Shown: piece by piece, positions 1 through 64,000 of the stretch
Layout: each line of letters begins with the position of its first letter
How positions within the stretch are numbered: position 1 is the stretch's first letter
Virus record (IMG/VR): IMGVR_UViG_3300020577_011595
Span: 1 to 64,000 of that record
Reading direction: 5' to 3' (one strand)
DNA length: 64,000 nucleotides
Source: a virus
Lineage: Duplodnaviria; Caudoviricetes
The notes under the pieces: generated by a model
Told to the model about the DNA's origin: nothing
Databases searched by the model: none
What the model saw: only the letters and a program-made list of their open reading frames with translations
Program-made: the position numbers and the translations under genes

Positions 1-375
1 CGCGCGCTCCTCCGCCTCACTCTGATCGATCCACGACTGAACCCCGCTCGCGGGAGCCTGCCCGTAGCCCTGGGGAGCACCCTGGGGCGGACCGTAGCCC
101 TGGGGAGCACCCTGGGGCGGACCGTAGCCCTGGGGCGGACCGTAGCCCTGGGGCGGACCGTAGCCCTGGGGCGGACCGTAGCCCTGGGGCGGGCCGTAGC
201 CCTGGGGAGCACCCTGGGGCGGGCCGTAGCCCTGGGGAGCACCCTGGGGCGGGCCGTAGCCCTGGGGAGCACCCTGGGGCGGGCCGACGATCGGCCGCAC
301 GTTGCTCGGGTTGGCGATCTCGAACATCAGCGCCGGGTTGTGCGGGTGCGAGGCCCAGCCGTGGGGGATCTCCAT
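1..375 (-). CDS. Partial protein with N-terminal GYGPPQ(GAPQ) repeats; possibly an ssDNA-binding/recombination protein (runs off the window)
   Basis: Not in the ORF track. ATG at 375 with an upstream GAAGGAGAG RBS; I translated [41 protein letters not shown]...[12 protein letters not shown], open to base 1. Function is inferred only from its position after polA and the UvsY-like gene. Confidence 0.75.
62..285 (-). repeat. Coding tandem repeat mixing 30-bp ([10 protein letters not shown]) and 18-bp (GYGPPQ) units
   Basis: cgtagccctggggagcaccctggggcgg(a/g)c and cgtagccctggggcggac are repeated on the plus strand; unit lengths are multiples of 3. Confidence 0.95.
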
Positions 376-386
376 CGTTCTCTCCT

Positions 387-1133
387 TCACTCGGGGGTCG
401 ACGCCGTACGCGTCGACCCAGGGGGGTTAGCGGATAGCCAGGCTGCGAGGTCGGCCGCGCTGCCGGATGCTGCGACGATGTTCTCGGCCTCGCGGCGCAT
501 CGCCTCGAAAGCGCCGATCGCGTCGGGCGCGTCGTCGTCGTCCCGCTGCGGCATCCCCTTGCGCTCGGCGCCCAGGTAGCCGCCGAGCAGGCGGCCCGCT
601 TCGCGGATGTGCTCAGACTTCATCTTGAAGGCCCACTTCAGATCGTCGAAGACCCCCGCGACAGCGCGAAGCCGGCGGGGCTCGAGACTCATGCGCTCGT
701 AGTCGGGGTGATCCCGGTACGCGGCCTCCGTCTCGGCGACCGTGGGTCGCGCCGCCGCCTTCGGCGCCTTGGCGGCCTTCTTCTTCTCGCCTTCCGCGGA
801 GGGCTCGGGCTCGCTCGCGGGCACGTCGCCCGTCGACGCGCGTGCGGCGCGGTACTCCAGCTCCTTCGCGCTCTTCCACTTCACGTAGCGGATCTCGGCG
901 ATGTCGGCCGCGTACTCCGCGGCGCGTTGATAGCGGGCCATCTCCGCGTAGAGGTTCGACACGAGCTGCCCCTCGATGGGCAGGTTGTCCGCGTCGACGA
1001 TGAGCAGCGCGTGCAGGTTCGCGTGATCGCACACGACCGGGGGACCCCCGAGCGGGTCATCCCACGTCGCGCGAGCCGGCATGACGAGCCGGAGGTTCTC
1101 GAGGAGCTTTTCGATCTTCTGGTGGAGCGCCAT
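387..1133 (-). CDS. Putative UvsY-like recombination mediator
   Basis: Helical protein; [18 protein letters not shown]...[16 protein letters not shown] resembles the UvsY C-terminal pattern; adjacent to polA. Confidence 0.45.
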
Positions 1134-1150
1134 GTTCCCTCTCCGTGCAC

Positions 1151-3406
1151 CTACGCGATAGCGAACGTGCCGTCGTCGTAGAGCTTGATCTCACGCTTCT
1201 GCGACCAGTCCCTCGTCGTCATCGCGACGTTCGTCCTGATCGGCACGCCGAGCTTGCGGCCGCGGTCCTGGGAGAACATGGGCCAGTCCTCCATCGCGCG
1301 AACCATCTTCACGGTCATCGACGCCCACGGCGCGGAGAGCGGGAGGTCGTAGACCAACTCGTCGTGGATCGTCTGAACCATGCGCCCGCCGATGCTCTCG
1401 GCCATCGGGCGCGTGCGGATCATCGACTCCTTCATCAGGTCGGCAGCGGTCCCGCTGATGATCGAGGACATCATCTTCCGCTCCGCGCGCTCACGTTCGT
1501 ACTGGTCGTGCGAGGCGATCTCCTTGATCCGCCGGGGGCGCCCGAAGGGGTTGACGAACGAGCAGTTGTTGCGCCGCATCTCCAGCGCGAAATCCTTACG
1601 GAACTGGAGGATCCCGCGGTACCGATCGAAGTAGCGGCGCAACACCTCGGCGGCCTCTCGGCGCTTCCCTTCGGGGTCCGCGAAGTAGCCGGGGAGCCGG
1701 AGCGCCAGGCCCACCTCCGTCATGCCGTAGCTGTTGCCGAAGTTGACCTCCTTCGCGACGCGACGCGTGATCCCGAGCTGGTCGGCGACCATCTGGTGCA
1801 CGTCGAGCCCCTCGACGTAGGCCCGCACGAGATTCGGGTCCTGGCAGAACCACGCGAGCACGCGCAGCTCGATCTGCGAGAAGTCGACGAAGATGCGGAT
1901 GTGCCCCTCGGGCACGACGAAGTACCGCCGCACCGAGACGGTGTTCTCGACCGGCAGCGCGCGGAGCTTGCGCGCGGCGAGGCTGACATCGTCCTTCTGA
2001 ACCGCGCGGCCCTCCTCGGCGGCCGCCTTCACTTCGTCCTTGAGGCAGGAGGCGCAGTGGCAGTCCCACAAGTGCAGCGGGTAGCCCGCCATATTCTGCG
2101 CGTTGGGGTCCGCCGACGAGAGCCGGCCCGTGACGGGAACGCCGCCCTCGTCGCGCTGCTCCAGTTGATTGTAGGAGGGGTTGATCGTGCCGCGCGCCTC
2201 TGAGTAGAAGCGCAGGAACGACCCCGCGTAGGTCGAGTGCAGCTTGAGCACGTCGGCGAGCGCGTCGACGGCGTTGAGCAGCGCCCGATGCTCCGGGTAC
2301 GCGTGTTTCAGGAGTTGGCGGGCCTCCCAATCCGCGCTGGGCTTCGCGTCCTTCTTCGTGTGCTTCTGAGGTTGGAGCTTGAGCTTCGTGAAGAGCAGCT
2401 CGCGCAGCTCCTCGCCACTGGCCTCGAAGGTCTCGTCGATCAACCCGGGCGCGAGCTGCCGGCAGACATCGAGCCAGTGGTGCACGGCGTCGCCGGTCCG
2501 CTCGTGCGCGTCCTGAATCGCGGCCTTCGACGCGGGCAGCCCGTGCCACTCCATCTCCAACAGGGCGTCCGCGACCGCGTGCTCGCGCTGCCACACCGCC
2601 GCGAACTCCCGCCGGGTCCGCGCATACTGCACCTCGGCGAGCCACCACGTGTAGACGACGTCGTGGATCGCGTACGTCCCGCAGAGGCGGATCGGGGTGC
2701 GAGCGTAGCCGTACCGCTGAAGGTACGTCGGGGTGAGCATCGCCCGGATGACGCCGCCGAGCTTCGCGATCTGCTGCTTGGAGTGCCGCTTGTATGAGAT
2801 CCCGAGCTGGCGCGCGTCCTTGTGCATCCACGCGTCGAGCGCGCTCTCCTCACCCTTCGCGGTCTCCGTGCAGTATTTCTCGGCGAGGTCCTTCAGCCCG
2901 AAGCGCGGTTCGTTCTCGTTGTGCACCGTCGCAGCGATCCCGACGTCGACGTAGGGCAGGTGCAGCTCGACGCCGTCGGCGCGCGCGATCTTGCGATCGA
3001 ACTTCGCGTGGTAGGTGCGGACCTCGGGACCCGAGGTCCTCGAGAAGAGCTGCGAGAGCCGAGCCGAGACCTCATCCACGCGAAGCTGCGTGTCGTGCTC
3101 GTTCGCGGGCCCGACGTGCCGGATCGGCACGTACCAGCCCGTCAGCTCGTGCTCCCCGGTGCGGCAGGCGAACGAGTGCCCGCATGCGCGCGCGCCCATC
3201 TCGGGCTTGAGGCCGGAGGTCTCGGTGTCCCACGCGAAAGACGGCGCCCTCGAAAGGGTGTCGAGCATCGCGGAGAGCGTCGCCTCGTCCTGCACGAGGA
3301 CGTAGCGGATCCACGGGTTCCACCCGTCACGAGTGATGATCTGGCGCCGCGAGGGCCAGGGGTACACCGACTCCGACATCCCGGGCAGGAGGGACTGCTC
3401 ACCCAC
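1151..3406 (-). CDS. polA: Family A DNA polymerase with 3'-5' exonuclease
   Basis: ExoI WDTETSGL, TGRLSSADPNAQN, motif A VDFSQIELRVLA, motif B RRVAKEVNFGNSYG, motif C QTIHDEL. Confidence 0.96.
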   Translation of the reverse strand: MGEQSLLPGMSESVYPWPSRRQIITRDGWNPWIRYVLVQDEATLSAMLDTLSRAPSFAWDTETSGLKPEMGARACGHSFACRTGEHELTGWYVPIRHVGPANEHDTQLRVDEVSARLSQLFSRTSGPEVRTYHAKFDRKIARADGVELHLPYVDVGIAATVHNENEPRFGLKDLAEKYCTETAKGEESALDAWMHKDARQLGISYKRHSKQQIAKLGGVIRAMLTPTYLQRYGYARTPIRLCGTYAIHDVVYTWWLAEVQYARTRREFAAVWQREHAVADALLEMEWHGLPASKAAIQDAHERTGDAVHHWLDVCRQLAPGLIDETFEASGEELRELLFTKLKLQPQKHTKKDAKPSADWEARQLLKHAYPEHRALLNAVDALADVLKLHSTYAGSFLRFYSEARGTINPSYNQLEQRDEGGVPVTGRLSSADPNAQNMAGYPLHLWDCHCASCLKDEVKAAAEEGRAVQKDDVSLAARKLRALPVENTVSVRRYFVVPEGHIRIFVDFSQIELRVLAWFCQDPNLVRAYVEGLDVHQMVADQLGITRRVAKEVNFGNSYGMTEVGLALRLPGYFADPEGKRREAAEVLRRYFDRYRGILQFRKDFALEMRRNNCSFVNPFGRPRRIKEIASHDQYERERAERKMMSSIISGTAADLMKESMIRTRPMAESIGGRMVQTIHDELVYDLPLSAPWASMTVKMVRAMEDWPMFSQDRGRKLGVPIRTNVAMTTRDWSQKREIKLYDDGTFAIA

Positions 3407-3656
3407 CGAGCACCCCGAGCTGCGCGCGGAGCTGAGCCAACGAGTCGAAGTAGATCACGCCGGCCCTCGCGAGCGCCGCATCGTAGGCGTGGGAGTAGCA
3501 CCACCATCGCGAGCGCACGAAGAACCACACCTCCCAGACGGGCGTCCCGTCCTCGAGCGTGTAGAGCGGGCGCTGCGAGCGGACGGCGCGGCGCGTGCGC
3601 CACTCCGATCCAACAGGCAGCGCGTCGTCGTGCACGTTCAAGATGAGGCCTTCCAC
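3399..3656 (-). CDS. Hypothetical protein (85 aa, Trp-rich)
   Basis: GTG start at 3656 (MEGLILNVHDD...) inside the 3399..4274 ORF; its stop overlaps the polA start. Confidence 0.65.
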   Translation of the reverse strand: MEGLILNVHDDALPVGSEWRTRRAVRSQRPLYTLEDGTPVWEVWFFVRSRWWCYSHAYDAALARAGVIYFDSLAQLRAQLGVLGG

Positions 3657-3666
3657 AGCACGCCCT

Positions 3667-5262
3667 TCAGCGGCGGGCGACGCCGCCCTTCCGGTCGATG
3701 ATCCGGCCGTACTTGTCGCGGACCTCTGTGCAGTTGTGCATCGCGAGGTTGAAGAAATCGTTGCCGGAGACCATCCGGCGCTCGGCCCACATCGCCACGC
3801 TGGACAGCGACCCGAACACCTGCCGCACCTCGAGCCCTGCGGCCTTCGCGAGGTCCTTCGGCAGATCGCAGGCGAAGCCGTGCGGCGTGATCGTCGCGAC
3901 GACGTCCCCGTCTCGCTTGCGGCGCACGATCTCCATCCCGTACTCCAGCTCGATGTTCGCCCCGAGCTTCTGCTGCGCGTCCGCGAGCGCGAGGTGCATC
4001 TCCTCCTCGCTGACCTTCCGCGGCGCGGGAAGCGGCTTGCCGCTCGCCATCGTCGGCCAGCTAGCAGGACGGTCGGCGCGTGACGCGGGCGTCCTCGTCT
4101 TCTTCTCGGGCTTCTTCGAGACCTTCTCGGGCTTCGCGGCCTTCCGCGGCGGGCGCTCGCGGAGCAGCGCGCGGACGGCGGCTGCCTGCGTCCCGTACCA
4201 CGATCGGCTCTCCTCCGAGCCGCGCCACCATCCCCAGCCGTGCTTCGTCTTGCGCACCGTCCCGATCCGCGCACGGCCCTGAACCACCGCGCCGTCTGCC
4301 TGGACCTTCACGCCCTCGGGCAAGGTCTCGTTCTTCTTCACGTCGCCACCCTCCTCGGCCGGCTCTGCCGGACCATCACTGTCGTCGGTGCCCACCTCGG
4401 GCAGAACCGGCGCCGGGGGGACCGGCGCGTCGGCGTCATCGAGCATCGCCCACGTGGGCATGTCCTCCGGCGCCAGCTCGGCGCCGTCGGCGAGCTTGGC
4501 GATCCTCCGCTTCATGCGAGCGACCGCGTCGTTGAACGACAGCCGCTCCTCGATCACCGCGTCGACCTCGAGATCGGCCTTCCTGGTGAGCCGGACGAGG
4601 CCGCGCGCGATCGACGTCGGGAGGCAGGTGAACTTGTCCCTGCATCCGTGGCACGGCGCCGCGAGATCGGGATCGTAGCCTTGCGGCTCGTCTCGGTCGG
4701 GATGGCAAGCGGGCGTCCTGTGATCGGGCTGGGGGTACATGCTGCTGCTCCGCTCCCTCCTTACGCGATAGCCCATCCGGTCCAACACCCGGGCGGCCCG
4801 GAGCCGGGCGTCGGCGAGCCTCGCCGGATCGCTGATGTCGTCCTCGCCGCACTGGATCGCTTCGAGGAGCTGCTGCCAGTCGCGGCCGTCGAGCCGGTCG
4901 CGTAGGTGGGTGACAACGCTGCTCGTGACGGCGTGCTCTTCTGGGGACGGCGTGTCCTCCGCAAGAACATCCACGGACGGGCCATAGATTTGCCGAATCT
5001 GCGGCCGACCCCACGCGTCCTGCGGGCATCGGGACGCGCGCGTCTCTTGCCGGAGAAGGGCGGTCAGGCGGTGGCGCACGGCGAGGCGGGCGTAGCTCTT
5101 CGCGCCCTGCTGTCCGAGCTGGAGCCCCCAGCGCCACAGCGCGATCCGCGCCTCCTGCTGAAGGTCCGCGCGGTCGTAGCCCGCGAACGCCCCGCCGAAC
5201 CGCCGCACCTCGCGCGCGAGGATGCGAGCGACCGCGGCCTCCTCGGCCGCCAAGGCCGTCAT
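3667..5262 (-). CDS. Sigma-factor-like N-terminus fused to a 4-Cys motif and a C-terminal DUF2924/RAMA-like domain
   Basis: ATG at 5262 overlaps the upstream stop (ATGA). YDRADLQQEARIALW...SYARLAVRHRLTALLR resembles sigma region 2; GMEIVRRKRDG...FGSLSSVAMW...SGNDFFNL resembles DUF2924. Confidence 0.65.
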   Translation of the reverse strand: MTALAAEEAAVARILAREVRRFGGAFAGYDRADLQQEARIALWRWGLQLGQQGAKSYARLAVRHRLTALLRQETRASRCPQDAWGRPQIRQIYGPSVDVLAEDTPSPEEHAVTSSVVTHLRDRLDGRDWQQLLEAIQCGEDDISDPARLADARLRAARVLDRMGYRVRRERSSSMYPQPDHRTPACHPDRDEPQGYDPDLAAPCHGCRDKFTCLPTSIARGLVRLTRKADLEVDAVIEERLSFNDAVARMKRRIAKLADGAELAPEDMPTWAMLDDADAPVPPAPVLPEVGTDDSDGPAEPAEEGGDVKKNETLPEGVKVQADGAVVQGRARIGTVRKTKHGWGWWRGSEESRSWYGTQAAAVRALLRERPPRKAAKPEKVSKKPEKKTRTPASRADRPASWPTMASGKPLPAPRKVSEEEMHLALADAQQKLGANIELEYGMEIVRRKRDGDVVATITPHGFACDLPKDLAKAAGLEVRQVFGSLSSVAMWAERRMVSGNDFFNLAMHNCTEVRDKYGRIIDRKGGVARR

Positions 5263-6941
5263 GCTGCCCCCAGGACGGCGTCGCGCAGCACGGATGCGAG
5301 CGCGTCGGGGAGGTCCTTGACCTGCGGGCAGACCCTCCAATGTGGGTAGTAGTGGCGCACGTGGTCCGTTCCGATCCCGATTCCGTAGACCTCGATTCCC
5401 GAGGCCGTGACACGGCGCACCGACTCCGCGAGGTACCTCTCGCCCTGCGCCCGCCGGTTGCTGCCGTTGGGCAGGCCGTCGGACAGGACGATGAGCACCT
5501 TGCGGGCTTCGGGGCGCTGGGCGAGCCGACGAGCCTGCCACAGCACGCTCTCCCCGTCGAGGTTGTTTGCGATACCGCTTACGGCCGTGAGACCCGCCGC
5601 ATCGGGGCTGTCGAAACTCTTGAAGACGCCGTGCGCGACGACCTGTAGCGAGGCGTGCTCCGGCTCGTCTGACTGGCAAGTCCGGGCGTACGTGCTGAGC
5701 CGCTCGCCGCGTGCCGCGGCCTCGACGAGGACCCCGCGAAGGGAGGCGAAGTGCTCGTCGAGGTGCCGCGAGTTGAACCACGCATGGGGGCGGTGGCCGC
5801 TGAGCGCGCTCGTGTAGCCCGCGATCTCATGCGGCACGTGCACCCGGTCCAGCGCCTCGTGGCACGCGACCGCGCAGAGCTGGGCGGTCCGCACACGACC
5901 CGCGTGATCCATCGAGCCGGAGCAGTCGACGAGGACGGCGACGGCGGGCCGCCCGAACGAGATCACCCCGCCAGTGCGGGCGAGCCAGATCGCGTCCGCA
6001 GGCTCGGCGCCGAGCGCGAAGCCGGAGAGCAGCGAGTCGTCGATCTCGGCGCGCTCGTCATCGGTGTCCGCGGCCGGCAGCCAGCGCGTCTCGACCCGCG
6101 AGTGCAGCTCCGCCTCGAAGACCTCCGCCAGGCGCGCCGTTGTCGGCGCCGCTTCCACCGCGAGGCGCGCGTACGCCTTCACGTCCCCGGGCACCTCGGC
6201 CTCGAGATCGAAGCTGGGATCGAAGACCGTGTAGGGCGCCCCATCGTCATCCGATGCCAGCCGCTCGGCGATGGCCGCTCCGATCGCAGCCTCCGGCGTC
6301 ATCGGGGCGGCGGCGGGAAGATCCTCCGAGCTGGTGGGATCGATGCCGAGCGCGTCGAGAACCGCGCGGGCGAGCGCGATGCACGTCTCGGTCGGTGAGC
6401 CGCCAGCATCCGCGACCGGGCCAAGGTCCCCGATCACCTCGAGCCCCAGGCGCACCGCGGACACGATGCTGGGGTCGAGCTGCTCGACCTCCGCCAGCTC
6501 GGGCGCGCCGTCGGGCCGCACGAGCAACCCGAGCACGGCGATCACCCGCCACAAGAACGGCGAGCCCTCGCCGAGCCGGCCGCGGAGCCCGCGCCAGAAG
6601 TACCGATTCTTCTCGGCGAAGTTGAATCGCGATCCGGGGTAGTAGTGCCCGCGGCGGCGCTCTATGACGCCGTCTTCGATCAGGTTCGCGACGAGCCGGA
6701 GCACGCCGCCGATCTCGGCGTACCGCGCATGCTCGGTGTCGAGCGCGTGGCCGACTTCGTGGTCGACCAACCCGTGCAGGATCCGCTCGGCCCCCTCGAC
6801 CCCGAGGTCGGAGAAGTGCGCGAGCGCGGGGAGCACGATCTCGCCCGGCGCCGAGTAGGCCTCGGACCCGCGCACGGACACGCGAAGCGCGGTGTCGGCG
6901 GTCAGCATCCTGCCGAGCTGGAGCATGACGTGCTCGATCAC
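5259..6941 (-). CDS. CobT-like VWA-domain protein
   Basis: GTG at 6941 overlaps the AAA gene stop. MIDAS VLVDCSGSM, NNLDGES, VLIVLSDGLP, YGIGIG; N-terminal DHEVGH motif typical of CobT-like proteins. Confidence 0.85.
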   Translation of the reverse strand: MIEHVMLQLGRMLTADTALRVSVRGSEAYSAPGEIVLPALAHFSDLGVEGAERILHGLVDHEVGHALDTEHARYAEIGGVLRLVANLIEDGVIERRRGHYYPGSRFNFAEKNRYFWRGLRGRLGEGSPFLWRVIAVLGLLVRPDGAPELAEVEQLDPSIVSAVRLGLEVIGDLGPVADAGGSPTETCIALARAVLDALGIDPTSSEDLPAAAPMTPEAAIGAAIAERLASDDDGAPYTVFDPSFDLEAEVPGDVKAYARLAVEAAPTTARLAEVFEAELHSRVETRWLPAADTDDERAEIDDSLLSGFALGAEPADAIWLARTGGVISFGRPAVAVLVDCSGSMDHAGRVRTAQLCAVACHEALDRVHVPHEIAGYTSALSGHRPHAWFNSRHLDEHFASLRGVLVEAAARGERLSTYARTCQSDEPEHASLQVVAHGVFKSFDSPDAAGLTAVSGIANNLDGESVLWQARRLAQRPEARKVLIVLSDGLPNGSNRRAQGERYLAESVRRVTASGIEVYGIGIGTDHVRHYYPHWRVCPQVKDLPDALASVLRDAVLGAA

Positions 6942-7894
6942 GGCTGCGCCTTCATCGTCGAGGGATACTCGAAGGTACGGCAGACCATCTCGAACGCGAC
7001 CTTGTGGTCGACGGGGCTCTCCAGCTTGCGCAGGACCGCGAGCTGGGCTGCGCGGAGGACGTCCCACGGGAGGTCGTGCCTCGCCTTCGCGTCCGTGACG
7101 GGGAAGTGCTGCGTGAGCCTCGCCCACTGGATCGTCCGGCGCATCGAGAAGTCCGCGCCGAAGGTGGTCTCGTGCCTGAGCTTCTCCGCGACCCTGCACA
7201 TGCCTTCGATCATCAGCCGCCCCTCGGCCGTCTCGGCGAGCTGTGGGGCATGCAGTCGGACGATCGCCGATTCCTCCTCGCGCGCCGGGTACCCCACCTC
7301 CACGAGCATCGAGAAGCGGTCGATCAGCGCCGTGTTCATCGGCGAGGTCCCTGCGTGCCTGGCGCGGAACCGCGCGCGGGTCCCGATGGTGTTGGCCGTC
7401 GCGAACAGCCGGAACGCGGGGTGCGCGTGCACCACCTCTCCGGTCTCGGGGATGTCGATGGAGCGCGCGCCCTCCTCGAGCACGGGCTGGAGCGCGAACA
7501 GCACGTTCGCGGGTGCGGCGTCCAACTCGTCGAGCACGACCCAATGCCCGCGGCGCATGGCCTCGACGAGCCGGCCGTGATGGAACGCGAGCGTGAGCAC
7601 GCCGTCGACGGCGGCGGGGCGCTGCTGCCCGCGGAGGTGGTGCACGCGGGTCTCCCCGTTGAGGTTGAAGCGCACGCAGGGCTGCTTGCGTGCGGCGGCC
7701 ACCTGCACGGGCAGCGACGTCTTGCCGGAGCCCGGGGGGCCGACGAGCAAGACGTTCGCGTCGAGGCGCACCGCGAGGGCGAGGTCCTCGAGCAGGGCAT
7801 CGCGGAACGCGTAGGGCTGCGCCTCGGGGACCAGGTCCTCGTCGCCATCCCACGCCTCTCGCTTCGGCAGCACCAGATCACACACCTTCGGCAT
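6938..7894 (-). CDS. CobS/MoxR-like AAA+ ATPase
   Basis: Walker A GPPGSGKT, Walker B VVLDELD, FRLFATAN, MNTALIDRF. Confidence 0.92.
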   Translation of the reverse strand: MPKVCDLVLPKREAWDGDEDLVPEAQPYAFRDALLEDLALAVRLDANVLLVGPPGSGKTSLPVQVAAARKQPCVRFNLNGETRVHHLRGQQRPAAVDGVLTLAFHHGRLVEAMRRGHWVVLDELDAAPANVLFALQPVLEEGARSIDIPETGEVVHAHPAFRLFATANTIGTRARFRARHAGTSPMNTALIDRFSMLVEVGYPAREEESAIVRLHAPQLAETAEGRLMIEGMCRVAEKLRHETTFGADFSMRRTIQWARLTQHFPVTDAKARHDLPWDVLRAAQLAVLRKLESPVDHKVAFEMVCRTFEYPSTMKAQP

Positions 7895-8189
7895 CGTCGT
7901 CCTCCTTCACTTGCCCGTTGATCATCCTGCGAGCGCGGCCTGTGCCGCAGTCGAACCACCGCTCGCCCTCCTTCGGGGCGCGCTGCCAGTTGACGACGAA
8001 GTTGAGCAGCGGGTCCTCGCCGCCCTCGTCGAGGATCTCCGCCGACTTCATCATCAGCCCCGCGTGCGCGCGGAGCGCGCGACGGATGTGGACGCGGGCT
8101 TGCGCGTCGCTGACCCGGAGTCGCCGCATCACCCAACGGACGAGGTCCTCGGGGACCTCGACCGTGAGCCCCACCGTGTACCGCTTCAC
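7878..8189 (-). CDS. Hypothetical protein (103 aa)
   Basis: GTG at 8189 in a GTGA overlap; MKRYTVGLTVEVPEDL... Confidence 0.7.
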   Translation of the reverse strand: MKRYTVGLTVEVPEDLVRWVMRRLRVSDAQARVHIRRALRAHAGLMMKSAEILDEGGEDPLLNFVVNWQRAPKEGERWFDCGTGRARRMINGQVKEDDDAEGV

Positions 8190-9457
8190 GCTGCCTCCTC
8201 CGCCTTTTCGAGCTGGACGCGCGTGACGACCGTCTGGGGCGTCGTCTCGTAGTGCCCGTGCTCCTTCACAGTGGCCTTCGCCACCACGACCTTCGCGCCC
8301 GTCTCCACCCACTCGGGGAGCGACGACGTCATCCACTTCAGGACCGGCCCGTCCGCGAGCCGGATGAGGACGACCGCCGTCGACCCGTAGTTGGTGTCGA
8401 ACCAGAAGAGGCGGGTGACCTCGCCCAGCCCGAAGCCCTGGCGCTTGCCCACCTCGCCGACGTGCACCGAAGCCGCCTTGGGCGCCGAGCGGCGGATGGC
8501 CTCGCGGTCGAACGCGGGGACGATGGCGCAGAAGAGGCCGAGCGTCTTCATGCTCACGAAGGGCGCGCCGCCGACGGCGCGGAGGTTCGACAGGAAGTCC
8601 GAGCTGGGGGCCTGCGCCTCGAGCCAGGCGAGCGCGGCCCATGCGCGCTCGAAATCGGCGAGCGTGACGGTCTCGGACCAGAAGAGGCGGGCCGCTTCCT
8701 GCTCCTCGCGCTTGCGGCCGGGCCAGAGAAGGTCGGACATCACCCGCGAGGTCGCCTGCTCCTCGAACTTCTTGGGCTTGTAACCCTCGGTGCGGGCAAG
8801 CGCGAAGACGCCCGCGAGCGTGCGGATCGTGTCGGAGGCCTCCCAGCGGGCGCGGCCGCCACCACCGCCCGATTCGCTCTCCTCCAGCGCCCCGGTGACC
8901 TCGGCGACGAACGAGAGCATCGCCGCGAGGTGCGCGGGCGACTGGTGCCCCAGGAAGTCGGCGATGCAGTTGCGGCCCACGATCTTCACGGCCTCGCCGT
9001 TGCGCACCACGAAGGTCTCGGTGCGGTTGCGGACCTTGCCGCAGTGGTCGCACTGGCCGGGCTTCGCGTTGACCGCCTCGATGGGCGCCTCGACGCCGGG
9101 AACCATGAGGCGGAGGACCTGCCCCGGGATCTCCGTGTGGTTCAGCGTGCCGAGGAAGTCCCAGCCCGCGAACTTCGGGCGCGAGGTCGAGACCGTGATC
9201 GGGCGGTAGACGAAGGTGCGGCGAACGCGGCCCTCCTCGCAGAAGCCGCAGCGGCGGCCCTCGCAGGACGGGCACGTAATGCGCACCGTCTTGGCGACGT
9301 CCTCGCCCCACGTGAACGAGATCGGCGCGCCGAGCTTGGCCGCGCGCTTCGCGAGCTTCTCCAGACGGGCCTCGAGCGCCTCGACGTTCTCGCGGGGGAT
9401 CTCGAAGACCTGGGGCGCGTTCTCGGTCGTCTCGGTCGTCGTCGTGTTCGTCATCAT
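8186..9457 (-). CDS. Conserved phage early protein with Cys motifs and a C-terminal OB-fold-like region
   Basis: Start MMTNTTT directly after an AT-rich promoter; CPSC..CGFC, CDHC..GRNC; the C-terminal HVGEVGKR...KATVKEHGHYE..QTVVTRV resembles an OB fold. Confidence 0.7.
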   Translation of the reverse strand: MMTNTTTTETTENAPQVFEIPRENVEALEARLEKLAKRAAKLGAPISFTWGEDVAKTVRITCPSCEGRRCGFCEEGRVRRTFVYRPITVSTSRPKFAGWDFLGTLNHTEIPGQVLRLMVPGVEAPIEAVNAKPGQCDHCGKVRNRTETFVVRNGEAVKIVGRNCIADFLGHQSPAHLAAMLSFVAEVTGALEESESGGGGGRARWEASDTIRTLAGVFALARTEGYKPKKFEEQATSRVMSDLLWPGRKREEQEAARLFWSETVTLADFERAWAALAWLEAQAPSSDFLSNLRAVGGAPFVSMKTLGLFCAIVPAFDREAIRRSAPKAASVHVGEVGKRQGFGLGEVTRLFWFDTNYGSTAVVLIRLADGPVLKWMTSSLPEWVETGAKVVVAKATVKEHGHYETTPQTVVTRVQLEKAEEAA

Positions 9458-9464
9458 GGGGCTA

Positions 9465-9496
9465 GTTATTATCCAGAAAGCGGATACCGTCAAGCA
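9465..9496 (-). promoter_or_regulatory. Sigma70-like promoter (TTGACG -35) overlapped by a TATCC-N7-GGATA palindrome (9470-9486)
   Basis: Minus strand reads TTGACG-gtatccgctttctgga-TAATAA-ctagc in an AT-rich gap; the -10 is imperfect. Confidence 0.65.
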
Positions 9497-9499
9497 GGC

Positions 9500-9517
9500 T
9501 ATCTAACTTTCGGCTAA
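9500..9517. promoter_or_regulatory. Degenerate third operator copy
   Basis: tatctaactttcggctaa versus tatcctactttcggataa at 10881 (15/18 identical). Confidence 0.6.
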
Positions 9518-9522
9518 CTATT

Positions 9523-10239
9523 TCACAACTGCCCGAAACCATTGGCTTTCGCTGCCGTGGCGAGCTGGCGCTCGTAGTAGCTCTTGCTCTTCTTGATCTT
9601 CGCCAGCGCGTTCTGCGCACGGCGGAGCTTGGTGAGCCAGCGCGCCTCCCGTGCGGCGAGTGCCTTGAGCTTCGCGCCTGCGCGGTCCTCGAGCGTCGAT
9701 GCGGGCTTCTTCGCCGGAACCGGGAGGTTGGCGCCCTCCGGGATGTCGTACAACGCGCGGACCGCGTCGAGCGCCGACGGCGTCGCGTGCATGACCGAGT
9801 CGGGGAAGTCCGGGTGCCGGAGGCCGAAGAGGTGCCAGACCTCGTGCCTCACAAGCCAGACGAAGCCCACGAGATCGCCGTCGGGGATCGTCAACCGCAT
9901 GGCGCGCCCGCTCAGGTAGGCATGACCGGAGCTGTGTCTGCTCTCCTCCGGGGCGGACGCTGCGGTGACGTGCAGGATGGGATCGTGCCCCATTTCCGAT
10001 GCGAGCGCGGCGCGCGCCTGGAGCTGCTTGCGGCGCCGAGCGGGGGCCCGGTCGGGGCGCTGCTGCCGAACCCACACGTCGCAGTGGCTCAGGATCTTCG
10101 TGGCGCGCGCTCGGATCTCTTCAGGAGGTCGTGACCGCGGGTCGTGCGCGAGGAAGCCGTCGCGGACCTCGCGCACGACCCGCGCGATCCAGGCGCGGAT
10201 CTGCCTACCGTCGAAATCAGTTGTGTTGCGGATCTCCAT
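9523..10239 (-). CDS. Metzincin-type zinc metallopeptidase with C-terminal coiled coil
   Basis: ATG at 10239 with a GAGGAGG RBS; HEVWHLFGLRH matches HExxHxxGxxH and is followed by PDSVM (Met-turn). Confidence 0.75.
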   Translation of the reverse strand: MEIRNTTDFDGRQIRAWIARVVREVRDGFLAHDPRSRPPEEIRARATKILSHCDVWVRQQRPDRAPARRRKQLQARAALASEMGHDPILHVTAASAPEESRHSSGHAYLSGRAMRLTIPDGDLVGFVWLVRHEVWHLFGLRHPDFPDSVMHATPSALDAVRALYDIPEGANLPVPAKKPASTLEDRAGAKLKALAAREARWLTKLRRAQNALAKIKKSKSYYERQLATAAKANGFGQL

Positions 10240-10250
10240 GCGGCCCCTCC

Positions 10251-10835
10251 TCAGATGAACGTCTGCCACGAGCACGACGGCTTGCTGGCGTCCGCGCGGA
10301 AGCCGACCGCGCCGAGCTGGTCGCACTGCCACCAGCCCGTCAGCGAGAGGTTCCGGCGGAGCGGGGCGCCGCACGTCGGGCAGACGCCAGCGCGAACGAT
10401 GGCGGTGTCCGCCTCTTTGCGGAGCCTGTCCTTCTCGATGCGCGCGTCCTGGGCGTCTGCGTAGGCCAGCTCATCGAGGCCCGAGAGCGTGAGGACACCG
10501 TCGTCCCGAAGCCAGCCCCGCTTGACCAGCGGGGCGCTGCGCGCGTCGACCTTGCACGGCCCGCGGGCGCCGTGGTGGTTGCGGAGGATCGCGATCTGCT
10601 TCTCGGTGGGGCGAGCGCTGGCCATCACGCCCCCTGCCTTCCGGCCGGAAAACGCGATGACGAGCACCGCGGGGTTCGCGCTGCGGCGGACCACGAGACC
10701 TGCCTCGGCGGCGTTCTCACGGAACGCCCGTGCCGTGTCCTTCGTCAGCGCCACCGTCGTGAAGTGCTCGGTGGCCGCGATGGCCGCCGCCGCAAGCTCG
10801 GGAGAGCGCGTAGCAGGGATGAATCGGATCGACAT
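10251..10835 (-). CDS. Hypothetical early protein with C-terminal zinc ribbon
   Basis: ATG at 10835 with an AAGGAG RBS; CPTCG...WQC...C motif. Confidence 0.7.
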   Translation of the reverse strand: MSIRFIPATRSPELAAAAIAATEHFTTVALTKDTARAFRENAAEAGLVVRRSANPAVLVIAFSGRKAGGVMASARPTEKQIAILRNHHGARGPCKVDARSAPLVKRGWLRDDGVLTLSGLDELAYADAQDARIEKDRLRKEADTAIVRAGVCPTCGAPLRRNLSLTGWWQCDQLGAVGFRADASKPSCSWQTFI

Positions 10836-10873
10836 GCAGGGCTCCTTCGTTGCGACGTCTCTGCGTCGGTGAG

Positions 10874-10905
10874 CTAGTGTTATCCTACTTTCGGATAACG
10901 CGCAA
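10874..10905 (-). promoter_or_regulatory. Sigma70-like promoter (TTGCGC-17-TAACAC) overlapped by a perfect TTATCC-N7-GGATAA palindrome
   Basis: Plus strand gagctagtgttatcctactttcggataacgcgcaa; shares the palindrome and downstream CTAGC with the 9465 promoter. Confidence 0.65.
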
Positions 10906-10918
10906 GCCCTATCTTCGC

Positions 10919-12010
10919 TCAGACGCGAAGACGCGAGCGGAGCAGCCCGGAGACCTCGTGCACGGGCTTCGCCTGCTCGAGGACGATGGCGTTCTGCGCG
11001 GGCGTGAGCTTGCCCGGGTCGTAGCCGTCGGGCGGCGTGGCGATGAACGTCGGCGCGCGCTCGGCGAGCTGCATCGCGAGCTGCACGGCCTTCTCCCGTT
11101 CCTTCTCGCCGGGGTCGAGGTAGACCGTCCAGCGCCGCGGGCGGAGGTGCAGAAGCCGCAGCGTCTTCTCCGGGGTCGGCTCCTTCCCGAAGAGCGCGAC
11201 GGCGTGAGGCCCGACCTTGACCGCGTCGATGGGCCCCTCGACGACGACGACGTGGTGGAACTGCGAGGCCCAATCGAGGTTGAAGACGACCGACGCAGCG
11301 CCCGTCGGGATGTCGTAGGGGTTCAGGGTCTTGCGGTAGTTGGTCTCGCGCTCCCACTGCTTGCGCGCCGCGCGGTCGAGGTGCGCAGGCGGGTCCCACG
11401 TGGCGCGGCCCTGCCAGTAGACGAGCCGCCCGCCCATGAACACGGGGAACACGACGTAGCGCGAGAGCCGGCCCTGGCGGCAGTAGCCGATCCGATAGTC
11501 GCGGATCATCGCGAGCGAGAGGCCACGTTGGCCGACGAGGTACTCGACCGCCTCACGGTGCATCGGCGCCGTCGGGTCCACCAGCTCGAAGCCGTAGGGG
11601 TAGGCGATCTCGGGCAGCTCTGTGAGCTGCGTCGGCGCGCTCGCGGGCATGCGCGCCACAGCCTGCAACGACGTCGGAGCGTCCCCTCCCGCGTAGCCGG
11701 AGAGCACGACGTCGAGTGCACCGTCGCGGTCCGTGCGCTCGAGGAGGGCGATCAGGTCGAGCGTGTCGCCAGTCTTCCCGCACCCCCAACAGATCCACGT
11801 CATCTTCGCCGGACCGTGGTGCCATCGGAGTCGATCGCTCCCGCACGCGAGGCCCAGCGGCGTCGGGCCCTCGTGTGGGAGCAGCCACTCGTAGCTCCTC
11901 GCCGACTTCGATTCCTTGTAGCCGCCGTGTCGCCGCGCGAAGGCGTCGGCATCGAACGCGAGCAACGCCCGCTTGACCCTGCTCTCCGCTTCGGGCGTGC
12001 GCGGGGTCAT
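10919..12010 (-). CDS. DNA primase (zinc finger + TOPRIM)
   Basis: CGSDR...WICWGCG zinc finger; VVFPV..G.LVYWQGR; VVVVEGPIDA TOPRIM; ALFG. Confidence 0.9.
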   Translation of the reverse strand: MTPRTPEAESRVKRALLAFDADAFARRHGGYKESKSARSYEWLLPHEGPTPLGLACGSDRLRWHHGPAKMTWICWGCGKTGDTLDLIALLERTDRDGALDVVLSGYAGGDAPTSLQAVARMPASAPTQLTELPEIAYPYGFELVDPTAPMHREAVEYLVGQRGLSLAMIRDYRIGYCRQGRLSRYVVFPVFMGGRLVYWQGRATWDPPAHLDRAARKQWERETNYRKTLNPYDIPTGAASVVFNLDWASQFHHVVVVEGPIDAVKVGPHAVALFGKEPTPEKTLRLLHLRPRRWTVYLDPGEKEREKAVQLAMQLAERAPTFIATPPDGYDPGKLTPAQNAIVLEQAKPVHEVSGLLRSRLRV

Positions 12011-13338
12011 TCCTTCGCCTCGTAGGGCACGGCCGTCGTCGCCATGCGCATGCGCCCCAGCTCGTTCGTGATCGACCAGATCCGGTTGACGGCCGCGCTC
12101 CGGTGTCCCTCCCAGAACACGCGCATGAGGCCCTGCTCCATCTCCTCGTCGGTCGCGTTGAGCGAGCCGAACGAGTCGACGATGCGCACCTTCGCGTAGC
12201 TGTCGGCGACGTCACTCGACGTGAGGACGTGCTCCTTGGAGTGCGCACCCTTGGGCGGGCGCTGGGCCTGCCACGCGGTCCAGCACGCCATGCCCGTGTT
12301 GTTCACGAGCCGCTTGAGGTCCCGGGAGAACGCGAGCTGGTGCTGCGTCTCTGAGTCGACGCGGTCGCGCGAGCGCCCGATGTCCGCGTAGTCGAGGATG
12401 AGCAACTCGGGAACGAACTGGTGCGATTTCAGGTAGTGAAGCTCGCGCTGGATGTCGAGGATCGTCGTGTCCCAATCCGTCAGAGCGCGCACGACCATCA
12501 GGCGGCGGAGGTTCGCGTACTCCGCGGCGAGCTGCTGGTAGAGCTGCCAGTCGATGTCCCCGCGGCGCACCGCCGCGTACTGCTCGGTCGAGAAGCACGA
12601 GTCGTAGCGGGCCGACTGCTCGCCCTCGCGACCTTCCAAGATCACGTGCAGCGTCGGGCGCCGGTGAACGCGGGTCGCGTGGAAGCCCTGGTTCGTCAGC
12701 CACGTCGACTTGCATCGCTTCGCGTAGGCGAAGACGCTCCACACCTGCCCGTGCTGAACGCCACCGTCGGTGAGGTCGTCGAGCCCGCGGATGCCCGTCA
12801 TGAACGCCTGCTGCCCCGCGTCGGCCTGCGCGCGGATGCGTTCGAGCTGGCGGTCTTGCAGCTCATCGAAGAGCCAAACGCGGGCCTCCTTCGCGAAGCC
12901 CACGTCGACGATGCGCTCCTGGGCGCGCGCCATCACGTCGTACGCCTCCGACCGCTTCCCGCTGTTGAAGAGCGCCGCGCTCGTCTGGTGCGCCTCGGCG
13001 AAGATGGCCTGCCTCACGAACTCGACGAGCTGGGCCTTGATCCAGGCGTCTTCGGCAACGACCCCCAGGGCGATGACGTGCTCGACCTCCGCCGCGAATC
13101 GCGCGCTCACGTTCGCGGGGAGCGAGCGCACCGCATGCCGGAGCACGAGGTCGGAGCACCGCTGCTGGTACTCCGCCGCGTGGGCCGAGATCACCTTGAA
13201 GATCCAGCCCAGCGCCTCGACCGTGAAGTGCCCGGCCTCGAGCCACTTCACGCACGACATCGCGAACGCGTCGTCCGTCTGCATGAGGCGGAGAAGAGCG
13301 CGCTGGAATCCAGCGTCGAAGGCGAACGGGACGGCCAC
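12007..13338 (-). CDS. Replicative DnaB-like (SF4) helicase
   Basis: TGIRGLDDLTDGG, Walker A-like AYAKRCKST, ILDYAD, WTAWQAQR; lies directly upstream of the primase. Confidence 0.85.
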   Translation of the reverse strand: MAVPFAFDAGFQRALLRLMQTDDAFAMSCVKWLEAGHFTVEALGWIFKVISAHAAEYQQRCSDLVLRHAVRSLPANVSARFAAEVEHVIALGVVAEDAWIKAQLVEFVRQAIFAEAHQTSAALFNSGKRSEAYDVMARAQERIVDVGFAKEARVWLFDELQDRQLERIRAQADAGQQAFMTGIRGLDDLTDGGVQHGQVWSVFAYAKRCKSTWLTNQGFHATRVHRRPTLHVILEGREGEQSARYDSCFSTEQYAAVRRGDIDWQLYQQLAAEYANLRRLMVVRALTDWDTTILDIQRELHYLKSHQFVPELLILDYADIGRSRDRVDSETQHQLAFSRDLKRLVNNTGMACWTAWQAQRPPKGAHSKEHVLTSSDVADSYAKVRIVDSFGSLNATDEEMEQGLMRVFWEGHRSAAVNRIWSITNELGRMRMATTAVPYEAKE

Positions 13339-13363
13339 TCGTGCTCCTAATAGCGGATAGCGG

Positions 13364-13963
13364 TCACCGCACCGCGGCGGCCGCTACTTCCTTGGGGAGC
13401 AGGTGCAGCCGGTTCGCCCGCAGCGCAACGACGTCCCACCCGTGCGACTGGTAGAGCCGCGCGGCACACCGCACCGCCTCGGGGCATGACGCGCACGTGC
13501 GAGACGCGGGATGGAAGCCGCCCGTGAACTCGTCGACCAGGCAGAGATCGAAGCGGCCGCGCGCGGCGTGCGGCGCCTTGGCGGCCTCCATGCCCCTCGT
13601 GAGCAGCCGCAACTCCTTGACCTGTTGCTCGTCCACGGTGCCGGCCTTGCGGGTCAGGCGCGCCGACGCGGCGGCCGAGAGCGTATGCCCGTGCCCGAAG
13701 TCCCGCCAGCGTGTGATCAACGTCGTGTCGCCCGCGAGCTGCCGCAGCCCGACGGGGTGACCCGCATGCTGGGCGGCATCCCACCGCCAGCGAAGGAACG
13801 CGAGCGGGTCGTCGGCGCCCAGCTCGCGGAAGCGGTCGAGGAAGCGTTGCGCCGCCTCGAGCACCTCCGGCCGGCGGAAGGTCGGCGGCCGCTGCCCCGT
13901 GCGCTCCTGCCTCAACCGATGAAACTCTCGAACCACGTCGCCGGCATCGACGTTCTTCGCCAT
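13364..13963 (-). CDS. Hypothetical replication protein with 4-Cys motif
   Basis: ATGA overlap with the SF2 helicase; CLVDEFTGGFHPASRTCASCPEAVRC; lies between the two helicases. Confidence 0.7.
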   Translation of the reverse strand: MAKNVDAGDVVREFHRLRQERTGQRPPTFRRPEVLEAAQRFLDRFRELGADDPLAFLRWRWDAAQHAGHPVGLRQLAGDTTLITRWRDFGHGHTLSAAASARLTRKAGTVDEQQVKELRLLTRGMEAAKAPHAARGRFDLCLVDEFTGGFHPASRTCASCPEAVRCAARLYQSHGWDVVALRANRLHLLPKEVAAAAVR

Positions 13964-15345
13964 CAGGTGACTCCTCTCGGCACGACCACGTTTCCTGCAC
14001 CGAACTGCTCTCGGGCCATCTCGATCCTGCGCGCAGACTGTCGTCGGAGCATCCCGTGGTGTGCGTCCACGAAGTCGTAGATCCTCCCCACGGGCTTGCC
14101 CTCCGCCGCGGTGAGCGGGCGGAAGTACGACTGCATCATGCCCACGCCGTCGCTCCCTCCTGCCGCGTAGATGAGCGCCGCGGCGCGCGGGACATCGACG
14201 CCTTCGCCGATGACGGTCGTTCCGACGATGCAGCCATAGCGGCCAGCCAGGAAATCCGAAACGGCCTTCGACGTCAAGGCGCCCTCGCCGCCCTTCACGG
14301 TCGCCGAGTTGGGGATGCGCGCACCGAGAGCGTCCGCATGGGCGCGTCGTCGAGTGAGGACGATCGTCGGAACGCCCTGCTCACCGAGTTGCTGGGCGAT
14401 GAAGACGACGAGGTCGTTGCGATCGCGGCTCTCGACGATACCGGCCTCGTAGGCCTCCTGATAGCTGTGCCCTCCCGTCGGCGCCCCATTCACGACCGAG
14501 AAGACAACACGGGGCCGCGCGAGCCAGCCGCCGGCCACGAGGAAGTCGACGGGGATCTTGGCGATCACGGTCGAGCACACCGCCTCCATCGCGAGCCGGT
14601 CGTCCCCGGTGCGGAAGTGCGTCCCGGTCCAGCCGTAGCGGTAGAAGGCGTTGACCGCGAGCTGGTTCACCCGATGGTACGAATCGGCGGCCGCGTGGTG
14701 GAACTCGTCGATGACGAGGAGCTGCCGCGTCGCCCACCACTCCGGGGGAAGCGCGAGCGCGCTGGCGACGGTCGCCACGACGATCTGCTTCGACGGGTCG
14801 CGCTCGGACGGGCGCACGTCGCCGTCGATGCGCGCGACGAGGTCCTCGCCCCAGATTTTTCGGAACGTGCGGTAGGTCTGCGCGACGATCTGCACGCTCG
14901 GCGCGAGGAAGAGCGTGGGGAGCGCGTAGGCATCGATCGTCCGCGCGGCCATCGCGGTCTTGCCCGACCGCGGGGGCGCGTCGATGACCCCCGTGCCGTA
15001 GGCGAGCGTCCGCCGGAACACGGCTTCCTGGTAGGGCCGCCACTGCATGCTGATCGCGTGCAGGGGGAGCTGGTCGCTGGGCTTCGCTCGCCAGTCCCGC
15101 ACCCGGCCCGTGAGCCGGTAGTGCTTGGCGAGCGCGACGACATGCGGCACGAGCCCCGCCGCCACGACGTCACCGCGAAGCAGGGAGCCGTACCGCTGCC
15201 CTTCGTGGATGAAGAACCCGCCGAAGCGGGCGCCGGGCGCGGTCTCCGGCTCCACCGGGACCGCAAGGTGCACCGCGAGCGCCTCGAGAAACCACGTAGG
15301 CGCCTGCGTGATCCGGGCGAGGTTGTTGAAGCGGTCGACCAGCAC
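13963..15345 (-). CDS. Superfamily 2 DEAD/DEAH-box helicase (UvsW/ResIII-like)
   Basis: RPYQ, APPRSGKT, VIDEFH, GWTGT, VIGEGVD. The GTG at 15345 is preferred because the ORF-track TTG at 15381 lies in a terminator hairpin. Confidence 0.9.
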   Translation of the reverse strand: MLVDRFNNLARITQAPTWFLEALAVHLAVPVEPETAPGARFGGFFIHEGQRYGSLLRGDVVAAGLVPHVVALAKHYRLTGRVRDWRAKPSDQLPLHAISMQWRPYQEAVFRRTLAYGTGVIDAPPRSGKTAMAARTIDAYALPTLFLAPSVQIVAQTYRTFRKIWGEDLVARIDGDVRPSERDPSKQIVVATVASALALPPEWWATRQLLVIDEFHHAAADSYHRVNQLAVNAFYRYGWTGTHFRTGDDRLAMEAVCSTVIAKIPVDFLVAGGWLARPRVVFSVVNGAPTGGHSYQEAYEAGIVESRDRNDLVVFIAQQLGEQGVPTIVLTRRRAHADALGARIPNSATVKGGEGALTSKAVSDFLAGRYGCIVGTTVIGEGVDVPRAAALIYAAGGSDGVGMMQSYFRPLTAAEGKPVGRIYDFVDAHHGMLRRQSARRIEMAREQFGAGNVVVPRGVT

Positions 15346-15371
15346 ACCGACCCGCGTTCTACGCGATAGCG

Positions 15372-15414
15372 CAAAAAACAACCCCCCGCGGAGATTGCCG
15401 GCTCGCGCGGGGGG
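15372..15414 (-). terminator. Intrinsic terminator-like hairpin with T tract
   Basis: Minus strand ccccccgcgcgag-ccggcaat-ctccgcgggggg followed by TTGTTTTTT. Confidence 0.65.
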
Positions 15415-15737
15415 CTGGGTCGTTAGACCGGAGACCAGAATCCTACTTGCACAACGGCCGGCTGTCGAGCCATCTTCGTCGGGTCACCTGACTGCCGGTG
15501 TCGGTGGTCGATTCTAGGGAAGAGCGTTCCTACAAGTCCGCACCCGGACCGACGAGCCCATCTGTGATCGGGTTGTGCGTCGGCGGGCAAGCGATCCAGC
15601 GCGGTAGACCGGAGAGGCAGGGACCAAGTGCGAGGCGACGCCCTGTCTGGAACAGCACCCTAGGCCGGACACCTATACAGCGAGACGCCGATCGGAGCCC
15701 GGGAAGGGTGAGGTCATCGCTGGTTTGCTCTCCCGCT

Positions 15738-15799
15738 TCTCCTTCGGAGATCAGGGATCTCTGCTCTCTCGCGAGAGCAGAGATCCAGAGCCGAAGGCT
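15738..15799. repeat. Triple hairpin cluster: 14-bp perfect inverted repeat flanked by two CGAAG mini-hairpins
   Basis: ggatctctgctctc-TCGC-gagagcagagatcc at 15755-15786; tctcc-ttc-ggaga at 15738-15750; agcc-gaa-ggct at 15789-15799. Confidence 0.9.
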
Positions 15800-15865
15800 A
15801 GGGCCTCGTGCGCCCTGAGCCCGGATTTCCAGCCCTGCGCCGGGCTATCCTCTATGAAGCCAGCA

Positions 15866-16260
15866 TGCCCAAGAGACCCCCGCACCCGGTAGACCTGCAC
15901 CCGCTTCTCGGGGCTCTCGACGATGACGGGTCGGTGACCGGGATCTTCGACGAGTACGACGAGCGGCTCCGCAGCCCGCAGCCCGGCCCCCTCGTCTCCC
16001 GGTTGACCGAGCCCGTCCGCCCCGAGGATGTGATCCTCGACGACGTCGGCCTGCCGCCGACCATCTACTGCGATCACTGCGGTCACGTCGGCGGGCACGC
16101 GCACGACTGCCCGGAGACCGCGATGGAGCGCGCCGCGCACGAGGAGCGCCTCGAGCAGCTCGCCGAGGTCGCCGAGCAGCGGTCCTCGATCCGCTATCTT
16201 CTGCGCAAGGCGGCCGCCGCAGCTCTCCGACGTCTGGCGCGCCGCGTAGCAGGCGAGTAG
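15866..16260 (+). CDS. Hypothetical protein with CxxC..HxxxC motif
   Basis: MPKRPP...YCDHCGHVGGHAHDC; start is uncertain (15808 is an alternative). Confidence 0.55.
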
Positions 16261-16269
16261 GCCTACCCG

Positions 16270-16929
16270 ATGAAGAACGACGACATGGTGCTGACGCTCC
16301 TCGTGGGCGCTGCGTTCGCTGTGCTGGTGTCGCACTGCGATGCCCGTGCGCAGGCTCCAGAGGCATGGGAGGGCGTGAGCCCGGTCCTCGCGCTGGCGAG
16401 GATCTGCCGACACGAGGCGGGCTTCCCCGCGAGGGTCCGCGGCCAGTGGGATCACGGCGACGACTGCCCCGCGATCCATGCGGTCATCGTCCGCGTGCAG
16501 CGCGCGATGGAACGGGCGGAAGCCCGACGCGGGCGACCGCGCGTGGTGCCCTATGCCGAGGTGGTCTCCCGCTACTCGCGGGGCAGCGTGTTCGACCGCG
16601 CTCGCCGGGACGCAGCGTGCGACGTCGCATGGCTCGAAGAGGACGACTCCGAGCCCGCCTGCTGGCGCGCGGGCGTGCCCTGGTCCCGCCGCCGTGAGGC
16701 GTGGCTCGCCCTCCTCGAGCACGCGCACGACATCCACGCGGGCCGCGTGGGCCACCGCTGCCCCGAGCCGCCGCTCCATTGGGGGTGCGGCGAGGAGCAG
16801 ACGCGGCGAGGGTGCGGGGACGCAGCGCGAGCGGCTCGCGCGGGGTGGGAGAGGCTCTCGTGCGGTCGAACCGACAACTGGTTCTACCGCGCCCCGGTCA
16901 CACCCACGCCTGTCGCGCCACCAGGGTGA
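16270..16929 (+). CDS. Secreted SleB-like (Hydrolase_2) cell-wall hydrolase candidate
   Basis: Signal peptide; LARICRHEAG (catalytic Glu position), AIHAVI, HW, and terminal NWFY pattern. Confidence 0.6.
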   Translation: MKNDDMVLTLLVGAAFAVLVSHCDARAQAPEAWEGVSPVLALARICRHEAGFPARVRGQWDHGDDCPAIHAVIVRVQRAMERAEARRGRPRVVPYAEVVSRYSRGSVFDRARRDAACDVAWLEEDDSEPACWRAGVPWSRRREAWLALLEHAHDIHAGRVGHRCPEPPLHWGCGEEQTRRGCGDAARAARAGWERLSCGRTDNWFYRAPVTPTPVAPPG

Positions 16930-17578
16930 TCGGCGGCCACGAGAGGGGATCTCGCTCGCGCCGGAGCAGGTCGTCGATGAGCTTCTGCCGCAGCTTGGAG
17001 CGCAGCACGCCGCCGGCCCAGAAGTAGGGCCCGCCGAGGAGCTGGTCGACGTAGTAGGGCGCGATCCCGTCGCGGACCTCGAGCCCTGCGGCGCGGTAGA
17101 CGTGATGGACGAGGACCACGCTGGCGACCCATGCCTCCATCTCTCGATCGATCCTGCCCCAGGCGGGGAAGATCGGGAGGAGGAAGAGAGGCACCAGGGC
17201 GAACAGGAAGTAGAGGGGCCACCAGAGCAGCCCGAGGAACCCGAGCAGGCCGAGGGGCGCGAGGATCTGCGGGAAGCCGTACGCGAGTGCCTGCCACACG
17301 ACCCCGCCGGGCCGCTTGGCCTGGTCGATGTGCACGATCTCGTGCGCGAGGACCGTCCAGCCGTTCTCCGTCCCCCACCAGCTCTTCGGGATCCAGATCC
17401 GTCCGAGCCCCGCCGTCGCGTAGCCCGTGAGGAACTTCGGGTTCCAGAGGAACATGAGGGTCACGTAGTAGAGGGCGGGCATCAGGATCGACTTGTCCTT
17501 GTCGATGATCTTCGCGCCCCGCCGCTCCACTTCCGCCACCAGGGCGTCCCAGGCCCGCTTGTCCTTGTCCTTGTCCAC
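16898..17578 (-). CDS. Membrane protein with HExxH metallopeptidase motif
   Basis: GTG at 17578; VLAHEIVHIDQ...EMEA and a long hydrophobic segment. Confidence 0.7.
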   Translation of the reverse strand: MDKDKDKRAWDALVAEVERRGAKIIDKDKSILMPALYYVTLMFLWNPKFLTGYATAGLGRIWIPKSWWGTENGWTVLAHEIVHIDQAKRPGGVVWQALAYGFPQILAPLGLLGFLGLLWWPLYFLFALVPLFLLPIFPAWGRIDREMEAWVASVVLVHHVYRAAGLEVRDGIAPYYVDQLLGGPYFWAGGVLRSKLRQKLIDDLLRRERDPLSWPPITLVARQAWV

Positions 17579-17588
17579 GAGAGACCTC

Positions 17589-18101
17589 CTATGGAATCGA
17601 GCTGAGCAGGTAGACCGCAACGACCTCGAGCGCCACGACAACGACCGCCCCGGCGGCGGCCCAGAGAGCCGGGTGCCGCCACCAGGCATCCCGCTCGGCC
17701 TCCGCCTCCCTCGCGCGCCGGACGGCGGCCTCGAGCGCGGAGACCGCAGCGGCGGCCTCCTGCTCTGCCAGCTCGACCTCCCGCGCCCGAAGGGCGTCCC
17801 GCTGCTCTGCCAGGGCCGCCCGCTCCTCGAGCAAGCGAACGTGGCGCGCGTAGGCCGGCAGCAGCTCCAGGCGGCCCAGCATGCACCGGGCGAGGTCGCC
17901 GTGGAACCAGAGGCCCAGGATGCCCCCGTGGGCGAGCTGGGCGCGCCTGGGCGCCTCCAGATCGGGCGCGCACGGGGCTTCGACCGTCTCGGGTGGCGGA
18001 AGGCTCTGAGCGGCTCCTGGGGCCGCCCAGAGCAGGGCGGCGAGGGCGAGGCTAGTAGCCGAGGCGAGCGAACTCGGCCTCGAGCTGATCGTCGGGAACA
18101 T
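17589..18101 (-). CDS. Membrane-anchored coiled-coil protein (spanin-like?)
   Basis: N-terminal signal-like segment, coiled coil and C-terminal TM; no lipobox seen. Confidence 0.55.
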   Translation of the reverse strand: MFPTISSRPSSLASATSLALAALLWAAPGAAQSLPPPETVEAPCAPDLEAPRRAQLAHGGILGLWFHGDLARCMLGRLELLPAYARHVRLLEERAALAEQRDALRAREVELAEQEAAAAVSALEAAVRRAREAEAERDAWWRHPALWAAAGAVVVVALEVVAVYLLSSIP

Positions 18102-18396
18102 CGGGACCTCCTACGTGGAGATCCAGGATCTTACGCTGACTCTCGGCGATCTGGGCATCGAGCTGCTCGATCTCCGCCGTGACGGCCCCCGTCTGCGCGG
18201 CGATCTCCTCTCGGCGGGCTCGCAGCTCGCGGACCTTGGCGACCCCTTCCGAGACCCGAGCGGCGTCCGCCGAGTCGGCGAGCTGGCGGCGCTGGTAGAC
18301 GATGACCCCCACGAGCCCCGCGAGCACGGCGAGCGCGCCCGCGAGGAGGCCCCACCACCGCCGGAGCCAGGCGCCGACCTTCTCGTACCAGCTCAC
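18052..18396 (-). CDS. i-spanin-like protein
   Basis: GTG in a GTGA overlap; N-terminal TM (WWGLLAGALAVLAGLVGVIVY) followed by a coiled coil. Confidence 0.55.
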   Translation of the reverse strand: MSWYEKVGAWLRRWWGLLAGALAVLAGLVGVIVYQRRQLADSADAARVSEGVAKVRELRARREEIAAQTGAVTAEIEQLDAQIAESQRKILDLHVGGPDVPDDQLEAEFARLGY

Positions 18397-18815
18397 GGCT
18401 CCTCGCCGGCTCCAGCCCTCGCCGGTGGCGAGGACGCCCGGGCCGCGGGCTGCCCGAGCAGCCGCTTCGCCGTCGCCACGATCCCGTCGTACCCGACCTT
18501 GCACACGACGCCGGCCAGCGTGCCGGTCTCGAGCGCACCCGCGAACTCGAAGCCCTCCTTCGAGAGCCCGTCGGGGATCGGGAGCACGGGGTAGCCGGCG
18601 AGCGCGGCGCAGCCTGCGGCGAGCCCGATGAGCAGGCCCGCAAGCACGGGGTGCGCGGGCAGGGTGACGTAGTAGGCGCCCCGCCATCCGTGGTCCCCGG
18701 CCTTCGCCTTGATCACGCGCTTGGCGATCTCGCCGAGGGTCCCGAGGGTGAGCGCGAGCACGATGATCGTCGGGCTCGCGAGAAGGTCCGTCCAGACTCC
18801 CATGCTGTCCTCCAC
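18393..18815 (-). CDS. Holin-like multi-TM protein
   Basis: Two to three hydrophobic helices in 140 aa, directly downstream of the tail genes. Confidence 0.55.
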   Translation of the reverse strand: MEDSMGVWTDLLASPTIIVLALTLGTLGEIAKRVIKAKAGDHGWRGAYYVTLPAHPVLAGLLIGLAAGCAALAGYPVLPIPDGLSKEGFEFAGALETGTLAGVVCKVGYDGIVATAKRLLGQPAARASSPPARAGAGEEP

Positions 18816-21470
18816 TCAGGGCACGTACGCGTTGACGAGGTTGAGGTCCTGGCCCGCCTCGTTGAACCCGCGACCGGCCGCGCCCGAGCCGTTCGCGTCG
18901 ATGTTCCCGCTCGGGCACACGTTGCCCATGATGAGGTGGTTGGCCGTGCTGAACCGGACGAAGACGTTGGGCCCTCCCGCGGTCAGCAGGCCCGTGCAGT
19001 TGGTGACGCGGATGCGGATCGCGGCGACGAGGTCGGCGAAGTTGCCCGCGGTCGCAGTCGTCGTCGAGTGCTCGCAGTCGTCGATCGAGATCCCGGTGGG
19101 GGTGCCCGCCGACTGGAACGCGTAGCCGCCGCAGTCGCGGAAGATGGTGCCGCGCATCCAGACTCCGGTCTGCGTCCCGGCGCCGTCGATGAAGATCGTG
19201 CGGGAGTTGGCCGAGTTGCTGGCCCAGCTCTCGAAGAGGGTCCCCTCGATCCTGACGTCCTGCACGTCGTCGAGGCGAAGCGCGCCGTACCCCGCCGCCG
19301 GGGCGATGACCGCGCCGAAGCCGGCTTCCTGGCCGAGCAGGGTCCCTCCGCGGATCGTGAGCCGCGAGCAGTCGTCGAGGTTCAGCGCGCGGACGCGCGT
19401 GACGCCCGCCGCCCAATCGGTGCCCTGGATGTTCCGCAGCTCGCCGAACGTCGAGCCGCCCGTGAGGATGACGCCGTCGAAGCGCCCCGAGCCGCCGCCC
19501 GCGGCGTTGCCGCAACCCACGAAGGCGAGCGAGTCGAGGAGGAAGTGATCCGTGTCGTCGAGGCGCACGCCGCCCGCGTCGAGCGACGTCGAGAGGGCGA
19601 ACCGACAGTCCTCTACCCGCACGTGGGCCCCGTCCTCGACGCACACGGACCAGCCCGTGCCGTCCGTGGTGCCCGTGCCGCCGTCGACGGCGTGCGTGCC
19701 GTTGCTCGACGCGTCGTCGAACTGGCAGCCCGCGATGAGCCAGTCGAAGGGCGACGCACCGTTGTAGGTGCGGCCGTCGATCGCGTTCTCTTCGGTGCCG
19801 TGCGAGATCACGCAGTCGATGACGCGGAAGCGTCGCGCGCAGCGCGCGTCGATGAGGGCGACCGAGCCCGTGTAGACGGCGCTCGTGCGCCCCGTGATCG
19901 TGCAGTTGCGGATCTCGAAGCCGTTGACGCTGTCGATGCCCGGAACTCCGGCGCTCGCGGCGCGCAGCACGAGCTGGCAGCTCGTGAGCTGGCAGTGCTC
20001 GATCACGCCCATCTCGCGCTCGGTGGGACGCGAGCCCGTACCGTCGTCGTTGTAGAGCTGGATCCGCCCCTTGACGGTCGAATGCGAGATCCGGCTCGAC
20101 CGCGCGTCCGCCGCGCGGATGGCGAAGCCCGCGTCGACGGCGGGCGTCGACTGCTCGATCGTGCACCCGATGATCTCGACCGCTCCCGTCGAGCTGAACA
20201 TCCCGCGGCCGCCCGCGGTGGTGCCTGTCCAGAGCACCTCGAGCCCCTCGAGCGTGAGCCTCGACGAGGACGTCGACGAGACGCTCACTCCGTACTCGCT
20301 CACTGCGAGCGCGGCACCGTCGATGGTGATCCGAGGCCGCCCGTAGACGCCCGGGTTGGCCTGTGCGTGGGTCGTGCCAGCTCGGATGGTCACGTGCAGC
20401 GGCTCGCCCGTGCCGCCCGCGAGGGTCTTGGGCCCCGAGAGCAGGTAGCCGTTGCCCGCGATGCCTCCGTGCACGACGATCGTGATCTTCTCGGCGCGGT
20501 TCGCAGCGGCGAGGCCCGCGACGTGCGCGAGGCACGAGTCGAGGCCCGTCGAGCCGTTGAAGTCGCCGAAGGTCGAGACGCCATCGCCGACGCTGTAGGT
20601 GATCGTGTCGACGGTGCGCAGGCTCTTGGTTGCGACGCCGAGCGCGTCGGCCGGGTCGTGCGCGGAGTAGACGCGGGAGAACCAGTCCCAGCGTGCGTCG
20701 TCGCTCGCGCCCTTGAGGTCTTGGATCTGCCGCGCGAGGGCGCGCAGCACGGGGTAGACCTCGTTGAGCCCGACCGAAGACGAGCCGCGAGCGGTCGATC
20801 GGCTGAAGTCCGCCATCCCGCCGGAGCCCGTCTGCGTCGTCTGCCGGTACGGGGTCGTGCCCTCGAACGCGAAGGTGCGCGCGTCCGTGATGTTCCCGCT
20901 GACGATGGTCGCGCCGCCCCACGCGACCGTGGCGAGCGTGATCCACTCCGAACTAGGCGCGCCAGAGAGCCGCAGCTCGATGGCGGGGAGCGCCCGGGTG
21001 TCCGTGGCCGCGATGAACTCGCTGTTCGCCCCGTCGTCCCAGAAGGCGCGGTTGTCGTTCGCCCCGTCGGTGTAGACGTGGCGCATCTCGACCGTGTACG
21101 TGCCCACCGGCTGCCCCGAGAAGTCGAGCGTGTAGCTCGCGTTGCCCTCGAGCGTTCCGTCCATCCCGTCGCCGCCGATGAGCTGCCCTGCGTCGTTGCG
21201 AGCGCCGAGGTTCTCCGCGCCGATCGCGAACGAGAGGGGGTTCGCGCCGCCCGGGTCGAGGCGGACGATCACGGTCGCGTCGGGAACGCTCTGCGCCTCG
21301 ACCGCGAAGCCTCGGATGACGTAGTTGAGATAGTCGGGAGGGCTCGCGGGGTTGGGCCCGAGCAGGATCCCTCGAGCCGTCCGCCGGAACTCCCCGAGGA
21401 CGAGGTAGCTGACGGCCGTGAGGTCGGGGAGGTCGACTCGCTCCTGGGGAGAGAACTTCGGGATCTGCAT
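18816..21470 (-). CDS. Tail fibre/tailspike with right-handed beta-helix (depolymerase-like)
   Basis: ATGA-coupled start MQIPKFSPQERVDL; repeated I.NC.I/V.DC.F beta-helix rungs. Confidence 0.75.
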   Translation of the reverse strand: MQIPKFSPQERVDLPDLTAVSYLVLGEFRRTARGILLGPNPASPPDYLNYVIRGFAVEAQSVPDATVIVRLDPGGANPLSFAIGAENLGARNDAGQLIGGDGMDGTLEGNASYTLDFSGQPVGTYTVEMRHVYTDGANDNRAFWDDGANSEFIAATDTRALPAIELRLSGAPSSEWITLATVAWGGATIVSGNITDARTFAFEGTTPYRQTTQTGSGGMADFSRSTARGSSSVGLNEVYPVLRALARQIQDLKGASDDARWDWFSRVYSAHDPADALGVATKSLRTVDTITYSVGDGVSTFGDFNGSTGLDSCLAHVAGLAAANRAEKITIVVHGGIAGNGYLLSGPKTLAGGTGEPLHVTIRAGTTHAQANPGVYGRPRITIDGAALAVSEYGVSVSSTSSSRLTLEGLEVLWTGTTAGGRGMFSSTGAVEIIGCTIEQSTPAVDAGFAIRAADARSSRISHSTVKGRIQLYNDDGTGSRPTEREMGVIEHCQLTSCQLVLRAASAGVPGIDSVNGFEIRNCTITGRTSAVYTGSVALIDARCARRFRVIDCVISHGTEENAIDGRTYNGASPFDWLIAGCQFDDASSNGTHAVDGGTGTTDGTGWSVCVEDGAHVRVEDCRFALSTSLDAGGVRLDDTDHFLLDSLAFVGCGNAAGGGSGRFDGVILTGGSTFGELRNIQGTDWAAGVTRVRALNLDDCSRLTIRGGTLLGQEAGFGAVIAPAAGYGALRLDDVQDVRIEGTLFESWASNSANSRTIFIDGAGTQTGVWMRGTIFRDCGGYAFQSAGTPTGISIDDCEHSTTTATAGNFADLVAAIRIRVTNCTGLLTAGGPNVFVRFSTANHLIMGNVCPSGNIDANGSGAAGRGFNEAGQDLNLVNAYVP

Positions 21471-22552
21471 CAGAGCCTCGTTCCGAGCCGGACCTGAACG
21501 CCGGCCATGCGCACCTGGTCGAGAAGGCACCGCGCCGTGAAGAGCGGGTCCGAGAGGTAGGCCCAGCGGTCGGCCTGACCTACATCCTGCACCACCGTCT
21601 CGTCGGCCGCGAGGTAGTGGGCCTCGACCGCGCCGTAGTCGACGATCACGGCGGTTCCTGCGGCCCCGGGCGACGTGCCCATGGTGATGGTCGGGCCGAG
21701 GAAGGTGCCGCCCGGGTTGAAGTAGTTGGTGAGGCCATCGCGGAAGCCCCGGCGGGTCAGCGGGGTGTCGGCGTAGACCCCGATCACGTGGTTGACGTCG
21801 TAGTCCACGTCGACCGTGGCGAGCCCCGTCGTGAGCGCGGGCTCTCCCCCGTTCAGCACGAAGCGGCCGCGGATGTCGGTGGACAACTCGATGTCGATCT
21901 CGACGAAGACGACGAAGGGCTGCGACGTGGTGCGTTCACGGATCGTGAACGAGGTGTCGTTGCCGAAGAGCGCGGTGAGGGTCTCTTTGAACGCGTGCGC
22001 CGTGCTCTTCGGCAGGTAGGCGACCGCCTTGATCACGCGGCGGTACGCCTCGGCCGTGAGGCCGGGGCAACGGTGCATCCCGACGTTGCGGCCCACGACG
22101 TCGAGGTCCGATCCGAGGGCCGTGCGCACGAAGAACCCGCGGCGTAGCACGTCGAGCGCGCTCGTGTTGGCTGCGAGGTCGAGCACGAGCGAGCCGGCCT
22201 TGTGGGCCTTCGCCGTGGTGTTCGACGCGCCGCGCGTGAGGGTCGTGAACTGGAAGGGGTAGCGGCTGCGCCGCGTGTCCGCGAGGATGACCTCGCCGTT
22301 GATCAGGAACCGCGCGTTGCCCGCCGTGCCGCCTGCCTCGTTGTCTTCCCACTCGCCGAAGCCGATCGTGGACTCCACGAGCGCGCCCGTGACGTCGTCG
22401 GCGGGGAGGTCCTCGGTGAGCCGGGTCATGGCGCGCCCCGCGATGCGGTCGTCCTCGCCCATGATCGCGTCGAGGACCGCGCGCAGCAGTCCTCGGGGCG
22501 TCGAGGGCGTCGAGGAGCCTACGGGATCTGCTTCATCGGCCGCGGTCGGCAT
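21470..22552 (-). CDS. Baseplate wedge protein (P2 gpI-like)
   Basis: ALGSDLDVVGRNVGMHR..LTAEAYRRVIKA pattern; in the baseplate operon. Confidence 0.65.
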   Translation of the reverse strand: MPTAADEADPVGSSTPSTPRGLLRAVLDAIMGEDDRIAGRAMTRLTEDLPADDVTGALVESTIGFGEWEDNEAGGTAGNARFLINGEVILADTRRSRYPFQFTTLTRGASNTTAKAHKAGSLVLDLAANTSALDVLRRGFFVRTALGSDLDVVGRNVGMHRCPGLTAEAYRRVIKAVAYLPKSTAHAFKETLTALFGNDTSFTIRERTTSQPFVVFVEIDIELSTDIRGRFVLNGGEPALTTGLATVDVDYDVNHVIGVYADTPLTRRGFRDGLTNYFNPGGTFLGPTITMGTSPGAAGTAVIVDYGAVEAHYLAADETVVQDVGQADRWAYLSDPLFTARCLLDQVRMAGVQVRLGTRL

Positions 22553-23025
22553 CACCCACCTCGCAAGATCCGCGGGCCCGTGTCCCACTTCGGCGCGAAC
22601 TTCGATCGAACCTCGAGCACCTTGCGGCGGTAGGCGAAGGCACGGGCTGCGACGACGTCCTCGAGCACGTTGCTGTCACCGCCGGATGTCGTGACCCGCA
22701 CGTGGTAGAGGCCCCGCTCGACGGCGGGGGTGCCCACGTAGCAGCGCGTGCGCTGGACGTCGTAGCGCGGGTCGAAGATGTAGCAGGGCGCCACCGCCGC
22801 GTAGGTCCCGGGCCCGCCGAGCACCAGCTCGACGACCATGGCCTCGTCGAAGTTGGTCCCGTGCACCACCAAGATCGACCCGCCCTCCTCGTCGATGACC
22901 GCGGGAGAGACGAGGCTCGCCGTCGGGCCGGGCTCCGAGCGCACGGTCGAGATCGTCGGGGGCGGGAGGATCGTCCCCGTGCCCCACGGGCTGCCCGAGC
23001 CCCACGGTCCGATGCCCCACGTCAT
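22552..23025 (-). CDS. Structural protein with IPT/TIG-like domain
   Basis: WGIGPWGSGSPWG N-terminus; GGSILVVHGTNF...GLYHVRVTT Ig-like pattern. Confidence 0.55.
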   Translation of the reverse strand: MTWGIGPWGSGSPWGTGTILPPPTISTVRSEPGPTASLVSPAVIDEEGGSILVVHGTNFDEAMVVELVLGGPGTYAAVAPCYIFDPRYDVQRTRCYVGTPAVERGLYHVRVTTSGGDSNVLEDVVAARAFAYRRKVLEVRSKFAPKWDTGPRILRGG

Positions 23026-23264
23026 ACGAGCCTCTCCCCGAGAAGGAGGTGCGTCGAGATCGCGCCGGACCAGTTGGGGGTGGTCGCGATGGCCGCGGGC
23101 GACGGGTTGATCTGCGTCTGCGAGTAGTAGCACCAGCGGCCACCGCCACCCGAGTCCCACACCTTCTGGTCGTAGTAGACGGCGTGGGGGCCGCCCAGGT
23201 CGGGCCAGGGGTTGAACGACTCGGTCGTGCCGAGATCAACGAGGTTGGTGGTCTTCGCTGCCAT
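23022..23264 (-). CDS. Hypothetical structural protein (80 aa)
   Basis: AGGAG RBS; ATGA-coupled to the next gene. Confidence 0.65.
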   Translation of the reverse strand: MAAKTTNLVDLGTTESFNPWPDLGGPHAVYYDQKVWDSGGGGRWCYYSQTQINPSPAAIATTPNWSGAISTHLLLGERLV

Positions 23265-23270
23265 GGCTCC

Positions 23271-24362
23271 TCACGTCGGGGTCGTCGCCCCGTCCCATCG
23301 TAGCCAGTAGCCGCCGGCCTGCGCCATCAGCGTGAGCGACTGCGCCGTGTCCCGGTTCGCCTGCGCACCGGACGCGGAGATCGCGCGGATGAAGCGGGAC
23401 TCGCCCTTGATCTCTCCGATGGGAGAGATGTAGCCCCACGGCGTGTTCTGCGTGCCGGGGTTGCTGATCGCGGCCGCGCCGTACCACACGGGCTGGAGCA
23501 GATCGATGTCGGCACCGTCGTAGGGGTTCACGGTCCCGCCGTTGAGCAGGATGTCCTCCTGCGAGCCCGCGTAGGTGGGCCGGAGGATTCCGTACCGCTG
23601 AGCCGCGTCGTCGCGGGGCGCGCTGCGAGATGGCCGTCCGAGCGGACCTCCGTTCGCCTGCGTGATCGTCGGAGAGCTGCCCACGCCCGCGTCGCCGTAG
23701 GAGTGAAAGGGCACGTAGTAGGACGCGAGCACGCTCGAGGCTGCGAACGGCGTCAGATAGCAGCCGGGCGACCAGAGGATGTAGGGGTCTGCATCGCCGG
23801 CTTGGGGGTTCTCGAGGCAGTCGTAGAAGAAGCCTCCCTGGATCACGCCTGACGAGTCACGCAGGTAGCAGGCGAAGGCCCAGCCCTCGTCCGCGTCGCC
23901 GATGATGTAGTCAGCGCGAGTGATCGTGGCGCCGCCGCCGAACGAGTGCCCGGTCATGCCCGAGCTTGGACGCCGCTCGCCCATCACCAGGAACGCGTCG
24001 GTGCCCGTGGGGGCCACGTCCGCCGCATGCGCGCCGTCGTCGGTACCCGTGAACGTGCCGCCGCGCGAGTAGCTCACGGACACGAGGTCGGTCGCGATGT
24101 TCCAGTCGCTGTGCTGCCAGAGCAACTGACGGCCATCGGGGGCCTCGATGAGCCACCACGCCCGGTGGTTGGTCACCGCGCCGGCCACGGGCTCGGTCGT
24201 GGTCGAGTACGTCGTGAGCACATCCCCGACGGCGGAGTAAGTGCCTCCCGAGCCGTCGCCCGAAGAGAGCACGGTCCAGCCCGCGGTCTTCAGCTTCTCC
24301 TTCAGCTCGTACAGTGCGCGCTGCGAGCCGTGCGAGTTGTTGCAACTGAACGTGAAGGCCAT
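23271..24362 (-). CDS. Tail-associated structural protein, paralog B
   Basis: Gly/Ser/Thr/aromatic-rich; N-terminus similar to 24373..25407. Confidence 0.7.
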   Translation of the reverse strand: MAFTFSCNNSHGSQRALYELKEKLKTAGWTVLSSGDGSGGTYSAVGDVLTTYSTTTEPVAGAVTNHRAWWLIEAPDGRQLLWQHSDWNIATDLVSVSYSRGGTFTGTDDGAHAADVAPTGTDAFLVMGERRPSSGMTGHSFGGGATITRADYIIGDADEGWAFACYLRDSSGVIQGGFFYDCLENPQAGDADPYILWSPGCYLTPFAASSVLASYYVPFHSYGDAGVGSSPTITQANGGPLGRPSRSAPRDDAAQRYGILRPTYAGSQEDILLNGGTVNPYDGADIDLLQPVWYGAAAISNPGTQNTPWGYISPIGEIKGESRFIRAISASGAQANRDTAQSLTLMAQAGGYWLRWDGATTPT

Positions 24363-24372
24363 CGGAGTCTCC

Positions 24373-25407
24373 TCAGAAGGTGGGAATCGTAGTGCCGTCC
24401 CAGGGGATGCTCACCATGCCGATCGCGAGACGAGTCCGATCCTGGTTGAGCCGCATGGCTCCGAGACGACGCTGGTTCTCCATGAAGAGCCTCGACTTGC
24501 CCTTGAACCCGCGCTGCGTGGTGTGCGTCGCCCCTCCCCGCCAGTAGATGACCGGCAGCCCGGAGAACGCCTCGCCGTCGGCTCCCTCGCTCATGCGGTC
24601 GAGCGAGCGCGGGACCACCGTTCCGACCGCACCTTCCTGGCAGCCCCAGACGCAGATCGGATGCGTGGTGAAGGTCGCGCCGGTGAGGCCCTTCTTGTAC
24701 CAGCCGCGCATGCAGCCGGAAGTCTGACTCGCCGTCCGCTCGCCGATGAGCCCCGACGACGTTTGGATCGCGAACTGGTAGCTGTCGTTCACGAACTGCG
24801 TGCCGACCACCGCGGGGTCCGCGTCCGCTCCTTGCGTCTGCGTGAGCACGTCGAGGCACAAGACGGTCTCGTAGCCGGGGAAGCTGTAGTTGTTGTAGTC
24901 GATGCCCGATCGGCACCCGAAGAAGAACGAAAAGCCCTCGGTCGTGTCGCCCGCGACGATGTCCACCGCGCCGATGCCGGGCCCGCCCGAGTACGAAGGC
25001 ACGCGCAAGAAGGCCGTCGTGCCCGCGGGGTCGTTGGTGAGCGCCTGCGAGTCGGTGGCCGTCGGGAGCGCCGTCGCGCTCGGGCTCCCGCCCGTGAACC
25101 CCGTGCCGTTGGACGAGTAGCGGATTCTCCAGTCGGAGTAGTCCGCGGTGACGAGCTTGAAGAGGAACGAACGCCTCGGGGACGCACCTGAGGGCTGACG
25201 AAGCTCGAACCACGCGTCGGCGAGGTCGAGCGTGCCCGCGTAGGGGCCTCCAGGAGCGTGCGCATCGCCCGCGGCTGAGTAGACGCCGCCGGAGCCCGTG
25301 CCCGAGCGCGCGACGCTCCAGCCGGCCGCCACGAGGGCCTCCTTCAGCATCCAGATCGCCTCGCCCGGCGTGGCGGGAAACTGGTTCGGTGTGACAGTCC
25401 AGGCCAT
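24373..25407 (-). CDS. Tail-associated structural protein, paralog A
   Basis: ATG at 25407 in an ATGA overlap; LKEALVAAGWSVARSGTGSGGVYSAAGD. Confidence 0.7.
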   Translation of the reverse strand: MAWTVTPNQFPATPGEAIWMLKEALVAAGWSVARSGTGSGGVYSAAGDAHAPGGPYAGTLDLADAWFELRQPSGASPRRSFLFKLVTADYSDWRIRYSSNGTGFTGGSPSATALPTATDSQALTNDPAGTTAFLRVPSYSGGPGIGAVDIVAGDTTEGFSFFFGCRSGIDYNNYSFPGYETVLCLDVLTQTQGADADPAVVGTQFVNDSYQFAIQTSSGLIGERTASQTSGCMRGWYKKGLTGATFTTHPICVWGCQEGAVGTVVPRSLDRMSEGADGEAFSGLPVIYWRGGATHTTQRGFKGKSRLFMENQRRLGAMRLNQDRTRLAIGMVSIPWDGTTIPTF

Positions 25408-27437
25408 CAGATCGTCTCCCCGTAGACGCGCAGGTGCACGCCCTGGCACCGCGCGTCCTGCGCAGCCCCGCCCGCCGCGAGCGTGAACTCGTACCAGTCG
25501 CTCGCGGCGACCGTGTAGGCCGCCGTGATCGCCGTGTTGGCCGGCGCCCCGGTGGCCGTGAAGATCGCGACCTGGGTGCCCCCGGTGAAGCGCCGGATCC
25601 GCAGCTCGGCGGTGTCACCCCCTCCCGAGGTCGCACCGAGCATCGCGCGGCTGTCCCCCGAGATCACGCTGCCGTTCGAGAGCCAGATCATGCCTAGCGA
25701 CAGCTCGGTCGTGCCCGTCTGCTCTCCGGTGAACGCGAGGTGATGCAGCTCCGGCGTGCGGGGCACGTCGACGTTCACGATCATCTCGGTCGTGCTGATA
25801 GCGTGCCCGAGGGCCTGCGTGAACGCGCTCGTCGCCGTAGGCAGGGTCGACGTGTACTGCCCCGCTGTGCCGCCGAGGTAGACCGTGCTGCCCGTCGTGA
25901 GGCCGGACAGCCCGCTCACGTAGCCCTGCATGAGCACGAGCGCGTAGACCGTCGCCCCGTCGCCGACGCCGCCGACGAGCACGACGCCGATCGCAGGCAG
26001 GCCGTTCACGTCACAGCTCGCCTTGCCGATCGTGGTCGCGCTCTGCGGCCGCACGACCTCGCCCGCGACCAGCGTCACGCCGTTCGCGATGAGGTACTCG
26101 CGGATCGTCCCCTGGGCGTAGAGGCGCCCGCCCTTCGTGATCAGGGTCTCGCCCGCAGAGCCAGCTCGGTGCGCGAGATCCGCCACCGTCGAGCCGGCTG
26201 TGTTCGTACCCGGGCGCCAGAGGAGTCGCCCGAGGTTGTTCGTGTCGACGGGGTCCGAGCCGACGTTCGTCGTGTAGCCCTCGTGGCTCTTGATCGTGGT
26301 GCCGGTGCCCCCGCCCATGCGGATCGCGCTGTAGCCGATGATCGTGAGGGGGCTGCCGCTTTCGCCGATGTCCACGATGCCGAGCGAGCCGTCGATCGTC
26401 AGGGCGTTGGCGCCGTTGATCTCCGACATGATCGGGTTCGCGTTCGTCGCGACCGAGATCACGACGCCCGCGCCCGTCCCGCTCGAGGTGTTGACGAGCA
26501 GGCCGCGCCCTGCGCCCGTGGTGGCGATCAGGGCTGCGTCGCCCGAGCCGAGGTGCTGGATCGAGAGACCCTCGCCCGTCGCGTTCGCCCCCATGAGGAT
26601 CGACGCGCCCGTGCCGGAGTCGCCGGCCGGCGTCGGGGCGCGCTCGATCTGAAGCGCGTGCATCGGGCTGCCCGCGCCGATGTTGGCCTCCAGCTTCAGC
26701 ACGTAGGCATCGCCGGGCGAGCCGCTGCCCTGGGCGATGAGGATGCCGCCCGCGACGCTCTGTGTGATGTCGGTGCCCGCGTCGTAAGCATCTTGGAGAG
26801 TGCCTCCGCCCCCACCGCCGCCACCACCCGGGCCACTGACGATCGTGGTGCCGGACCGCATGAGGTATTCGCCATCGACGACAGCGCCCATCGTCAACGT
26901 CGTCGGGCCCGCGGTCTCTCGGAGGCCCCGGGCCTGGACCACCGTGACCGCCTGGGAACCAGTGCCCGGCCCCGCGGTCGCGTCGCCCGTGAGCTGGTTG
27001 ATCCCGCTCGCCATGGACACGAGGGCGGCCCGCACAGCGCGGAGGATGGTCTCGACGGGGTTGCCCCAGCCCTGCGCGCCACGCTGCCCCGTCTCGCCCG
27101 CCGCGGGGATGTGCCACGCGTAGGGCGCCGCGAACGCCACGGACACGAACTGCTCGTCGGAGTCGACGAGCTGGGTGCGCCCGGCGTCGGAGAACACCTT
27201 GAGGCGCAGCAGGTAGGTGCCTGCGACGTCGGGGGTGAACTGCGGCGTGGCCGACGTCGTCGACGTCAGGCCGGTCGCGGAGCCCGGTGGCTTGTAGAGC
27301 AGCTCCCACTCCCAGCCCAGGATGCCCGTGTTGTCGAAGTTGCTCGCCGTGAAGGCGACGCCGAGAAACGCGTTCGCGCGCTCGATCGAGCCGGTGGTCG
27401 GCGAGACGCCGTCGTGGAGTACGATCAGGGCTGACAT
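25407..27437 (-). CDS. Tail fibre-like protein
   Basis: PKD-like N-terminus (WEWELLYKPPGS...FTPDVAGTYLLRL), poly-Gly hinge and Gly-rich beta repeats. Confidence 0.65.
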   Translation of the reverse strand: MSALIVLHDGVSPTTGSIERANAFLGVAFTASNFDNTGILGWEWELLYKPPGSATGLTSTTSATPQFTPDVAGTYLLRLKVFSDAGRTQLVDSDEQFVSVAFAAPYAWHIPAAGETGQRGAQGWGNPVETILRAVRAALVSMASGINQLTGDATAGPGTGSQAVTVVQARGLRETAGPTTLTMGAVVDGEYLMRSGTTIVSGPGGGGGGGGGTLQDAYDAGTDITQSVAGGILIAQGSGSPGDAYVLKLEANIGAGSPMHALQIERAPTPAGDSGTGASILMGANATGEGLSIQHLGSGDAALIATTGAGRGLLVNTSSGTGAGVVISVATNANPIMSEINGANALTIDGSLGIVDIGESGSPLTIIGYSAIRMGGGTGTTIKSHEGYTTNVGSDPVDTNNLGRLLWRPGTNTAGSTVADLAHRAGSAGETLITKGGRLYAQGTIREYLIANGVTLVAGEVVRPQSATTIGKASCDVNGLPAIGVVLVGGVGDGATVYALVLMQGYVSGLSGLTTGSTVYLGGTAGQYTSTLPTATSAFTQALGHAISTTEMIVNVDVPRTPELHHLAFTGEQTGTTELSLGMIWLSNGSVISGDSRAMLGATSGGGDTAELRIRRFTGGTQVAIFTATGAPANTAITAAYTVAASDWYEFTLAAGGAAQDARCQGVHLRVYGETI

Positions 27438-27447
27438 CGGGGCTCGC

Positions 27448-28857
27448 TCAGGTGAGGGTGATCGAAGCGGAGACGACGCGCGCGACCTGTGCGCGCAGGA
27501 CGATCTGGTCGGCGGCGGGGGAGGAGCCCGTGAGGCTCGTCAAGCGGAAGTTGAACATGCCGGCCACACCCATCGCCCGCTCGATCAGCTCGGAGACGAT
27601 GACGTGCTCTCCGATGCCCAGGCCGTTGATGTAGTCCTGGATCGCGCTGCGGACGCCCTGGATGACGACGGCGGGGTCGTAGTCGTCGAGGACGCTGACC
27701 TGCGCGACGACGCTCTGATAGAGCGTCTGCGGGGCGAGGACCTGGATCTGGACGCCGTGTCCGCGCACGCCTGGAACGCGAGCATCGGTGGGGTCGCCCT
27801 CGATGACCCGCTGCGTCTCGGCGATCAGGCCCGTGTAGAAGCGATACTCCGCCCGCGCGGAGTCGGTCGCGCCGAGGCCCGTCGGCCAGCTCCCCACGAG
27901 CAGCTCGATCTGACCCGTCGAGGGGTTCAGCTCGTAGTCGGTGCCACGCACCTGCGTCACGAAGCCAGAGCCCGAGTCGATCTCGAGGACGAAGCTCCCG
28001 TCATCGCGGATGGGGCGGTCGTTCGTGAAGAGGTCGACCTCGCCTCCCGTCGCCGAGACGACGAACGTGTCGGGGGCCCCGATGTAGGACGAGTCGTAGG
28101 TCTCGACCGCGCCCGTGCCGTCGTCGATGTAGAGCTGGAGCTGGCCCGACGGGATCACGGGCTCGAAGAGCTTGGCGAAGCGCACGCGCCGCCCGTCGCC
28201 GAGGATGACCGCGCGCGCGAAGCTCTCGACTGCCGCAGGCGTCGCGCGTGAGAGGCCGCGCACGAACGCCTTGATCCTCGCACGGAAGCTCGCATCCGAC
28301 TCCCGGTCGACCCCGGAGGTGACGTCGGCCGGGTTCGTGACTCCGGTGACTCCGGGGATGCGGGTCACGAGCGCGTTGATCTCTCCCGCGGCGACGTTCG
28401 GGCGTGTGCCCGCGACCGTGGCGATCACGGGGATCGCCGCCGACGTCGTGTTGCCCGCGAGGATGGAGCCCGCCGCGGTCGTGCGGAACCGGATCTGCCC
28501 CTGCGCGTCGCTCGCCGCGAACTGCGAGCCCGCGGGGATCACGATGGCCCCCGTGGTGCCGGGGCGGCTGGCGACGATCGTCGACGTGGCGAAGAGCGCG
28601 GCCCGCCGGCTCACGAGCCCGGGGACGATCTCTTGCGCGCGCTCGTCGAGGTCACTGCCCTGCGCGTCGTCGATCGAGAAGAGCTTTCGCAGCCGGGCCA
28701 TCTGGACGTACTGCTCCGCGTCCTCGTTCGCCGCGGCCGCGAGCACGTGGAACAGGGCGGAGTTGCGGAAGAGGCCCGCGAGCCGCGAGCGCGCGACGGC
28801 GCGCGCCACCATCTCGCGGAGGATCTGCGTTCGGTTCCTGGGCTGAAAGAGGGGCAT
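27448..28857 (-). CDS. Baseplate J-like protein
   Basis: GSDLDERA, AGSQF, GVDRESDASFRARI, V.SAIQDYINGLGIGE pattern. Confidence 0.92.
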   Translation of the reverse strand: MPLFQPRNRTQILREMVARAVARSRLAGLFRNSALFHVLAAAANEDAEQYVQMARLRKLFSIDDAQGSDLDERAQEIVPGLVSRRAALFATSTIVASRPGTTGAIVIPAGSQFAASDAQGQIRFRTTAAGSILAGNTTSAAIPVIATVAGTRPNVAAGEINALVTRIPGVTGVTNPADVTSGVDRESDASFRARIKAFVRGLSRATPAAVESFARAVILGDGRRVRFAKLFEPVIPSGQLQLYIDDGTGAVETYDSSYIGAPDTFVVSATGGEVDLFTNDRPIRDDGSFVLEIDSGSGFVTQVRGTDYELNPSTGQIELLVGSWPTGLGATDSARAEYRFYTGLIAETQRVIEGDPTDARVPGVRGHGVQIQVLAPQTLYQSVVAQVSVLDDYDPAVVIQGVRSAIQDYINGLGIGEHVIVSELIERAMGVAGMFNFRLTSLTGSSPAADQIVLRAQVARVVSASITLT

Positions 28858-28860
28858 CTG

Positions 28861-30657
28861 TCACTCTCCGCTCGAAGCACGGCCGAAGGGGAGCACCAGC
28901 GTGGCGCCCGGCCGCCGGCCGCGCACGACGGGCGTGACCTCCTGCGTCAGGACGTCCCCGTCCAGCACCACCCGGGACGACTCGATGCCCGTGATCCGCG
29001 GGTCCGCGAGGATCCCCTCGCGGAGCACGATGGCGCTCAGCAGCACGTGCTGCGCTGTGCCCTTCACCCCGACGTTCCGGCGGATGCCGAGGTCGGGGAT
29101 GAACTGCGTGGTGCCCAGCTCGGTGTTGATCGTGATCTCCGTGCCCTGCACGACGTTCGCGATGCCTCCCACCAGTTCGGCGTCGTAGCCCCCGCGGACC
29201 TCCTCGACCCGGAGGTCGAACAGCTCCCCGTGCTCGTGCGGCGTGAGCGCGAAGTCGACGCCGTAGAGGGCCTCCTCGGGCGTCAGGTAGTCCACCGCGC
29301 CGCGACCCGCGCTACCGCTTCGTGGCGCCGCCGCGGGCACGAGGAGCCGGTCTCCCTCGCCCGCGAGGCCCGGGCCGCCGCCCGGGACGATGTAGGGCGC
29401 GAGGAGGTTGTTGATCAGGGCGACGGCCTCGGGAGTCGTGCCGTAGCGGCTGGCGATGCTGTCGAGCGTGTCGGTGCGCCGGACCTCGTGGATCTCGTAG
29501 CCCCGGCCCGAGGCGACATCGAGGCCCGCGAGCCGACCATCCGAGCCGAGCGCCGCGCGCGTCCGCGAGCCCACCGTTGCCCCGCCCGCGCCCGGGGCGG
29601 ACCCGCCGCCCGAGGAGTCGACGTCCGAGGTTCGCACCCGGCGCTCGCCCTGGAACAGCTCGGCGATCTGCTCGGCGCCGACCTGCATGAAGCGGTCGTC
29701 GTAGAGGGCGATGCGGTCGATGGCCGCCTCGAGCCGTCGGATCGACCGCGCGTTCTCCGTGAGCACGCCGAAGTTGGAAGTCGCGACCGCGTCGATGAGG
29801 TCGTCGCCCGCGCGCGTGAGCATGTCGGTCGTCGTCGCGACGAGCTGGAGGGGATAGTTGATCAGGCCCGCCGCCCCGCGCACGAAGTTGCCCACGGCGT
29901 TCAGCACGCTCGCCGCCTGCACCATGACCGTCTGGATGTTCCCGACCTTGCGCTTGATCTCGCCGATGTTCGCCGTGACCTCCGCGAACGCGGCGCGCGC
30001 GTCGTTGAAGGCCTCGTTGATGTCGCGCACGGCGTTGTCGAACCCGTCGGTGGGCGCCGCGGTCCGGCGCAGGCCGCTCACGGTGGCTTCGGCCACCGCA
30101 GTCATCGTGATCCGGTACTTGTAGTGGACCCTGCTCTGCGCATCGCGGGGCGTCTCGAACTGCCGCGGGACGACGACGAAGTGATCATCGTCGCGCAGCG
30201 CGTGGAAGATCAGCCGGATGTTGGGCGCCTTCGCGGGGTCCTTCTTGAGCGCGCTGTAGCGGCGGAACAGGTTGCGGAGCTTGTTGAAGTGCTCCGTCCC
30301 CGTCATCGCCTGGCCGGCGCCCTGGGCGCCCTGGAACCCGCGGGCCGTCTTGGGGGAGAGGCCGAAGGTCCCCTCGAGCCGGATCTCGCGCGTGATGATG
30401 CCGGTCTCCTCGGCCACGACCTCGTCACCCTGCCCGGGGGTGAGATCGGCCTGGAACGGCTCGCCGAGGGTGTAGCTCGTCGGGTTCAGGACGAGGACGT
30501 GGACCTCGATCGGCGTGTTGGGCGAGGTGATGTCCAGCAGCTCGAACACGTAGCCCTGGCGGTAGCCCTCCCGCAGCTCCGAGATCGACGCCTCCGACCC
30601 GTCCGGGCCCCGGAGGGTGAATCGCTGCGCGTCGGGGCTGGCCGTCGGGGTGACCAT
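28861..30657 (-). CDS. Tube-initiator-like + LysM + gp25/GPW-like fusion protein
   Basis: LysM HEVRRTDTLDSIASRYGTTPEAVALINNL; C-terminal INTELG..PDLGI...ILADPRI resembles gp25. Confidence 0.7.
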   Translation of the reverse strand: MVTPTASPDAQRFTLRGPDGSEASISELREGYRQGYVFELLDITSPNTPIEVHVLVLNPTSYTLGEPFQADLTPGQGDEVVAEETGIITREIRLEGTFGLSPKTARGFQGAQGAGQAMTGTEHFNKLRNLFRRYSALKKDPAKAPNIRLIFHALRDDDHFVVVPRQFETPRDAQSRVHYKYRITMTAVAEATVSGLRRTAAPTDGFDNAVRDINEAFNDARAAFAEVTANIGEIKRKVGNIQTVMVQAASVLNAVGNFVRGAAGLINYPLQLVATTTDMLTRAGDDLIDAVATSNFGVLTENARSIRRLEAAIDRIALYDDRFMQVGAEQIAELFQGERRVRTSDVDSSGGGSAPGAGGATVGSRTRAALGSDGRLAGLDVASGRGYEIHEVRRTDTLDSIASRYGTTPEAVALINNLLAPYIVPGGGPGLAGEGDRLLVPAAAPRSGSAGRGAVDYLTPEEALYGVDFALTPHEHGELFDLRVEEVRGGYDAELVGGIANVVQGTEITINTELGTTQFIPDLGIRRNVGVKGTAQHVLLSAIVLREGILADPRITGIESSRVVLDGDVLTQEVTPVVRGRRPGATLVLPFGRASSGE

Positions 30658-30669
30658 GGGGTGAGCCTG

Positions 30670-31674
30670 TCAGCTCCGCTTGGTCTTGGCGAGATCCGAG
30701 AGGAGCGTCTCGGCCATCGACGGCATGGTGGTCACGGGGGCGCCCGAGACGCCCGTGACATTGACGGTCGAGGGCCCGGGGAGCGTGACCAGGAAGGTGC
30801 CGGGGAGGTGGGTGTGCGCGTCGACGTAGGCCTTGACCTGGTCGTTCACGTAGCTGCGGAACGAGTCGCCGAGCACGAGCCGCTCGGTCGCGCCCTCGCC
30901 GAGGTCGATGCGGAGCTGCCCGCCGTCCTTCCACACCTCGAGCACGTCGTCGTCGTCGCCGAGCGCGACCGTGAACCGCTGCCCCTCCTTCACCCGGATG
31001 CGGACCTGGCCGTAGCCCGTGTCGGAGGCGTCCTCGGTCGCGCCGTCCTCGTAGGCGCCCACCGTGTCGATCAGGACGTCGCCCTGTTCGTTCACTCGCA
31101 GCTCCGCGCCCTGGTGGTGGACGTAGAACTCCCCGCGACGCGGGTGTCCTCGGGTGCCCGCGTCGCCCTCTCGCCACCCGTCCCCCGTCTCGACGAGGCG
31201 GTTCGTCTGCTCGTGGGTGAGCGCGCCCACGATGAGCGGGTAGTCGATGCGACCCTCGATGAAGTCGAGGAGGACCTGGTCGCCGTCGACGTTCCCGAGC
31301 GGGGTGATCTCCCCGACGGGCGTCCCGCGCCGGCTATGCGTGCGCGAGAGGTTCAGCGGGTGCCCCTCCTCGACGACGTCCCTCGTGGTGCCCTTCGGGA
31401 TCCAGAGCCCGTGCGCGTTGTTCACGCCGTGCGCGCGTTGAAGCACCTGTGCGCCGCGGATCACGATGCCGCTTCGGACGAGAAGCACGTCGCATTCGAC
31501 GCTCAGGCCGCGGATGTTGTCCTCGTCGCCGACGACGCGTGCCTCGAGAACGACCGCGCGGAAGGGCCTGTCCCTCGGGTCGAACCGCGGCACGTCGGCG
31601 CGCGGGCGCGCGTCGATCCCGCTCTGAATCACCGCCCCCGACTGCGTCTTCCGCGGCTCGTTCCGTGCGACCAT
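30670..31674 (-). CDS. Baseplate central spike (gpV/Gp138-like)
   Basis: OB-like N-terminus (GDQVLLDFIEG..YP.IVG) and C-terminal AHTH metal-binding motif. Confidence 0.75.
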   Translation of the reverse strand: MVARNEPRKTQSGAVIQSGIDARPRADVPRFDPRDRPFRAVVLEARVVGDEDNIRGLSVECDVLLVRSGIVIRGAQVLQRAHGVNNAHGLWIPKGTTRDVVEEGHPLNLSRTHSRRGTPVGEITPLGNVDGDQVLLDFIEGRIDYPLIVGALTHEQTNRLVETGDGWREGDAGTRGHPRRGEFYVHHQGAELRVNEQGDVLIDTVGAYEDGATEDASDTGYGQVRIRVKEGQRFTVALGDDDDVLEVWKDGGQLRIDLGEGATERLVLGDSFRSYVNDQVKAYVDAHTHLPGTFLVTLPGPSTVNVTGVSGAPVTTMPSMAETLLSDLAKTKRS

Positions 31675-31675
31675 C

Positions 31676-33586
31676 TCACACCCCTGCGTTCTCGAGCCCT
31701 TCGATCGGGTCGATGTAGCCCGAGTCGTCGCCGATCGGGTCGCCGCGTTCCAGCGCGGTCCCGGTGAAGGAGTCCTCCGCTGCCGGCGGCGCGTTGCCAC
31801 CCTCGTCGGTGTTGGGGACGACCAGCGGGTCGGTCATGCCACCTTCCTCGACCGCCGGGGAGTCGGGTGCGCGGTCGTCCGTGGTGCCGTCCCGCTCGGC
31901 TTCCAGCGTGCGCTGCTCGGGCGCGATGGTGAAGTCGTCCCCCTCGACTGCGACCACGTCCGCGCTCGTCGTGTAGCCCTCGACCTGCCCCGAGGGGAGG
32001 TTGAGATCGCAGTCCGCCGCGAGCTGGTCGAGGAACTCGTCGAGGTCGTCCTGTGGGGGCACGCCGCACCGCTCGCGCTCGCTCAGCCCGGGGCGGCTAT
32101 AGGTCTCGTAGGCCGTGTCGAGAAGGTCCTCCCCCTCGAACTCCCCGCGCGTCAGGGTGAGCACCGTCGAGCCGCCGTGAGGGTAGGAGTAGCTGTCCGA
32201 GACGCCCTCGACGTAGTAGGTGACGACCTCGCCGTTCGCGCGCTCCTCGCGCACGCGCTCGCCGATGTGGATCTCGGGGAACATCCGCGTCGTCTCGATA
32301 GTGCCGCTCAGCTCCATCGGCGCCGTGACGTACCAGTCGTGCATCTTCTTGTTCCAGGCCGCGAGCAGGCGGAACCACTGGTCGAGGTCCGCCTGCGGCG
32401 TGTCCCGTCGAGCCGTGTAGACGGGGATGAAACGGGTGCTCTGCGTGAAGCGCCGAACGCCGTACCGCTGGATCGACTCGGTGCTGTAGATCGGGATGTT
32501 GCCCGGCTGCCCGTAGGGCACGCCGCTCACGCCGCGCTGAAGGATCTCCGCGACGTTGAAGCCCTCGGTGCCGATGCCCTCGACCTGGATCAGCCAGTAG
32601 TTGAAGCGGTGAGCCGCGCCGCCCCGCGTCACCTGCCGCTTCCGCACGTCGCCGGGGCGTAGGACATGCGTGCGCAGCCCCTCCCACCGCGCACGCGCCG
32701 TCGTCCTGCCGTCCTCCGAGCGCGTCGGGAACGGGCGCTCGCGGAGGTAGACCTTCGGCACGAGGCTCGCGAGATCCCTGTCCCCAGCCCCCGCGGGGCG
32801 CCCGAGATCCACGAACAGCTCGTTCATGCAGGGGTTGCTCCACTCCTGCATCGCGTCCCAGAGCTTCCCAGCGTTCGACACGTAGTCGAGCTGCACCAGC
32901 GATGTCGCGATGGCGACGCCCTGCTCGCGCTCCTGCATGGGCTCGATGCCTCGCACGCGGCCCGCGTCGAGCAGCAGGTCGTAGAACGAGCCGCGCCCGA
33001 GGCCGGGCGGGAGCATCCACTGCGACTCCGCCGTCCCCGAGTTGCCGACCCACTCCTCGAGCAGCACGCGCATGAAGTGCGCGGGGGTTCCTCGCAGCCG
33101 CTCCAACATGGAGCTGGTGAGGGCGCCCATCGATCGGAGCGCCTGCTGCGAGACGTGGAAGAGGTTGACCCACAGCTCGGTGCTCTCCAACACCTTCCCG
33201 AAGTCGCGACCGCGGATCGTGTAGGTCTCCTGCCGCACGCCCATGCCCGCGCGCGCGTCGTCGCCGCTCACGCCGTCGATGATCCCGAACACGCGGTCGA
33301 TGATCTGCCCGTCGACCTGGACCTTGATCCGCACCCACACGCCCTCGGGGTCTCGCCAGATCCGCTCCGCGCTCCGGTGCATGGAGTGCGGGCGCTTGAA
33401 GGTCAGCGTCCACGAGCCGGACGCAGGGCCGAAGTGCTTGTCGTAGGAGAAGGCGACGACGTGCCCGAAGCGCGCGTCGAACTCGGTCGGATCGTCGATC
33501 GAGAGCCCGTTGTCCTCGTGCGTGTAGAACGCGAAGAGGATCCGCGTGTGCGTGCTCGAGGTGTAGGTGTTCCGCGTCTCGTGCAT
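31676..33586 (-). CDS. Baseplate hub protein
   Basis: Follows the tape measure; GSWTLTF, IRGRDFGKVL, P.NELF patterns. Confidence 0.7.
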   Translation of the reverse strand: MHETRNTYTSSTHTRILFAFYTHEDNGLSIDDPTEFDARFGHVVAFSYDKHFGPASGSWTLTFKRPHSMHRSAERIWRDPEGVWVRIKVQVDGQIIDRVFGIIDGVSGDDARAGMGVRQETYTIRGRDFGKVLESTELWVNLFHVSQQALRSMGALTSSMLERLRGTPAHFMRVLLEEWVGNSGTAESQWMLPPGLGRGSFYDLLLDAGRVRGIEPMQEREQGVAIATSLVQLDYVSNAGKLWDAMQEWSNPCMNELFVDLGRPAGAGDRDLASLVPKVYLRERPFPTRSEDGRTTARARWEGLRTHVLRPGDVRKRQVTRGGAAHRFNYWLIQVEGIGTEGFNVAEILQRGVSGVPYGQPGNIPIYSTESIQRYGVRRFTQSTRFIPVYTARRDTPQADLDQWFRLLAAWNKKMHDWYVTAPMELSGTIETTRMFPEIHIGERVREERANGEVVTYYVEGVSDSYSYPHGGSTVLTLTRGEFEGEDLLDTAYETYSRPGLSERERCGVPPQDDLDEFLDQLAADCDLNLPSGQVEGYTTSADVVAVEGDDFTIAPEQRTLEAERDGTTDDRAPDSPAVEEGGMTDPLVVPNTDEGGNAPPAAEDSFTGTALERGDPIGDDSGYIDPIEGLENAGV

Positions 33587-35433
33587 CAGCCCACCATGAC
33601 CTCGCCGTCGGGGACGTTGCCCGAGCGATCGATCGCGTCGGCTGCGATGCCCGCGTCACGGGAGATCCTGCGCAACGCGTCGGCCGCAGAGGCGCGAGGC
33701 GAGGCACCAGGCCGCATACCCCGATCTTCCACCGGCAGGCTCTCCCGGGGCACGCTGGGCGCTCCTTCGGTGGCTTCATCGACGATCCGACGTATCTCGC
33801 GACCGAACTCTCCGAGCACCTCGCCGGGGTTGGTGATCAGGTCGATCGGCGTCGGGCCACCGGACGACGCGCTGTAGGCCACACGCATCTGCTCAAGGAT
33901 GACCGCGAAGGACCGCTGGAGCAGCGACAGGATCTCGCTGATTCCGCCTGCGATGGCAGGCAGCGTGGACGACACGAGGTTGGCTTCCATCCCGCGGATC
34001 TGGAGCGCGGTCCCCGCGACATCCCCGCCGATGCCGGCGCGCCGGTTCGCGTAGGCCGCCTCCGCGCCTGCGACCCCGAACCCGCCCATGAGCCCCTCCC
34101 GGCGCTGCCGAAGGAAGTCGAGCGAGGCCTGCGTGTCGACCTCGGACGAGAACGCGCTCGCGTCCCCGCTGAACGCTGCGCGGGCCTGGTCGATGGTGGG
34201 GGTGAACCCGAGGAATCGCGGCATGATCTGCCGCATCAGCTCGACGCCCGCGCCCTGGTCACCCCCCGACATCGACCGGATCTGCTGTAGGAGCTGGGGC
34301 ATCACCTGCTCCGGGTTCTCCTGAAACATCCGCAGGGCGTCGTGGTAGCTCGGGCCCCCAGGGGTGCCGAAGCCCACCGCCGCGAGCCCCACCGCCGACG
34401 CCACGTCCATGCCGGGGGAGAAGGCCCGCATCGTGCTCGCCGCCGACGTGGTGGCGCGCGTCGCCCGCTCGCCGGACCACGCGCTGCCCAGCGCGGAGAA
34501 GCCCTGCATCATCCGCCCGAGCGATTCGTCCGAGAGGCTCGTGCCCTCGGTGCGGGCCTGCTCAAGGGCGCTCGCCATGGTCGAGAGGTACTGCCCGAGC
34601 CGGGCGTCGCGGATGCCTGCCACGAGGCCCGCGCTCACGGCCTGGAGCATCACGCGCCCGGCGCTCGAGCCTCCCCTCGTACCCGTGTTGGCGGCGCCCA
34701 CGATGGCCGTGGGGTCCTGAATGCCGCCGAGGTGCTCGAGGGAGAGCGCCGTGCGGGCGCCCAGCTCGTCCAGCGCCCCGCCTCCCGACTGCGCATAGCC
34801 CGCGGCCGCGCTGAAGGCCCTGCCACGGTCGAGACCGAACCGCGTGTAGTCCGCCCCCGCCCCTGCCAGGTCCCGCGAGCCCAGGGCCCCCAGGGAGCCG
34901 GCAATCTGCTGTTGCTGCGCCGCGAACTCCGCGTAGTACCGCTGGACGGCGTCGACGCCGGCCTGGAGGAAGCCGCCGACGATCGGGATGGTCGAGAAGG
35001 CCTGCCCGATGATCCCGTCACCACCTCCGCCCATGCGCGAGAAGAGGCCGCCAGCAGCCGCGCCCGCGTAGGACGAGGCCGCCATCGGTCCCGCGCCGCT
35101 CGGGCCCACACCGCGGCGCCTGGAGTCCTGGGCCAGCCGCCCGATGTTCGCCGAGAGGCCGGAGAGCGCGGTGAGGACATCCGCGTTCGAGCCGCGCCCG
35201 CCCCCGACGCCGCCACCGCTCGGCGGCGCCCCTCCGCGGCGGTCGGCCGCCTGCCCGAAGCGGTCCGTCGCAGAGGAGAGGGCCCCGATGTTCCGCGCGA
35301 TGCGGTCGAGGCCCTTCTCGAAAGACGTGAGGGTGTCCTCGCTGAACGCGCGCTGGACCGACTGCTCGAGGCCCCGGATCTGGCGATCCTCTACGCGGTA
35401 TTCGAGGACTGTCCGGTGTCTCTGCTCGGTCAT
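33586..35433 (-). CDS. Tape measure protein (615 aa)
   Basis: Ala/Gly-rich helical protein directly after the tail chaperones. Confidence 0.75.
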   Translation of the reverse strand: MTEQRHRTVLEYRVEDRQIRGLEQSVQRAFSEDTLTSFEKGLDRIARNIGALSSATDRFGQAADRRGGAPPSGGGVGGGRGSNADVLTALSGLSANIGRLAQDSRRRGVGPSGAGPMAASSYAGAAAGGLFSRMGGGGDGIIGQAFSTIPIVGGFLQAGVDAVQRYYAEFAAQQQQIAGSLGALGSRDLAGAGADYTRFGLDRGRAFSAAAGYAQSGGGALDELGARTALSLEHLGGIQDPTAIVGAANTGTRGGSSAGRVMLQAVSAGLVAGIRDARLGQYLSTMASALEQARTEGTSLSDESLGRMMQGFSALGSAWSGERATRATTSAASTMRAFSPGMDVASAVGLAAVGFGTPGGPSYHDALRMFQENPEQVMPQLLQQIRSMSGGDQGAGVELMRQIMPRFLGFTPTIDQARAAFSGDASAFSSEVDTQASLDFLRQRREGLMGGFGVAGAEAAYANRRAGIGGDVAGTALQIRGMEANLVSSTLPAIAGGISEILSLLQRSFAVILEQMRVAYSASSGGPTPIDLITNPGEVLGEFGREIRRIVDEATEGAPSVPRESLPVEDRGMRPGASPRASAADALRRISRDAGIAADAIDRSGNVPDGEVMVG

Positions 35434-35440
35434 GGCGCGC

Positions 35441-35806
35441 TCAGCGTACGATCCTCAAGGGCTCCTTGCTCGGATCCGTCTCGGCCAGCTCGATCGCGTC
35501 CCACTCCGGGTCCCCGGTGAGGTGCGGCGTGTCCGCGAGCTGCTGGCTCTTGGTGTCGGTCAGGACCGAGCTGCGGACCGGGAGGCGCGCGCGCAGCTCG
35601 GGGGGCAGACGGGACCGCCAGGCGTCCTCAGACTTCGCGCTGCGGATGGCCTCGACGGCCGCGATCCCCCGGACATGCTCAAGGGCCTCCTTCGGGGTCA
35701 CCCGCAAGAGTCTCTCGTCGTTGGGAGGGAGCTGGAACCTTTCGGCCCACAGCAGGCGGATCGTCTCCGACGGGTTGGCCGTCCCCGACTCGATCGCGTC
35801 CCGCAT
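35441..35806 (-). CDS. Tail assembly chaperone, downstream (T-like) part
   Basis: LWAERFQLPPND.RLL; overlaps the previous gene in its +1 frame. Confidence 0.65.
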   Translation of the reverse strand: MRDAIESGTANPSETIRLLWAERFQLPPNDERLLRVTPKEALEHVRGIAAVEAIRSAKSEDAWRSRLPPELRARLPVRSSVLTDTKSQQLADTPHLTGDPEWDAIELAETDPSKEPLRIVR

Positions 35807-36224
35807 CTCCTCGATCGACCGGGCGCTCGCCGTGAAAGGCCGCCTCGTAGTCGAGGCACCTCCGGTAGAGGGTGAAGTAGGGCTCCGCCGAGTAGGCCTT
35901 CTCCGGCACGAACCAGGAGGGCTTGGGGGTCGAGTCGCCGAAGCGCAGCGTGACCTGGAGGTAGGCCAGGCAGTCCACCAGCGCCATGCCCGTCGGGTCG
36001 GCGATGGCGCCCTGCGGCAGCAGCAGCGCCTTCACGCGCGCGATCTGCATCTGGTCGCCGAGCGTGGGGACGCAGAACTCGAAGCGCCCGGCGTGGCGCT
36101 TCCCCCTGCGGTCGACCACGTCGATCTCGATGATCGTCGTGGCCGGGAGATCCTTCTTGGGCTCGTCGGCGACAGGCATCCCTGCCGCCATCCGAGCCGC
36201 CTCGTCGAGGCTCATGCGCGTCAT
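35679..36224 (-). CDS. Tail assembly chaperone (G-like)
   Basis: Between tube and tape measure; GRFEFCVPTLGD...AYLQVTL...PSWF. Confidence 0.7.
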   Translation of the reverse strand: MTRMSLDEAARMAAGMPVADEPKKDLPATTIIEIDVVDRRGKRHAGRFEFCVPTLGDQMQIARVKALLLPQGAIADPTGMALVDCLAYLQVTLRFGDSTPKPSWFVPEKAYSAEPYFTLYRRCLDYEAAFHGERPVDRGDAGRDRVGDGQPVGDDPPAVGRKVPAPSQRRETLAGDPEGGP

Positions 36225-36268
36225 CGTCCTCTACCCTTCCTGCGCCCGAGGGAGCCGGGCGCGACGTC

Positions 36269-36703
36269 TCAGCCCAGCTCGCTCTCGTCGCGGATGCGGA
36301 TCGCGGCGAACTCCACGTCCGTGAGGACGATGGCCCGCGCGCCGATGCGCACGTTGTAGCGGGTCGCCTTCACGCGCTGGATGTTCGCCAGGACCGTGCC
36401 CGTCGTGGGGTCCTCGATGGTGGCGGTCATCTCGCCGCGCCGGAGGATCTGCTCGAGGGTCGGGAAGACGATGATCCCGTCCCGGTTCTTGAGCGGCTGC
36501 GTGATCACGCGCACGAGCTGCGACGAGAAGTTGACCCGGTAGGCCAGCTCCACGTGCTCGGCGACGTCGAACTGGTCGAGCGGCTCGATCGGCTCGACGG
36601 GGATCTCCTCCCCGAACGAGCACTCCATCGCCAGCGCGATCTTCGTGCCGTTGAGGGAGAGGCGCGTGCGCGCGCCGCTCTGAATCAGTCCGCGGTACTC
36701 CAT
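36269..36703 (-). CDS. Tail tube protein
   Basis: 144 aa directly after the sheath; SGARTRL...FGEEIPVEPIEPLD...EHVEL Twort-like pattern. Confidence 0.85.
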   Translation of the reverse strand: MEYRGLIQSGARTRLSLNGTKIALAMECSFGEEIPVEPIEPLDQFDVAEHVELAYRVNFSSQLVRVITQPLKNRDGIIVFPTLEQILRRGEMTATIEDPTTGTVLANIQRVKATRYNVRIGARAIVLTDVEFAAIRIRDESELG

Positions 36704-36720
36704 GGCCTTCTCCTCTCAGC

Positions 36721-39000
36721 TCAGGCGGTGGTGCTGTAGGGCACCAGGTGCACGACGATCGGCACGAAGTTGATCGGGTTCACAGGCGCGACCTCGACCG
36801 AGGTCGGGAACACGTCGCCGATCTGGTCGACGCGAAGGCTCTTCGCCTTCCACGCGACGATGACCTCGTCGGCCACGAGCCGGTCCAGCTCGTCCGCCGC
36901 GATGCCCTTGATCTGGCCGGCCGAGTTGGCGAGCGCGCGGTCGCCGATCTTCTCGTCGATCGCCGTGCGCAGGCGGTAGACGCAGTGGTCGAGCGACTCG
37001 TTCGTCGACATCTCGGTGTAGGCCGCGATGCTCGACTGGAGGTGCGTCGTCACGGACCGCACCCAACGGATGCCGACCGTGTCCACCGACTCGGCGACCA
37101 TCGCGCCCGAATCGATGAGCAGGTCGATGTCGTCCTCGACCGACCAGCTCGAATCGTTGCGGATGTCGAGCACGTTGAGGAGCTTGCGGGTCAGGGGCTC
37201 GGCGATGACAGAGCCCGCCTGCATGCCGGCAGCGACAGCCGCGAGCATGTAGGGCGGATACCACGTCGCCTCCCCGGTCAGCGGGTCGAACCGCTCCATC
37301 TCTTGCGAGATCGCGCTGATGTGCCGCGAGTTGATCGCGCGGATCTCGGACCGGAAGGTCGAGAGGGTCGCGCCCGCCCCGCCCGAGGTGCCGATGCCCA
37401 CGTAGCCGTTCGCCTCGGAGCGGAGCCGCCCCGCGCGGGCGCGCAGGTGCGAGAGCAGCAGCGAGTGCACCGCAGGGTCGCGCGTGAGCGGGACGATGAT
37501 GTTCACGCGCCGCTTCTGGAGGAGCGTGAAGGCCTCCTGCCACTGCGTGATCGTGGTCGTGCCCTCGGTGCCCCCCGAGAGGAAGACGGGGCTCGCGGTG
37601 TTCGCAGGCACGCGGGTCGCGCCCGTGGCACGCTCGGCCGTCACGAACTGCGAGTTGTCGTTGATCGCCTCGATGAACCGCTGGAGGTCGCCCGTGAACT
37701 CCACCGCGACAGAGAGGATGGACGCCGCGGACAGGTAGTCCGCGTTCGCCATGAGGAACTCCGTCGAGTCGGTCGCGAGCGCCGTGGCCGTGAAGCCGTC
37801 GAGGCTGTTGAGCTTGTCGACGACCCGCTGCACCGTCGGGAACGTCGAGTGCGCCGTCCGCGCGGCGTTCGTCGACACGGTGATCGCCCGCGCGCCGGCG
37901 ACCTCGCCGAGCACCATCGCCGTGATGGAGCGGAAGGTGGAAGCGCCCGCGACGCCGCCGGAGCCCGCGGTCATGTCGAACCGCTCGAGGAGGACCGCGC
38001 CCGCCGTCGAGGTGCCCACCATGATGACGTCGACCGCGGCGTTCGTGTCGATGGCGACGGTCAGGGTCGTGTCGGCGACGGGCGTGTTCGTGGTCAGCAC
38101 GACGCCCCGCGTCAGCACGCCAGCCGCGAGGGTCGCGATGGTGTTGGGGGCCGTGTCGGAGACCGTCACGGTGCCCGCCGTCGCCGCGCTCTTCACGACA
38201 CCGAGGATCTTGGTCCAGTCGGTGCGCGTCGTGAGGACCGGGGTGGTGCCGGTCAGCGTCACAGTCTCGGTGCGGGGCGTGGTGCCCACGAGCCCGTAGA
38301 CCGTCACGGTCTGCGTCGTGTCGGCGACGCTCGAGGAGACCACGCGGACCGCCGACGGGAAGCCGGCCGGAGCGGTCGCGGTCATCTCGGTCGTCAGGCC
38401 CGCCTCGGCCTTCGTGGCGGCGCAGGTGAAGTGCGTGCTCGTGATCACGCCGGTGATCGCCGAGTAGCCCTCGGTGCCCGGCGTGTAGAGCACGTCGAAG
38501 ATGGGGTCGCCGCCGACGTCGTCGATCGTCTCGGTCGTGCCCTCGAAGATGATCGTGATGAGCTTGCCCTGCGTCGTGCCCGTGTCGACGTCGATGTTGA
38601 TCTGCTCGGTGAACTGGCCGTAGTCGACGCTGGTGAGATCGACCGAGGCGGCCGCGAGCGCGTCGGCGAGCTGCGCCGTCGACTGCTCGGCGGGGTTCAC
38701 CTTGATCGGGACGATCTTCGATGCGCCGCCGCCCACCGCCTCGTCGAGGCTCGGCTCGAAGCAGAAGAGCGCGGCCGTGCGGAGGTCTCCGCTGCGGTAC
38801 TGCGTCTGCGCGGTCTCCGGGCGCGTGAGGTCGTACTGCTCGTCGCACGTCAGGGGCACGCCACCCTCCGCCGTCCCGATGAGCGCGACGATGCCCACCG
38901 CCCCGGGGCTCGAGGCCTGGAGCGCCGAGGCATCGACCTTCGACACGGCCTGCGGCACGACGATGCGACGGCCGTTGAAGTAGATGGAGGTGGCTGCCAT
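36721..39000 (-). CDS. Tail sheath protein
   Basis: IYFNGR...VDASAL, ALIGTAEGG, FLSGGTEG, IRWVRSVTT. Confidence 0.92.
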   Translation of the reverse strand: MAATSIYFNGRRIVVPQAVSKVDASALQASSPGAVGIVALIGTAEGGVPLTCDEQYDLTRPETAQTQYRSGDLRTAALFCFEPSLDEAVGGGASKIVPIKVNPAEQSTAQLADALAAASVDLTSVDYGQFTEQINIDVDTGTTQGKLITIIFEGTTETIDDVGGDPIFDVLYTPGTEGYSAITGVITSTHFTCAATKAEAGLTTEMTATAPAGFPSAVRVVSSSVADTTQTVTVYGLVGTTPRTETVTLTGTTPVLTTRTDWTKILGVVKSAATAGTVTVSDTAPNTIATLAAGVLTRGVVLTTNTPVADTTLTVAIDTNAAVDVIMVGTSTAGAVLLERFDMTAGSGGVAGASTFRSITAMVLGEVAGARAITVSTNAARTAHSTFPTVQRVVDKLNSLDGFTATALATDSTEFLMANADYLSAASILSVAVEFTGDLQRFIEAINDNSQFVTAERATGATRVPANTASPVFLSGGTEGTTTITQWQEAFTLLQKRRVNIIVPLTRDPAVHSLLLSHLRARAGRLRSEANGYVGIGTSGGAGATLSTFRSEIRAINSRHISAISQEMERFDPLTGEATWYPPYMLAAVAAGMQAGSVIAEPLTRKLLNVLDIRNDSSWSVEDDIDLLIDSGAMVAESVDTVGIRWVRSVTTHLQSSIAAYTEMSTNESLDHCVYRLRTAIDEKIGDRALANSAGQIKGIAADELDRLVADEVIVAWKAKSLRVDQIGDVFPTSVEVAPVNPINFVPIVVHLVPYSTTA

Positions 39001-39038
39001 GGTGGGGGTCTCCTCGGAACGTGGGTCGGGTCAGCGGT

Positions 39039-39302
39039 TCAGCGCGGGGCCGCCTGGAACGCGGCCAGCTCGGCCGCCCAGGCGCTCTTGGTGAGCTTGC
39101 GGGTGGGCCGCTTGCTGCGCTCTGTGTGCAGGAACGCCTCGACGACGGGGTTCCGCTTCGCACCCGAGAAGGCGCGCTCGGCCGTGAGCAGTACGTCCTT
39201 GCTCGGCAGCTCGGTCTGCTCGGCGCGGGGAGACGACGCGGAAGTCTCGAGGACCGCGGGCATGTCGTCGTCGGCCTTGGCTCTATCCTTCTTCGTCGTC
39301 AT
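39039..39302 (-). CDS. Small hypothetical virion protein
   Basis: MTTKKDRAK...; directly upstream of the sheath. Confidence 0.6.
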   Translation of the reverse strand: MTTKKDRAKADDDMPAVLETSASSPRAEQTELPSKDVLLTAERAFSGAKRNPVVEAFLHTERSKRPTRKLTKSAWAAELAAFQAAPR

Positions 39303-40092
39303 CGCCAGCTCCAGGGGTGTAGGGTTCCACGCCACCGCGCAGGCCGTCCACTACGACATCCTCGCGGAACAGGCCAGTGACCCGCAGCTTGCGCCCGTCC
39401 CGGTAGGAGAGCACGCGGGGCACGGTCTCCATGACCTTGCACCGAACCGTCAGGACCCGGGCAAAGGCGTTCTCGGGGAGCACCATCTCCTCGGGGTTCA
39501 GCTCTCCGCCGCCGAACGAGGGCTCGATGAGCCCCGCGCCCGTGAGCGCCGCTCGAGCCCCGAAGAGGATCATCTTCGCCAGCCGGTAGAGGTAGGCGCA
39601 CTGGTCGGGGTGCCCGGAGAGGATGTAGATCGAGAGGACCTGGGAGAAGAGACCACCCTCGTACTCCTGGTCCTCGCCGCCCGGCGCCAGCTCGTCCTGA
39701 AGCGTCTCGCCGACGAACTGCCCCAGGGGCACCTCGGCCTCCTCGTCGGACGACAGGGCGATCGACATCGAGGGCCACGTCCCGCCCACGCGGGGGAACC
39801 CGAGGTGGACCTCGGGCGGGTTCCGAGCGTAGTCGGCGACGAACTGCGCGACCTCGCCGTCGGCGACGGATGGCCCGAAGAGGTGCGTGAAGAACCGGAG
39901 GCGCTCGCGCTCGTCGGTGCGCAGCCGCTCGATCTCGCCGCGGAGCACGGTCGCGATCAGCCGCTCGGGCATGCCGATCGACGTGCGGATCTCGGCGTAC
40001 TGCGGGCCGCGGAAGAACTGCTCGTTGAAGCGGCGGTCGTCCGCCTGCGCGGTCCCGCCGAAGTTGCGCGCGCCCCTCGCCTTCCGGTTCAC
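39283..40092 (-). CDS. Tail completion/neck protein
   Basis: HLGFPR..PSMSI.LSSDEE pattern; position in the neck cluster. Confidence 0.65.
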   Translation of the reverse strand: MNRKARGARNFGGTAQADDRRFNEQFFRGPQYAEIRTSIGMPERLIATVLRGEIERLRTDERERLRFFTHLFGPSVADGEVAQFVADYARNPPEVHLGFPRVGGTWPSMSIALSSDEEAEVPLGQFVGETLQDELAPGGEDQEYEGGLFSQVLSIYILSGHPDQCAYLYRLAKMILFGARAALTGAGLIEPSFGGGELNPEEMVLPENAFARVLTVRCKVMETVPRVLSYRDGRKLRVTGLFREDVVVDGLRGGVEPYTPGAGDDDEEG

Positions 40093-40892
40093 GACTTTGC
40101 TCCGGTGGCGTAGCCCGCCAGGTCGTGCGCGATCTTCTCCATCTTCGACTGCACCTTCTCGACGAGCCTACGCGCTCGGATTCCAGGGTGCACCCAATGC
40201 AGCCCCTCCGCCGAGGTGTGCTGCGAGATCGTGCGGAACGTCGTGTAGCCGGAGGTTTGATAGCGACCGGCGCGCGTGGGCTGCGCCTTGCGGACCATGC
40301 TCATGTAGATCGACGTCGCGTGCCACGGCTTCTGGAGGCTCGACAGGATGCCCCGCGCGTCCTGGCCCATCTTGAGCCCGAGGTGGAGCCGCTCGCCCCA
40401 CACGGTCGCGCGACCAGGCGCGCCGCCCATCGCTTCGCCGGGCCGGGAGATCGTGGGGGCGAGCTTCTTCGCCACGTCGTAGATCGGGCCGGGCATCGGG
40501 GTGCCGACGTTCCGCCCGCCCGTGCCGGGGACGCCGTGCCGGAACGGGACCACGTTGTAGGGGCCGTTCTTGCCCTGCTTGACGTTGGGGCCCTTGAGCA
40601 ACCACTGACGCAGGTCTCCGCCGGGCCAGCCCTGCTCGACCATGTTGGGGATCCGCCCCTCGAGCGCGATCTCGACCTTGTCGGCGCCGACGCCCATGGC
40701 CGGCGCCGTGATGCCCGCGATGTAGTCCCGCGCCGTGCTCTTCAGCTCGGCCTGCGCGAGCTGCTTCCACGTCGCGCTCGCGGCCGCGCCGATGCCCCGC
40801 AGGATGCGCTCGCGGTCCTTCGTCGAAGGCAGGGACGCGAGGATCTGCGCGCGGGCACGCGAGAGGTCGACCGTGATGAGGCGCTCCGTCAC
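40089..40892 (-). CDS. Neck/head-tail protein
   Basis: GTG in a GTGA overlap; PNMVEQG...DLRQWLLKG..VK.GKNG.YNVVPFRH...YTTFRTIS...WVHPG. Confidence 0.7.
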   Translation of the reverse strand: MTERLITVDLSRARAQILASLPSTKDRERILRGIGAAASATWKQLAQAELKSTARDYIAGITAPAMGVGADKVEIALEGRIPNMVEQGWPGGDLRQWLLKGPNVKQGKNGPYNVVPFRHGVPGTGGRNVGTPMPGPIYDVAKKLAPTISRPGEAMGGAPGRATVWGERLHLGLKMGQDARGILSSLQKPWHATSIYMSMVRKAQPTRAGRYQTSGYTTFRTISQHTSAEGLHWVHPGIRARRLVEKVQSKMEKIAHDLAGYATGAKS

Positions 40893-41809
40893 AGGGGCAC
40901 CTCGGGGCCGAACCCGGAGGGCCGCGCGAGCGGCTCGTCCATCGAGGGCAGCGCGTTCACGTCGGTCAGCCACATGAGCTGCGCCATCGCCTGCACGGGC
41001 AGCGCCGTCGCGCGCGCGGGGATGGCCTTGCGCCCCACCACGTCGTCACGCGTGACGTGCATCCAGCTCGCCACCAGATAGATGGGGTGGAAGTCGTAGT
41101 GGATGCTCAGGAGCCCGCCCGTGGGCACCTCGCGGTCGCCCGCCGCCGTCCACCGGAGCCAGCCCTCGCGCGTGATGCGGAAGTGCGTGCCCTCCTCGAG
41201 CGGCACGAGCGTGCGACGACGCTCGCAGCGGTAGAGCAGTTTCGCGACCGAGACGATGCGGAAGCGCGCGGAGTCGCAGTCGTCCGGCAGCGTCGAGCGG
41301 CGACCGCGGCGGTTCCCCTTCGTCAGCAGCTCGTTGAAGGCGATCACGGCGTCGAGCATCTCGATGCTGTCGCGGTATCCGAGACGGTGCTTCGCGGCGG
41401 CCGTGACCTGCACCGCGCCCTGCTGGTAGATGCCGAACTTCTCGTAGACGCTCGTTCTCTTGTCGAACTGCGACATGAGGCACTGCACGTGGAGCGGGTC
41501 GACGTAGAGGTAGCCCCCACCGTCGCACTGCTCGCACGCGAGCTTCGCCTGGCTGGTCTCGGGCGACTGGCAGGGGCAGAGCATCGCCTTGCGCCACGTG
41601 ACGTGCTTGCCGTGCTGGAGCAGGACACGCTGGAACTCCTCCACCCGGAAGTCCGCGCGGAACTTCGTCGTCGGCAGCCCCTCGACCGACGTGTCCCGGT
41701 CCTTCACGGTCGCAGGCACGTCGACGCCCCGCGACGGCAGGCCCACGGGCTTCGCCGGCTTGATCGGAGGCTTGGGCTCCGCGAGCTGCGTCTTGATCCT
41801 GTCGGTCAT
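40889..41809 (-). CDS. Head closure/neck protein with Cys motif
   Basis: ATG at 41809; WRKAMLCPC...CEQCDGGGYLY. Confidence 0.7.
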   Translation of the reverse strand: MTDRIKTQLAEPKPPIKPAKPVGLPSRGVDVPATVKDRDTSVEGLPTTKFRADFRVEEFQRVLLQHGKHVTWRKAMLCPCQSPETSQAKLACEQCDGGGYLYVDPLHVQCLMSQFDKRTSVYEKFGIYQQGAVQVTAAAKHRLGYRDSIEMLDAVIAFNELLTKGNRRGRRSTLPDDCDSARFRIVSVAKLLYRCERRRTLVPLEEGTHFRITREGWLRWTAAGDREVPTGGLLSIHYDFHPIYLVASWMHVTRDDVVGRKAIPARATALPVQAMAQLMWLTDVNALPSMDEPLARPSGFGPEVPL

Positions 41810-42900
41810 GCGGCCACGAAGCGGACGCCCTTGTAGTACCGGCGGAGAAGGGGGATCGCCTGCTTGATCTCCTTGAGGTACTGGATGATGCGTGCCCCGA
41901 AGCCGGCGTTGGTGGCCGAGGCGGTCGTGCCGATCGACTGCGAGAGACCGTCGAGCGACAGGGAGAGGTTCGCGATGCCGGCACCCGCGATGAGGTCGCC
42001 GAAGATGTTGAAGGGCCCGCACGCCGCGAGCTTGCCGATGATGTCGGCGATGTCCCTGGGGAGCTGGCCGCGACCGAAGCCCGCCGTGTACTCGACGTGG
42101 AAGAGTTGCGGCAGGTAGGCCATGCCCGAGTAGATGGCGGGGAGGTAGGAGCCGCCCTGGCCGATCACGAACTCGCTCAGCGTGCCCGCGGTCGGGACGA
42201 TCTGGAGCGTCCCCTTCACCTTGTCGAGTCGGATCCACTCCTCGGGGTACTCGACGATCGTCTGCCCGCTGGGGTACTGCACGCGGAAGGACTCGACCGA
42301 GATCACGGGGTAGTTGTCGAGCTGGAGCAGCGAGAACGCGTTGTAGTCCTCGCGGTAGTAGTCGTGCGCTTCGGTGAACGACGTGGGCAGGATGGGGATG
42401 TCCAGCTCGTGCTCGATCGCGCGGATCGCCGAGATGATGTAGTGCTGGAAGACGTCGTCCGTCATCGGCACGCCAGCGTCGTTCGTGATGTCGATGCCGA
42501 AGAAATACCGGGCCTTGAACTGCGCGACGGTGAGCAGCCCCAGCAGCGCGAGGCCCGCGCCTTCGATCTGCTCGCTCGGCTCGGTCAGCTCCGAGGTGCG
42601 GCTGTCGAGGTACCGCGTGCGGTAGAGGTAGTCGGGGCTCCCGTTGCGGTCGAGCACCGAGTAGGCGGTCCGGCCAGCCTCGAGCACGGGACGCTGCGCG
42701 GGCGCGGTGATCTCGGCCCACGTGAGGCCCTCGTCGGTGCTCCGCTCGAGGACGAGCCGGTCGTAGCCGTAGCGAACGACGTCCGCGATGGCCGCCTCGA
42801 AGACGGCCACGTCGATCACGGTCCCGCGCGCGCCCGCCGCGATGGCCGGAGCCGCCGCGTTCTCGACGGGGTCGATGAGCTGGTGTCGATCGTTCGCCAT
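41806..42900 (-). CDS. Head-tail adaptor protein
   Basis: YFFGIDI..DDVFQHYI..AI..IEHELDI; SLSLDGLSQSI.TT.SA. Confidence 0.7.
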   Translation of the reverse strand: MANDRHQLIDPVENAAAPAIAAGARGTVIDVAVFEAAIADVVRYGYDRLVLERSTDEGLTWAEITAPAQRPVLEAGRTAYSVLDRNGSPDYLYRTRYLDSRTSELTEPSEQIEGAGLALLGLLTVAQFKARYFFGIDITNDAGVPMTDDVFQHYIISAIRAIEHELDIPILPTSFTEAHDYYREDYNAFSLLQLDNYPVISVESFRVQYPSGQTIVEYPEEWIRLDKVKGTLQIVPTAGTLSEFVIGQGGSYLPAIYSGMAYLPQLFHVEYTAGFGRGQLPRDIADIIGKLAACGPFNIFGDLIAGAGIANLSLSLDGLSQSIGTTASATNAGFGARIIQYLKEIKQAIPLLRRYYKGVRFVAA

Positions 42901-42904
42901 GTCC

Positions 42905-43132
42905 TCACACCTTCACGGGCCGAAGACGGCCGGAAGAGCCTGGTCGCGCGAGGCCTGCGGTGATCGCCCGCGCCGTGCGCGACGCGGCGTCGAAGGCCGC
43001 ATCCGAGAGCCTGCGCTCCTCACGCAGCCTGCGGAGGAGCTGCGTCGGCTCGCCTTCGACCACGGCCTCCGGTTCCGTCTCGTCGTCGAAGGCCTCGGTC
43101 TCGTCGGAGAGCTTCTTGGTGGCGATGCTCAT
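42905..43132 (-). CDS. Hypothetical protein (75 aa)
   Basis: AGGAG RBS; coupled to the upstream gene. Confidence 0.55.
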   Translation of the reverse strand: MSIATKKLSDETEAFDDETEPEAVVEGEPTQLLRRLREERRLSDAAFDAASRTARAITAGLARPGSSGRLRPVKV

Positions 43133-43578
43133 GCTGGTCTCCTAAGCACGTCGCGGAGGGTGCCCATCGCCTCCGTGATCTTGCCAACCGCCTCACGAGT
43201 CGCCGCCATGTGATCCAGCGACTCCCGAAGGACCTCGCGGAGGTCCTCGTTCCGTCTCTCGTGCAACGCGTCGAACCGCTGCGCGTACCGCTGCGCCTCG
43301 ACTGCGAGCTGCTCGCGCATCGCCGTCAGCTCTCGCTCGTGCTCGGCGCGCATCGCCGCGCGAGCTTCGCGCTCCGCGATGACCGCCTTGGTCCGCTCTT
43401 CGCGCTCGAGGAGCAGCGCCTTGGTGTGGGCCACTCGCTCGGTCTCGATCGCGGTCGTGCGCTCGTGCAGCCGCACCCACAACTCGCGCACGATGATCCC
43501 GAGCCCCGCGTAGGTCGCGAGGATGACCACCACCGCCAGGCCGTGCCGTTCGAGGACGTCGCTCGCGAACTCCCACAA
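43129..43578 (-). CDS. Single-TM coiled-coil protein (holin/XhlA-like?)
   Basis: TTG start with a GGGAGG RBS; N-terminal TM followed by a long coiled coil. Confidence 0.55.
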   Translation of the reverse strand: MWEFASDVLERHGLAVVVILATYAGLGIIVRELWVRLHERTTAIETERVAHTKALLLEREERTKAVIAEREARAAMRAEHERELTAMREQLAVEAQRYAQRFDALHERRNEDLREVLRESLDHMAATREAVGKITEAMGTLRDVLRRPA

Positions 43579-43590
43579 GGGAACCTCCCA

Positions 43591-44118
43591 TCACGAGATC
43601 GTGTACGTGAACTCGACAGCCATCGAGAACGAAGCGGGGTTGTTGGCGAAGGCCAGCGTGAAGTAGAGGCGGGCGTTGGCCCCGCTCGGGATGACGAGCC
43701 CGTTCGCCATCAGCACGTCACCGGACGACGCGGGCAGCGTGTTGCCCACGCCCATCCCAGAGAGGCCGGCGAGGCTGGCGGTCGCGATCGGCAGGCTCAT
43801 GTCGATCTGGTTGTTCCCGTTGAGCGAGCCCGCTGTCACGTCGAGAAGCCCGCTCACCCGGACGGTGTTGCCGATGCGCATGTAGCTGAACGCCGCGTCG
43901 GCCGCGGCGCTCAGATCGCCAGGGGTGATCGCCGCGACCGCCGGGGAGTAGGTGCCCGAGACGACGGCCGCGAGGGCGTCGTCGGCGCTCGCCAGGGCCG
44001 CCTGCACGTCGGCCCCAGCGACGACCGCGAAGCCGGAGTCGTCGACGGAGACGTCCCCCGCGGCGCTCGCGCCACCGCCCTCGGCGCCGCCCGGGAGGAA
44101 GAATCTCGCCAACGTCAT
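43591..44118 (-). CDS. Small fibre/decoration-like protein
   Basis: FSYMRIGNTVRVSG...SLPIA pattern seen in fibre-tip domains. Confidence 0.55.
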   Translation of the reverse strand: MTLARFFLPGGAEGGGASAAGDVSVDDSGFAVVAGADVQAALASADDALAAVVSGTYSPAVAAITPGDLSAAADAAFSYMRIGNTVRVSGLLDVTAGSLNGNNQIDMSLPIATASLAGLSGMGVGNTLPASSGDVLMANGLVIPSGANARLYFTLAFANNPASFSMAVEFTYTIS

Positions 44119-44128
44119 CCTGCCCTCC

Positions 44129-44485
44129 TCACACGCGCGGGACGCGCGAGATCGGGGTGACGATCATCGTGCCCGTGCCCGCGGCCATGATGGCCGCGAT
44201 CTGGTCGTTGTGCCCCTTCCTGACGTTGATCTCGAACGCGGTGATCCCCCCGGTGCCGCCGAAGGGCGTCGAGGGGACAGCCGTGGTCGCCGTGGGGGGC
44301 ACCGTGGCCGAGTAGGGGCCCACGCGGACCCATGCTCGGTTCGCCCCCGTGTCGAGGAACTGCACGAGGTAGCGGCCCGGCCGGAGCTGCACGGTCCGGG
44401 CCACCGCAACCGTGAGCGCCACCGAGGCGGACGGCCCGAGATCCGCGCCGTAGAAGTCGAGACGATCGTCGCCGATGGCACCCAT
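44129..44485 (-). CDS. Hypothetical virion protein (118 aa)
   Basis: Beta-rich ORF in the head operon. Confidence 0.6.
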   Translation of the reverse strand: MGAIGDDRLDFYGADLGPSASVALTVAVARTVQLRPGRYLVQFLDTGANRAWVRVGPYSATVPPTATTAVPSTPFGGTGGITAFEINVRKGHNDQIAAIMAAGTGTMIVTPISRVPRV

Positions 44486-44488
44486 GGA

Positions 44489-45001
44489 TCAGTCCTCCTT
44501 GGCCTCTGCCGCCTCGAGCAGCTCGGCCTCGATCTTCTCCTTCAGCTCGGAGAGCTTCATCTCGGCGGTGAGGCCCTCGACACCGTGCAGCTCCGCGAAC
44601 GCGAGCGCGTCCGCCTTGCTGCGGAGCGCGACGATCTCCTCCTTGAGCGCCGAAGCCTCGTCGACGGTCTCGGCGACGGTCTCGGCGACGGTCTCGGCGA
44701 CCTTCTCGGCCTCGGGCGGGGCCGCAGGCGTGGGGGCGGCCCCGGGCGCGGCGGGCCGCAAGGGCGGCTTGGGAGCCGGCGCCGCGGCGGCGCCAGGCGT
44801 CGGGCCCGGTGCGGGGTCCTCGAGCGACGAGGCCTCGCGGAGCTGGCTCCACCCGGGCGTCGCGAGGAGGAAGTCGGCGTCCCGCTGCGGGATGTCGAAG
44901 ATGCCGCGTTCGTCACCCTGCACGATGACGCGGTCGCCGTCCTTGCTCGTGAAGCGGAGCGTGATGCTCGCGCCCGCGAGGTTCTTGTTCTGGATCTTCA
45001 T
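44489..45001 (-). CDS. Hypothetical protein following the capsid gene
   Basis: GAAGG RBS; Pro/Ala linker with VAET x3 and an acidic C-terminus. Confidence 0.7.
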   Translation of the reverse strand: MKIQNKNLAGASITLRFTSKDGDRVIVQGDERGIFDIPQRDADFLLATPGWSQLREASSLEDPAPGPTPGAAAAPAPKPPLRPAAPGAAPTPAAPPEAEKVAETVAETVAETVDEASALKEEIVALRSKADALAFAELHGVEGLTAEMKLSELKEKIEAELLEAAEAKED

Positions 45002-45022
45002 CGAAGCCTTCCCTTTCGTCCT

Positions 45023-45060
45023 GAAAGAGAACGGGCGAGGGAGCTTGCGCCCACTCGCCC
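45023..45060 (-). terminator. Terminator-like hairpin after the major capsid gene
   Basis: gggcgag...ctcgccc stem followed by GTTCTCTTTC on the minus strand. Confidence 0.5.
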
Positions 45061-45116
45061 GTCCACACCGCCGCGCTCGCGAAGGCGCTCGCTGAGCCGG
45101 CTACCTCACGTCAGCC

Positions 45117-46532
45117 TCAGACGCCCAGCGAACCCGCCGCGCGACCGATGTTCTTCACCACGACGTTCTTGGTCGGGGTGTAGCACTTGACGGCGCCGTA
45201 GATGACCTGCGTCCAGCGGATCGACGTGTCGACCGCCGCGAGGGGGATGCGGGTCATCGGGAGGAGCTGCGACCACGAGAAGCTGCGGCTGTTCTGCATG
45301 AGCACGAAGCCCTTGCTGGTGCCGGGGATGTCCTCGTTGACGTCGGTGATGACCTGCGTGGCGCCCGAGCGGGCCACGCGCGTCATCAGCTTCGCCGTGC
45401 TCGCCGCACCGCCGAGCGTCGAGCGGAACACCTCGTAGAACGTGGTGTCGGGGCCCGCGTCGGAGACCGTGAAGGTCACGGCGTCGCCCGCCGCAACGGC
45501 CACGCTGGCCGAGGTCACGGCCGCCGAGAGACCGCTCTTGTTGCCCGCCACCACCTTGTAGATGTAGGTGCCGGCGTCCGCCGTGCCGAACTGCGAGCTG
45601 GCGCTCGCACCGGCCGCCGGAGCGACCGTGATCGTCGGGGTGCCGGGGCGCTTGTCCGCGCGTCCGAGCGCAGCCGAGCGAGCCGCCTGGCCGGGCGTGA
45701 TGAACACGTGGTCGTGCAGGTTGATCTTGCCGTGCTGGCCCTGGAACGCGGTGATCGTCGTGCCGAGGGTGCCGGGCGCGGGGGCGTACGCGAACCGCTG
45801 GCGGTCGTACACCTGCTTCGCGAGGTCGGCGTAGGGGCCGGTCCCGAAGTAGGCGTCGGTGGCCTGCCCGTAGTTGTCGCGGATGGTGAGCAGCATGTCG
45901 TTGAGGGCGTCCTCGGTGAGCACGCCGCCACGCAGGTCGATCACGTTGTCCGGCGCGCCGTCCTCGACGAGCTTGTAGAGGCCGTCCCACTGCTCGGGGA
46001 TGAGCGTGGAGTCGCCGAAGAACAGGGCGTTCTCGAGGTTCCGCAGCAGCTCCATGGTCTTGTTCATCGTCTCGAGGGCGATGACGTTGCCGTGCGCCGC
46101 GCGGATCGTGTTCGCGACGTGCGTCACGCGACCCGTGATGCCCAGGAACTTGATCAGCACCGTGACGCGCTCGAAGGTGCTGTCCTGCTCGTCGGGCAGG
46201 CCGCCCTCGGAGAAGAACCCCTGGTTGAACGAGCGAGCGCCGCCCTCGCCGTAGGAGACGAGGCGGTTGAACTCCTCGACCGTGTTGCTCGCGGGCACCT
46301 TCGGGATGGACTTGAAGAGCTTGATCTCGTCCATCTCGTAGGTGAGGTTCTTGAGCGTCGCCTCCAGCGACTCGGTGCGGAGAGGGAAGCCCTCGCCCGC
46401 GGCCGTGCCGGGGTTGTTGACGTCGCTGCCTGCGCTGAGCGCCTTGTGCAGGTCGGCGATCTCCGTGGCCGAGGCTCCGATGCCTCCCGCGGCGCTCCCG
46501 TAGTCCTGCATCGAAACGAAGGGTCCGAGCAT
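45117..46532 (-). CDS. Major capsid protein (Twort/SPO1-like)
   Basis: ATG at 46532 with an AAAGGA RBS; LHKALSAG..LRTESLEATLKNLTY, VEEFNR, LP.A..D....W. Confidence 0.92.
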   Translation of the reverse strand: MLGPFVSMQDYGSAAGGIGASATEIADLHKALSAGSDVNNPGTAAGEGFPLRTESLEATLKNLTYEMDEIKLFKSIPKVPASNTVEEFNRLVSYGEGGARSFNQGFFSEGGLPDEQDSTFERVTVLIKFLGITGRVTHVANTIRAAHGNVIALETMNKTMELLRNLENALFFGDSTLIPEQWDGLYKLVEDGAPDNVIDLRGGVLTEDALNDMLLTIRDNYGQATDAYFGTGPYADLAKQVYDRQRFAYAPAPGTLGTTITAFQGQHGKINLHDHVFITPGQAARSAALGRADKRPGTPTITVAPAAGASASSQFGTADAGTYIYKVVAGNKSGLSAAVTSASVAVAAGDAVTFTVSDAGPDTTFYEVFRSTLGGAASTAKLMTRVARSGATQVITDVNEDIPGTSKGFVLMQNSRSFSWSQLLPMTRIPLAAVDTSIRWTQVIYGAVKCYTPTKNVVVKNIGRAAGSLGV

Positions 46533-46600
46533 GGTGCGTATCCTTTCTGGTGCCTGTTCCGTTCCGTGAGGATCGGGGTGAGTGCGTGGTGACGACGTGA

Positions 46601-47596
46601 TCAGCGGTAGGAGAGGGCGGTCTGCGCCTCCCCCGGGTTGGTCGCGAGGAAGCGGTGGACGGCGTCGAGCGCCGAGGCCGGGAGGTGGCCGCCCGACTCG
46701 TAGATCGAGGCGATGTCGGTCGCGCGCTGGCCCCCGATGGTGCCCCACCGCTCGCCCTTCTCGAGGCCCATGTAGCTGAGCGTGCTCACCACCTGGGACT
46801 TCGTGAGGGTCGGCGCCTGCCCGCGACCCGGACCGCCGGCCTCGCCGGGCATACCCTTGTGGAGCGGGCGCGCCGTGCCGGTCAGGCCGCGCTGCGGGCG
46901 GGGCGTGCTCTCCAGCATGCCCAGGCGCGCGCCCAGGGCCGCGATCACGGCCTGCTGGGACTTCACGAGCTGGCCGGTCGCGACCGCCGCGACCGTGATC
47001 TTGTGGAGCAGCGCGTCCGTCCGGTCGCTCCGCGCCTCCATCGACTTCGCGAGGCCGTCGAGCAGCTCGGCGTGCGCGGTCGCGAAGTCGGCCATGAAGG
47101 GCGAGACGTCCATCGCGTCGGCGATCGACTGCTCGCCGCGCTCGTTCACGTAGTCGCGCAGGGCGTCGAGGGACTTGCCCATCTTGCCCTTGCCGCCCGT
47201 GGGGCGGACGCGCGGGTTGGGGGCCACGCCGCCCTCCGTCGAGGCCGGCTTGCCGAACTTGCCGGCCAGCTCGGGGACCTCTCCGTCGCCCTCGCCCTCG
47301 TCGCCGTCCGGCTCCTCCTCGTCCTCGCTCTGCTTGCCCCGCATGAACGCGGCGATGTCGCCCGCCCCGAAGCCGGCGTCGATGAGGCTCTGCGTCATCT
47401 TGCCGATCATCATCGAGTCGAGCCCGCCGACGTCGCCCTGCTCGGGGTAGCCGCCCGAGGTCGAGCCCCGCTCGTCGGTGTGCCCGCCGGTCTCGACGGC
47501 CACGCCGCCGAGCGCCTTCGAGAGGTCCGCAGCGCGCACCAGCTCGTTGAGGGTCTCGTCGATCCCCTCGATCGTCGTCTCGTTGTCCTTCGCCAT
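46601..47596 (-). CDS. Scaffold-like protein
   Basis: Acidic/helical protein between protease and capsid; several xxKS/KA motifs. Confidence 0.7.
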   Translation of the reverse strand: MAKDNETTIEGIDETLNELVRAADLSKALGGVAVETGGHTDERGSTSGGYPEQGDVGGLDSMMIGKMTQSLIDAGFGAGDIAAFMRGKQSEDEEEPDGDEGEGDGEVPELAGKFGKPASTEGGVAPNPRVRPTGGKGKMGKSLDALRDYVNERGEQSIADAMDVSPFMADFATAHAELLDGLAKSMEARSDRTDALLHKITVAAVATGQLVKSQQAVIAALGARLGMLESTPRPQRGLTGTARPLHKGMPGEAGGPGRGQAPTLTKSQVVSTLSYMGLEKGERWGTIGGQRATDIASIYESGGHLPASALDAVHRFLATNPGEAQTALSYR

Positions 47597-47607
47597 GGAT
47601 CTCTCCT

Positions 47608-48357
47608 TCACTCCGGCGGCGCCGGATGGTGCTTGCATGCGTAGCTGGCGATGCGCTCGGCCATCGCCTTCGTGAGCTGGGGGTTGCGAGACATCAGGAA
47701 GAGCACCGCTTCGCTCTTCGTGAGCTTCTTGCGCTTCTTCTTGGGCTGCTCCGGCTCCGGGCGAGCCGGGGCAAGCCCCTCGAGCGCCTGCACCCGCATC
47801 GGCCCGGCGTCGCCGGGCGAGCCGCCCGCCGTGGAGCCGGACCCGACCGAGAGGCTCTTTGCCAGGGTCGAGAGGTTCGTGCGGTCGTTCACCGGGCAGC
47901 GGGTGATCGCGACCTCCCGAACGATGGCCTTGCGAACGCGCCGGGGGTCCGCGGGGTCGCGATCGATGATGGAGCCCTCGACCGAGAAGCCGAGGCGACG
48001 GGGCGCGCCCGACCGCTCCAGAGCGGTCGCCAGGTTCCAGATTTCGTCCGCGGGAGGGTGGCCCTTGAGCAGGTAGCCCTCGACGTACCAGCCGCGGCGA
48101 CCGTCGGGGAGCGTGCGCAGCTCCGCGCGCTCGGGGTAGCCGACCGCCTTGCCCGTCTCCTTGAGGTGGTTGTCGTTGAAGAACCCGCTCTTGAGGAAGG
48201 GTGAGAAGTCGAGCCCTTCCTGCACGAGCACCTCGTGCTGCTTGTCGAGGTGGTCGGTCGACACGATGCCCGCGATGCGCCGCTCGCGACCGGGCTCCGC
48301 CGAGGCCTTCTCGAAGGTCTCGAACTCGAACTCGAAGTTGAACGGGGTGCCGTGCAT
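47608..48357 (-). CDS. Prohead maturation protease
   Basis: IAGIVSTDHLDKQHE, FFNDNH, YVEGYL, LGFSVEG, VAITRCPVN. Confidence 0.9.
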   Translation of the reverse strand: MHGTPFNFEFEFETFEKASAEPGRERRIAGIVSTDHLDKQHEVLVQEGLDFSPFLKSGFFNDNHLKETGKAVGYPERAELRTLPDGRRGWYVEGYLLKGHPPADEIWNLATALERSGAPRRLGFSVEGSIIDRDPADPRRVRKAIVREVAITRCPVNDRTNLSTLAKSLSVGSGSTAGGSPGDAGPMRVQALEGLAPARPEPEQPKKKRKKLTKSEAVLFLMSRNPQLTKAMAERIASYACKHHPAPPE

Positions 48358-48366
48358 GGTGGGTCC

Positions 48367-48408
48367 CGAAACGAAGAAAGGCGGCGCCCCTTTCGGGGAA
48401 CCGCCTCT
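48367..48408 (-). terminator. GAAA-loop hairpin plus T tract upstream of the protease
   Basis: aggcgg-tt-cccc-GAAA-gggg-cg-ccgcct followed by TTCTTCGTTTC on the minus strand. Confidence 0.55.
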
Positions 48409-48466
48409 CTGCCGCGCACGCGCGGCTAGGCCACGAGGGGGATATGACCCGAGCTGGCTCCGTTCG

Positions 48467-48679
48467 TCAAGCGCGAGGCACAACGGGTCGGGGCGCCTCC
48501 GCCTTCCGGGGCTCCTGGGAAGGCACGAGCGTGCCGATGATCACGCCCCGCTTGCAGGTCGGACAGTTGACCTCGGCCTCCCCCGACTTGTGGAGCACGA
48601 GCATGCTCGTCGAGGCCTTGCGCTTGCCGCCCGCGCCGTCGCGAAACAAGGGCTGGCCGCAGTGAGGGCACGCGCTCAT
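48467..48679 (-). CDS. Small zinc-ribbon protein (Com-like)
   Basis: ATGA-coupled; CPHCG...VNCPTCK, 70 aa. Confidence 0.7.
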   Translation of the reverse strand: MSACPHCGQPLFRDGAGGKRKASTSMLVLHKSGEAEVNCPTCKRGVIIGTLVPSQEPRKAEAPRPVVPRA

Positions 48680-50595
48680 CGGAGGCTCTTCTTCGCGGGC
48701 TCGCTCGTGCGGCCCGCGCGGAGCCACGCCTTGAACCGCTGGATGGGCCACGAGCGCACCGTTCCGAGCAGACGGGGTCCCTTCGCGTCGTAGTTGCGGA
48801 GGTAGGCCGCGCGCGCCTCGGCGATCGTGCGGAACCCGAGCATGACCTTGTGCTCGTCGAACCCGCCGCCCTCGAGCTTCTTCTGGTTCACGATGAACAC
48901 GCGCTCCGAGTCGCGATGCGGCCCGACGAAGACGTCGATGTCCTCGCCGTCGGCGCCCTTGGTGCCCTCGATGAACCCGTAGGGGTGCACCATCGTGGTC
49001 TCACCGTGCTCGCGCTTCTGCGGGTCGTACCAGCGGCGGACCGATCCCTTCGGGTTCTCGATCGCGACGTCGAGGCCCTGCACCACGAGGCGGTCCTTCA
49101 CGGGGAGGTTCTTGATCAGCGACGCCACGCCGATCGGTCTGAAGATCAGGGACTTCTTCGTCTCCCACGGGGGCAGCTCGAACCCGAGCTTCTCCTCCGC
49201 GTTCGTCTCCCACTCCGCCAGATCGCCTCGGATGGTCGGAGACTTCGACGTGCGAAGCGCCGTCTCACGCATCTTCACGAGCTTCGCCTTCGCCTCCTCG
49301 ATCTTCCCTTCCTTGGCGAGCCGCTGCGCGACGGAGAACCCGCCATCCCAGAAGAGCTGGTCGCTGCTCCGCTTCTTCTCCTCGCCGGGCATCTTGACGC
49401 CGTGCTGCTGGTAGAGCGCGCGCAGCCGCATGATGTCCTCACGGCGCTCGTCGAAGATCCCCTCGCTCTTCGCGGGGGCCGCCTTGCCGATGTCGTAGAG
49501 CACCACCTTGCCGGCCTTGTCGAGGCCCACCTGCACGTCGTCGTTGAGCGCGTAGCCCTTCTCGTGCATCGCGAGCAGCGCCGTGCGCGCGTCATCGAGC
49601 TGCGCCTGCGTGAGCTTGCTCGGGATCTCGACGTAGGGCTTGATCTGGAAGCCCTTGTCGCCGTGGTGGACGTACTCGCTCCGCAGCATGCCGGGCACGC
49701 CCGCGCTCGCGAGCTTGTTGCCGACCTCGACCTGCTTGCGCAGCATCTCGTTCGCGTCGCGCGGAGATCGGTGCCCCGGGTTGAACGGCTGGTAGGGGAC
49801 GGTCGTCGAGACCTTCACGACCTTGTCGCCCACGCGGAACGCGATCCCGTCGTCGCCCTTGCCGAGCAGCTTCGCCTTGCCGGAGATCACGGCGTCGATG
49901 TCCGGCCGACCCGACGCTGGAAGGTCGACGCGGCCCTCGAGATCGTTCTGGAGGTGTCGGAACGACGCCGCGGGCATCTTGGTCCCGTAGCCGCGCTCCA
50001 GCCCTGCCGCGGATGACGCGATGCGCACCGAGCCGTCTGCGTCCTGCGCAGCGTGCACCTCGAGCGGGTGGGCCTTCTCGCTGCCTGCGATGGCGGGGTG
50101 GACCTCGATCACGTGCTTCCCCTCGATCTTCTGCGGCGGGGGAGGCGGCGCCTGGCGCGCGTCGAAGAGGCTCGCCTGCTGCGGCGCCCGGGGCGCCTGC
50201 TTGGGGGTGTGCGAGAGCAGGTCGAGCTGCTGCGGCTTCTTCGCGGGCTCGGGCCCCTTGGGCGCTTCGGGCGCCCGCCCGAAGCCCAGGGCGCTGGCGG
50301 TGTGGGGGTCGAGCTTGGAGGGGTCGAGCTTGACCTTGCCGGCCCGGTTGCAGGTCCGGCAAGGGGCGCTGCTCACGACCTCTCCGCCCCCCATGATCAT
50401 CTGCCGGCTGATCACGTGCCGGAGCCCATGGCACACCGAGCACGAGCCGCCCTGAGCCCCCGCCCCCTGCCTCTTGGCCGACGGGTCCTCGTACGGGATC
50501 GTGTGGGCGGCGTCCGCCCACTTCCCGCCGCGCGGACCGTAGAACAGCCCCTTCCGCAGTCGCCCCGCGGTGTGCACGCGCACCGGGCGCCTCAC
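48676..50595 (-). CDS. Polyvalent protein: GPRGG peptide + kinase-like domain + InPase domain
   Basis: GTG in a GTGA overlap; LLGKGDDG..VVKV...HEKGYALND...VVLYDIG; IENPKGSVR...YGFIEGTKGADGEDIDVFVGP...FDEHKVMLGF. Confidence 0.8.
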   Translation of the reverse strand: MRRPVRVHTAGRLRKGLFYGPRGGKWADAAHTIPYEDPSAKRQGAGAQGGSCSVCHGLRHVISRQMIMGGGEVVSSAPCRTCNRAGKVKLDPSKLDPHTASALGFGRAPEAPKGPEPAKKPQQLDLLSHTPKQAPRAPQQASLFDARQAPPPPPQKIEGKHVIEVHPAIAGSEKAHPLEVHAAQDADGSVRIASSAAGLERGYGTKMPAASFRHLQNDLEGRVDLPASGRPDIDAVISGKAKLLGKGDDGIAFRVGDKVVKVSTTVPYQPFNPGHRSPRDANEMLRKQVEVGNKLASAGVPGMLRSEYVHHGDKGFQIKPYVEIPSKLTQAQLDDARTALLAMHEKGYALNDDVQVGLDKAGKVVLYDIGKAAPAKSEGIFDERREDIMRLRALYQQHGVKMPGEEKKRSSDQLFWDGGFSVAQRLAKEGKIEEAKAKLVKMRETALRTSKSPTIRGDLAEWETNAEEKLGFELPPWETKKSLIFRPIGVASLIKNLPVKDRLVVQGLDVAIENPKGSVRRWYDPQKREHGETTMVHPYGFIEGTKGADGEDIDVFVGPHRDSERVFIVNQKKLEGGGFDEHKVMLGFRTIAEARAAYLRNYDAKGPRLLGTVRSWPIQRFKAWLRAGRTSEPAKKSLR

Positions 50596-50792
50596 GTGCG
50601 GGTCCTGTCGTGGAGCTGCGTCAGCGCCCGGTTGAGGCTCTCCTGCGTCGGCGCCGTCGTTGGCTTCTGCGCCTTCGGAGCGGCCGCGGGGCAGGGCTCG
50701 ACCGCGGCTTGCGACGACGCGGCGCAAGCGCACTGCCGGCATGCCTCGGCGCGATAGTCCCATCGGTGCGTCCCGTGCGCGATCCTCATCAT
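50592..50792 (-). CDS. Small Cys-containing protein (66 aa)
   Basis: Coupled overlaps at both ends; HRW..ACRQC. Confidence 0.55.
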   Translation of the reverse strand: MMRIAHGTHRWDYRAEACRQCACAASSQAAVEPCPAAAPKAQKPTTAPTQESLNRALTQLHDRTRT

Positions 50793-52537
50793 GGCGTCCT
50801 CGCACCCTCGTAGGCCCGGTGAACGAACGCGAACTGCCGAGGGAACCCAAGCATGAGCCTGTCCCGCTCGAAGAGGTACATCCGCGTCACCTCGGCTGCG
50901 TTCTCGATCGGGAGCTTCTTCGCGTACGGCGAGACCCAGCCCTCGCGCTGCGACACGGCCCACAGGCGGTCGTGCCACTTCCGCACCGGCTCCGGGCCGC
51001 CGAGCACCCGCATGAGGTAGACGTTCAGCGCGTGCCCCAGCTCGTGCCGGATGACGCGGGGCCACCGCTCGATCGGGAGCGCGGGGTTCACGCGGATCTC
51101 GTTCGCCGTCCAATAGGCGTAGTCGTGCTCCTCGAGCGGGTTCTGCGCGCGCGGGTGGTCCGTCGTGATCAACGTGACCCCCGTGTCCTTGCGGAAGAGC
51201 CACGGCGGCGCCTCGGCGACGATGCTCTCGACGACCTGCCGCTGCATCGGGTCTCCGATGCGCACGACGACGCCCTGCTCGGGCACGACGGCCCGATGCG
51301 TGAGGTGTGGGCCTTCGGCCTTGCGGAGCGCCTCGTGGGCGAGCGCGAGGCGGTCGCTCTTCCGCAGCATGACCTCGGGCATCATCTCGCCCGTCTCGGG
51401 ATCGAAGGTCCAGCCCTCGGGGACCTCGACCAGCTCGCAGGCGCACCACGGGTGCACGGGGCCGACGGTGGGCTTCCACGCCGTGCGCTTCACGCCGACG
51501 TTCGTCCCGTTCGCCGTCAGCTCGGAGAGCCGGAACACCTTGGGAGGCGACCCCGGGCCCGCGGTGAGGTGGAGCCGGATGCAGTCGGGGCACGCGGTCG
51601 GCGACGGGAGCTTCGCCACGCGGATGTCCTTCGGGTTGCGGCCCTTCGCCATCCCGCGCGCGAGGCCTTCCTGCATCGCGAACTGCTGCTCGGTCGCCGC
51701 GAGCCGCTGCATGTCCCGGGACCAGTCCTCGGTCGCGTGCCCGATGTCGCTCGCCAGCTCACGCCACGCGCCCTGCCGATCGATCGAGTCTTCCAGCTCA
51801 CGCTGGATGGTGCCCATGTACCTCCGCCGCTGCTCGGCGTCCGCGTCGAGCACGAGCGCGCCGATCTCCAGCGCGAGTCGATCGCCCATGCCGCGCACGT
51901 ACTGCCCCGCGTGGTAGCGGGCGGCGCCCATCGCCTGCTTGTCGACCTCGGTGAGGCTCTCGCGCGTGCGGTCGAGGTGGGCGACGAAGTCGTCGATGGT
52001 CTGGTCCTCGTGCGTGCGGCGGCCCTTGGGATCCGCCGTCGCGCGGCCGTACTGGTAGGCGTAGTCGAGCAAGCGCAGGGCCGGGGGCCCTGCCTTCCCC
52101 GCTTCTCCCGACGCGAAGATCGTCGAGAGGTCCGACGGCGTGATCCCCAGGCTCAAGAGCCGCTGTAGGTCCTCTCCGGGGATCGCGTCGGGGCCCAGCA
52201 CACCGACCGCGAACGCCGCGTGATGATCGCGCACGATGGCCTTGAGCGCCTCGAGCTGCGCGGGCGTGAGCAGCGCGAGCTTCCGCTGTGCGGCACTCGC
52301 GCGGGCGGAGTCGGGCGCCGAAGCGAAGCCCACCATGTCCGGCCACGAGACCTCGTCGACGAAGCCGTTGGACTTGCGGAGCTTGCCCCCGAGCACCTCC
52401 TTCGCGATGTAGCGAAGCAGCTCCGCGAAGATCCGATCCACGAGCGCGTCGTAGGCCTTCCCCACGCGCTCGTGGAGCTGGCGCATCGCCCGGGATCGGA
52501 TCTTCTCCGGCTGGTGCTCGTGGTCGGGCGCGCGCAT
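50789..52537 (-). CDS. MuF-like head morphogenesis protein fused to a HExxH peptidase
   Basis: RLAATEQQFA..ACPDC..PVHPWCACEL (MuF); IRHELGH...WVSPYA...ENAAE. Confidence 0.82.
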   Translation of the reverse strand: MRAPDHEHQPEKIRSRAMRQLHERVGKAYDALVDRIFAELLRYIAKEVLGGKLRKSNGFVDEVSWPDMVGFASAPDSARASAAQRKLALLTPAQLEALKAIVRDHHAAFAVGVLGPDAIPGEDLQRLLSLGITPSDLSTIFASGEAGKAGPPALRLLDYAYQYGRATADPKGRRTHEDQTIDDFVAHLDRTRESLTEVDKQAMGAARYHAGQYVRGMGDRLALEIGALVLDADAEQRRRYMGTIQRELEDSIDRQGAWRELASDIGHATEDWSRDMQRLAATEQQFAMQEGLARGMAKGRNPKDIRVAKLPSPTACPDCIRLHLTAGPGSPPKVFRLSELTANGTNVGVKRTAWKPTVGPVHPWCACELVEVPEGWTFDPETGEMMPEVMLRKSDRLALAHEALRKAEGPHLTHRAVVPEQGVVVRIGDPMQRQVVESIVAEAPPWLFRKDTGVTLITTDHPRAQNPLEEHDYAYWTANEIRVNPALPIERWPRVIRHELGHALNVYLMRVLGGPEPVRKWHDRLWAVSQREGWVSPYAKKLPIENAAEVTRMYLFERDRLMLGFPRQFAFVHRAYEGARTP

Positions 52538-52549
52538 GGCTCCGCCAGG

Positions 52550-53344
52550 CTAGCAGCCCGTCGGAGGATCGGTCACGAGGTCGCCGAGCACCGCGTAGGT
52601 GACGACGACGTCGTTCTCGTCGTCGAGGTTCTCCAGCGTGAGCGCCGAGCAGCTCAGGGACGCGAGCAGGAACGCGCGCACGTCCTCGGCGCCGTCCGAG
52701 CCGCTCGTGTCCGCGGGGACGAGCAGCGTGATCGGGGTCTGCCCCGCACCCGCGTCGGTGCCGTTCGTCGTGCCCGTCGAGAGGCCCAGCGCGGTGAGCA
52801 CGCCCGCGTCGGTGTCCGTGTCGATCACGATGCTGGCCGCCAGCCCGGACGTCGGGCTCAGAAGCCGAAGCTGCGAGCCGCCGTTCGTTCGCGCGATCGT
52901 CGTGGGCACACCGCCCGCGCCCGCGATGCCTGCGAGCGCGGCTGCCGCGTTGATCCGGTTGATCACGGCCGCGAGCGACTGGTCCGCGGAGGTGAACGCC
53001 ACGGTGACCGCGGTCCCCGTGATCTCCAGCACCAGCTCCTCGCCGCCCACGAACCCGGTGGGGTACGAGCCGCCGACTCCCGTGACGATCGCCTGCGTCG
53101 CGCTCGTGCCGCCGGGCGTGAGCCGGATCGGGCCGGTGGCCTCGAAGTAGACGATGCGCGCCGCGGACACGTCGCCGAAGGGCACCGCGAAGTTGGTCTC
53201 CGAGGCCTCGAGCGTGATCGTCCCGCCCTCGGCGTGCTCCAGGGTGTCGAGGAGCTGCTGGAGCGCGCCCTCGAACACGGGCTTGCTCAGGTTGTTCTCG
53301 CGCCCGACCTCCAGGGTCAGGTCCACGTTCACGCGTACGCCCAT
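52550..53344 (-). CDS. Putative structural protein with Gly/Thr-rich insert
   Basis: ATG at 53344 with a GAGGAGG RBS; the insert resembles sheath/fibre insertion domains. Confidence 0.6.
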   Translation of the reverse strand: MGVRVNVDLTLEVGRENNLSKPVFEGALQQLLDTLEHAEGGTITLEASETNFAVPFGDVSAARIVYFEATGPIRLTPGGTSATQAIVTGVGGSYPTGFVGGEELVLEITGTAVTVAFTSADQSLAAVINRINAAAALAGIAGAGGVPTTIARTNGGSQLRLLSPTSGLAASIVIDTDTDAGVLTALGLSTGTTNGTDAGAGQTPITLLVPADTSGSDGAEDVRAFLLASLSCSALTLENLDDENDVVVTYAVLGDLVTDPPTGC

Positions 53345-53346
53345 CG

Positions 53347-55086
53347 TCAGCCTCCTCCTCGCGGGAGCCAGAGATCGATCGCTGCGCGCCTGCCCTGGCT
53401 CTTCTCGAGGCGGTCGCGCTCCCATCGGAGGCTACGCTCCATCGGGCTGCCTGCGTGAAACGGGTGCGCGGGCTCGCCCTGCGACATCTCCGGCCCGGGC
53501 TCGTCGTCCGGCTCGTCGGGGGCCGCGTCCTCGTCGCCCTCGTTCTGCCCGTGCCCGGGGCCGAAGAGGTCGTCGAAGTGATTTTCCCCGTGCGCGTCGG
53601 AGCCGCCACCCATGCCCGCCGTGGCTTCCTGCGCCTGCTGCTGCTGCGCGGAGGCCCACTGAATCCAGTTGGAGTCGAGGATGACGTCGCCGAGCTGGCC
53701 CGGCAGCGGCTCCTCGTTCTCCTCGGCGCGGATCTCGTTGACCGTCTTGAAGGCCTTGACGCGCTCGATCCTCGCCTTCCGCTCTTGCTCCTCGGCCTTG
53801 CTATCGAAGCCCGTGAACGAGAACTCGAAGTCGGGGTTGATGTCCCAGACGATGTGCCGGTTGATCGTCTCGGCGATGTGGTCGAGCAGCGGCCGCAGCC
53901 CCTTGTCCTTGCTCTCCGTGACCTCTTCGGCGTTGGGGCGTGACTGGTTGAGGCTCGAGGACTGCCCGCTGTTGCCGAAGATGAAGTTGATCTCGACGGG
54001 GTCCGCGCCGTACATCGCGCAGATCAGCTTCGTCACCCAGTCCATCCACTGCCCGTACTCCATCTCACGGTTGTTCGTGTGCATGGAGACCCACTGGAGG
54101 TCCTCGGCGTTCACGATGGGCGTCTTCCACGCGTTCGTGACGCCCGAGATCATCGAGTACCACATGCGCCGGAACGCGCGGAGCTGGCGGTCTGGGATCG
54201 CGCCCTTGATGTTGATCAGCCCCTTGATCGCCGAGCCCTGCGTGAAGAACCGGGTGTTGTACTCGAAGCCGAACAGCCACGCGGTCACGAGCCGGATGAT
54301 CTGCTCGATGGGCGAGAAGCCGAACCCGTTGACGCGCAGATCCGAGCGTGGGTTCTTCACGCTGAACGCCAGCTCGTCGGTGGTGAACTCCGAGATCACG
54401 GTGTTCTCGTAGACCTGCACGTAGGCGACGCGCGAGCGGAGGTCCTCCGGCTCGAGGTGCTCGATGTCGCTCACCGCGGGGCGAATCGTCTCGCTCGGGA
54501 GCGCGATGAACCGCGAGGGCCGACCGGCGTAGTCGCGGATCTTCTCGAAGCACCACTGGTCGTAGGTGAGGATGTCGCGCACGCCCTTCTTCACGAAGGT
54601 GCGGAACGAGTCGCGGTCGGCGGGCTTCTCGCCGTCCAGAAGCACGGCGGTCGTTTCGAGGAACCGCTCGATGGCCTCGGCCTCGCGCTGCTCGGCAGGG
54701 CTCATGCCCTTCTTCTGGTCGCGTCGATCGCGCAGCACGACGCGGTAGCCGCGGTCGTACTGGCCCTGCTGCGGAACGCAGAAGGCCGCGGCCTGGTCGA
54801 CGCGGAGCTGGATGATCGCCGCGATGACCGTGTTCGAGACGCTCATCTGCCGCAGCGTCTCGTAGGTGAGGGAGCTGGGGCGCTGGCGCCAGCCGCCCCA
54901 ATCCATGACCGAGTAGGGGTCGTGGAACATCGCCCGAGGCTTCTCGGTCGCGGGCGAGAGCGCATCGGGCATCGCCATGCCGGCCTGCACGAGGGCAGCC
55001 TGCATGGCCTCGGGGGAGACGTCCTCGTCCCCCCCTTCGCCGAGCGCCTTCACGAGCGCGTGGCGCGCTCTGTCGAGCACCGTCAT
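53347..55086 (-). CDS. Portal protein
   Basis: AIIQLRVDQ, DILTYDQ..EK, GFSPIE, FFTQGS..KG, REMEYGQW, GLRPLL, KTVNEIR. Confidence 0.93.
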   Translation of the reverse strand: MTVLDRARHALVKALGEGGDEDVSPEAMQAALVQAGMAMPDALSPATEKPRAMFHDPYSVMDWGGWRQRPSSLTYETLRQMSVSNTVIAAIIQLRVDQAAAFCVPQQGQYDRGYRVVLRDRRDQKKGMSPAEQREAEAIERFLETTAVLLDGEKPADRDSFRTFVKKGVRDILTYDQWCFEKIRDYAGRPSRFIALPSETIRPAVSDIEHLEPEDLRSRVAYVQVYENTVISEFTTDELAFSVKNPRSDLRVNGFGFSPIEQIIRLVTAWLFGFEYNTRFFTQGSAIKGLINIKGAIPDRQLRAFRRMWYSMISGVTNAWKTPIVNAEDLQWVSMHTNNREMEYGQWMDWVTKLICAMYGADPVEINFIFGNSGQSSSLNQSRPNAEEVTESKDKGLRPLLDHIAETINRHIVWDINPDFEFSFTGFDSKAEEQERKARIERVKAFKTVNEIRAEENEEPLPGQLGDVILDSNWIQWASAQQQQAQEATAGMGGGSDAHGENHFDDLFGPGHGQNEGDEDAAPDEPDDEPGPEMSQGEPAHPFHAGSPMERSLRWERDRLEKSQGRRAAIDLWLPRGGG

Positions 55087-55100
55087 CCGCGCTCCTTGGT

Positions 55101-56765
55101 TCAGCCGTGGGCGTTGGGCTTGCCGTGGCAGGTGCAGGGCAGCATCGGGTTCCACAGGTTCATCGCCTTGTGGATCTCGCGACCCGTGTGCACGGGGCAC
55201 TCGGGGGCCGCGCGCGCGACCGGGTCGGCCATGCGGGCGGCGACTCCGCGGACTTCGGCGCCACGTCGCCCGCCCTCGATGAACGCGCGCGCGGGGTCCA
55301 TCGCGTCGGACTTCACGAGGTGCGAGACGTCGTCGTGACGCACAGCGATCTTGCGGGCCGTCGGCGGCGCCAGTTCGGGCTGGAGGAAGGGCGCGATCTC
55401 GTGCGAGCGCGAGAACGCGAAGTCGCCGATCGCCGCGGTCAGGGAGTGCGCGCCCATCGCCGAGTTGCCGTCGTCGCTGAAGGCCGAGTCGGCGCGGGGC
55501 TTGAAGATCCCTCGAGCGACGAGGATCGCCTCGATGCTCGCGCGCGTGACGTCGTACTTCTTCGCCGCGCGCATGAGGTTCTTGTTCCGCGGGATCGTCT
55601 GGACCAGCTCCGACATCACGGCGCGGCTCATCTCGACGACCTGCTCACGCGCCTGGAGCTGCTGGTGCTCGGGCTCGCGAGACTCGTGCTCGTAGGCCTC
55701 CTCGACGAACGCGCAGAGGTAGTCGTAGAGGTACTCCTCGGGGAGGTCCTGGTCCCGGTCGCCCGGGTCACGGAAGGCGTACAGCCCCTTCGCCAGCACA
55801 CGGCCCGCGGGGTCGCGGAGCACGGGCGCAGCGTCCCGGGCAGGGACCGCGCGACGAGAGGGTTGGGGGGCGGCACGCGATCCCTGCCCGAGACTCTTCT
55901 GAAAGCTCGAGGCGAGCGCCGCGAGGCTCTTCTGCGCCGCGGCGTCGTCCTCGCCGTAGGTGAACGGCTTGCTGCCCGCACCTCGGCCGCCGACGCTCGC
56001 CGACCCGGGGCGCTTCGACTTCGGGGGCTTCGGCGGAGCCGGGGGAGGTGCCGGCGGCCCGGCTTGGCCCGCCGACGGGTCCAGCTCGCCCATGAGGGCG
56101 CTCATGGCGGCCTCCCAATCGATCCACGCGCCCATCGCCGCATGCGGCTGCTGCTGCTGGTGCGCGGGCGGGGGAGCGTGGGGCGCCGCGGGCTTGGGAA
56201 CCTGCGGAGCGTGGATCTGCTGGGCGTTCGCCTGCGGCGCCTGCACGGGCGGGCCCTGCGTCGGGTAGCCCTGCGGAGCCATCGGATGCCCCATCGAAGC
56301 GAGCATCGGCGCGAGCTGCGACGCGAAGGGCATCTGCCGCCCGCCCGCGGCCATCATCGCAGGGTGCGCCGCCGGAACCCCAGCGCCCGGCATGCCCATC
56401 GGGGGAGCCTGGCCCACCATCGGCGGCCCCTGGTGCCCCATCATCGGGGGGGCCGCCTGCCCGGCCATCGGAGGCGCTGCCGGACGTGCGGGCGGTCCCT
56501 GGGGCGGGCCATGCGGCGGAGGACCCTGCGGCGGGCCGCCTGCGCCCGCGGGCTTGCCGAAGCCCGTGGGCATGCCCTTCCACATGCTCGGCGTGCCGAA
56601 CTCGTTGGCCTCGGCGGGGCTGGCGAGGCCCTTCGCCATGAACTCCGCGCCCCAATCGACGAACGCCCCTCCGTTGGGGTCGCCGACGTAGTTGGCGGGC
56701 GAGAAGGATCCCTCGGGCAGGGCGATGCCCGTCTTGGTCGTGTGCGTGGTCCGGGGCTGCGTCAT
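55101..56765 (-). CDS. Pro/Gly/Met-rich low-complexity protein, probable internal head protein
   Basis: Long PPQG/PPM tract, at least six xxK[GSA] motifs, and a terminal CPVH...CTC motif. Confidence 0.75.
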   Translation of the reverse strand: MTQPRTTHTTKTGIALPEGSFSPANYVGDPNGGAFVDWGAEFMAKGLASPAEANEFGTPSMWKGMPTGFGKPAGAGGPPQGPPPHGPPQGPPARPAAPPMAGQAAPPMMGHQGPPMVGQAPPMGMPGAGVPAAHPAMMAAGGRQMPFASQLAPMLASMGHPMAPQGYPTQGPPVQAPQANAQQIHAPQVPKPAAPHAPPPAHQQQQPHAAMGAWIDWEAAMSALMGELDPSAGQAGPPAPPPAPPKPPKSKRPGSASVGGRGAGSKPFTYGEDDAAAQKSLAALASSFQKSLGQGSRAAPQPSRRAVPARDAAPVLRDPAGRVLAKGLYAFRDPGDRDQDLPEEYLYDYLCAFVEEAYEHESREPEHQQLQAREQVVEMSRAVMSELVQTIPRNKNLMRAAKKYDVTRASIEAILVARGIFKPRADSAFSDDGNSAMGAHSLTAAIGDFAFSRSHEIAPFLQPELAPPTARKIAVRHDDVSHLVKSDAMDPARAFIEGGRRGAEVRGVAARMADPVARAAPECPVHTGREIHKAMNLWNPMLPCTCHGKPNAHG

Positions 56766-56814
56766 CGGGAGATACTCCTCGGTGCGACTCTACCGCGAGA
56801 GTCGGGGCTCGTCA

Positions 56815-59800
56815 TCAGAACAGGGCGCGCTGGTTCGCGGGCGTCTTCTCGTCGGAGCGGCTCAGAGCTGCCGCGACCGTCTCGCGGAGCACCTCGCCCG
56901 GGCTCTTCGCCGGGCCGAACATGCTGCCCTGGCCCTCGGGATTCTGGCCTGCCCGGCGGACGTAGTCGCGCCAGACGGCGGCCTGCTGCTGCGGGCCCGG
57001 CTTGCGGACGAGCAGCTCGAGGAGCGCGCGGGCATTCTGGTTGTCGACGACGGGGTGCCTCCCGCCGAAGAGGTCGTCGAAGTAGTTGAACAGGCGGTCG
57101 AACGTCTTGGGCTCCATCTTCGGGTCGAGCGCGGGGATCGCCCCCGTCTCGACGCGGTGGTGCAGGTCGTTGTAGGCGGAGAGCGCGACGGCGAGGTCCC
57201 CGCCGACGTCGTAGCCCTTGCCGCCCGAGGTCTTGGCCTGGACCATGTAGGGCACCGCGGCCGCGATGTTCCCGACGATCTTCGGCCCCGTGTTCGAGAG
57301 GATGTCGGCGTCGCCGACGAGCCGGCCGACGAGGATGCGCTCGACGAGCACGCGCCCGTCCTCGTTGAGCAGCTTCGTGCCCTTCTTGAGGTACTGGTTC
57401 GCGTTGCGCTGGTCGATGATGCCTGCGCGCTGGAGCGCGTTCACGAACCGCTCCGAGCGGTTCGACGCGAGGAAGGCGGAGAGGGTCTCGTCCTCCTTCA
57501 TGTCGTTGCCGAGCGCGGCGAGGGACTGCTCGTCGAGCTTGCGGCCCATCGCGACCTGCATCGTTCGCGGGTCCATCGCCTGCGTGAAGCTTTCGTTGAG
57601 CTGGCGCACGAGGAGCTTCTGGCTCGCGGTCGAGGTGTCCTCGGGCTCGATGACGCGCACGAGCACGGGATGCTCGAGGGCGTCGACGTCCTCGGGGCGA
57701 AGCCCGAACTCGTGAGCGTGCTCGGCGAGGTACGCCTTCAGCGCGGCGCCCTTCTCCCCGTGGTGCACGTAGGCATGCTGCATCGACATCGTCCGGCTGT
57801 TGCCGCCGAGCGCGATGAGCTTGCCGTCCTGCTCGATCACGACGGGCGGGCCGTTCACGGCGTCGGGGTTGGTGTTCGCCACGAACGCGGGGTTCAGGCT
57901 CATCGCGTTGCGGAGCACCTTGCCCTTCTCGGCCTCGTCCCGATGGTAGGCACGCTCCTGCACGCCTTCGGGGTAGTCCTCGCGCTTCTTGAAGCCCTTG
58001 AGCGGGTCGTGCGAGGCGACGAGGTCGGAGGCGTTGGCGAGCTTGTAGCGCGCGCGGATGGCCTTGGGCTGGCCCCCGTCCCCCGCCACGTAGACCGCCG
58101 TCGAGCCGCCGTCGGTCTTCGGTGCGGGATGGGGAGCCGCAGCGGGGGCCGCTGCCATGGCGTTGCGGGCCTCGTCGGCGACCTTGTCCTTCAGCCCGGG
58201 GAACGCGCTCGTGAGCAGGTTGAGCTTCTGGATGGCGCTCGAGGCCAGCGCCTCGGCGAGCGCCCGCGCGCGGTCGTTGGTCGACCCGCTCTGCGCCTTC
58301 GCGAGCGCCTCGGAGAGCTTCGCCAGCTCGGCCTCCGCCCGCTTCGCGATCTCCGCGACGCGGTCCGCGAAGTCGTCGGTCTCCGCATCCGCCCCGCCCC
58401 GCAGCTCGACGACGGTGCCGACGTGACCGACCGTGACGCGCGCGCCCGCGGCGAGGTTCTCCGCGCCGCGAACGATCTCCGAGAAGCGCGTCGCGCTCGT
58501 GCGCTGCGTGAGCACGGACCCGATCGCGGCTGCCCGTGCCTCGGGCTCCCACCCGCGGCGCTCGAGGGCCGTGGCGAGGATGCTCTTCGCGCGGAAGGGG
58601 TTGACGCCCGCGCGGCCGAAGGCCTGCTGGAGCTTCGCGTAGACTTCGGGGACCCGCTTCTGGAGCTGCGCGAACCGCTCTTCGTCGGAGCCCTCCAGCT
58701 CGCCGAGCAGCGCCTTGGGGACGTGCCGGAGGACCGCGTTGACCGAGGCCTCGGCGCGCTTCTCCGCCCAATCGTGATAGCGGGTGCCGTACCCGCGGAC
58801 GAGCAGGTTGGCCCACTCGTCGGGCTTGATCGCGCGGACGCGGCCGCCCATCTCGACGTGGACGGTCCCGTCCTTCTCGACCTCGTGGACCTTCGCGATG
58901 CCCTGCCCGTGCCCGAGCGAGACCTCCTCGCCGGCCTGGGCGTCGCGCGCGATGGCGCTCTCGGCGTAGTAGTAGCGCCACGGGCGCTTCGGGTTCCCGG
59001 TGGGCACGCGCCGGACGTACTTGTGGGACGCCGCGCCTGCGCCGGCCTTGTGCAACGCGTGGTAGAGCGCCGCGAGCGCGGCCTGGCTCTTCTCGGTCTC
59101 CTCGTCCTCGGCCTCGTCGTCCTCCTCGGGCTCCGGCTCGGCGCCCGGAGGCAACTGCACGGGCACGACAGGGAGCGGGCTGGCTCGACGCGCCCCCGGC
59201 GTTCCGGCGGGGTCGGCGACTCCAGGGGACGGACGCGGGCCCATCGGCGGGGCGGGCGCCAGGGCATCCTCGCGCGCATCGGGAGACCGCGGGACGCGGC
59301 CTGCGTCGGCCTGCGCACGCGGGGGGTTGCCCTGAGGCATCCCAGGGCCGCCGGCTGCGAGCCGCGGGCGCTGGTGGTCCGCGACCACCAGCGGCGCGCG
59401 CTGGGCGATCTGCGGGCCGCCGACCATCGCCATCGTCCGCACCGCCGGGACGTAGAGGAGCGTGGGGTCGAGGCGCACGTTGCCCGTTCCGTGGAACCCG
59501 TGCGCCCGGGTCGAGGCGTCTGCGTCGGCCTGCCTGCGGTTCACCTCGGCCTCTTCCTCCCGCTGCCGGTGGTCCGCGTCGCGGGGCTGGAAGTAGATGT
59601 CCTGATAGTCGGGGATGGATGCGCGCTGGCCGGGCGCCGCGCCATACGCGGGGCCGATCGACGGCTGCGGCTGGGGCTGCCCGCCGATCATCGCCTTGAT
59701 CATGGTGGGGGTGATCGACCGCTCCATCGGGGCCTCCGCCTTCGGCTTGCGCGGGCGAGCCTGCGTCCGGGCTGCCGCGCGCTCGGGGCTGATCTCGACC

Positions 59801-61824
59801 TTCTCGGGCTGCTCGGGCTCGCCGAGCTGCTGCCGTAGCACGGCGGACCCACGGCGCCCCTTCTGCCTGCCCGCCCACCGCTCGGCGGCGTCGGACGCGG
59901 CCCGCTCGGTCGCGTCCCTGCGTTGCTTCGCCTGCGAGAGGCTCTGGTCGTACGCCTCGCGGTCCGCCTGCCCGCGCGACGCCCGCGAGACGCGCTCCTC
60001 GGCCTCCCCAGCGCCCTGCCTGACCTCGGCGAGGGCCCGGTCGGTGTCGGACCGCGCAGCCTCGTCGAGCCGCCCCAGCGCCGCGTGCGCGGCTTCGACG
60101 TGCTGCTGCGCCTGGGGGTCGTGCCCGAACATGCGGTTGACGTCCTCGGGACTGCCCATCCCGAAGACGTCGAGCACACCGTCGTCGTCGCCGCCCTGGG
60201 GAGGCATCTGGTAGCCCCCGCCCCCGAGCGCGGCGGGGCCCACAGGGCCCTGGGGCGCGGGCTCCGCCTCTCGGGGCGCTGTCGGCTGCGCCGGGGCGCC
60301 AGGAGCCTCCGGGGCGCCGGGAGAGGGCGTCTGCCCCAGGGTGCGCGCGCTCGCCGTGACCGAGGCGAGCCCCTGCTTGCCGGAAGCGAGAGCGTCGGAC
60401 GCGTAGGCCTCGAGCTGCTTGTTCTTCTTTTCGGCGGCCTCGAGCAGCGACCCGAGATCGGGCCCGAGGACCGACGCGGGGGCCGCGCTGCTGTTGAACG
60501 CGCGCCCGAACGCCTTGAGGTTCTCGACGATCTTCGAGTCGCCCTCGGCGGTCTTCGCGCCGGCCTGCCGCGCGCGGAGCCCGACGACGATGTGGTTCAG
60601 CGCCTCTTCGAGCTGGCCCGCGAGCTGGGGGTCGTGCTGGCGGATCGCCGCGACGACCTGCATGCCCTGCTGCCCGATCTCGTTCGCGCCGGGCAGGGGC
60701 TTGGGCTGCGCGCCGGCCGGCTGGGCCGGCGCCGGGGGCTTCTGCCCGGGCGGCTTGGGGGCCGCGCCCTGCGGCTGTCCCGACCCCTCGTGGTAGGGGA
60801 TCGTGTGCTCGGGGTTGGCCCACCGACCGCCCTGCGGGCCCGTGAACAACTGCGCCTTGGCCAGGCCCTCGCGCACCGCCGCTTCCCGCTGGGCAGATAG
60901 TTTCTTCACGCGCTTCTCCAGGTGGTCGACCTCCGAGCGTAGGTCGTGCGCCGCTCGCTCGTCGACGCCGTTCTCGGCGAGCCGCTTCTGCCGCCACGCG
61001 AACAGCGCGTCCTTGCGCGCCTCTTCGCGGCGGTACCTCTCGGGGGTCATCTCGCTCGCGGGTTGCTGCCAGGCGTGCACGTCGCCCATCGCCACGCGCC
61101 GCATCCCGCGATCGAGCGCGCTCCGCTCCCAGCTCTCGGTGAGCGACGCGGAGTCGACGTCTACGAGGTCGGGCACCGTGAGGCGGTCGACGACGGCCTT
61201 GCCCTTCGTGTTCTTGGCCTCGAGCACCTCGAGCGCCGCGCGCTTCTGGCCCAGCTCGTGTGCCGCCTTGCCGAGAGCCTTCGCGGCGCGCTCCAGGGTG
61301 CCGAGCCTGGCAGCCTGCTCCGGGTCCTGCTTCTTCGCGCAGCCCGTGCCCATGATCACGTGACGCCCGTTCGTCAGCTCGACGGCGGCGTGCACCTCGT
61401 GCTCTCTCGCGCACCGCGCGCACACGGCAAGCACGCCGCTACCCGGGATCGGGCGGCTGTACTCGACCCCGAGGTGCCCCTCGACCAGCTCGCGCTCGCG
61501 CGTGTCGCGGATGCCGACGATCCGCTTGATCTTCACGTGCTTCTCGGACTCGGAGAGCAGCGCCGGCCGCCCGTGCTCGGCCGGGTTCCAGTGGATCGTG
61601 TGCTGCGGGTCCGCCCACAGCCCACCTTTCGGACCGATGAACGGGCCGCCGCTCATCTTCGCCATCATCGGCACCACGAGCCGGCGCTCGAGGTCGGCGT
61701 AGTAGTCGGGCCGTTCCTGAAGGTGGTTCGCGACCTTGCCGGCCTTCTCGCGCGCATCGCCGTGGCCCTTCTCGCGCTCGTAGGCGATGGCCGCTGCGAT
61801 CTCGGTCGGCGTGGGTCGGTGCAT
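56815..61824 (-). CDS. Giant polyvalent protein (~1669 aa): DUF5661-like N-terminus, two GPxGG peptides, HKYVRR motif, ddrB-like ParB domain
   Basis: ATG at 61824 just after the upstream stop; ANHLQERPDYYADL; SDLVASHDP...VQERAY...NGPPVV...GGNSRTM...PVLVR. Confidence 0.8.
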   Translation of the reverse strand: MHRPTPTEIAAAIAYEREKGHGDAREKAGKVANHLQERPDYYADLERRLVVPMMAKMSGGPFIGPKGGLWADPQHTIHWNPAEHGRPALLSESEKHVKIKRIVGIRDTRERELVEGHLGVEYSRPIPGSGVLAVCARCAREHEVHAAVELTNGRHVIMGTGCAKKQDPEQAARLGTLERAAKALGKAAHELGQKRAALEVLEAKNTKGKAVVDRLTVPDLVDVDSASLTESWERSALDRGMRRVAMGDVHAWQQPASEMTPERYRREEARKDALFAWRQKRLAENGVDERAAHDLRSEVDHLEKRVKKLSAQREAAVREGLAKAQLFTGPQGGRWANPEHTIPYHEGSGQPQGAAPKPPGQKPPAPAQPAGAQPKPLPGANEIGQQGMQVVAAIRQHDPQLAGQLEEALNHIVVGLRARQAGAKTAEGDSKIVENLKAFGRAFNSSAAPASVLGPDLGSLLEAAEKKNKQLEAYASDALASGKQGLASVTASARTLGQTPSPGAPEAPGAPAQPTAPREAEPAPQGPVGPAALGGGGYQMPPQGGDDDGVLDVFGMGSPEDVNRMFGHDPQAQQHVEAAHAALGRLDEAARSDTDRALAEVRQGAGEAEERVSRASRGQADREAYDQSLSQAKQRRDATERAASDAAERWAGRQKGRRGSAVLRQQLGEPEQPEKVEISPERAAARTQARPRKPKAEAPMERSITPTMIKAMIGGQPQPQPSIGPAYGAAPGQRASIPDYQDIYFQPRDADHRQREEEAEVNRRQADADASTRAHGFHGTGNVRLDPTLLYVPAVRTMAMVGGPQIAQRAPLVVADHQRPRLAAGGPGMPQGNPPRAQADAGRVPRSPDAREDALAPAPPMGPRPSPGVADPAGTPGARRASPLPVVPVQLPPGAEPEPEEDDEAEDEETEKSQAALAALYHALHKAGAGAASHKYVRRVPTGNPKRPWRYYYAESAIARDAQAGEEVSLGHGQGIAKVHEVEKDGTVHVEMGGRVRAIKPDEWANLLVRGYGTRYHDWAEKRAEASVNAVLRHVPKALLGELEGSDEERFAQLQKRVPEVYAKLQQAFGRAGVNPFRAKSILATALERRGWEPEARAAAIGSVLTQRTSATRFSEIVRGAENLAAGARVTVGHVGTVVELRGGADAETDDFADRVAEIAKRAEAELAKLSEALAKAQSGSTNDRARALAEALASSAIQKLNLLTSAFPGLKDKVADEARNAMAAAPAAAPHPAPKTDGGSTAVYVAGDGGQPKAIRARYKLANASDLVASHDPLKGFKKREDYPEGVQERAYHRDEAEKGKVLRNAMSLNPAFVANTNPDAVNGPPVVIEQDGKLIALGGNSRTMSMQHAYVHHGEKGAALKAYLAEHAHEFGLRPEDVDALEHPVLVRVIEPEDTSTASQKLLVRQLNESFTQAMDPRTMQVAMGRKLDEQSLAALGNDMKEDETLSAFLASNRSERFVNALQRAGIIDQRNANQYLKKGTKLLNEDGRVLVERILVGRLVGDADILSNTGPKIVGNIAAAVPYMVQAKTSGGKGYDVGGDLAVALSAYNDLHHRVETGAIPALDPKMEPKTFDRLFNYFDDLFGGRHPVVDNQNARALLELLVRKPGPQQQAAVWRDYVRRAGQNPEGQGSMFGPAKSPGEVLRETVAAALSRSDEKTPANQRALF

Positions 61825-61829
61825 GCGGG

Positions 61830-64000
61830 TCAGGCTCGGGGGATCGTCAGGCGGTTGCCGACGAGGTGCTGGTAGCGCGGGTCGACGAGGGGCCGGGAGA
61901 GCAGGTTGCGGAGGGCCTTGTGGAGCAGCTCGCTCTTGCCGAACGCCGCGAAGATGGCGTCGAAGTGCGGCGTCATCGCGTCGACCTCCGCGTCGCTCGG
62001 CCAGAGCTTGCTGACTGCGCTGCCCGCCATCGCGATGCCTGTGAGGTAGGTGTTCTCGCGGCCCTTCGCGTGCAGCTTGCGCTGCACGTACCTCTCGAAC
62101 GTGCGGGCGAACACCTCGCACGTCGAACGCCAGTAGTCGGCCTTGCCCGCCGACATCCGCTTGTCGCGTACGTACTGGCGAGTCTCGGCGGCGAGCCTCT
62201 CACGGAACGCGCCCATCGCGTCCGACGTCATCAGCGCGCGCATGGCGCGGAACGTCGGATCGTCGTCGGCCTTCGTGTCCCGCACCAGGACGTCCTCCGA
62301 GACGAAGCGCGCTTCCTTCCGGCCTGCGTAGGTGCGCTGCGTGGCCTCGCCCGCCGCCTCGTAGATGAGGTTGTCGAACATGTGCCCCCACTCGTGCGCG
62401 AGCGCGCCCGCTCCCGAGTCGCGGGTCAGGTTGATCACACGCGCGGTGGGTTCGTAGTGCGCGGAGGCCGTGCCCTTGCCTCGCGCGCCGATCGCCATCG
62501 CGAGGCGCCCGTTGAACGAGGCCATGCCCGCCGGCAGCCCGAGCACGTCGGTGAGGTCCGCGAACGAGTCGACGACGCTCTTGAGGTGGTGCTCGCGTTC
62601 GCCGTCGGTGACGCTCTTGCCCCACTGCACGCCGCGCATCCCGTACTTCCCGCCCTTGCTCTTGTCGAGCAGGTCGAGGCCCTGCTTGACGCTGCGATAC
62701 TCGGACGGCGGGCCCTTCCGCACCATCTTCGACGTGTTGTAGACCTTGGACAGATCCCACTCGTCCTCGGCCTTCGACTGCTTCGCGCCGAAGGCCTCGT
62801 TCATCGACTTGCCCTCGAGCATGCGCATCACGTGGTTGGCCATCGCCGCGTTGCGCTCTTCCGCCGTGGGGTACTTCGCGTTCAGGCGGCGCGCGAAGTC
62901 GTTGGCCTGCGCGAGCGGGGAGAGCGACCCGCGGCCGGCGATGGCGTTGTGGAAGTCGCGGATCGCTTCGGTAGCTGCCGAGGTGGGTCCGTACTCCTCA
63001 CTCACCCGCTGATGGAGCACCGCCACGTCGCTCAAGAACGCGCGCACGGCACCCAGCGGGTTGTCCGCGTGGTCTTTGCTCTCGACGAATTTCGAGAGGA
63101 GGCCGCGCGCCTCGCTCCACGCGGCGTAGTAGGCCTCGCGCTGCTTCCGCAGATGCTCCTCGGCCGTGACGGCCTCGCCAGAGGGAGCACTGCGCGCGAG
63201 CAGCTTGACCCCGTCGTACTTCGTGGGCGCCGACCACGCGCCCTCCTCGCCCGTGCGATGGCGCGGGATCGTGGGGCGCTGCGGGAACTTCCGCAGCATG
63301 AGGTGGCCGAGCAGGACCTTGAGCGTCTGCGGGCCGTTGCCCTCCGCCGTGATCTTCTGCGCCACCGAGACGAACTCGACGGGCTCCTGGCGCTCCAGGA
63401 AGTCGCGAGTGAAGAGACGGTCCGCGTCGGCCGACGCAGAGGCATCGCGCGCGTTCTTCCACACGAGCGCCTTGTGCCGGGCGCTGCCGCCCACGTCCTC
63501 GCCGCGCTGCTCGACCGCGGACGAGCGATCGTTGACGAACTCCTCCGCCTCCTTCGCCTTCTTCGCAGTGGCCTCTGCGTCACCCCGGGGAGTGCCCTCG
63601 GGGGCTCTCGGGGCCACCGGGATCACGAGGCGCTCGGGCGGCTTGGCCGGGGCCTCGGCGGGCGGCGCCCACGGTGTCTCACGCTTCCCCGCGCCTTCGA
63701 TCGATCGCACGGGCTCGATCGTGCGCTTCGCTCCCGTCGTCCACAGCTCGGCCGTGCCGTCTGCGCGGATGATCAGCTCGCGAAGGTTGCGCGAGCGGCC
63801 TTCGATGGGGGCGAGATACACGCGCCGCCCGTACTTGCCGCCCGAGACCTCCGTGTCGTCGATCTCGGCGCGGAACTTCATCCCGTTGACCGTGACCGTC
63901 TGGCCCTTCGTGAAGCGCATCATGGGCGTCTGGGCCTTGACCCGATCACGGTCGGCCTTCGCCTTCTCAGCCTCCACGCGGAGTCGCTCGCGGATGTCGT
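61830..64000 (-). CDS. Partial large polyvalent protein with HExxH peptidase and LPD1-like domain
   Basis: Frame is open to base 64000; RGVQWG..SAHYEP..INLT...LAHEWGH...YW..EVFARTFE.YV..KL..ENTYL...WPS. Confidence 0.8.
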   Translation of the reverse strand, partial: DIRERLRVEAEKAKADRDRVKAQTPMMRFTKGQTVTVNGMKFRAEIDDTEVSGGKYGRRVYLAPIEGRSRNLRELIIRADGTAELWTTGAKRTIEPVRSIEGAGKRETPWAPPAEAPAKPPERLVIPVAPRAPEGTPRGDAEATAKKAKEAEEFVNDRSSAVEQRGEDVGGSARHKALVWKNARDASASADADRLFTRDFLERQEPVEFVSVAQKITAEGNGPQTLKVLLGHLMLRKFPQRPTIPRHRTGEEGAWSAPTKYDGVKLLARSAPSGEAVTAEEHLRKQREAYYAAWSEARGLLSKFVESKDHADNPLGAVRAFLSDVAVLHQRVSEEYGPTSAATEAIRDFHNAIAGRGSLSPLAQANDFARRLNAKYPTAEERNAAMANHVMRMLEGKSMNEAFGAKQSKAEDEWDLSKVYNTSKMVRKGPPSEYRSVKQGLDLLDKSKGGKYGMRGVQWGKSVTDGEREHHLKSVVDSFADLTDVLGLPAGMASFNGRLAMAIGARGKGTASAHYEPTARVINLTRDSGAGALAHEWGHMFDNLIYEAAGEATQRTYAGRKEARFVSEDVLVRDTKADDDPTFRAMRALMTSDAMGAFRERLAAETRQYVRDKRMSAGKADYWRSTCEVFARTFERYVQRKLHAKGRENTYLTGIAMAGSAVSKLWPSDAEVDAMTPHFDAIFAAFGKSELLHKALRNLLSRPLVDPRYQHLVGNRLTIPRA

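What the first reader, a model, noticed from the sequence alone, without database searches (positions are those of the whole stretch)
46445..64000. Candidate system: capsid-packaged effector polyproteins cut by the prohead protease at xxK-[A/S/G]
Seen: an [L/M/F]-x-K-[A/S/G] motif ends the capsid N-terminal segment (LHK30-ALSAG). It recurs in the scaffold (LSKA, MGKS, LAKS, LHKG, LTKS), protease (FEKA, LAKS, LTKS), portal (LVKA, LEKS), MuF (LRKS x2, LRKA) and the 554-aa protein (MAKG, MWKG, FQKS, LAKG, LVKS). It also occurs in the giant protein (LAKA, MIKA, LHKA), the kinase protein (LRKG) and the LPD1-like protein (FGKS, LHKA). Several copies fall at domain junctions, such as the MuF/peptidase boundary. 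Established: Twort-like phages (K, A511) lose the capsid propeptide at a Lys-Ser bond, and T4 gp21 trims internal proteins. Inference: about 15 kb of enzymes around the portal are packaged as polyproteins, released inside the head and injected as an effector cocktail.
Basis: partly seen in the sequence, partly recalled or inferred. Interest (0 to 1): 0.88.

Follow-up and report, generated by a model that had tools for sequence, protein, structure and literature searches.

The report
Head-protease cut sites mark phage cargo
An uncultured phage with an SPO1/Twort-type head carries the probable cut site of its head-maturation protease (Leu-x-Lys|Ala/Ser/Gly) in its capsid, scaffold, protease and portal proteins and also, fused to a widespread peptide tag that Pfam and the searched papers do not describe, at the module borders of giant multi-enzyme proteins; these are therefore probably loaded into the head, cut apart and injected, though no cleavage has been shown.

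Summary
[L/M/F]-x-K-[A/S/G] occurs 40 times in the head cluster against 10.1 expected from composition. The rest of the window has 9 against 11.9, and permuted or Arg/Glu control motifs sit near 1x. In a scan of all 8000 a-x-b-c patterns, L.KS and L.KA rank first and second in the head clusters of five relatives. Scaffold sites are kept in 96% of orthologs, against 33% for other lysines. Capsid K30|A31 aligns with the mature N-terminus of the staphylococcal phage phi812 capsid. SPO1 shows the same pattern.

Bulk enrichment in the giant proteins is weak: 1.7x against 1.4x for control motifs. Seven specific sites, however, are composite junctions, L-x-K|[A/G/S] followed by one of two conserved tags. 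About 90% of tag-1 copies found without reference to the site carry it. Homology blocks among 120 relatives start at these junctions. All 21 tagged junctions in six genomes lie between terminase and capsid. The tag occurs in 779 protein clusters and matches no Pfam family or searched paper.

Cleavage, packaging and injection remain inferred, by analogy with T4, phiKZ/SPN3US and P1. This scan noted the same concept earlier in other genomes.

The parts
45117..46532 (-). Major capsid protein (471 aa), SPO1/Twort type. Predicted 30-residue propeptide removed at K30|A31 (K codon 46443-46445).
   Evidence: phrog_752 E 1.7e-89. 32-35% identity to Herelleviridae capsids. K30|A31 aligns with the first residue of the 439-aa phi812 chain 9row and with L-N-K|A-L-E-A-G of SPO1 gp6.1. 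Site kept in 40/42 relatives.
46601..47611 (-). Scaffold protein (336 aa) with 7 sites: K32, K146, K189, K217, K252, K271, K285. Cutting at all of them gives pieces of 14-114 aa.
   Evidence: 7 observed vs 0.70 expected. Each site kept in 31-38 of 38 orthologs at about 37% overall identity. Motif lysines kept 96% vs 33% for other lysines. Pooled over six genomes 48 vs 4.9.
47608..48357 (-). Prohead protease (249 aa). Catalytic domain about residues 15-154; invariant H64 and S125; conserved probable self-cut sites K17 and K167 (L-A-K|S-L).
   Evidence: phrog_1028 E 2.9e-48. Alignment of 15 orthologs. AF2 model with a disordered stretch 155-207 that holds K167. Best fold match T4 gp21, then herpesvirus proteases, all weak. 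6 sites vs 0.56 expected.
48467..48679 (-). Conserved 70-aa zinc-ribbon protein with L-H-K|S at K31.
   Evidence: Present in 33 related loci; site kept in 32/33. The site lies between the two Cys pairs, so it may be structural rather than a cut site.
48676..50595 (-). p639 cargo protein (start codon uncertain: 50595, 50733 or 50850). N-terminal leader, junction K15 (50551-50553), tag 1 (about 50476-50550), Cys-rich stretch, kinase-like region that was not verified, C-terminal InPase domain.
   Evidence: PF18823 InPase E 6e-38. Junction and tag seen.
50789..52537 (-). p582: MuF-like head protein fused to a C-terminal HExxH zincin-type peptidase. Conserved sites K55 and K406 lie in linkers.
   Evidence: Consensus C-x-x-C ... 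H-P-W-C-G-C and H-E-I-G-H in 14 orthologs, K406 at least 90% conserved. AF2 low-confidence segments 52-88 and 393-417 contain K55, K393 and K406. Weak zincin fold matches. No Pfam hit.
53347..55086 (-). Portal protein (579 aa). Sites K13 (N-terminal, not conserved in close relatives) and K562 (C-terminal, kept 9/9).
   Evidence: PF04860 E 1.3e-21, phrog_12. Conservation. SPO1 portal has N-terminal sites K9 and K33.
55101..56765 (-). p554 cargo protein. Pro/Gly-rich N-terminal half with sites K45, K63, K290. Conserved C-terminal module starts exactly at L-A-K326|G-L-Y-A-F (K codon 55788-55790).
   Evidence: In all orthologs homology begins at residue 323-324, preceded there by L-K-K|G-L-Y-A-F. 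In relatives the module is the C-terminal end of 990-1210-aa proteins that carry tag junctions, or a separate 272-aa protein with a 60-aa leader.
56815..61824 (-). Giant polyvalent protein (1669 aa). Junctions: K56 (M-A-K|M, then tag 1 at 61579-61656), K323 (60856-60858, tag 1 at 60781-60855), K926 (59047-59049, tag 2 at about 58945-59046). A conserved C-terminal module, residues 927-1669, holds a DdrB-like ParB domain.
   Evidence: PF18763 E 6e-13. About 32% identity over some 150 residues to P1 DdrB. 120 homologs with varied N-terminal effector domains. Junctions. K323 kept 10/11 and K926 kept 23/37.
61830..64000 (-). C-terminal 722 residues of the 1828-aa LPD1 polyvalent protein (gene 61830-67316 of the genome). 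In-window junction-like site K1552 (62661-62663), followed by a G-G-K-Y motif. Tag-2 junctions K182 and K349 lie beyond the window. K1794 and K1800 lie at or just past the C-terminal end of the LPD1 domain match (residues 1725-1795).
   Evidence: PF18796 LPD1 E 8e-16; NCBIfam CLCA_X residues 1557-1794. Junctions.

Best explanation
The window holds the head module of an uncultured phage (G000, an 82.5-kb record; complete relatives are 100-109 kb). Its capsid, portal and protease are of the SPO1/Twort (Herelleviridae) type.

Its assemblin-fold prohead serine protease cuts after Lys in [L/M/F]-x-K|[A/S/G]. In the core head proteins this would:
- remove a 30-residue capsid propeptide;
- cut the scaffold into pieces of 14-114 residues;
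- release the protease from its own N-terminal leader and C-terminal tail;
- trim the portal.

The same site closes short N-terminal leaders on most accessory head proteins. In the giant polyvalent proteins it is part of a composite junction: a hydrophobic or helical P-side, L-x-K|[A/G/S], then a roughly 22-residue tag. Tag 1 is G-P-[YF]-[IV]-G-P-x-G-G-x-W-A-D-x-x-H-T-I-P-W. Tag 2 is R-G-G-K-Y-x-x-R-x-P ... W-x-Y-x-Y.

Cutting at the junctions would split the 1669-aa and 1828-aa proteins into about four modules each. Every module would start with a small N-terminal residue (Ala, Gly or Ser) followed by the tag.

Shown here: the motif's excess, specificity, conservation and homology to a known capsid cut; the junction/tag architecture; its restriction to the terminase-capsid cluster. 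Inferred: that the protease cuts the junctions, that the proteins are packaged, and that the pieces are injected. What the tag does is unknown. It could be a docking site for the protease, a retention signal in the head, or an ejection address.
For: Motif excess:
- 40 vs 10.1 in the head cluster; 9 vs 11.9 in the rest of the window; control motifs about 1x.
- Six-genome pool: scaffold 48/4.9, protease 30/3.6, portal 16/5.2, accessory proteins of 300-899 aa 42/13.2, rest 130/137.
- L.KS and L.KA are the top 2 of 8000 patterns in the relatives' head clusters.

Conservation and homology:
- Sites are conserved while their flanks vary.
- Capsid K30|A31 aligns with the mature phi812 N-terminus (9row 439 aa vs 5lii 463 aa) and with the SPO1 gp6.1 L-N-K|A site.
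- SPO1 scaffold, protease and portal carry the motif; its tail proteins carry none.
- The protease is phrog_1028, has invariant His/Ser, and its best fold match is T4 gp21.

Junctions:
- 78/89 tag-1 and 24/26 tag-2 copies in the giant family follow a site within 14 aa, against 6.4% of random positions.
- 83/92 tag-1 copies found in IMG/VR by a site-blind DNA pattern follow a site.
- 293/316 do so in 140 further cluster representatives.
- 40.5% of homology-block starts lie within 15 aa of a junction, against 3.8% at random.
- 21 tagged junctions lie inside the terminase-capsid cluster and 0 outside.
- 44/68 head-cluster proteins have a site in their first 70 residues, against 20/305 elsewhere.
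- Conserved sites of p582 and the protease lie in low-confidence linkers.
- Two database proteins begin directly at the P1' position of the tag.

Precedents:
- A 2811-aa LPD1-bearing polyvalent protein was detected in phi24B virions (preprint).
- SPN3US gp245 cuts nine head proteins (PMC10052503).
Against: There is no proteomic, biochemical or structural evidence of cleavage or packaging for this phage or any close relative. No cultured relative exists in the phage collection.

Bulk enrichment in the giants is only 1.67-1.69x, and reversed or Glu control motifs reach 1.43-1.46x there. Four giant proteins of relatives show no excess.

L-x-K sits at a fixed spacing from the tag, so it could simply be the first part of a binding motif.

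An alternative processing enzyme, the HExxH peptidase fused to MuF, is encoded in the same cluster. Iyer et al. 2017 proposed such peptidases as the processors of polyvalent proteins.

Some motif matches lie in structured regions and are probably not cut: protease K56 and K98, capsid K74, and the zinc-ribbon K31.

The fold matches for the protease and for p582 are weak, with E above 0.001.
Confidence: 0.6

Rival explanations
1. Only the core head proteins (capsid, scaffold, protease, portal) are substrates. In the giant proteins L-x-K is the uncleaved first part of a docking or retention tag. Alternatively the junctions are cut by a different enzyme, such as the HExxH peptidase fused to the MuF-like protein p582, as Iyer et al. 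proposed for polyvalent proteins.
For: Bulk enrichment in the giants barely exceeds that of control motifs. The spacing from K to the tag is fixed at 6-7 residues, as expected for one continuous motif. An HExxH peptidase is conserved in the cluster. N4 virion RNA polymerase and several plasmid polyvalent proteins are transferred uncut (PMC5512222).
Against: The triad at the junctions has the same P3, P1 and P1' preferences as the conserved capsid, scaffold and protease sites. The P1' residue stays small. Proteins exist that begin exactly at P1'. In relatives the same module occurs as a separate protein with its own leader ending in the site. SPO1 shows the same site pattern in its head module, and no MuF-peptidase was seen in the region examined.
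Confidence: 0.25
2. The giant proteins are not capsid cargo. They are late-expressed cytoplasmic or lysis-stage enzymes that merely sit next to the head genes, and the shared motif serves another purpose.
For: No virion data exist. Gene neighbourhood alone is weak evidence.
Against: The domains present (DdrB-like ParB, LPD1, InPase) are those of phage-type polyvalent proteins encoded beside virion genes. P1 DdrB is a head protein. A polyvalent protein with LPD1 was found in phi24B virions. Tagged junctions occur only between terminase and capsid in six genomes.
Confidence: 0.08
3. The motif excess is a compositional or post-hoc artefact, arising from Lys-rich helical proteins and a motif chosen after looking at the data.
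For: Head-cluster proteins have twice the lysine content of the rest, 4.8% vs 2.4%.
Against: Expectations were computed per protein from composition, and shuffles never exceeded 21 against 40 observed. Permuted motifs are about 1x. An unbiased scan of 8000 patterns in five other genomes ranks L.KS and L.KA first, p 1e-22 and 2e-20. Positional conservation is strong.
Confidence: 0.02

Closest known systems
T4 gp21 prohead protease with internal proteins IPI-III and Alt (capsid-targeting sequence)
   Same: One prohead protease of the assemblin fold trims the capsid, core/scaffold and portal-vertex proteins, and also removes short N-terminal leaders from injected cargo proteins at a three-residue motif.
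   Different: T4 cuts after Glu (L/I-x-E), whereas here the cut is after Lys. T4 cargo are single small proteins whose targeting leader is discarded. Here the site also recurs inside giant multi-module proteins, and a conserved tag stays on the product.
phiKZ gp175 / SPN3US gp245 processing of head and ejection proteins
   Same: Many head proteins, ejected ones included, are cut at a consensus motif. Propeptides are cut at several sites and the protease cuts itself (PMC10052503).
   Different: Those are jumbo phages with an A/S/G-x-E motif and mostly long N-terminal propeptides. No module-by-module cutting of polyvalent proteins and no retained tag has been reported for them.
Phage P1 Dar system (DarA, DarB, DdrB, Pro protease)
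   Same: Anti-restriction cargo proteins are packed in the head and co-ejected. DarA loses an N-terminal fragment to the prohead protease. DdrB is processed and shares its ParB-type domain with the giant protein here.
   Different: P1 cuts its capsid protein after Glu120. DarB uses a 30-residue N-terminal targeting signal. No repeated junction tags are known.
Polyvalent proteins of phages and conjugative elements (Iyer, Burroughs, Anand, de Souza, Aravind 2017)
   Same: Giant proteins stringing LPD1, DdrB-ParB, InPase and other effector domains, encoded beside portal, MuF and terminase, with highly variable architectures. They are predicted to be delivered with the DNA.
   Different: That work proposed processing by embedded zincin-like peptidases and did not describe junction motifs. 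Here the junctions carry the prohead protease's site plus a conserved tag that no Pfam family covers.
Herelleviridae capsid maturation (phi812/K, A511, SPO1)
   Same: The capsid, portal and protease are homologous. The short N-terminal propeptide is removed at a Lys|Ser/Ala bond at the aligned position.
   Different: The host is probably not a Firmicute (70% GC). The genome is smaller. The head module is expanded by about 17 kb of cargo genes that SPO1 lacks between portal and capsid.

Membership tests
Prohead (capsid maturation) serine protease, assemblin / T4 gp21 / HK97 gp4 fold | Sequence membership in a head-maturation protease family | tested here: met
   phrog_1028 E 2.9e-48 and phrog_38466 E 1.4e-16. 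No Pfam or PDB sequence hit.
Prohead (capsid maturation) serine protease, assemblin / T4 gp21 / HK97 gp4 fold | Assemblin-like fold | tested here: inconclusive
   AF2 model with mean pLDDT 65. The top Foldseek hit is T4 gp21 5jbl (E 6.4e-3, prob 0.92), followed by KSHV, HCMV and EBV proteases. All are above E 0.001.
Prohead (capsid maturation) serine protease, assemblin / T4 gp21 / HK97 gp4 fold | Conserved catalytic His and Ser | tested here: met
   H64 (in N-D-N-H) and S125 (in G-F-S-V-E-G) are invariant in 15 orthologs. Their assignment as catalytic residues is inferred.
Prohead (capsid maturation) serine protease, assemblin / T4 gp21 / HK97 gp4 fold | Gene lies between portal and scaffold/capsid; the enzyme cuts the capsid propeptide | tested here: met
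   The gene order is met. The capsid site is homologous to the phi812 cut. Actual cleavage cannot be tested with these tools.
Polyvalent proteins (Iyer et al. 2017) | Large polypeptide carrying signature domains (LPD, DdrB-ParB, InPase and others) | tested here: met
   PF18763 in the 1669-aa protein, PF18796 in the 1828-aa protein, PF18823 in p639. Only one Pfam domain is recognised per protein. Further modules are inferred from the junctions.
Polyvalent proteins (Iyer et al. 2017) | Mosaic, rapidly shuffled domain architectures among homologs | tested here: met
   120 homologs share the ParB module joined to InPase, PAPS reductase, Zeta/AAA kinases, Hint, topoisomerase IB, helicase, methylase or RelA/SpoT domains. 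Homology blocks start at junctions.
Polyvalent proteins (Iyer et al. 2017) | Encoded beside virion genes and delivered with the DNA | tested here: inconclusive
   The position between terminase and portal/capsid is met in six genomes. Delivery cannot be tested here.
T4-type capsid-targeted, protease-trimmed cargo | Short N-terminal leader that ends in the prohead protease's site | tested here: met
   A site lies within the first 70 residues in 44/68 head-cluster proteins vs 20/305 others. 40 tag copies lie within 30 residues of a protein's start.
T4-type capsid-targeted, protease-trimmed cargo | Leader sufficient for packaging; cleavage by the protease | not testable with these tools
   This needs virion proteomics or reporter fusions. 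The complex predictor was unavailable.
MuF / SPP1 gp7 head protein (for p582) | Match to Phage_Mu_F (PF04233) | tested here: not met
   No Pfam, PHROG or NCBIfam hit. The only support is a motif-level resemblance (C-x-x-C ... H-P-W-C-G-C, compared from my own memory of the family) and the position downstream of the portal. It is therefore called 'MuF-like' only.

The most novel reading that the evidence does not exclude
The cut site plus tag is a portable junction cassette used across a large group of phages, seen in at least 779 protein clusters at 50% identity. It would let any enzyme module be spliced into a capsid-delivered polyprotein. The prohead protease would then free each module inside the head, and the retained N-terminal tag would serve as a common address for retention on the DNA or shell, or for ejection. 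On this reading polyvalent proteins are true viral polyproteins processed by the capsid protease, not by their own peptidases.
Probability: 0.4. Interest if true: 0.85.

Novelty: new variant of a known kind. Interest (0 to 1): 0.68.

Why it matters
How giant polyvalent proteins are loaded into the head and turned into working enzymes has been open since they were described in 2017. A junction rule that can be read from sequence (L-x-K|small residue, then a tag) would make this testable. It predicts exact fragment boundaries for hundreds of uncharacterised phage proteins. It gives a defined substrate for a Lys-specific prohead protease. It also suggests a natural cassette for loading foreign proteins into capsids, as has been done with the T4 and P1 targeting signals. 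In addition it links the specificity of a capsid protease to the evolution of counter-defence cargo.

Tried and rejected
- Near-identity DNA search of the head region against cultured phages found no match.
- Pfam, PHROG and NCBIfam gave nothing for the scaffold, p582, p554 and p264.
- PDB sequence search with the protease gave nothing.
- The ESM Atlas gave no usable hit for the two unknown giant-protein segments.
- A full MAFFT alignment of 84 giant homologs timed out. It was replaced by pairwise BLAST mapping.
- A covariation test failed. I looked for tag copies without an upstream Lys site, hoping to find phages whose capsid and scaffold sites had changed in step. The clearest exception (G006) still has L-x-K|A in its capsid and protease, and its tag does have a site, only further upstream. 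No natural specificity switch was found in this family.
- Literature search for the tag sequence returned no paper.
- Complex prediction (protease with junction peptide) was not available, so nothing was folded.
- Foldseek matches for p582 and the protease are weak, with E above 0.001, and are used only as consistent hints.

Full report
WHAT THE REGION IS

The window is 70% G+C, and nearly all genes lie on the minus strand. It is the first 64 kb of an 82.5-kb virus record.

In the direction of transcription the gene order is as follows:
- terminase large subunit (beyond the window);
- a 1828-aa protein with an LPD1 domain;
- a 1669-aa protein with a DdrB-like ParB domain;
- a 554-aa protein (p554);
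- the portal;
- a 264-aa protein (p264);
- a 582-aa protein (p582);
- a protein of 639-724 aa ending in an InPase domain (p639);
- a 70-aa zinc-ribbon protein;
- the prohead protease;
- the scaffold;
- the major capsid protein;
- tail genes.

The capsid and portal are 32-41% identical to those of SPO1, CP-51, Twort-like and other Herelleviridae. No cultured phage is close. IMG/VR holds 42 related contigs with capsids at 52-85% identity. Some are complete 100-109-kb genomes with terminal repeats.

THE OBSERVATION

I computed expectations for each protein from its own composition.
- [LMF]-x-K-[ASG] occurs 40 times in the head cluster against 10.1 expected. The largest count in 2000 shuffles was 21.
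- The rest of the window has 9 against 11.9.
- Reversed, shifted, Arg, Glu, Asp, Gln and Ile/Val variants lie between 0.2x and 1.7x.
- Adding Leu/Met at P2' gives 15 against 1.0.

| Protein class | Observed | Expected |
|---|---|---|
| Scaffold | 48 | 4.9 |
| Protease | 30 | 3.6 |
| Portal | 16 | 5.2 |
| Capsid | 10 | 4.0 |
| Accessory, 300-899 aa | 42 | 13.2 |
| Giants, 900 aa or more | 86 | 51.4 |
| Everything else | 130 | 137 |

I also scanned all 8000 a-x-b-c patterns without any prior. In the relatives' head clusters L.KS (52 vs 9.1) and L.KA (70 vs 18.2) are the two most enriched patterns. Neither appears in the top list for the rest of those genomes.

The scarcity in tail and replication proteins reflects their low lysine content. 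It is not avoidance.

WHY THE MOTIF IS THE PROTEASE'S SITE

1. Capsid homology. Capsid K30|A31 aligns with L-N-K|A-L-E-A-G of SPO1 gp6.1. It also aligns with the first residue of the 439-residue phi812 capsid chain (9row), which is 24 residues shorter than the full-length 463-residue chain (5lii). That Twort-like capsids lose about 23 residues at a Lys-Ser bond is my own recollection of Loessner and Scherer 1995; I did not check it here.
2. Conservation. The site is kept in 40/42 capsid orthologs. All seven scaffold sites are kept in 31-38 of 38 orthologs, although the scaffolds are only about 37% identical. Motif lysines are kept 96% of the time, against 33% for the other scaffold lysines.
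3. Self-cutting. The protease carries conserved sites at K17 and K167. K167 lies in a disordered stretch right after the catalytic domain. This is the usual pattern of self-release, and a scaffold cut into pieces of 14-114 residues is the usual route by which scaffold leaves the head.
4. SPO1. The same pattern holds there: scaffold 5 vs 0.66, protease 3 vs 0.87, portal K9 and K33, capsid K23, and none in seven tail or virion proteins.
5. Protease identity. The enzyme matches phrog_1028 (E 2.9e-48), has invariant His64 and Ser125, and its best, though weak, fold match is T4 gp21, followed by herpesvirus proteases.

THE GIANT PROTEINS

Bulk enrichment is 1.67x in six genomes and 1.69x in 120 homologs of the 1669-aa protein. 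Reversed and Glu control motifs reach 1.46x and 1.43x in the same set. Four giants of relatives show no excess. Counting alone therefore does not support cleavage of the giants.

The context of individual sites does. Seven sites in this genome are followed within a few residues by one of two conserved peptides:
- Tag 1: G-P-[YF]-[IV]-G-P-x-G-G-x-W-A-D-x-x-H-T-I-P-W. It follows p639 K15 and giant K56 and K323.
- Tag 2: R-G-G-K-Y-x-x-R-x-P ... W-x-Y-x-Y. It follows giant K926 and LPD1-protein K182 and K349. K1552 is followed by a related G-G-K-Y motif.

Evidence that site and tag form one junction element:
- In the giant family, 78 of 89 tag-1 and 24 of 26 tag-2 copies follow an [LMFIV]-x-K-[ASG] site within 14 residues, against 6.4% of random positions. 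The spacing is tight, 6-7 residues for tag 1.
- A DNA pattern that encodes only G-P-R-G-G-K-W-A-D found 92 distinct copies in IMG/VR. 83 of them carry the site. At least one apparent exception has it further upstream.
- A profile search of 1.84 billion cluster representatives found the element in 779 clusters (E at or below 0.001), with up to five copies per protein. 293 of 316 copies carry the site. 40 copies lie at protein N-termini behind leaders of 6-20 residues, and two proteins begin exactly at P1'. This profile included the site positions, so its 93% figure is biased upward. The DNA scan was not biased in this way.

Evidence that junctions are module borders:
- Among the 120 homologs, 40.5% of homology-block starts fall within 15 residues of a tagged junction, against 3.8% of random positions.
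- Where Pfam domains are recognised, they lie between junctions. For example, a GNAT domain at 547-618 lies between junctions at about 500 and 650 in P0018.
- The conserved C-terminal module of p554 starts exactly at L-A-K326|G. In relatives it is either the last module of 990-1210-aa proteins or a separate protein with its own leader ending in the site.
- In six genomes all 21 tagged junctions lie between terminase and capsid.

No Pfam family covers the tag, and no paper in the searched library contains it.

- p582 has a MuF-like zinc motif and a C-terminal H-E-I-G-H domain. Its fold matches to zincin peptidases are weak.
- In the p582 AF2 model (mean pLDDT 70) the conserved sites K55 and K406, together with K393, lie in low-confidence segments 52-88 and 393-417. 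The unconserved K298 lies at the end of a helix. The MuF/peptidase boundary claim therefore holds.
- In the protease model K17 and K167 lie at domain edges, while K56 and K98 lie in the folded core. Not every match to the motif is likely to be a cut site.

MECHANISM AND RIVALS

The best reading is a Lys-specific prohead protease that matures the shell, clears the scaffold and itself, removes leaders from cargo, and cuts polyvalent proteins at tagged junctions. Each module would then begin with Ala, Gly or Ser followed by the tag.

Packaging and injection rest on analogy:
- P1 DdrB shares its ParB-type domain with the giant protein and is a head protein.
- A polyvalent protein with LPD1 was found in phi24B virions.
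- SPN3US gp245 cuts nine head proteins.

The main rival is that the junction L-x-K is part of an uncut docking motif, or that the MuF-fused HExxH peptidase does the cutting, as Iyer et al. proposed. I could not separate these readings computationally. The complex predictor was unavailable, and no lineage with a switched specificity was found.

NOVELTY

Cargo trimmed by a prohead protease is known (T4, phiKZ/SPN3US, P1), and so are polyvalent proteins. Three things appear new:
- the Lys-type site in an SPO1-type head module that is expanded by about 17 kb of cargo genes;
- the repeated internal junctions;
- the widespread retained tags.

Earlier notes of this scan report the same concept in other genomes, including a Lys-type site with a small tag in a Leptospira LE1-like phage. 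First readers of this genome had also seen tags 1 and 2. Those notes are leads, not evidence.

Noticed in passing
window 47608-47860 (protease residues about 167-249); clearer in orthologs such as L013:5705-6439 and L017:8302-9039: Right after its L-A-K|S-L-S-A-G site, the protease's C-terminal part copies the start of the mature capsid protein (the A-L-S-A-G ... G-E-G-F-P-L-R-T-E-S-L-E stretch). Capsid residues 18-68 hit the protease ORFs of two relatives at about 50% identity. This could be how the protease is built into the procapsid.
   Followed up: partly
window 58945-59046; genome 66270-66770 (LPD1 protein K182 and K349, beyond the window): A second junction tag (R-G-G-K-Y-x-x-R-x-P ... 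W-x-Y-x-Y) follows L-x-K|[A/G] sites. 24 of 26 copies in the giant-protein family carry the site. No Pfam hit fell on the tag-2 junctions of the LPD1 protein (K182, K349).
   Followed up: partly
window 48467-48679: A 70-aa zinc-ribbon protein lies between the cargo genes and the protease in 33 related loci. It has a conserved L-H-K|S between its two Cys pairs. Function unknown.
   Followed up: no
window 52550-53344: The conserved 264-aa protein between portal and p582 has almost no lysine: 1 Lys here, 0-4 in orthologs. It has no motif copy, unlike its Lys-rich neighbours. One possibility is selection to resist a Lys-specific protease.
   Followed up: no
window 56400-56560 (p554 residues about 70-120): A long Pro/Gly/Gln/Met-rich low-complexity stretch lies between the N-terminal sites (K45, K63) and the rest of p554. 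It looks like a disordered spacer.
   Followed up: no
whole record (82,495 bases) compared with relatives G001, G004 and G008: Complete relatives with terminal repeats are 100-113 kb, so this record is probably incomplete. Cargo gene content differs greatly between relatives (giants of 1037-2268 aa with different modules), while the core head genes stay collinear.
   Followed up: partly
relatives L017:692-3661, L028:1-3630, L041:1-3192: A recurrent helix-like P-side element (K-K-S-x-D-A-I-x-G-L-E-x-L-x-K|) precedes several junctions in the relatives' cargo proteins. Other junctions have a hydrophobic strand ending in Pro (phi-phi-phi-P) 4-8 residues before the Lys.
   Followed up: no

Follow-up and report, generated by a model that had tools for sequence, protein, structure and literature searches.

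A short peptide at the head of phage effector modules probably marks capsid-carried proteins in myoviruses with SPO1-like heads

We identified a short peptide (hereafter the tag) that stands at the head of unrelated effector modules in the polyvalent proteins of a phage and of hundreds of its uncultured relatives and probably marks the proteins carried in the capsid. The window analyzed here comprises 64,000 nucleotides, namely positions 1 to 64,000 of the IMG/VR record IMGVR_UViG_3300020577_011595. The source phage is a myovirus with an SPO1-like head, and two tagged polyvalent proteins flank its portal gene (Table 1). Proteins injected by phages are the first weapons against host defences, but, outside T4, P1, P22 and a few others, head-carried proteins are not predictable from the sequence. 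With a header coupled to a maturation cut, such cargo could be recognized in metagenomes by a rule based on sequence. The peptide is apparently undescribed: full-text searches with tag sequence strings found no relevant paper, and tag windows of 45-54 aa matched no curated family in Pfam (E ≤ 10) or NCBIfam (E ≤ 1). This holds for the AT-hook and the PBCV basic adaptor domain as well.

A six-frame regex scan of the whole contig (82,495 bp, 70% GC) detected exactly three in-frame copies of the motif, all on the minus strand. Against a profile HMM made of 110 tag instances, the source of the bit scores in Table 1, the best other six-frame match in the contig reached 5.4 bits and, thus, the three copies are not due to chance. 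The peptides that the earlier note had read here were found at their coordinates, albeit on the minus strand; the plus-strand frames at the three coordinates encode no tag peptide. The sites ending in Lys that it had described were seen as well (LRK-G, LAK-A and MAK-M), the Met following Lys in the third being atypical. Its statement that synonymous positions have diverged holds in part within the genome, in which pairs of copies share 11-12 identical residues with different codons at 1-5 of them, and fully across the relatives (see below). A recent DNA duplication as the source of the three copies was ruled out, given their different codons and unrelated flanks. The cargo is also unrelated, as had been claimed, namely a module with Zn-ribbon, kinase-like and InPase parts, another of Cys-rich/coiled-coil type, and ddrB-ParB reached through a Pro/Ala-rich region. 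Copy 3 directly follows an N-terminal stretch with a weak match to DUF5661. No terminal repeats were found in the contig and the genome may therefore be incomplete.

Table 1. Head genes, tagged cargo genes and tag copies, with positions in the window
Feature	Position	Strand	Basis
Major capsid protein gene, SPO1-like	45117..46532	(-)	phrog_752 1e-90; SU10_MCP
Probable scaffold protein gene	46601..47638	(-)	between protease and capsid genes; cut-like site counts
Prohead (head maturation) protease gene	47608..48357	(-)	phrog_1028 2e-48
Cargo gene, 639 aa: leader, tag, Zn-ribbon, protein-kinase-like domain, InPase domain	48676..50595	(-)	GC3 gene call; Pfam InPase 6e-38
Tag copy 1, LRK-G-LFYGPRGGKWADAAHTIPY, near the N-terminus of the 639-aa kinase-like/InPase protein (from about residue 13)	50491..50559	(-)	translation; HMM 52.8 bits
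MuF-like minor head protein gene, 582 aa	50789..52537	(-)	ESM Atlas 0.96 to Phage_Mu_F clusters; conserved C..HC...HPWC.C
Portal protein gene	53347..55086	(-)	Pfam Phage_portal 1e-21; phrog_12 2e-50
Cargo gene, 1669 aa: two tag copies, one 'tag 2' copy, C-terminal ddrB-ParB	56815..61824	(-)	GC3 gene call; Pfam ddrB-ParB 6e-13
Tag copy 2, LAK-A-QLFTGPQGGRWANPEHTIPY, internal (about residue 321 of the 1669-aa protein)	60793..60864	(-)	translation; HMM 44.7 bits
Tag copy 3, MAK-M-SGGPFIGPKGGLWADPQHTIHW (about residue 54 of the 1669-aa protein)	61588..61665	(-)	translation; HMM 52.8 bits

The tagged genes belong to a head module with the gene order terminase, two cargo genes, portal, MuF-like protein, cargo, protease, scaffold and capsid protein. 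The 639-aa protein is 99% identical to a recorded protein of 638 aa, and its folded domains were modelled by AF2 with a pLDDT of 98 and matched kinase domains in Foldseek. In the 1669-aa protein, the C-terminal 740 aa are 48-56% identical to relatives. Together with a neighbouring polyvalent protein of 1828 aa, which bears an LPD1 domain, these proteins present the domains expected of polyvalent proteins (ddrB-ParB in the 1669-aa protein, InPase and a kinase-like fold in the 639-aa protein), and the head-module location of polyvalent proteins, by portal and terminase, is found in this contig. The 582-aa MuF-like protein gave no Pfam match at E ≤ 0.01; its ten best named ESM Atlas clusters are all Phage_Mu_F, the HPWC.C cluster is conserved, and the protein is encoded after the portal gene. 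Pfam called PF04233 on two relatives that share the kinase-like region, and there are relatives in which the MuF-like core is fused to the tag and cargo.

The motif is a genuine family, with the consensus L-x-K-[AGS]-G-P-[FY]-I-G-P-[RK]-G-G-K-[WY]-A-D-x-x-H-[TK]-I-P-[WY] and a conserved stretch of approximately 20-25 residues. The tag profile matched 779 metagenome protein clusters (50% identity) at E ≤ 1e-3, including 427 at E ≤ 1e-10. The Gly, Trp and His positions are near-invariant over the 779 clusters; in the IMG/VR set, nine positions are invariant because the search pattern demanded it, and the HMM set contains variants such as W/Y and T/K (six and twelve residues after the first Gly, respectively). 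All codons available for the invariant residues occur across loci of 31-71% GC, so that selection acts on the peptide rather than on the DNA, and the conservation at the protein level proposed in the earlier note stands. The tag varies little while the capsid proteins diverge to 32-45% identity.

In 150 cluster representatives we counted 351 copies with a median spacing of 279 aa, and single proteins possess up to five. The copies mark the starts of modules, in the layout of tag header, flexible linker and then effector domain: 306 of the 351 (approximately 87%) are internal at module junctions, and no copy lies less than 46 residues from the C-terminus. In 45 proteins the arrangement is N-terminal, with a leader of 6-30 aa and an x-K-[AGS] site preceding the tag. 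A few proteins start directly with M-S-(A)-G-P-F-I-G, as at an end left by cleavage. The motif is thus as portable as had been supposed, heading many unrelated effector modules. The cargo of tagged proteins comprises InPase, ddrB-ParB, ART-PolyVal, LPD1, Zeta toxin and RelA/SpoT, as well as topoisomerase IB, SNF2, GGDEF, DarA_C and GNAT, and is the classic polyvalent repertoire. Relatives of InPase and DdrB are annotated or detected virion proteins in PB1-like phages and P1 (PMC9024508).

The genomic context of the family is that of head genes. Within approximately 14 kb of the tag, the IMG/VR loci bearing it contained a portal homologue (53/103), a MuF-like protein (50/103) or a protease (19/103), and two of three independent contigs had Phage_portal or protease-scaffold-SU10_MCP neighbours. 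In bacterial genomes, homologues of portal, protease or terminase were found at four of the eight loci (five counting MuF-like proteins), and the remaining three gave matches to tag or cargo only. A prophage in the Myxococcales chromosome CP070713.1 is a lead towards an obtainable tag-bearing phage. Both kinds of linkage that the earlier note had thought worth seeking with a profile, to portal/MuF loci and to diverse cargo, were therefore seen, while the occurrence mainly in non-virion proteins, which it had named as contrary evidence, was not: no non-virion context was found, and PLSDB gave no match. In detail, tblastn retrieved no real match from the plasmids of PLSDB or from cultured phages, 50,697 GenBank phage records giving one weak match at E = 10 and otherwise none; the low-complexity filter of BLAST may lower the sensitivity of both searches.

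The tag alone, modelled by AF2 as a 54-aa window with 111 sequences, showed a pLDDT of 60 and no fold, indicating that it is not an autonomous domain. Within the whole 639-aa protein, the tag region was modelled with a pLDDT of 37-53 and the adjoining domains with 98, and a small hairpin around the GPRGG turn was predicted for copy 1 in the low-pLDDT N-terminal region. We propose from these models that the tag is a short linear motif with, at most, a hairpin around this turn.

The tag is coupled to a Lys site. In 80% of the copies, the pattern [LIVMFAY]-x-K-[AGST] precedes the first Gly by 7-9 residues, whereas its background is 0.74% per position; the residue two before Lys is Leu in 64% of the copies, and Ala, Gly or Ser follows Lys. 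Upstream of Lys, conservation is limited to Leu at -2 and, weakly, an acidic residue or Ser at -3. We also considered a conserved leader upstream of Lys as the true signal and rejected it, as only the Leu two before is conserved. A site of the same type, D-L-H-K30/A31 (46440-46454), is the predicted maturation site in the N-terminal arm of the capsid protein, and [DE]-L-x-K-A-L is invariant in this arm in seven members of the clade. Hydrophobic-x-K-[AGS] sites take up 13.7% of the lysines in head-module proteins versus 5.8% elsewhere (p = 1.6e-4), and 44% in the scaffold and protease (7/16 in the scaffold alone). To judge from these sequences, the site at the tag is likely cut by the head protease after Lys. 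Since L-x-K-[AGS] lies upstream of the tag, the predicted cut would leave the tag in place as the mature N-terminus.

The reading that we tentatively favour, at somewhat less than an even chance, takes the tag for a peptide that is coupled to maturation cleavage, stays on the protein afterwards and serves in loading into the head or in retention there. The motif would be the header of cargo modules inside the capsids of a myovirus clade with SPO1-like heads. Giant polyvalent proteins would be incorporated into the procapsid, the prohead protease may cut them after Lys at sites of the type present in the capsid N-arm and scaffold, and the tag would become the new N-terminus of each released module. 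The tag may dock on a conserved head component, for which the portal wing, the MuF-like protein, the scaffold and the inner surface of the capsid are candidates, the last being modelled on encapsulin targeting peptides and P1 DarA-Hdf. Such docking would load the precursor, with avidity arising from several tags, and would keep every fragment inside the head until ejection. As the predicted cut would spare the tag, the tag hints at a post-cleavage step, such as holding in the head, ordered exit or DNA tethering, beyond the T4 model. Kinases, pyrophosphatases and ParB-like enzymes already share this header with topoisomerase IB, SNF2 helicases, alarmone/c-di-GMP synthetases and zeta-toxin kinases, and the header and cut together would explain how giant polyvalent proteins are split into single enzymes. 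Two observations run counter to the favoured reading. Firstly, the tag is kept in the relatives with cargo fused directly to the MuF-like head protein; the fusion already provides carriage and the tag is not needed there, so that loading may not be its main role. Secondly, the 1828-aa polyvalent neighbour lacks the tag and carries the different 'tag 2' instead.

We consider it possible, but rather doubtful, that the tag is a general cargo-loading/retention peptide of phage capsids, that is, the viral counterpart of encapsulin targeting peptides, which the maturation protease would expose as a free N-terminus and for which the capsid, portal or MuF-like protein would offer a conserved docking pocket. 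If this is true, the repertoire of injected effectors would be readable from the sequence for thousands of uncultured phages, and the tag could be used for loading chosen proteins into phage heads.

Splitting into single enzymes would also follow if the tag were a processing cassette only, namely a prime-side recognition or exposure element that makes the junctions good protease substrates and has no role in loading. This is unlikely in our view, although the three-residue register of most copies with the K site is as expected for such a cassette, the first tag residues must occupy the prime-side subsites of the protease during cleavage, and the tag sits at junctions including those between MuF and cargo, at which carriage has already been provided. 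On the other hand, there is no tag at the L-x-K-[AGS] sites of the capsid protein, the scaffold and the portal C-terminus or at many further sites of this type and, therefore, the protease should be able to do without it. Twenty near-invariant residues far exceed the needs of a cleavage site, and cutting at N-terminal copies preceded by 6-10 residues or none releases nothing useful.

Persistence of the tag in the MuF fusions, and its predicted retention on the mature module, would suit a tether to the genome or an action after injection, in which the Arg/Gly/Lys/Trp/His-rich tag binds DNA or a conserved host hub and the effector exits with the DNA and acts in cis. The R-G-G-K-[WY] core and the linker after the tag, which is often Lys-rich, are reminiscent of nucleic-acid-binding peptides, and the constancy of the tag against the drift of the capsid proteins is in line with such a target. 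A precedent is P1 DarA-Hdf, which touches DNA in the head (PMC12810830). Nevertheless, the linkers of the present phage are not basic, Pfam matched neither an AT-hook nor any other nucleic-acid-binding family, and the tag was not found on plasmids, although the polyvalent proteins of conjugative elements also travel with DNA (PMC5512222). We thus regard the tether as improbable.

A capsid targeting sequence in the strict T4 style, an address peptide into the prohead that is then cut off, is very improbable. The leaders ending in L-x-K before the 45 N-terminal tags would be removed like the T4 sequence, but the conserved part follows the cut instead of preceding it, little besides the Leu at -2 is conserved before Lys, and some proteins begin directly at the tag. 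A conserved yet passive linker or recombination junction, the remnant of a boundary that eases cassette shuffling and bears no signal of its own, would account for tags at module boundaries and for the great variation in module order and content between relatives, but it is scarcely credible given the peptide-level selection seen in the codons and the near-invariant Gly, Trp and His, which it would leave unexpected.

Polyvalent proteins have been predicted to be packaged and injected (Iyer, Burroughs, Anand, de Souza and Aravind, 2017, PMC5512222). The tagged proteins are similar to the phage polyvalent effectors linked to MuF and portal in that paper, in ddrB-ParB, InPase and the LPD1 of the neighbour and in having their genes among those for portal, MuF-like protein and terminase. 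Term searches of the paper found no matching short header motif or hairpin module. As to processing, the authors stress embedded peptidases, whereas the cut sites beside the tag resemble those of a prohead protease.

The capsid targeting sequence of T4 IPIII and Alt comprises approximately 10 aa, is strictly N-terminal, lies upstream of an L/I-x-E cut and is removed (Mullaney and Black, as cited in PMC9024508 and PMC9026906). The analogy with T4 drawn in the earlier note survives in that both are short portable peptides linked to a prohead-protease site, the T4 proteins being carried in the head and injected. It fails in the arrangement: the tag is approximately 20 aa long, occurs in several copies at mostly internal positions, follows the site at a distance of 5-9 residues and so stands downstream of the predicted L-x-K cut, and is kept in MuF fusions. 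No sequence similarity between the two peptides is evident.

In P1, the head-loading signal of DarB resides in the N-terminal 30 residues (PMC9024508), and DarA-Hdf binds the inner capsid wall and DNA and leaves on ejection (PMC12810830). The present phage is similar to P1 in its giant anti-restriction/polyvalent proteins (DarB and DdrB with ddrB-ParB in P1), which P1 loads into a myovirus head by a signal of at most 30 aa, and DarA_C domains also occur in tag-bearing proteins. In contrast to the tag, the P1 signal is single and N-terminal, and the cut in the P1 capsid protein follows Glu rather than Lys (E120/S121). No tag match was found by tblastn in GenBank phages, which should include P1.

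Encapsulin targeting peptides are short and Gly-rich, load enzymes into HK97-fold shells and are in some cases repeated in disordered linkers; in Family 1, the peptide binds to a pocket of a single shell protomer, and in Family 2, the motifs (GPTGLGT...) recur between domains as well as at termini (PMC8346489). Gly-richness, a disordered context and diverse enzymes are common to these peptides and the tag. The consensus is different, SDGSLGIGSLKRS or GPTGLGT versus GP[FY]IGPRGGKWAD..HTIPW for the tag (from 108-351 instances), and, unlike the tag, encapsulin peptides are not coupled to a protease and encapsulin shells are not viruses.

SPO1-like heads and herpesvirus capsids are both T=16. In the latter, the YYPGE motif of the scaffold binds tryptophans of the portal wing (10.1101/2020.09.30.320457). 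Both YYPGE and the tag are linear motifs with aromatic, Pro and Gly residues on an internal head protein, the herpesvirus one docking on the portal. The herpesvirus protein is a scaffold and not cargo; we take the likeness only as a lead for the portal as the partner of the tag.

Translation of the minus strand yielded the three peptides that the earlier note had reported from two genes, at precisely the coordinates given there; the plus-strand frames at the same coordinates are unrelated to the tag. A profile HMM built from 110 tag instances scored copies 1, 2 and 3 at 52.8, 44.7 and 52.8 bits, respectively, the next six-frame match in the genome reaching 5.4 bits, and a six-frame scan of the whole 82,495-bp contig found these three in-frame copies only. 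Chance is excluded as their origin. As the codons differ at 1-5 of the 11-12 residues common to each copy pair and the flanks are unrelated in this genome, a recent DNA repeat is ruled out as their source. In the AF2 model of the 639-aa protein, pLDDT was 37-53 over the N-terminal 150 residues including the tag, with nothing beyond a two-residue hairpin at the GPRGG turn. No autonomous fold of the tag was seen in the AF2 models, which fits a short linear motif that would gain structure on a partner.

IMG/VR contigs were scanned with a degenerate DNA pattern coding for G-P-x-G-G-x-W-A-[DN]-x-x-H-T-I, which matched 103 contig stretches with 137 in-frame instances (up to four per ORF), where a rough estimate of the chance expectation is far fewer than one match. 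Numbering residues from the first Gly and counting only positions not forced by the pattern, we found [FY] at -2 (100%), Ile at -1 (86%), Gly at -4 (80%), Pro at -3 (73%), Lys at +5 (79%), [WY] at +15 (100%) and [ED] at +17 (70%). All synonymous codons are in use at the invariant residues across IMG/VR loci of 31-71% GC, indicating selection on the peptide. When 1.84 billion cluster representatives were searched with a 34-column profile, 779 proteins matched at E<=1e-3 (427 of them at E<=1e-10); their lengths run from 260 to 3135 aa, with as many as five tag copies apiece. Re-scanning the best 150 recovered 351 copies with natural variants (W/Y, HT/HK and others). The tag windows matched no family in Pfam at E<=10 or NCBIfam at E<=1, no match was found in cultured phages or plasmids, and literature searches with the motif strings found no paper.

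The 103 stretches from IMG/VR, none longer than about 14 kb, included 53 with a portal homologue, 50 with a MuF-like homologue and 19 with a protease homologue, and the portals were 29% to 73% identical to that of the window. Two further contigs, reached via divergent tag variants, had Phage_portal or protease-scaffold-SU10_MCP as neighbours. The 185,579 bacterial and archaeal species genomes gave only 8 matches, on MAG contigs or a Myxococcales chromosome; the tag-bearing ORF lay beside portal, protease or terminase homologues in four of them, a fifth had a MuF-like homologue only, and the other three had tag or cargo matches only. No capsid-free context was found in the IMG/VR stretches, the two contigs or the 8 bacterial/archaeal loci. 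Altogether, the linkage to portal and MuF loci, by which the earlier note had suggested its idea be checked, favours a head-linked, portable tag. Two relatives' portal orthologues (L094:3911-6757, 949 aa; L009:8624-10792, 723 aa) bear extra stretches of about 380 and 140 aa, inserted at one common point corresponding to residue about 352-356 of the window's portal. These may be inteins; Hint/intein Pfam families occur on other proteins of the tag-bearing set.

The window covers the first 64 kb of one contig (70.5% GC), on which nearly all genes lie on the minus strand as judged by third-position GC. The head-module gene order was obtained from family searches (see the table), and the virus is a myovirus whose major capsid protein shares at most 35% identity with that of any cultured phage. 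No terminal repeats were detected on the contig, which may thus be an incomplete genome; in IMG/VR, relatives attain 96-113 kb. Were the SPO1-like capsid T=16, so small a genome would, speculatively, leave space for a large protein cargo.

Features of the head module and its tags (window coordinates unless stated)
Feature	Position	Strand	Basis or remark
Large terminase	67945-69600, beyond the window's end		family search
1828-aa protein, LPD1 at its end	between terminase and 1669-aa gene		family search
Tag 2, two copies	contig 66702-66752 and 66195-66251, past the window's end	-	in 1828-aa protein
1669-aa protein, ddrB-ParB, tag copies 3 and 2	56815-61824	-	family search
DUF5661 (PF18905)	61684-61779	-	weak match, directly ahead of tag copy 3
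Tag copy 3	61588-61665	-	
Tag copy 2	60793-60864	-	
Tag 2	58966-59022	-	in 1669-aa protein
554-aa protein	55101-56765	-	between 1669-aa gene and portal
Portal	53347-55086	-	family search
264-aa protein	between portal and 582-aa gene		
582-aa protein, probably MuF-like	50789-52537	-	ESM Atlas, HPWC.C cluster
639-aa protein, tag copy 1, InPase	48676-50595	-	family search
Tag copy 1	50491-50559	-	
Protein-kinase-like domain	49150-50130	-	pLDDT 98; fused to InPase
86-aa Zn-ribbon protein	48467-48727	-	CxxC...CxxC pattern
Prohead protease	47608-48357	-	family search
Probable scaffold	between prohead protease and major capsid protein		
SPO1-like major capsid protein	45117-46532	-	family search
Predicted capsid maturation site, D27-L-H-K30/A31	46440-46454	-	
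Adaptor, tail sheath, baseplate genes	next in order after major capsid protein		

The probable MuF-like assignment of the 582-aa protein draws on an ESM Atlas feature score of 0.96, its ten best named clusters all being Phage_Mu_F, and on the conserved HPWC.C cluster; Pfam did not call Phage_Mu_F on it. This protein has L-R-K at residues 391 and 404, the spot where a relative (L055:1223-3466) has an inserted GPRGG tag. Confident AF2 domains in the 639-aa protein are InPase (497-631) and a kinase-like stretch at about 155-480, which Foldseek matches to the kinase domains of IRAK4 and of lanthipeptide synthetases (E about 4e-6). The Zn-ribbon gene, located between the InPase and protease genes, overlaps the end of the former and is kept in five relatives.

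Tag-bearing proteins carry the Pfam domains InPase, ddrB-ParB, ART-PolyVal, LPD1, DUF5661, Zeta toxin/AAA_33, RelA_SpoT, topoisomerase IB, SNF2/helicase, GGDEF, DarA_C, GNAT, PAPS reductase and others, the repertoire that Iyer et al. 2017 (PMC5512222) described for polyvalent proteins. In the 554-aa protein, the C-terminal half (residues 318-554) corresponds to the C-terminal module of a tag-bearing ORF in relatives (e.g. L055:6001-9870), and this protein is thus probably another cargo, untagged in this genome. The tag heads its modules and does not trail them; it opens 45 of 150 proteins behind a leader of 6-30 aa, none of its copies is found within 46 residues of a C-terminus, and the median inter-tag distance is 279 aa. 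At least 12 of 120 tag-bearing proteins have DUF5661, which may serve as a pro-piece at the N-terminus. In several relatives, one ORF comprises a MuF-like core, the tag and kinase-like/InPase domains, or the core together with InPase, a ParB-like domain and the tag, and in one the tag sits between the MuF core and its C-terminal domain; in the window, the MuF/cargo arrangement is two genes, with the split precisely at the tag.

In 80% of 342 copies, the first Gly is preceded at a distance of 7-9 residues by a [LIVMFAY]-x-K-[AGST] site (background, 0.74% per position), and 94% of copies have a K-[AGSTQ] pair just upstream of the tag. Aligned on this Lys, the copies have Leu two residues before it in 64% (the rest mostly hydrophobic), weakly Asp, Ser or Glu three before, and Ala, Gly or Ser right after, with no conservation further upstream. 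The N-terminal arm of the capsid protein contains [DE]-L-x-K-A-L, invariant in seven clade members. Lysines in hydrophobic-x-K-[AGS] sites amount to 13.7% in the head-module proteins (genes in 45117-64000) versus 5.8% in the rest of the genome (Fisher p=1.6e-4), with 7 of 16 (44%) in the scaffold and likewise in the protease, and the portal alignment has a conserved end, ...EKSLRK. From the tag coupling, the capsid-arm invariance and the head-module lysine excess, we infer that L-x-K/[AGS] is the prohead protease site. The HK97 capsid protein is cut after a Lys. A few proteins begin with M-S-(A)-G-P-F-I-G and lack a leader, as if starting at the post-cleavage end. A second motif, tag 2 (R-G-G-K-Y-x-x-R-x-P-x-G-...-W-x-Y-x-Y), has all three copies 6-8 residues behind an L-x-K-[AG] site; it has the R-G-G-K-[YW] core in common with the GPRGG tag and may be a sister form.

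Both capsid-targeting signals and polyvalent cargo belong to known kinds. Within the libraries and papers searched, no description seems to exist of this sequence family, of its post-cut position, of the header architecture with several copies or of its occurrence in at least 779 clusters. The tag family, known here from sequence alone, is of real interest to phage biologists. We propose, at slightly less than an even chance, that the tag would be a peptide for loading and retention that stays on the module and is coupled to maturation cleavage. Its persistence in MuF fusions, in which the cargo is already covalently carried, points to a function at the cleavage step or later: fragments might be kept in the head, made to leave in order or tethered to DNA, or the cut itself might be helped. 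A cassette for processing only is rather unlikely, being weakened by the capsid, scaffold and portal sites that have no tag, and a tether to DNA or host acting on or after ejection is somewhat less probable again. As for the T4 capsid targeting sequence, to which the earlier note likened a packaging/ejection tag, the analogy holds for a portable tag by a predicted cut site on head-linked proteins and fails in what is kept: the T4 address peptide lies ahead of the cut and is discarded, whereas the GPRGG peptide lies behind the predicted cut and would stay on every fragment. A strict T4-type sequence that is itself removed is therefore improbable, and we give least credit of all to a passive junction.

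The proposed loading and retention role of a retained tag draws support from parallels in published systems. DarB of P1 has an N-terminal 30-residue signal (PMC9024508), and DarA-Hdf is bound to the inner capsid wall and DNA (PMC12810830). Similarly, encapsulin targeting peptides are Gly-rich, some being repeated in disordered linkers (PMC8346489), and the YYPGE motif of the herpesvirus scaffold binds portal tryptophans (10.1101/2020.09.30.320457).
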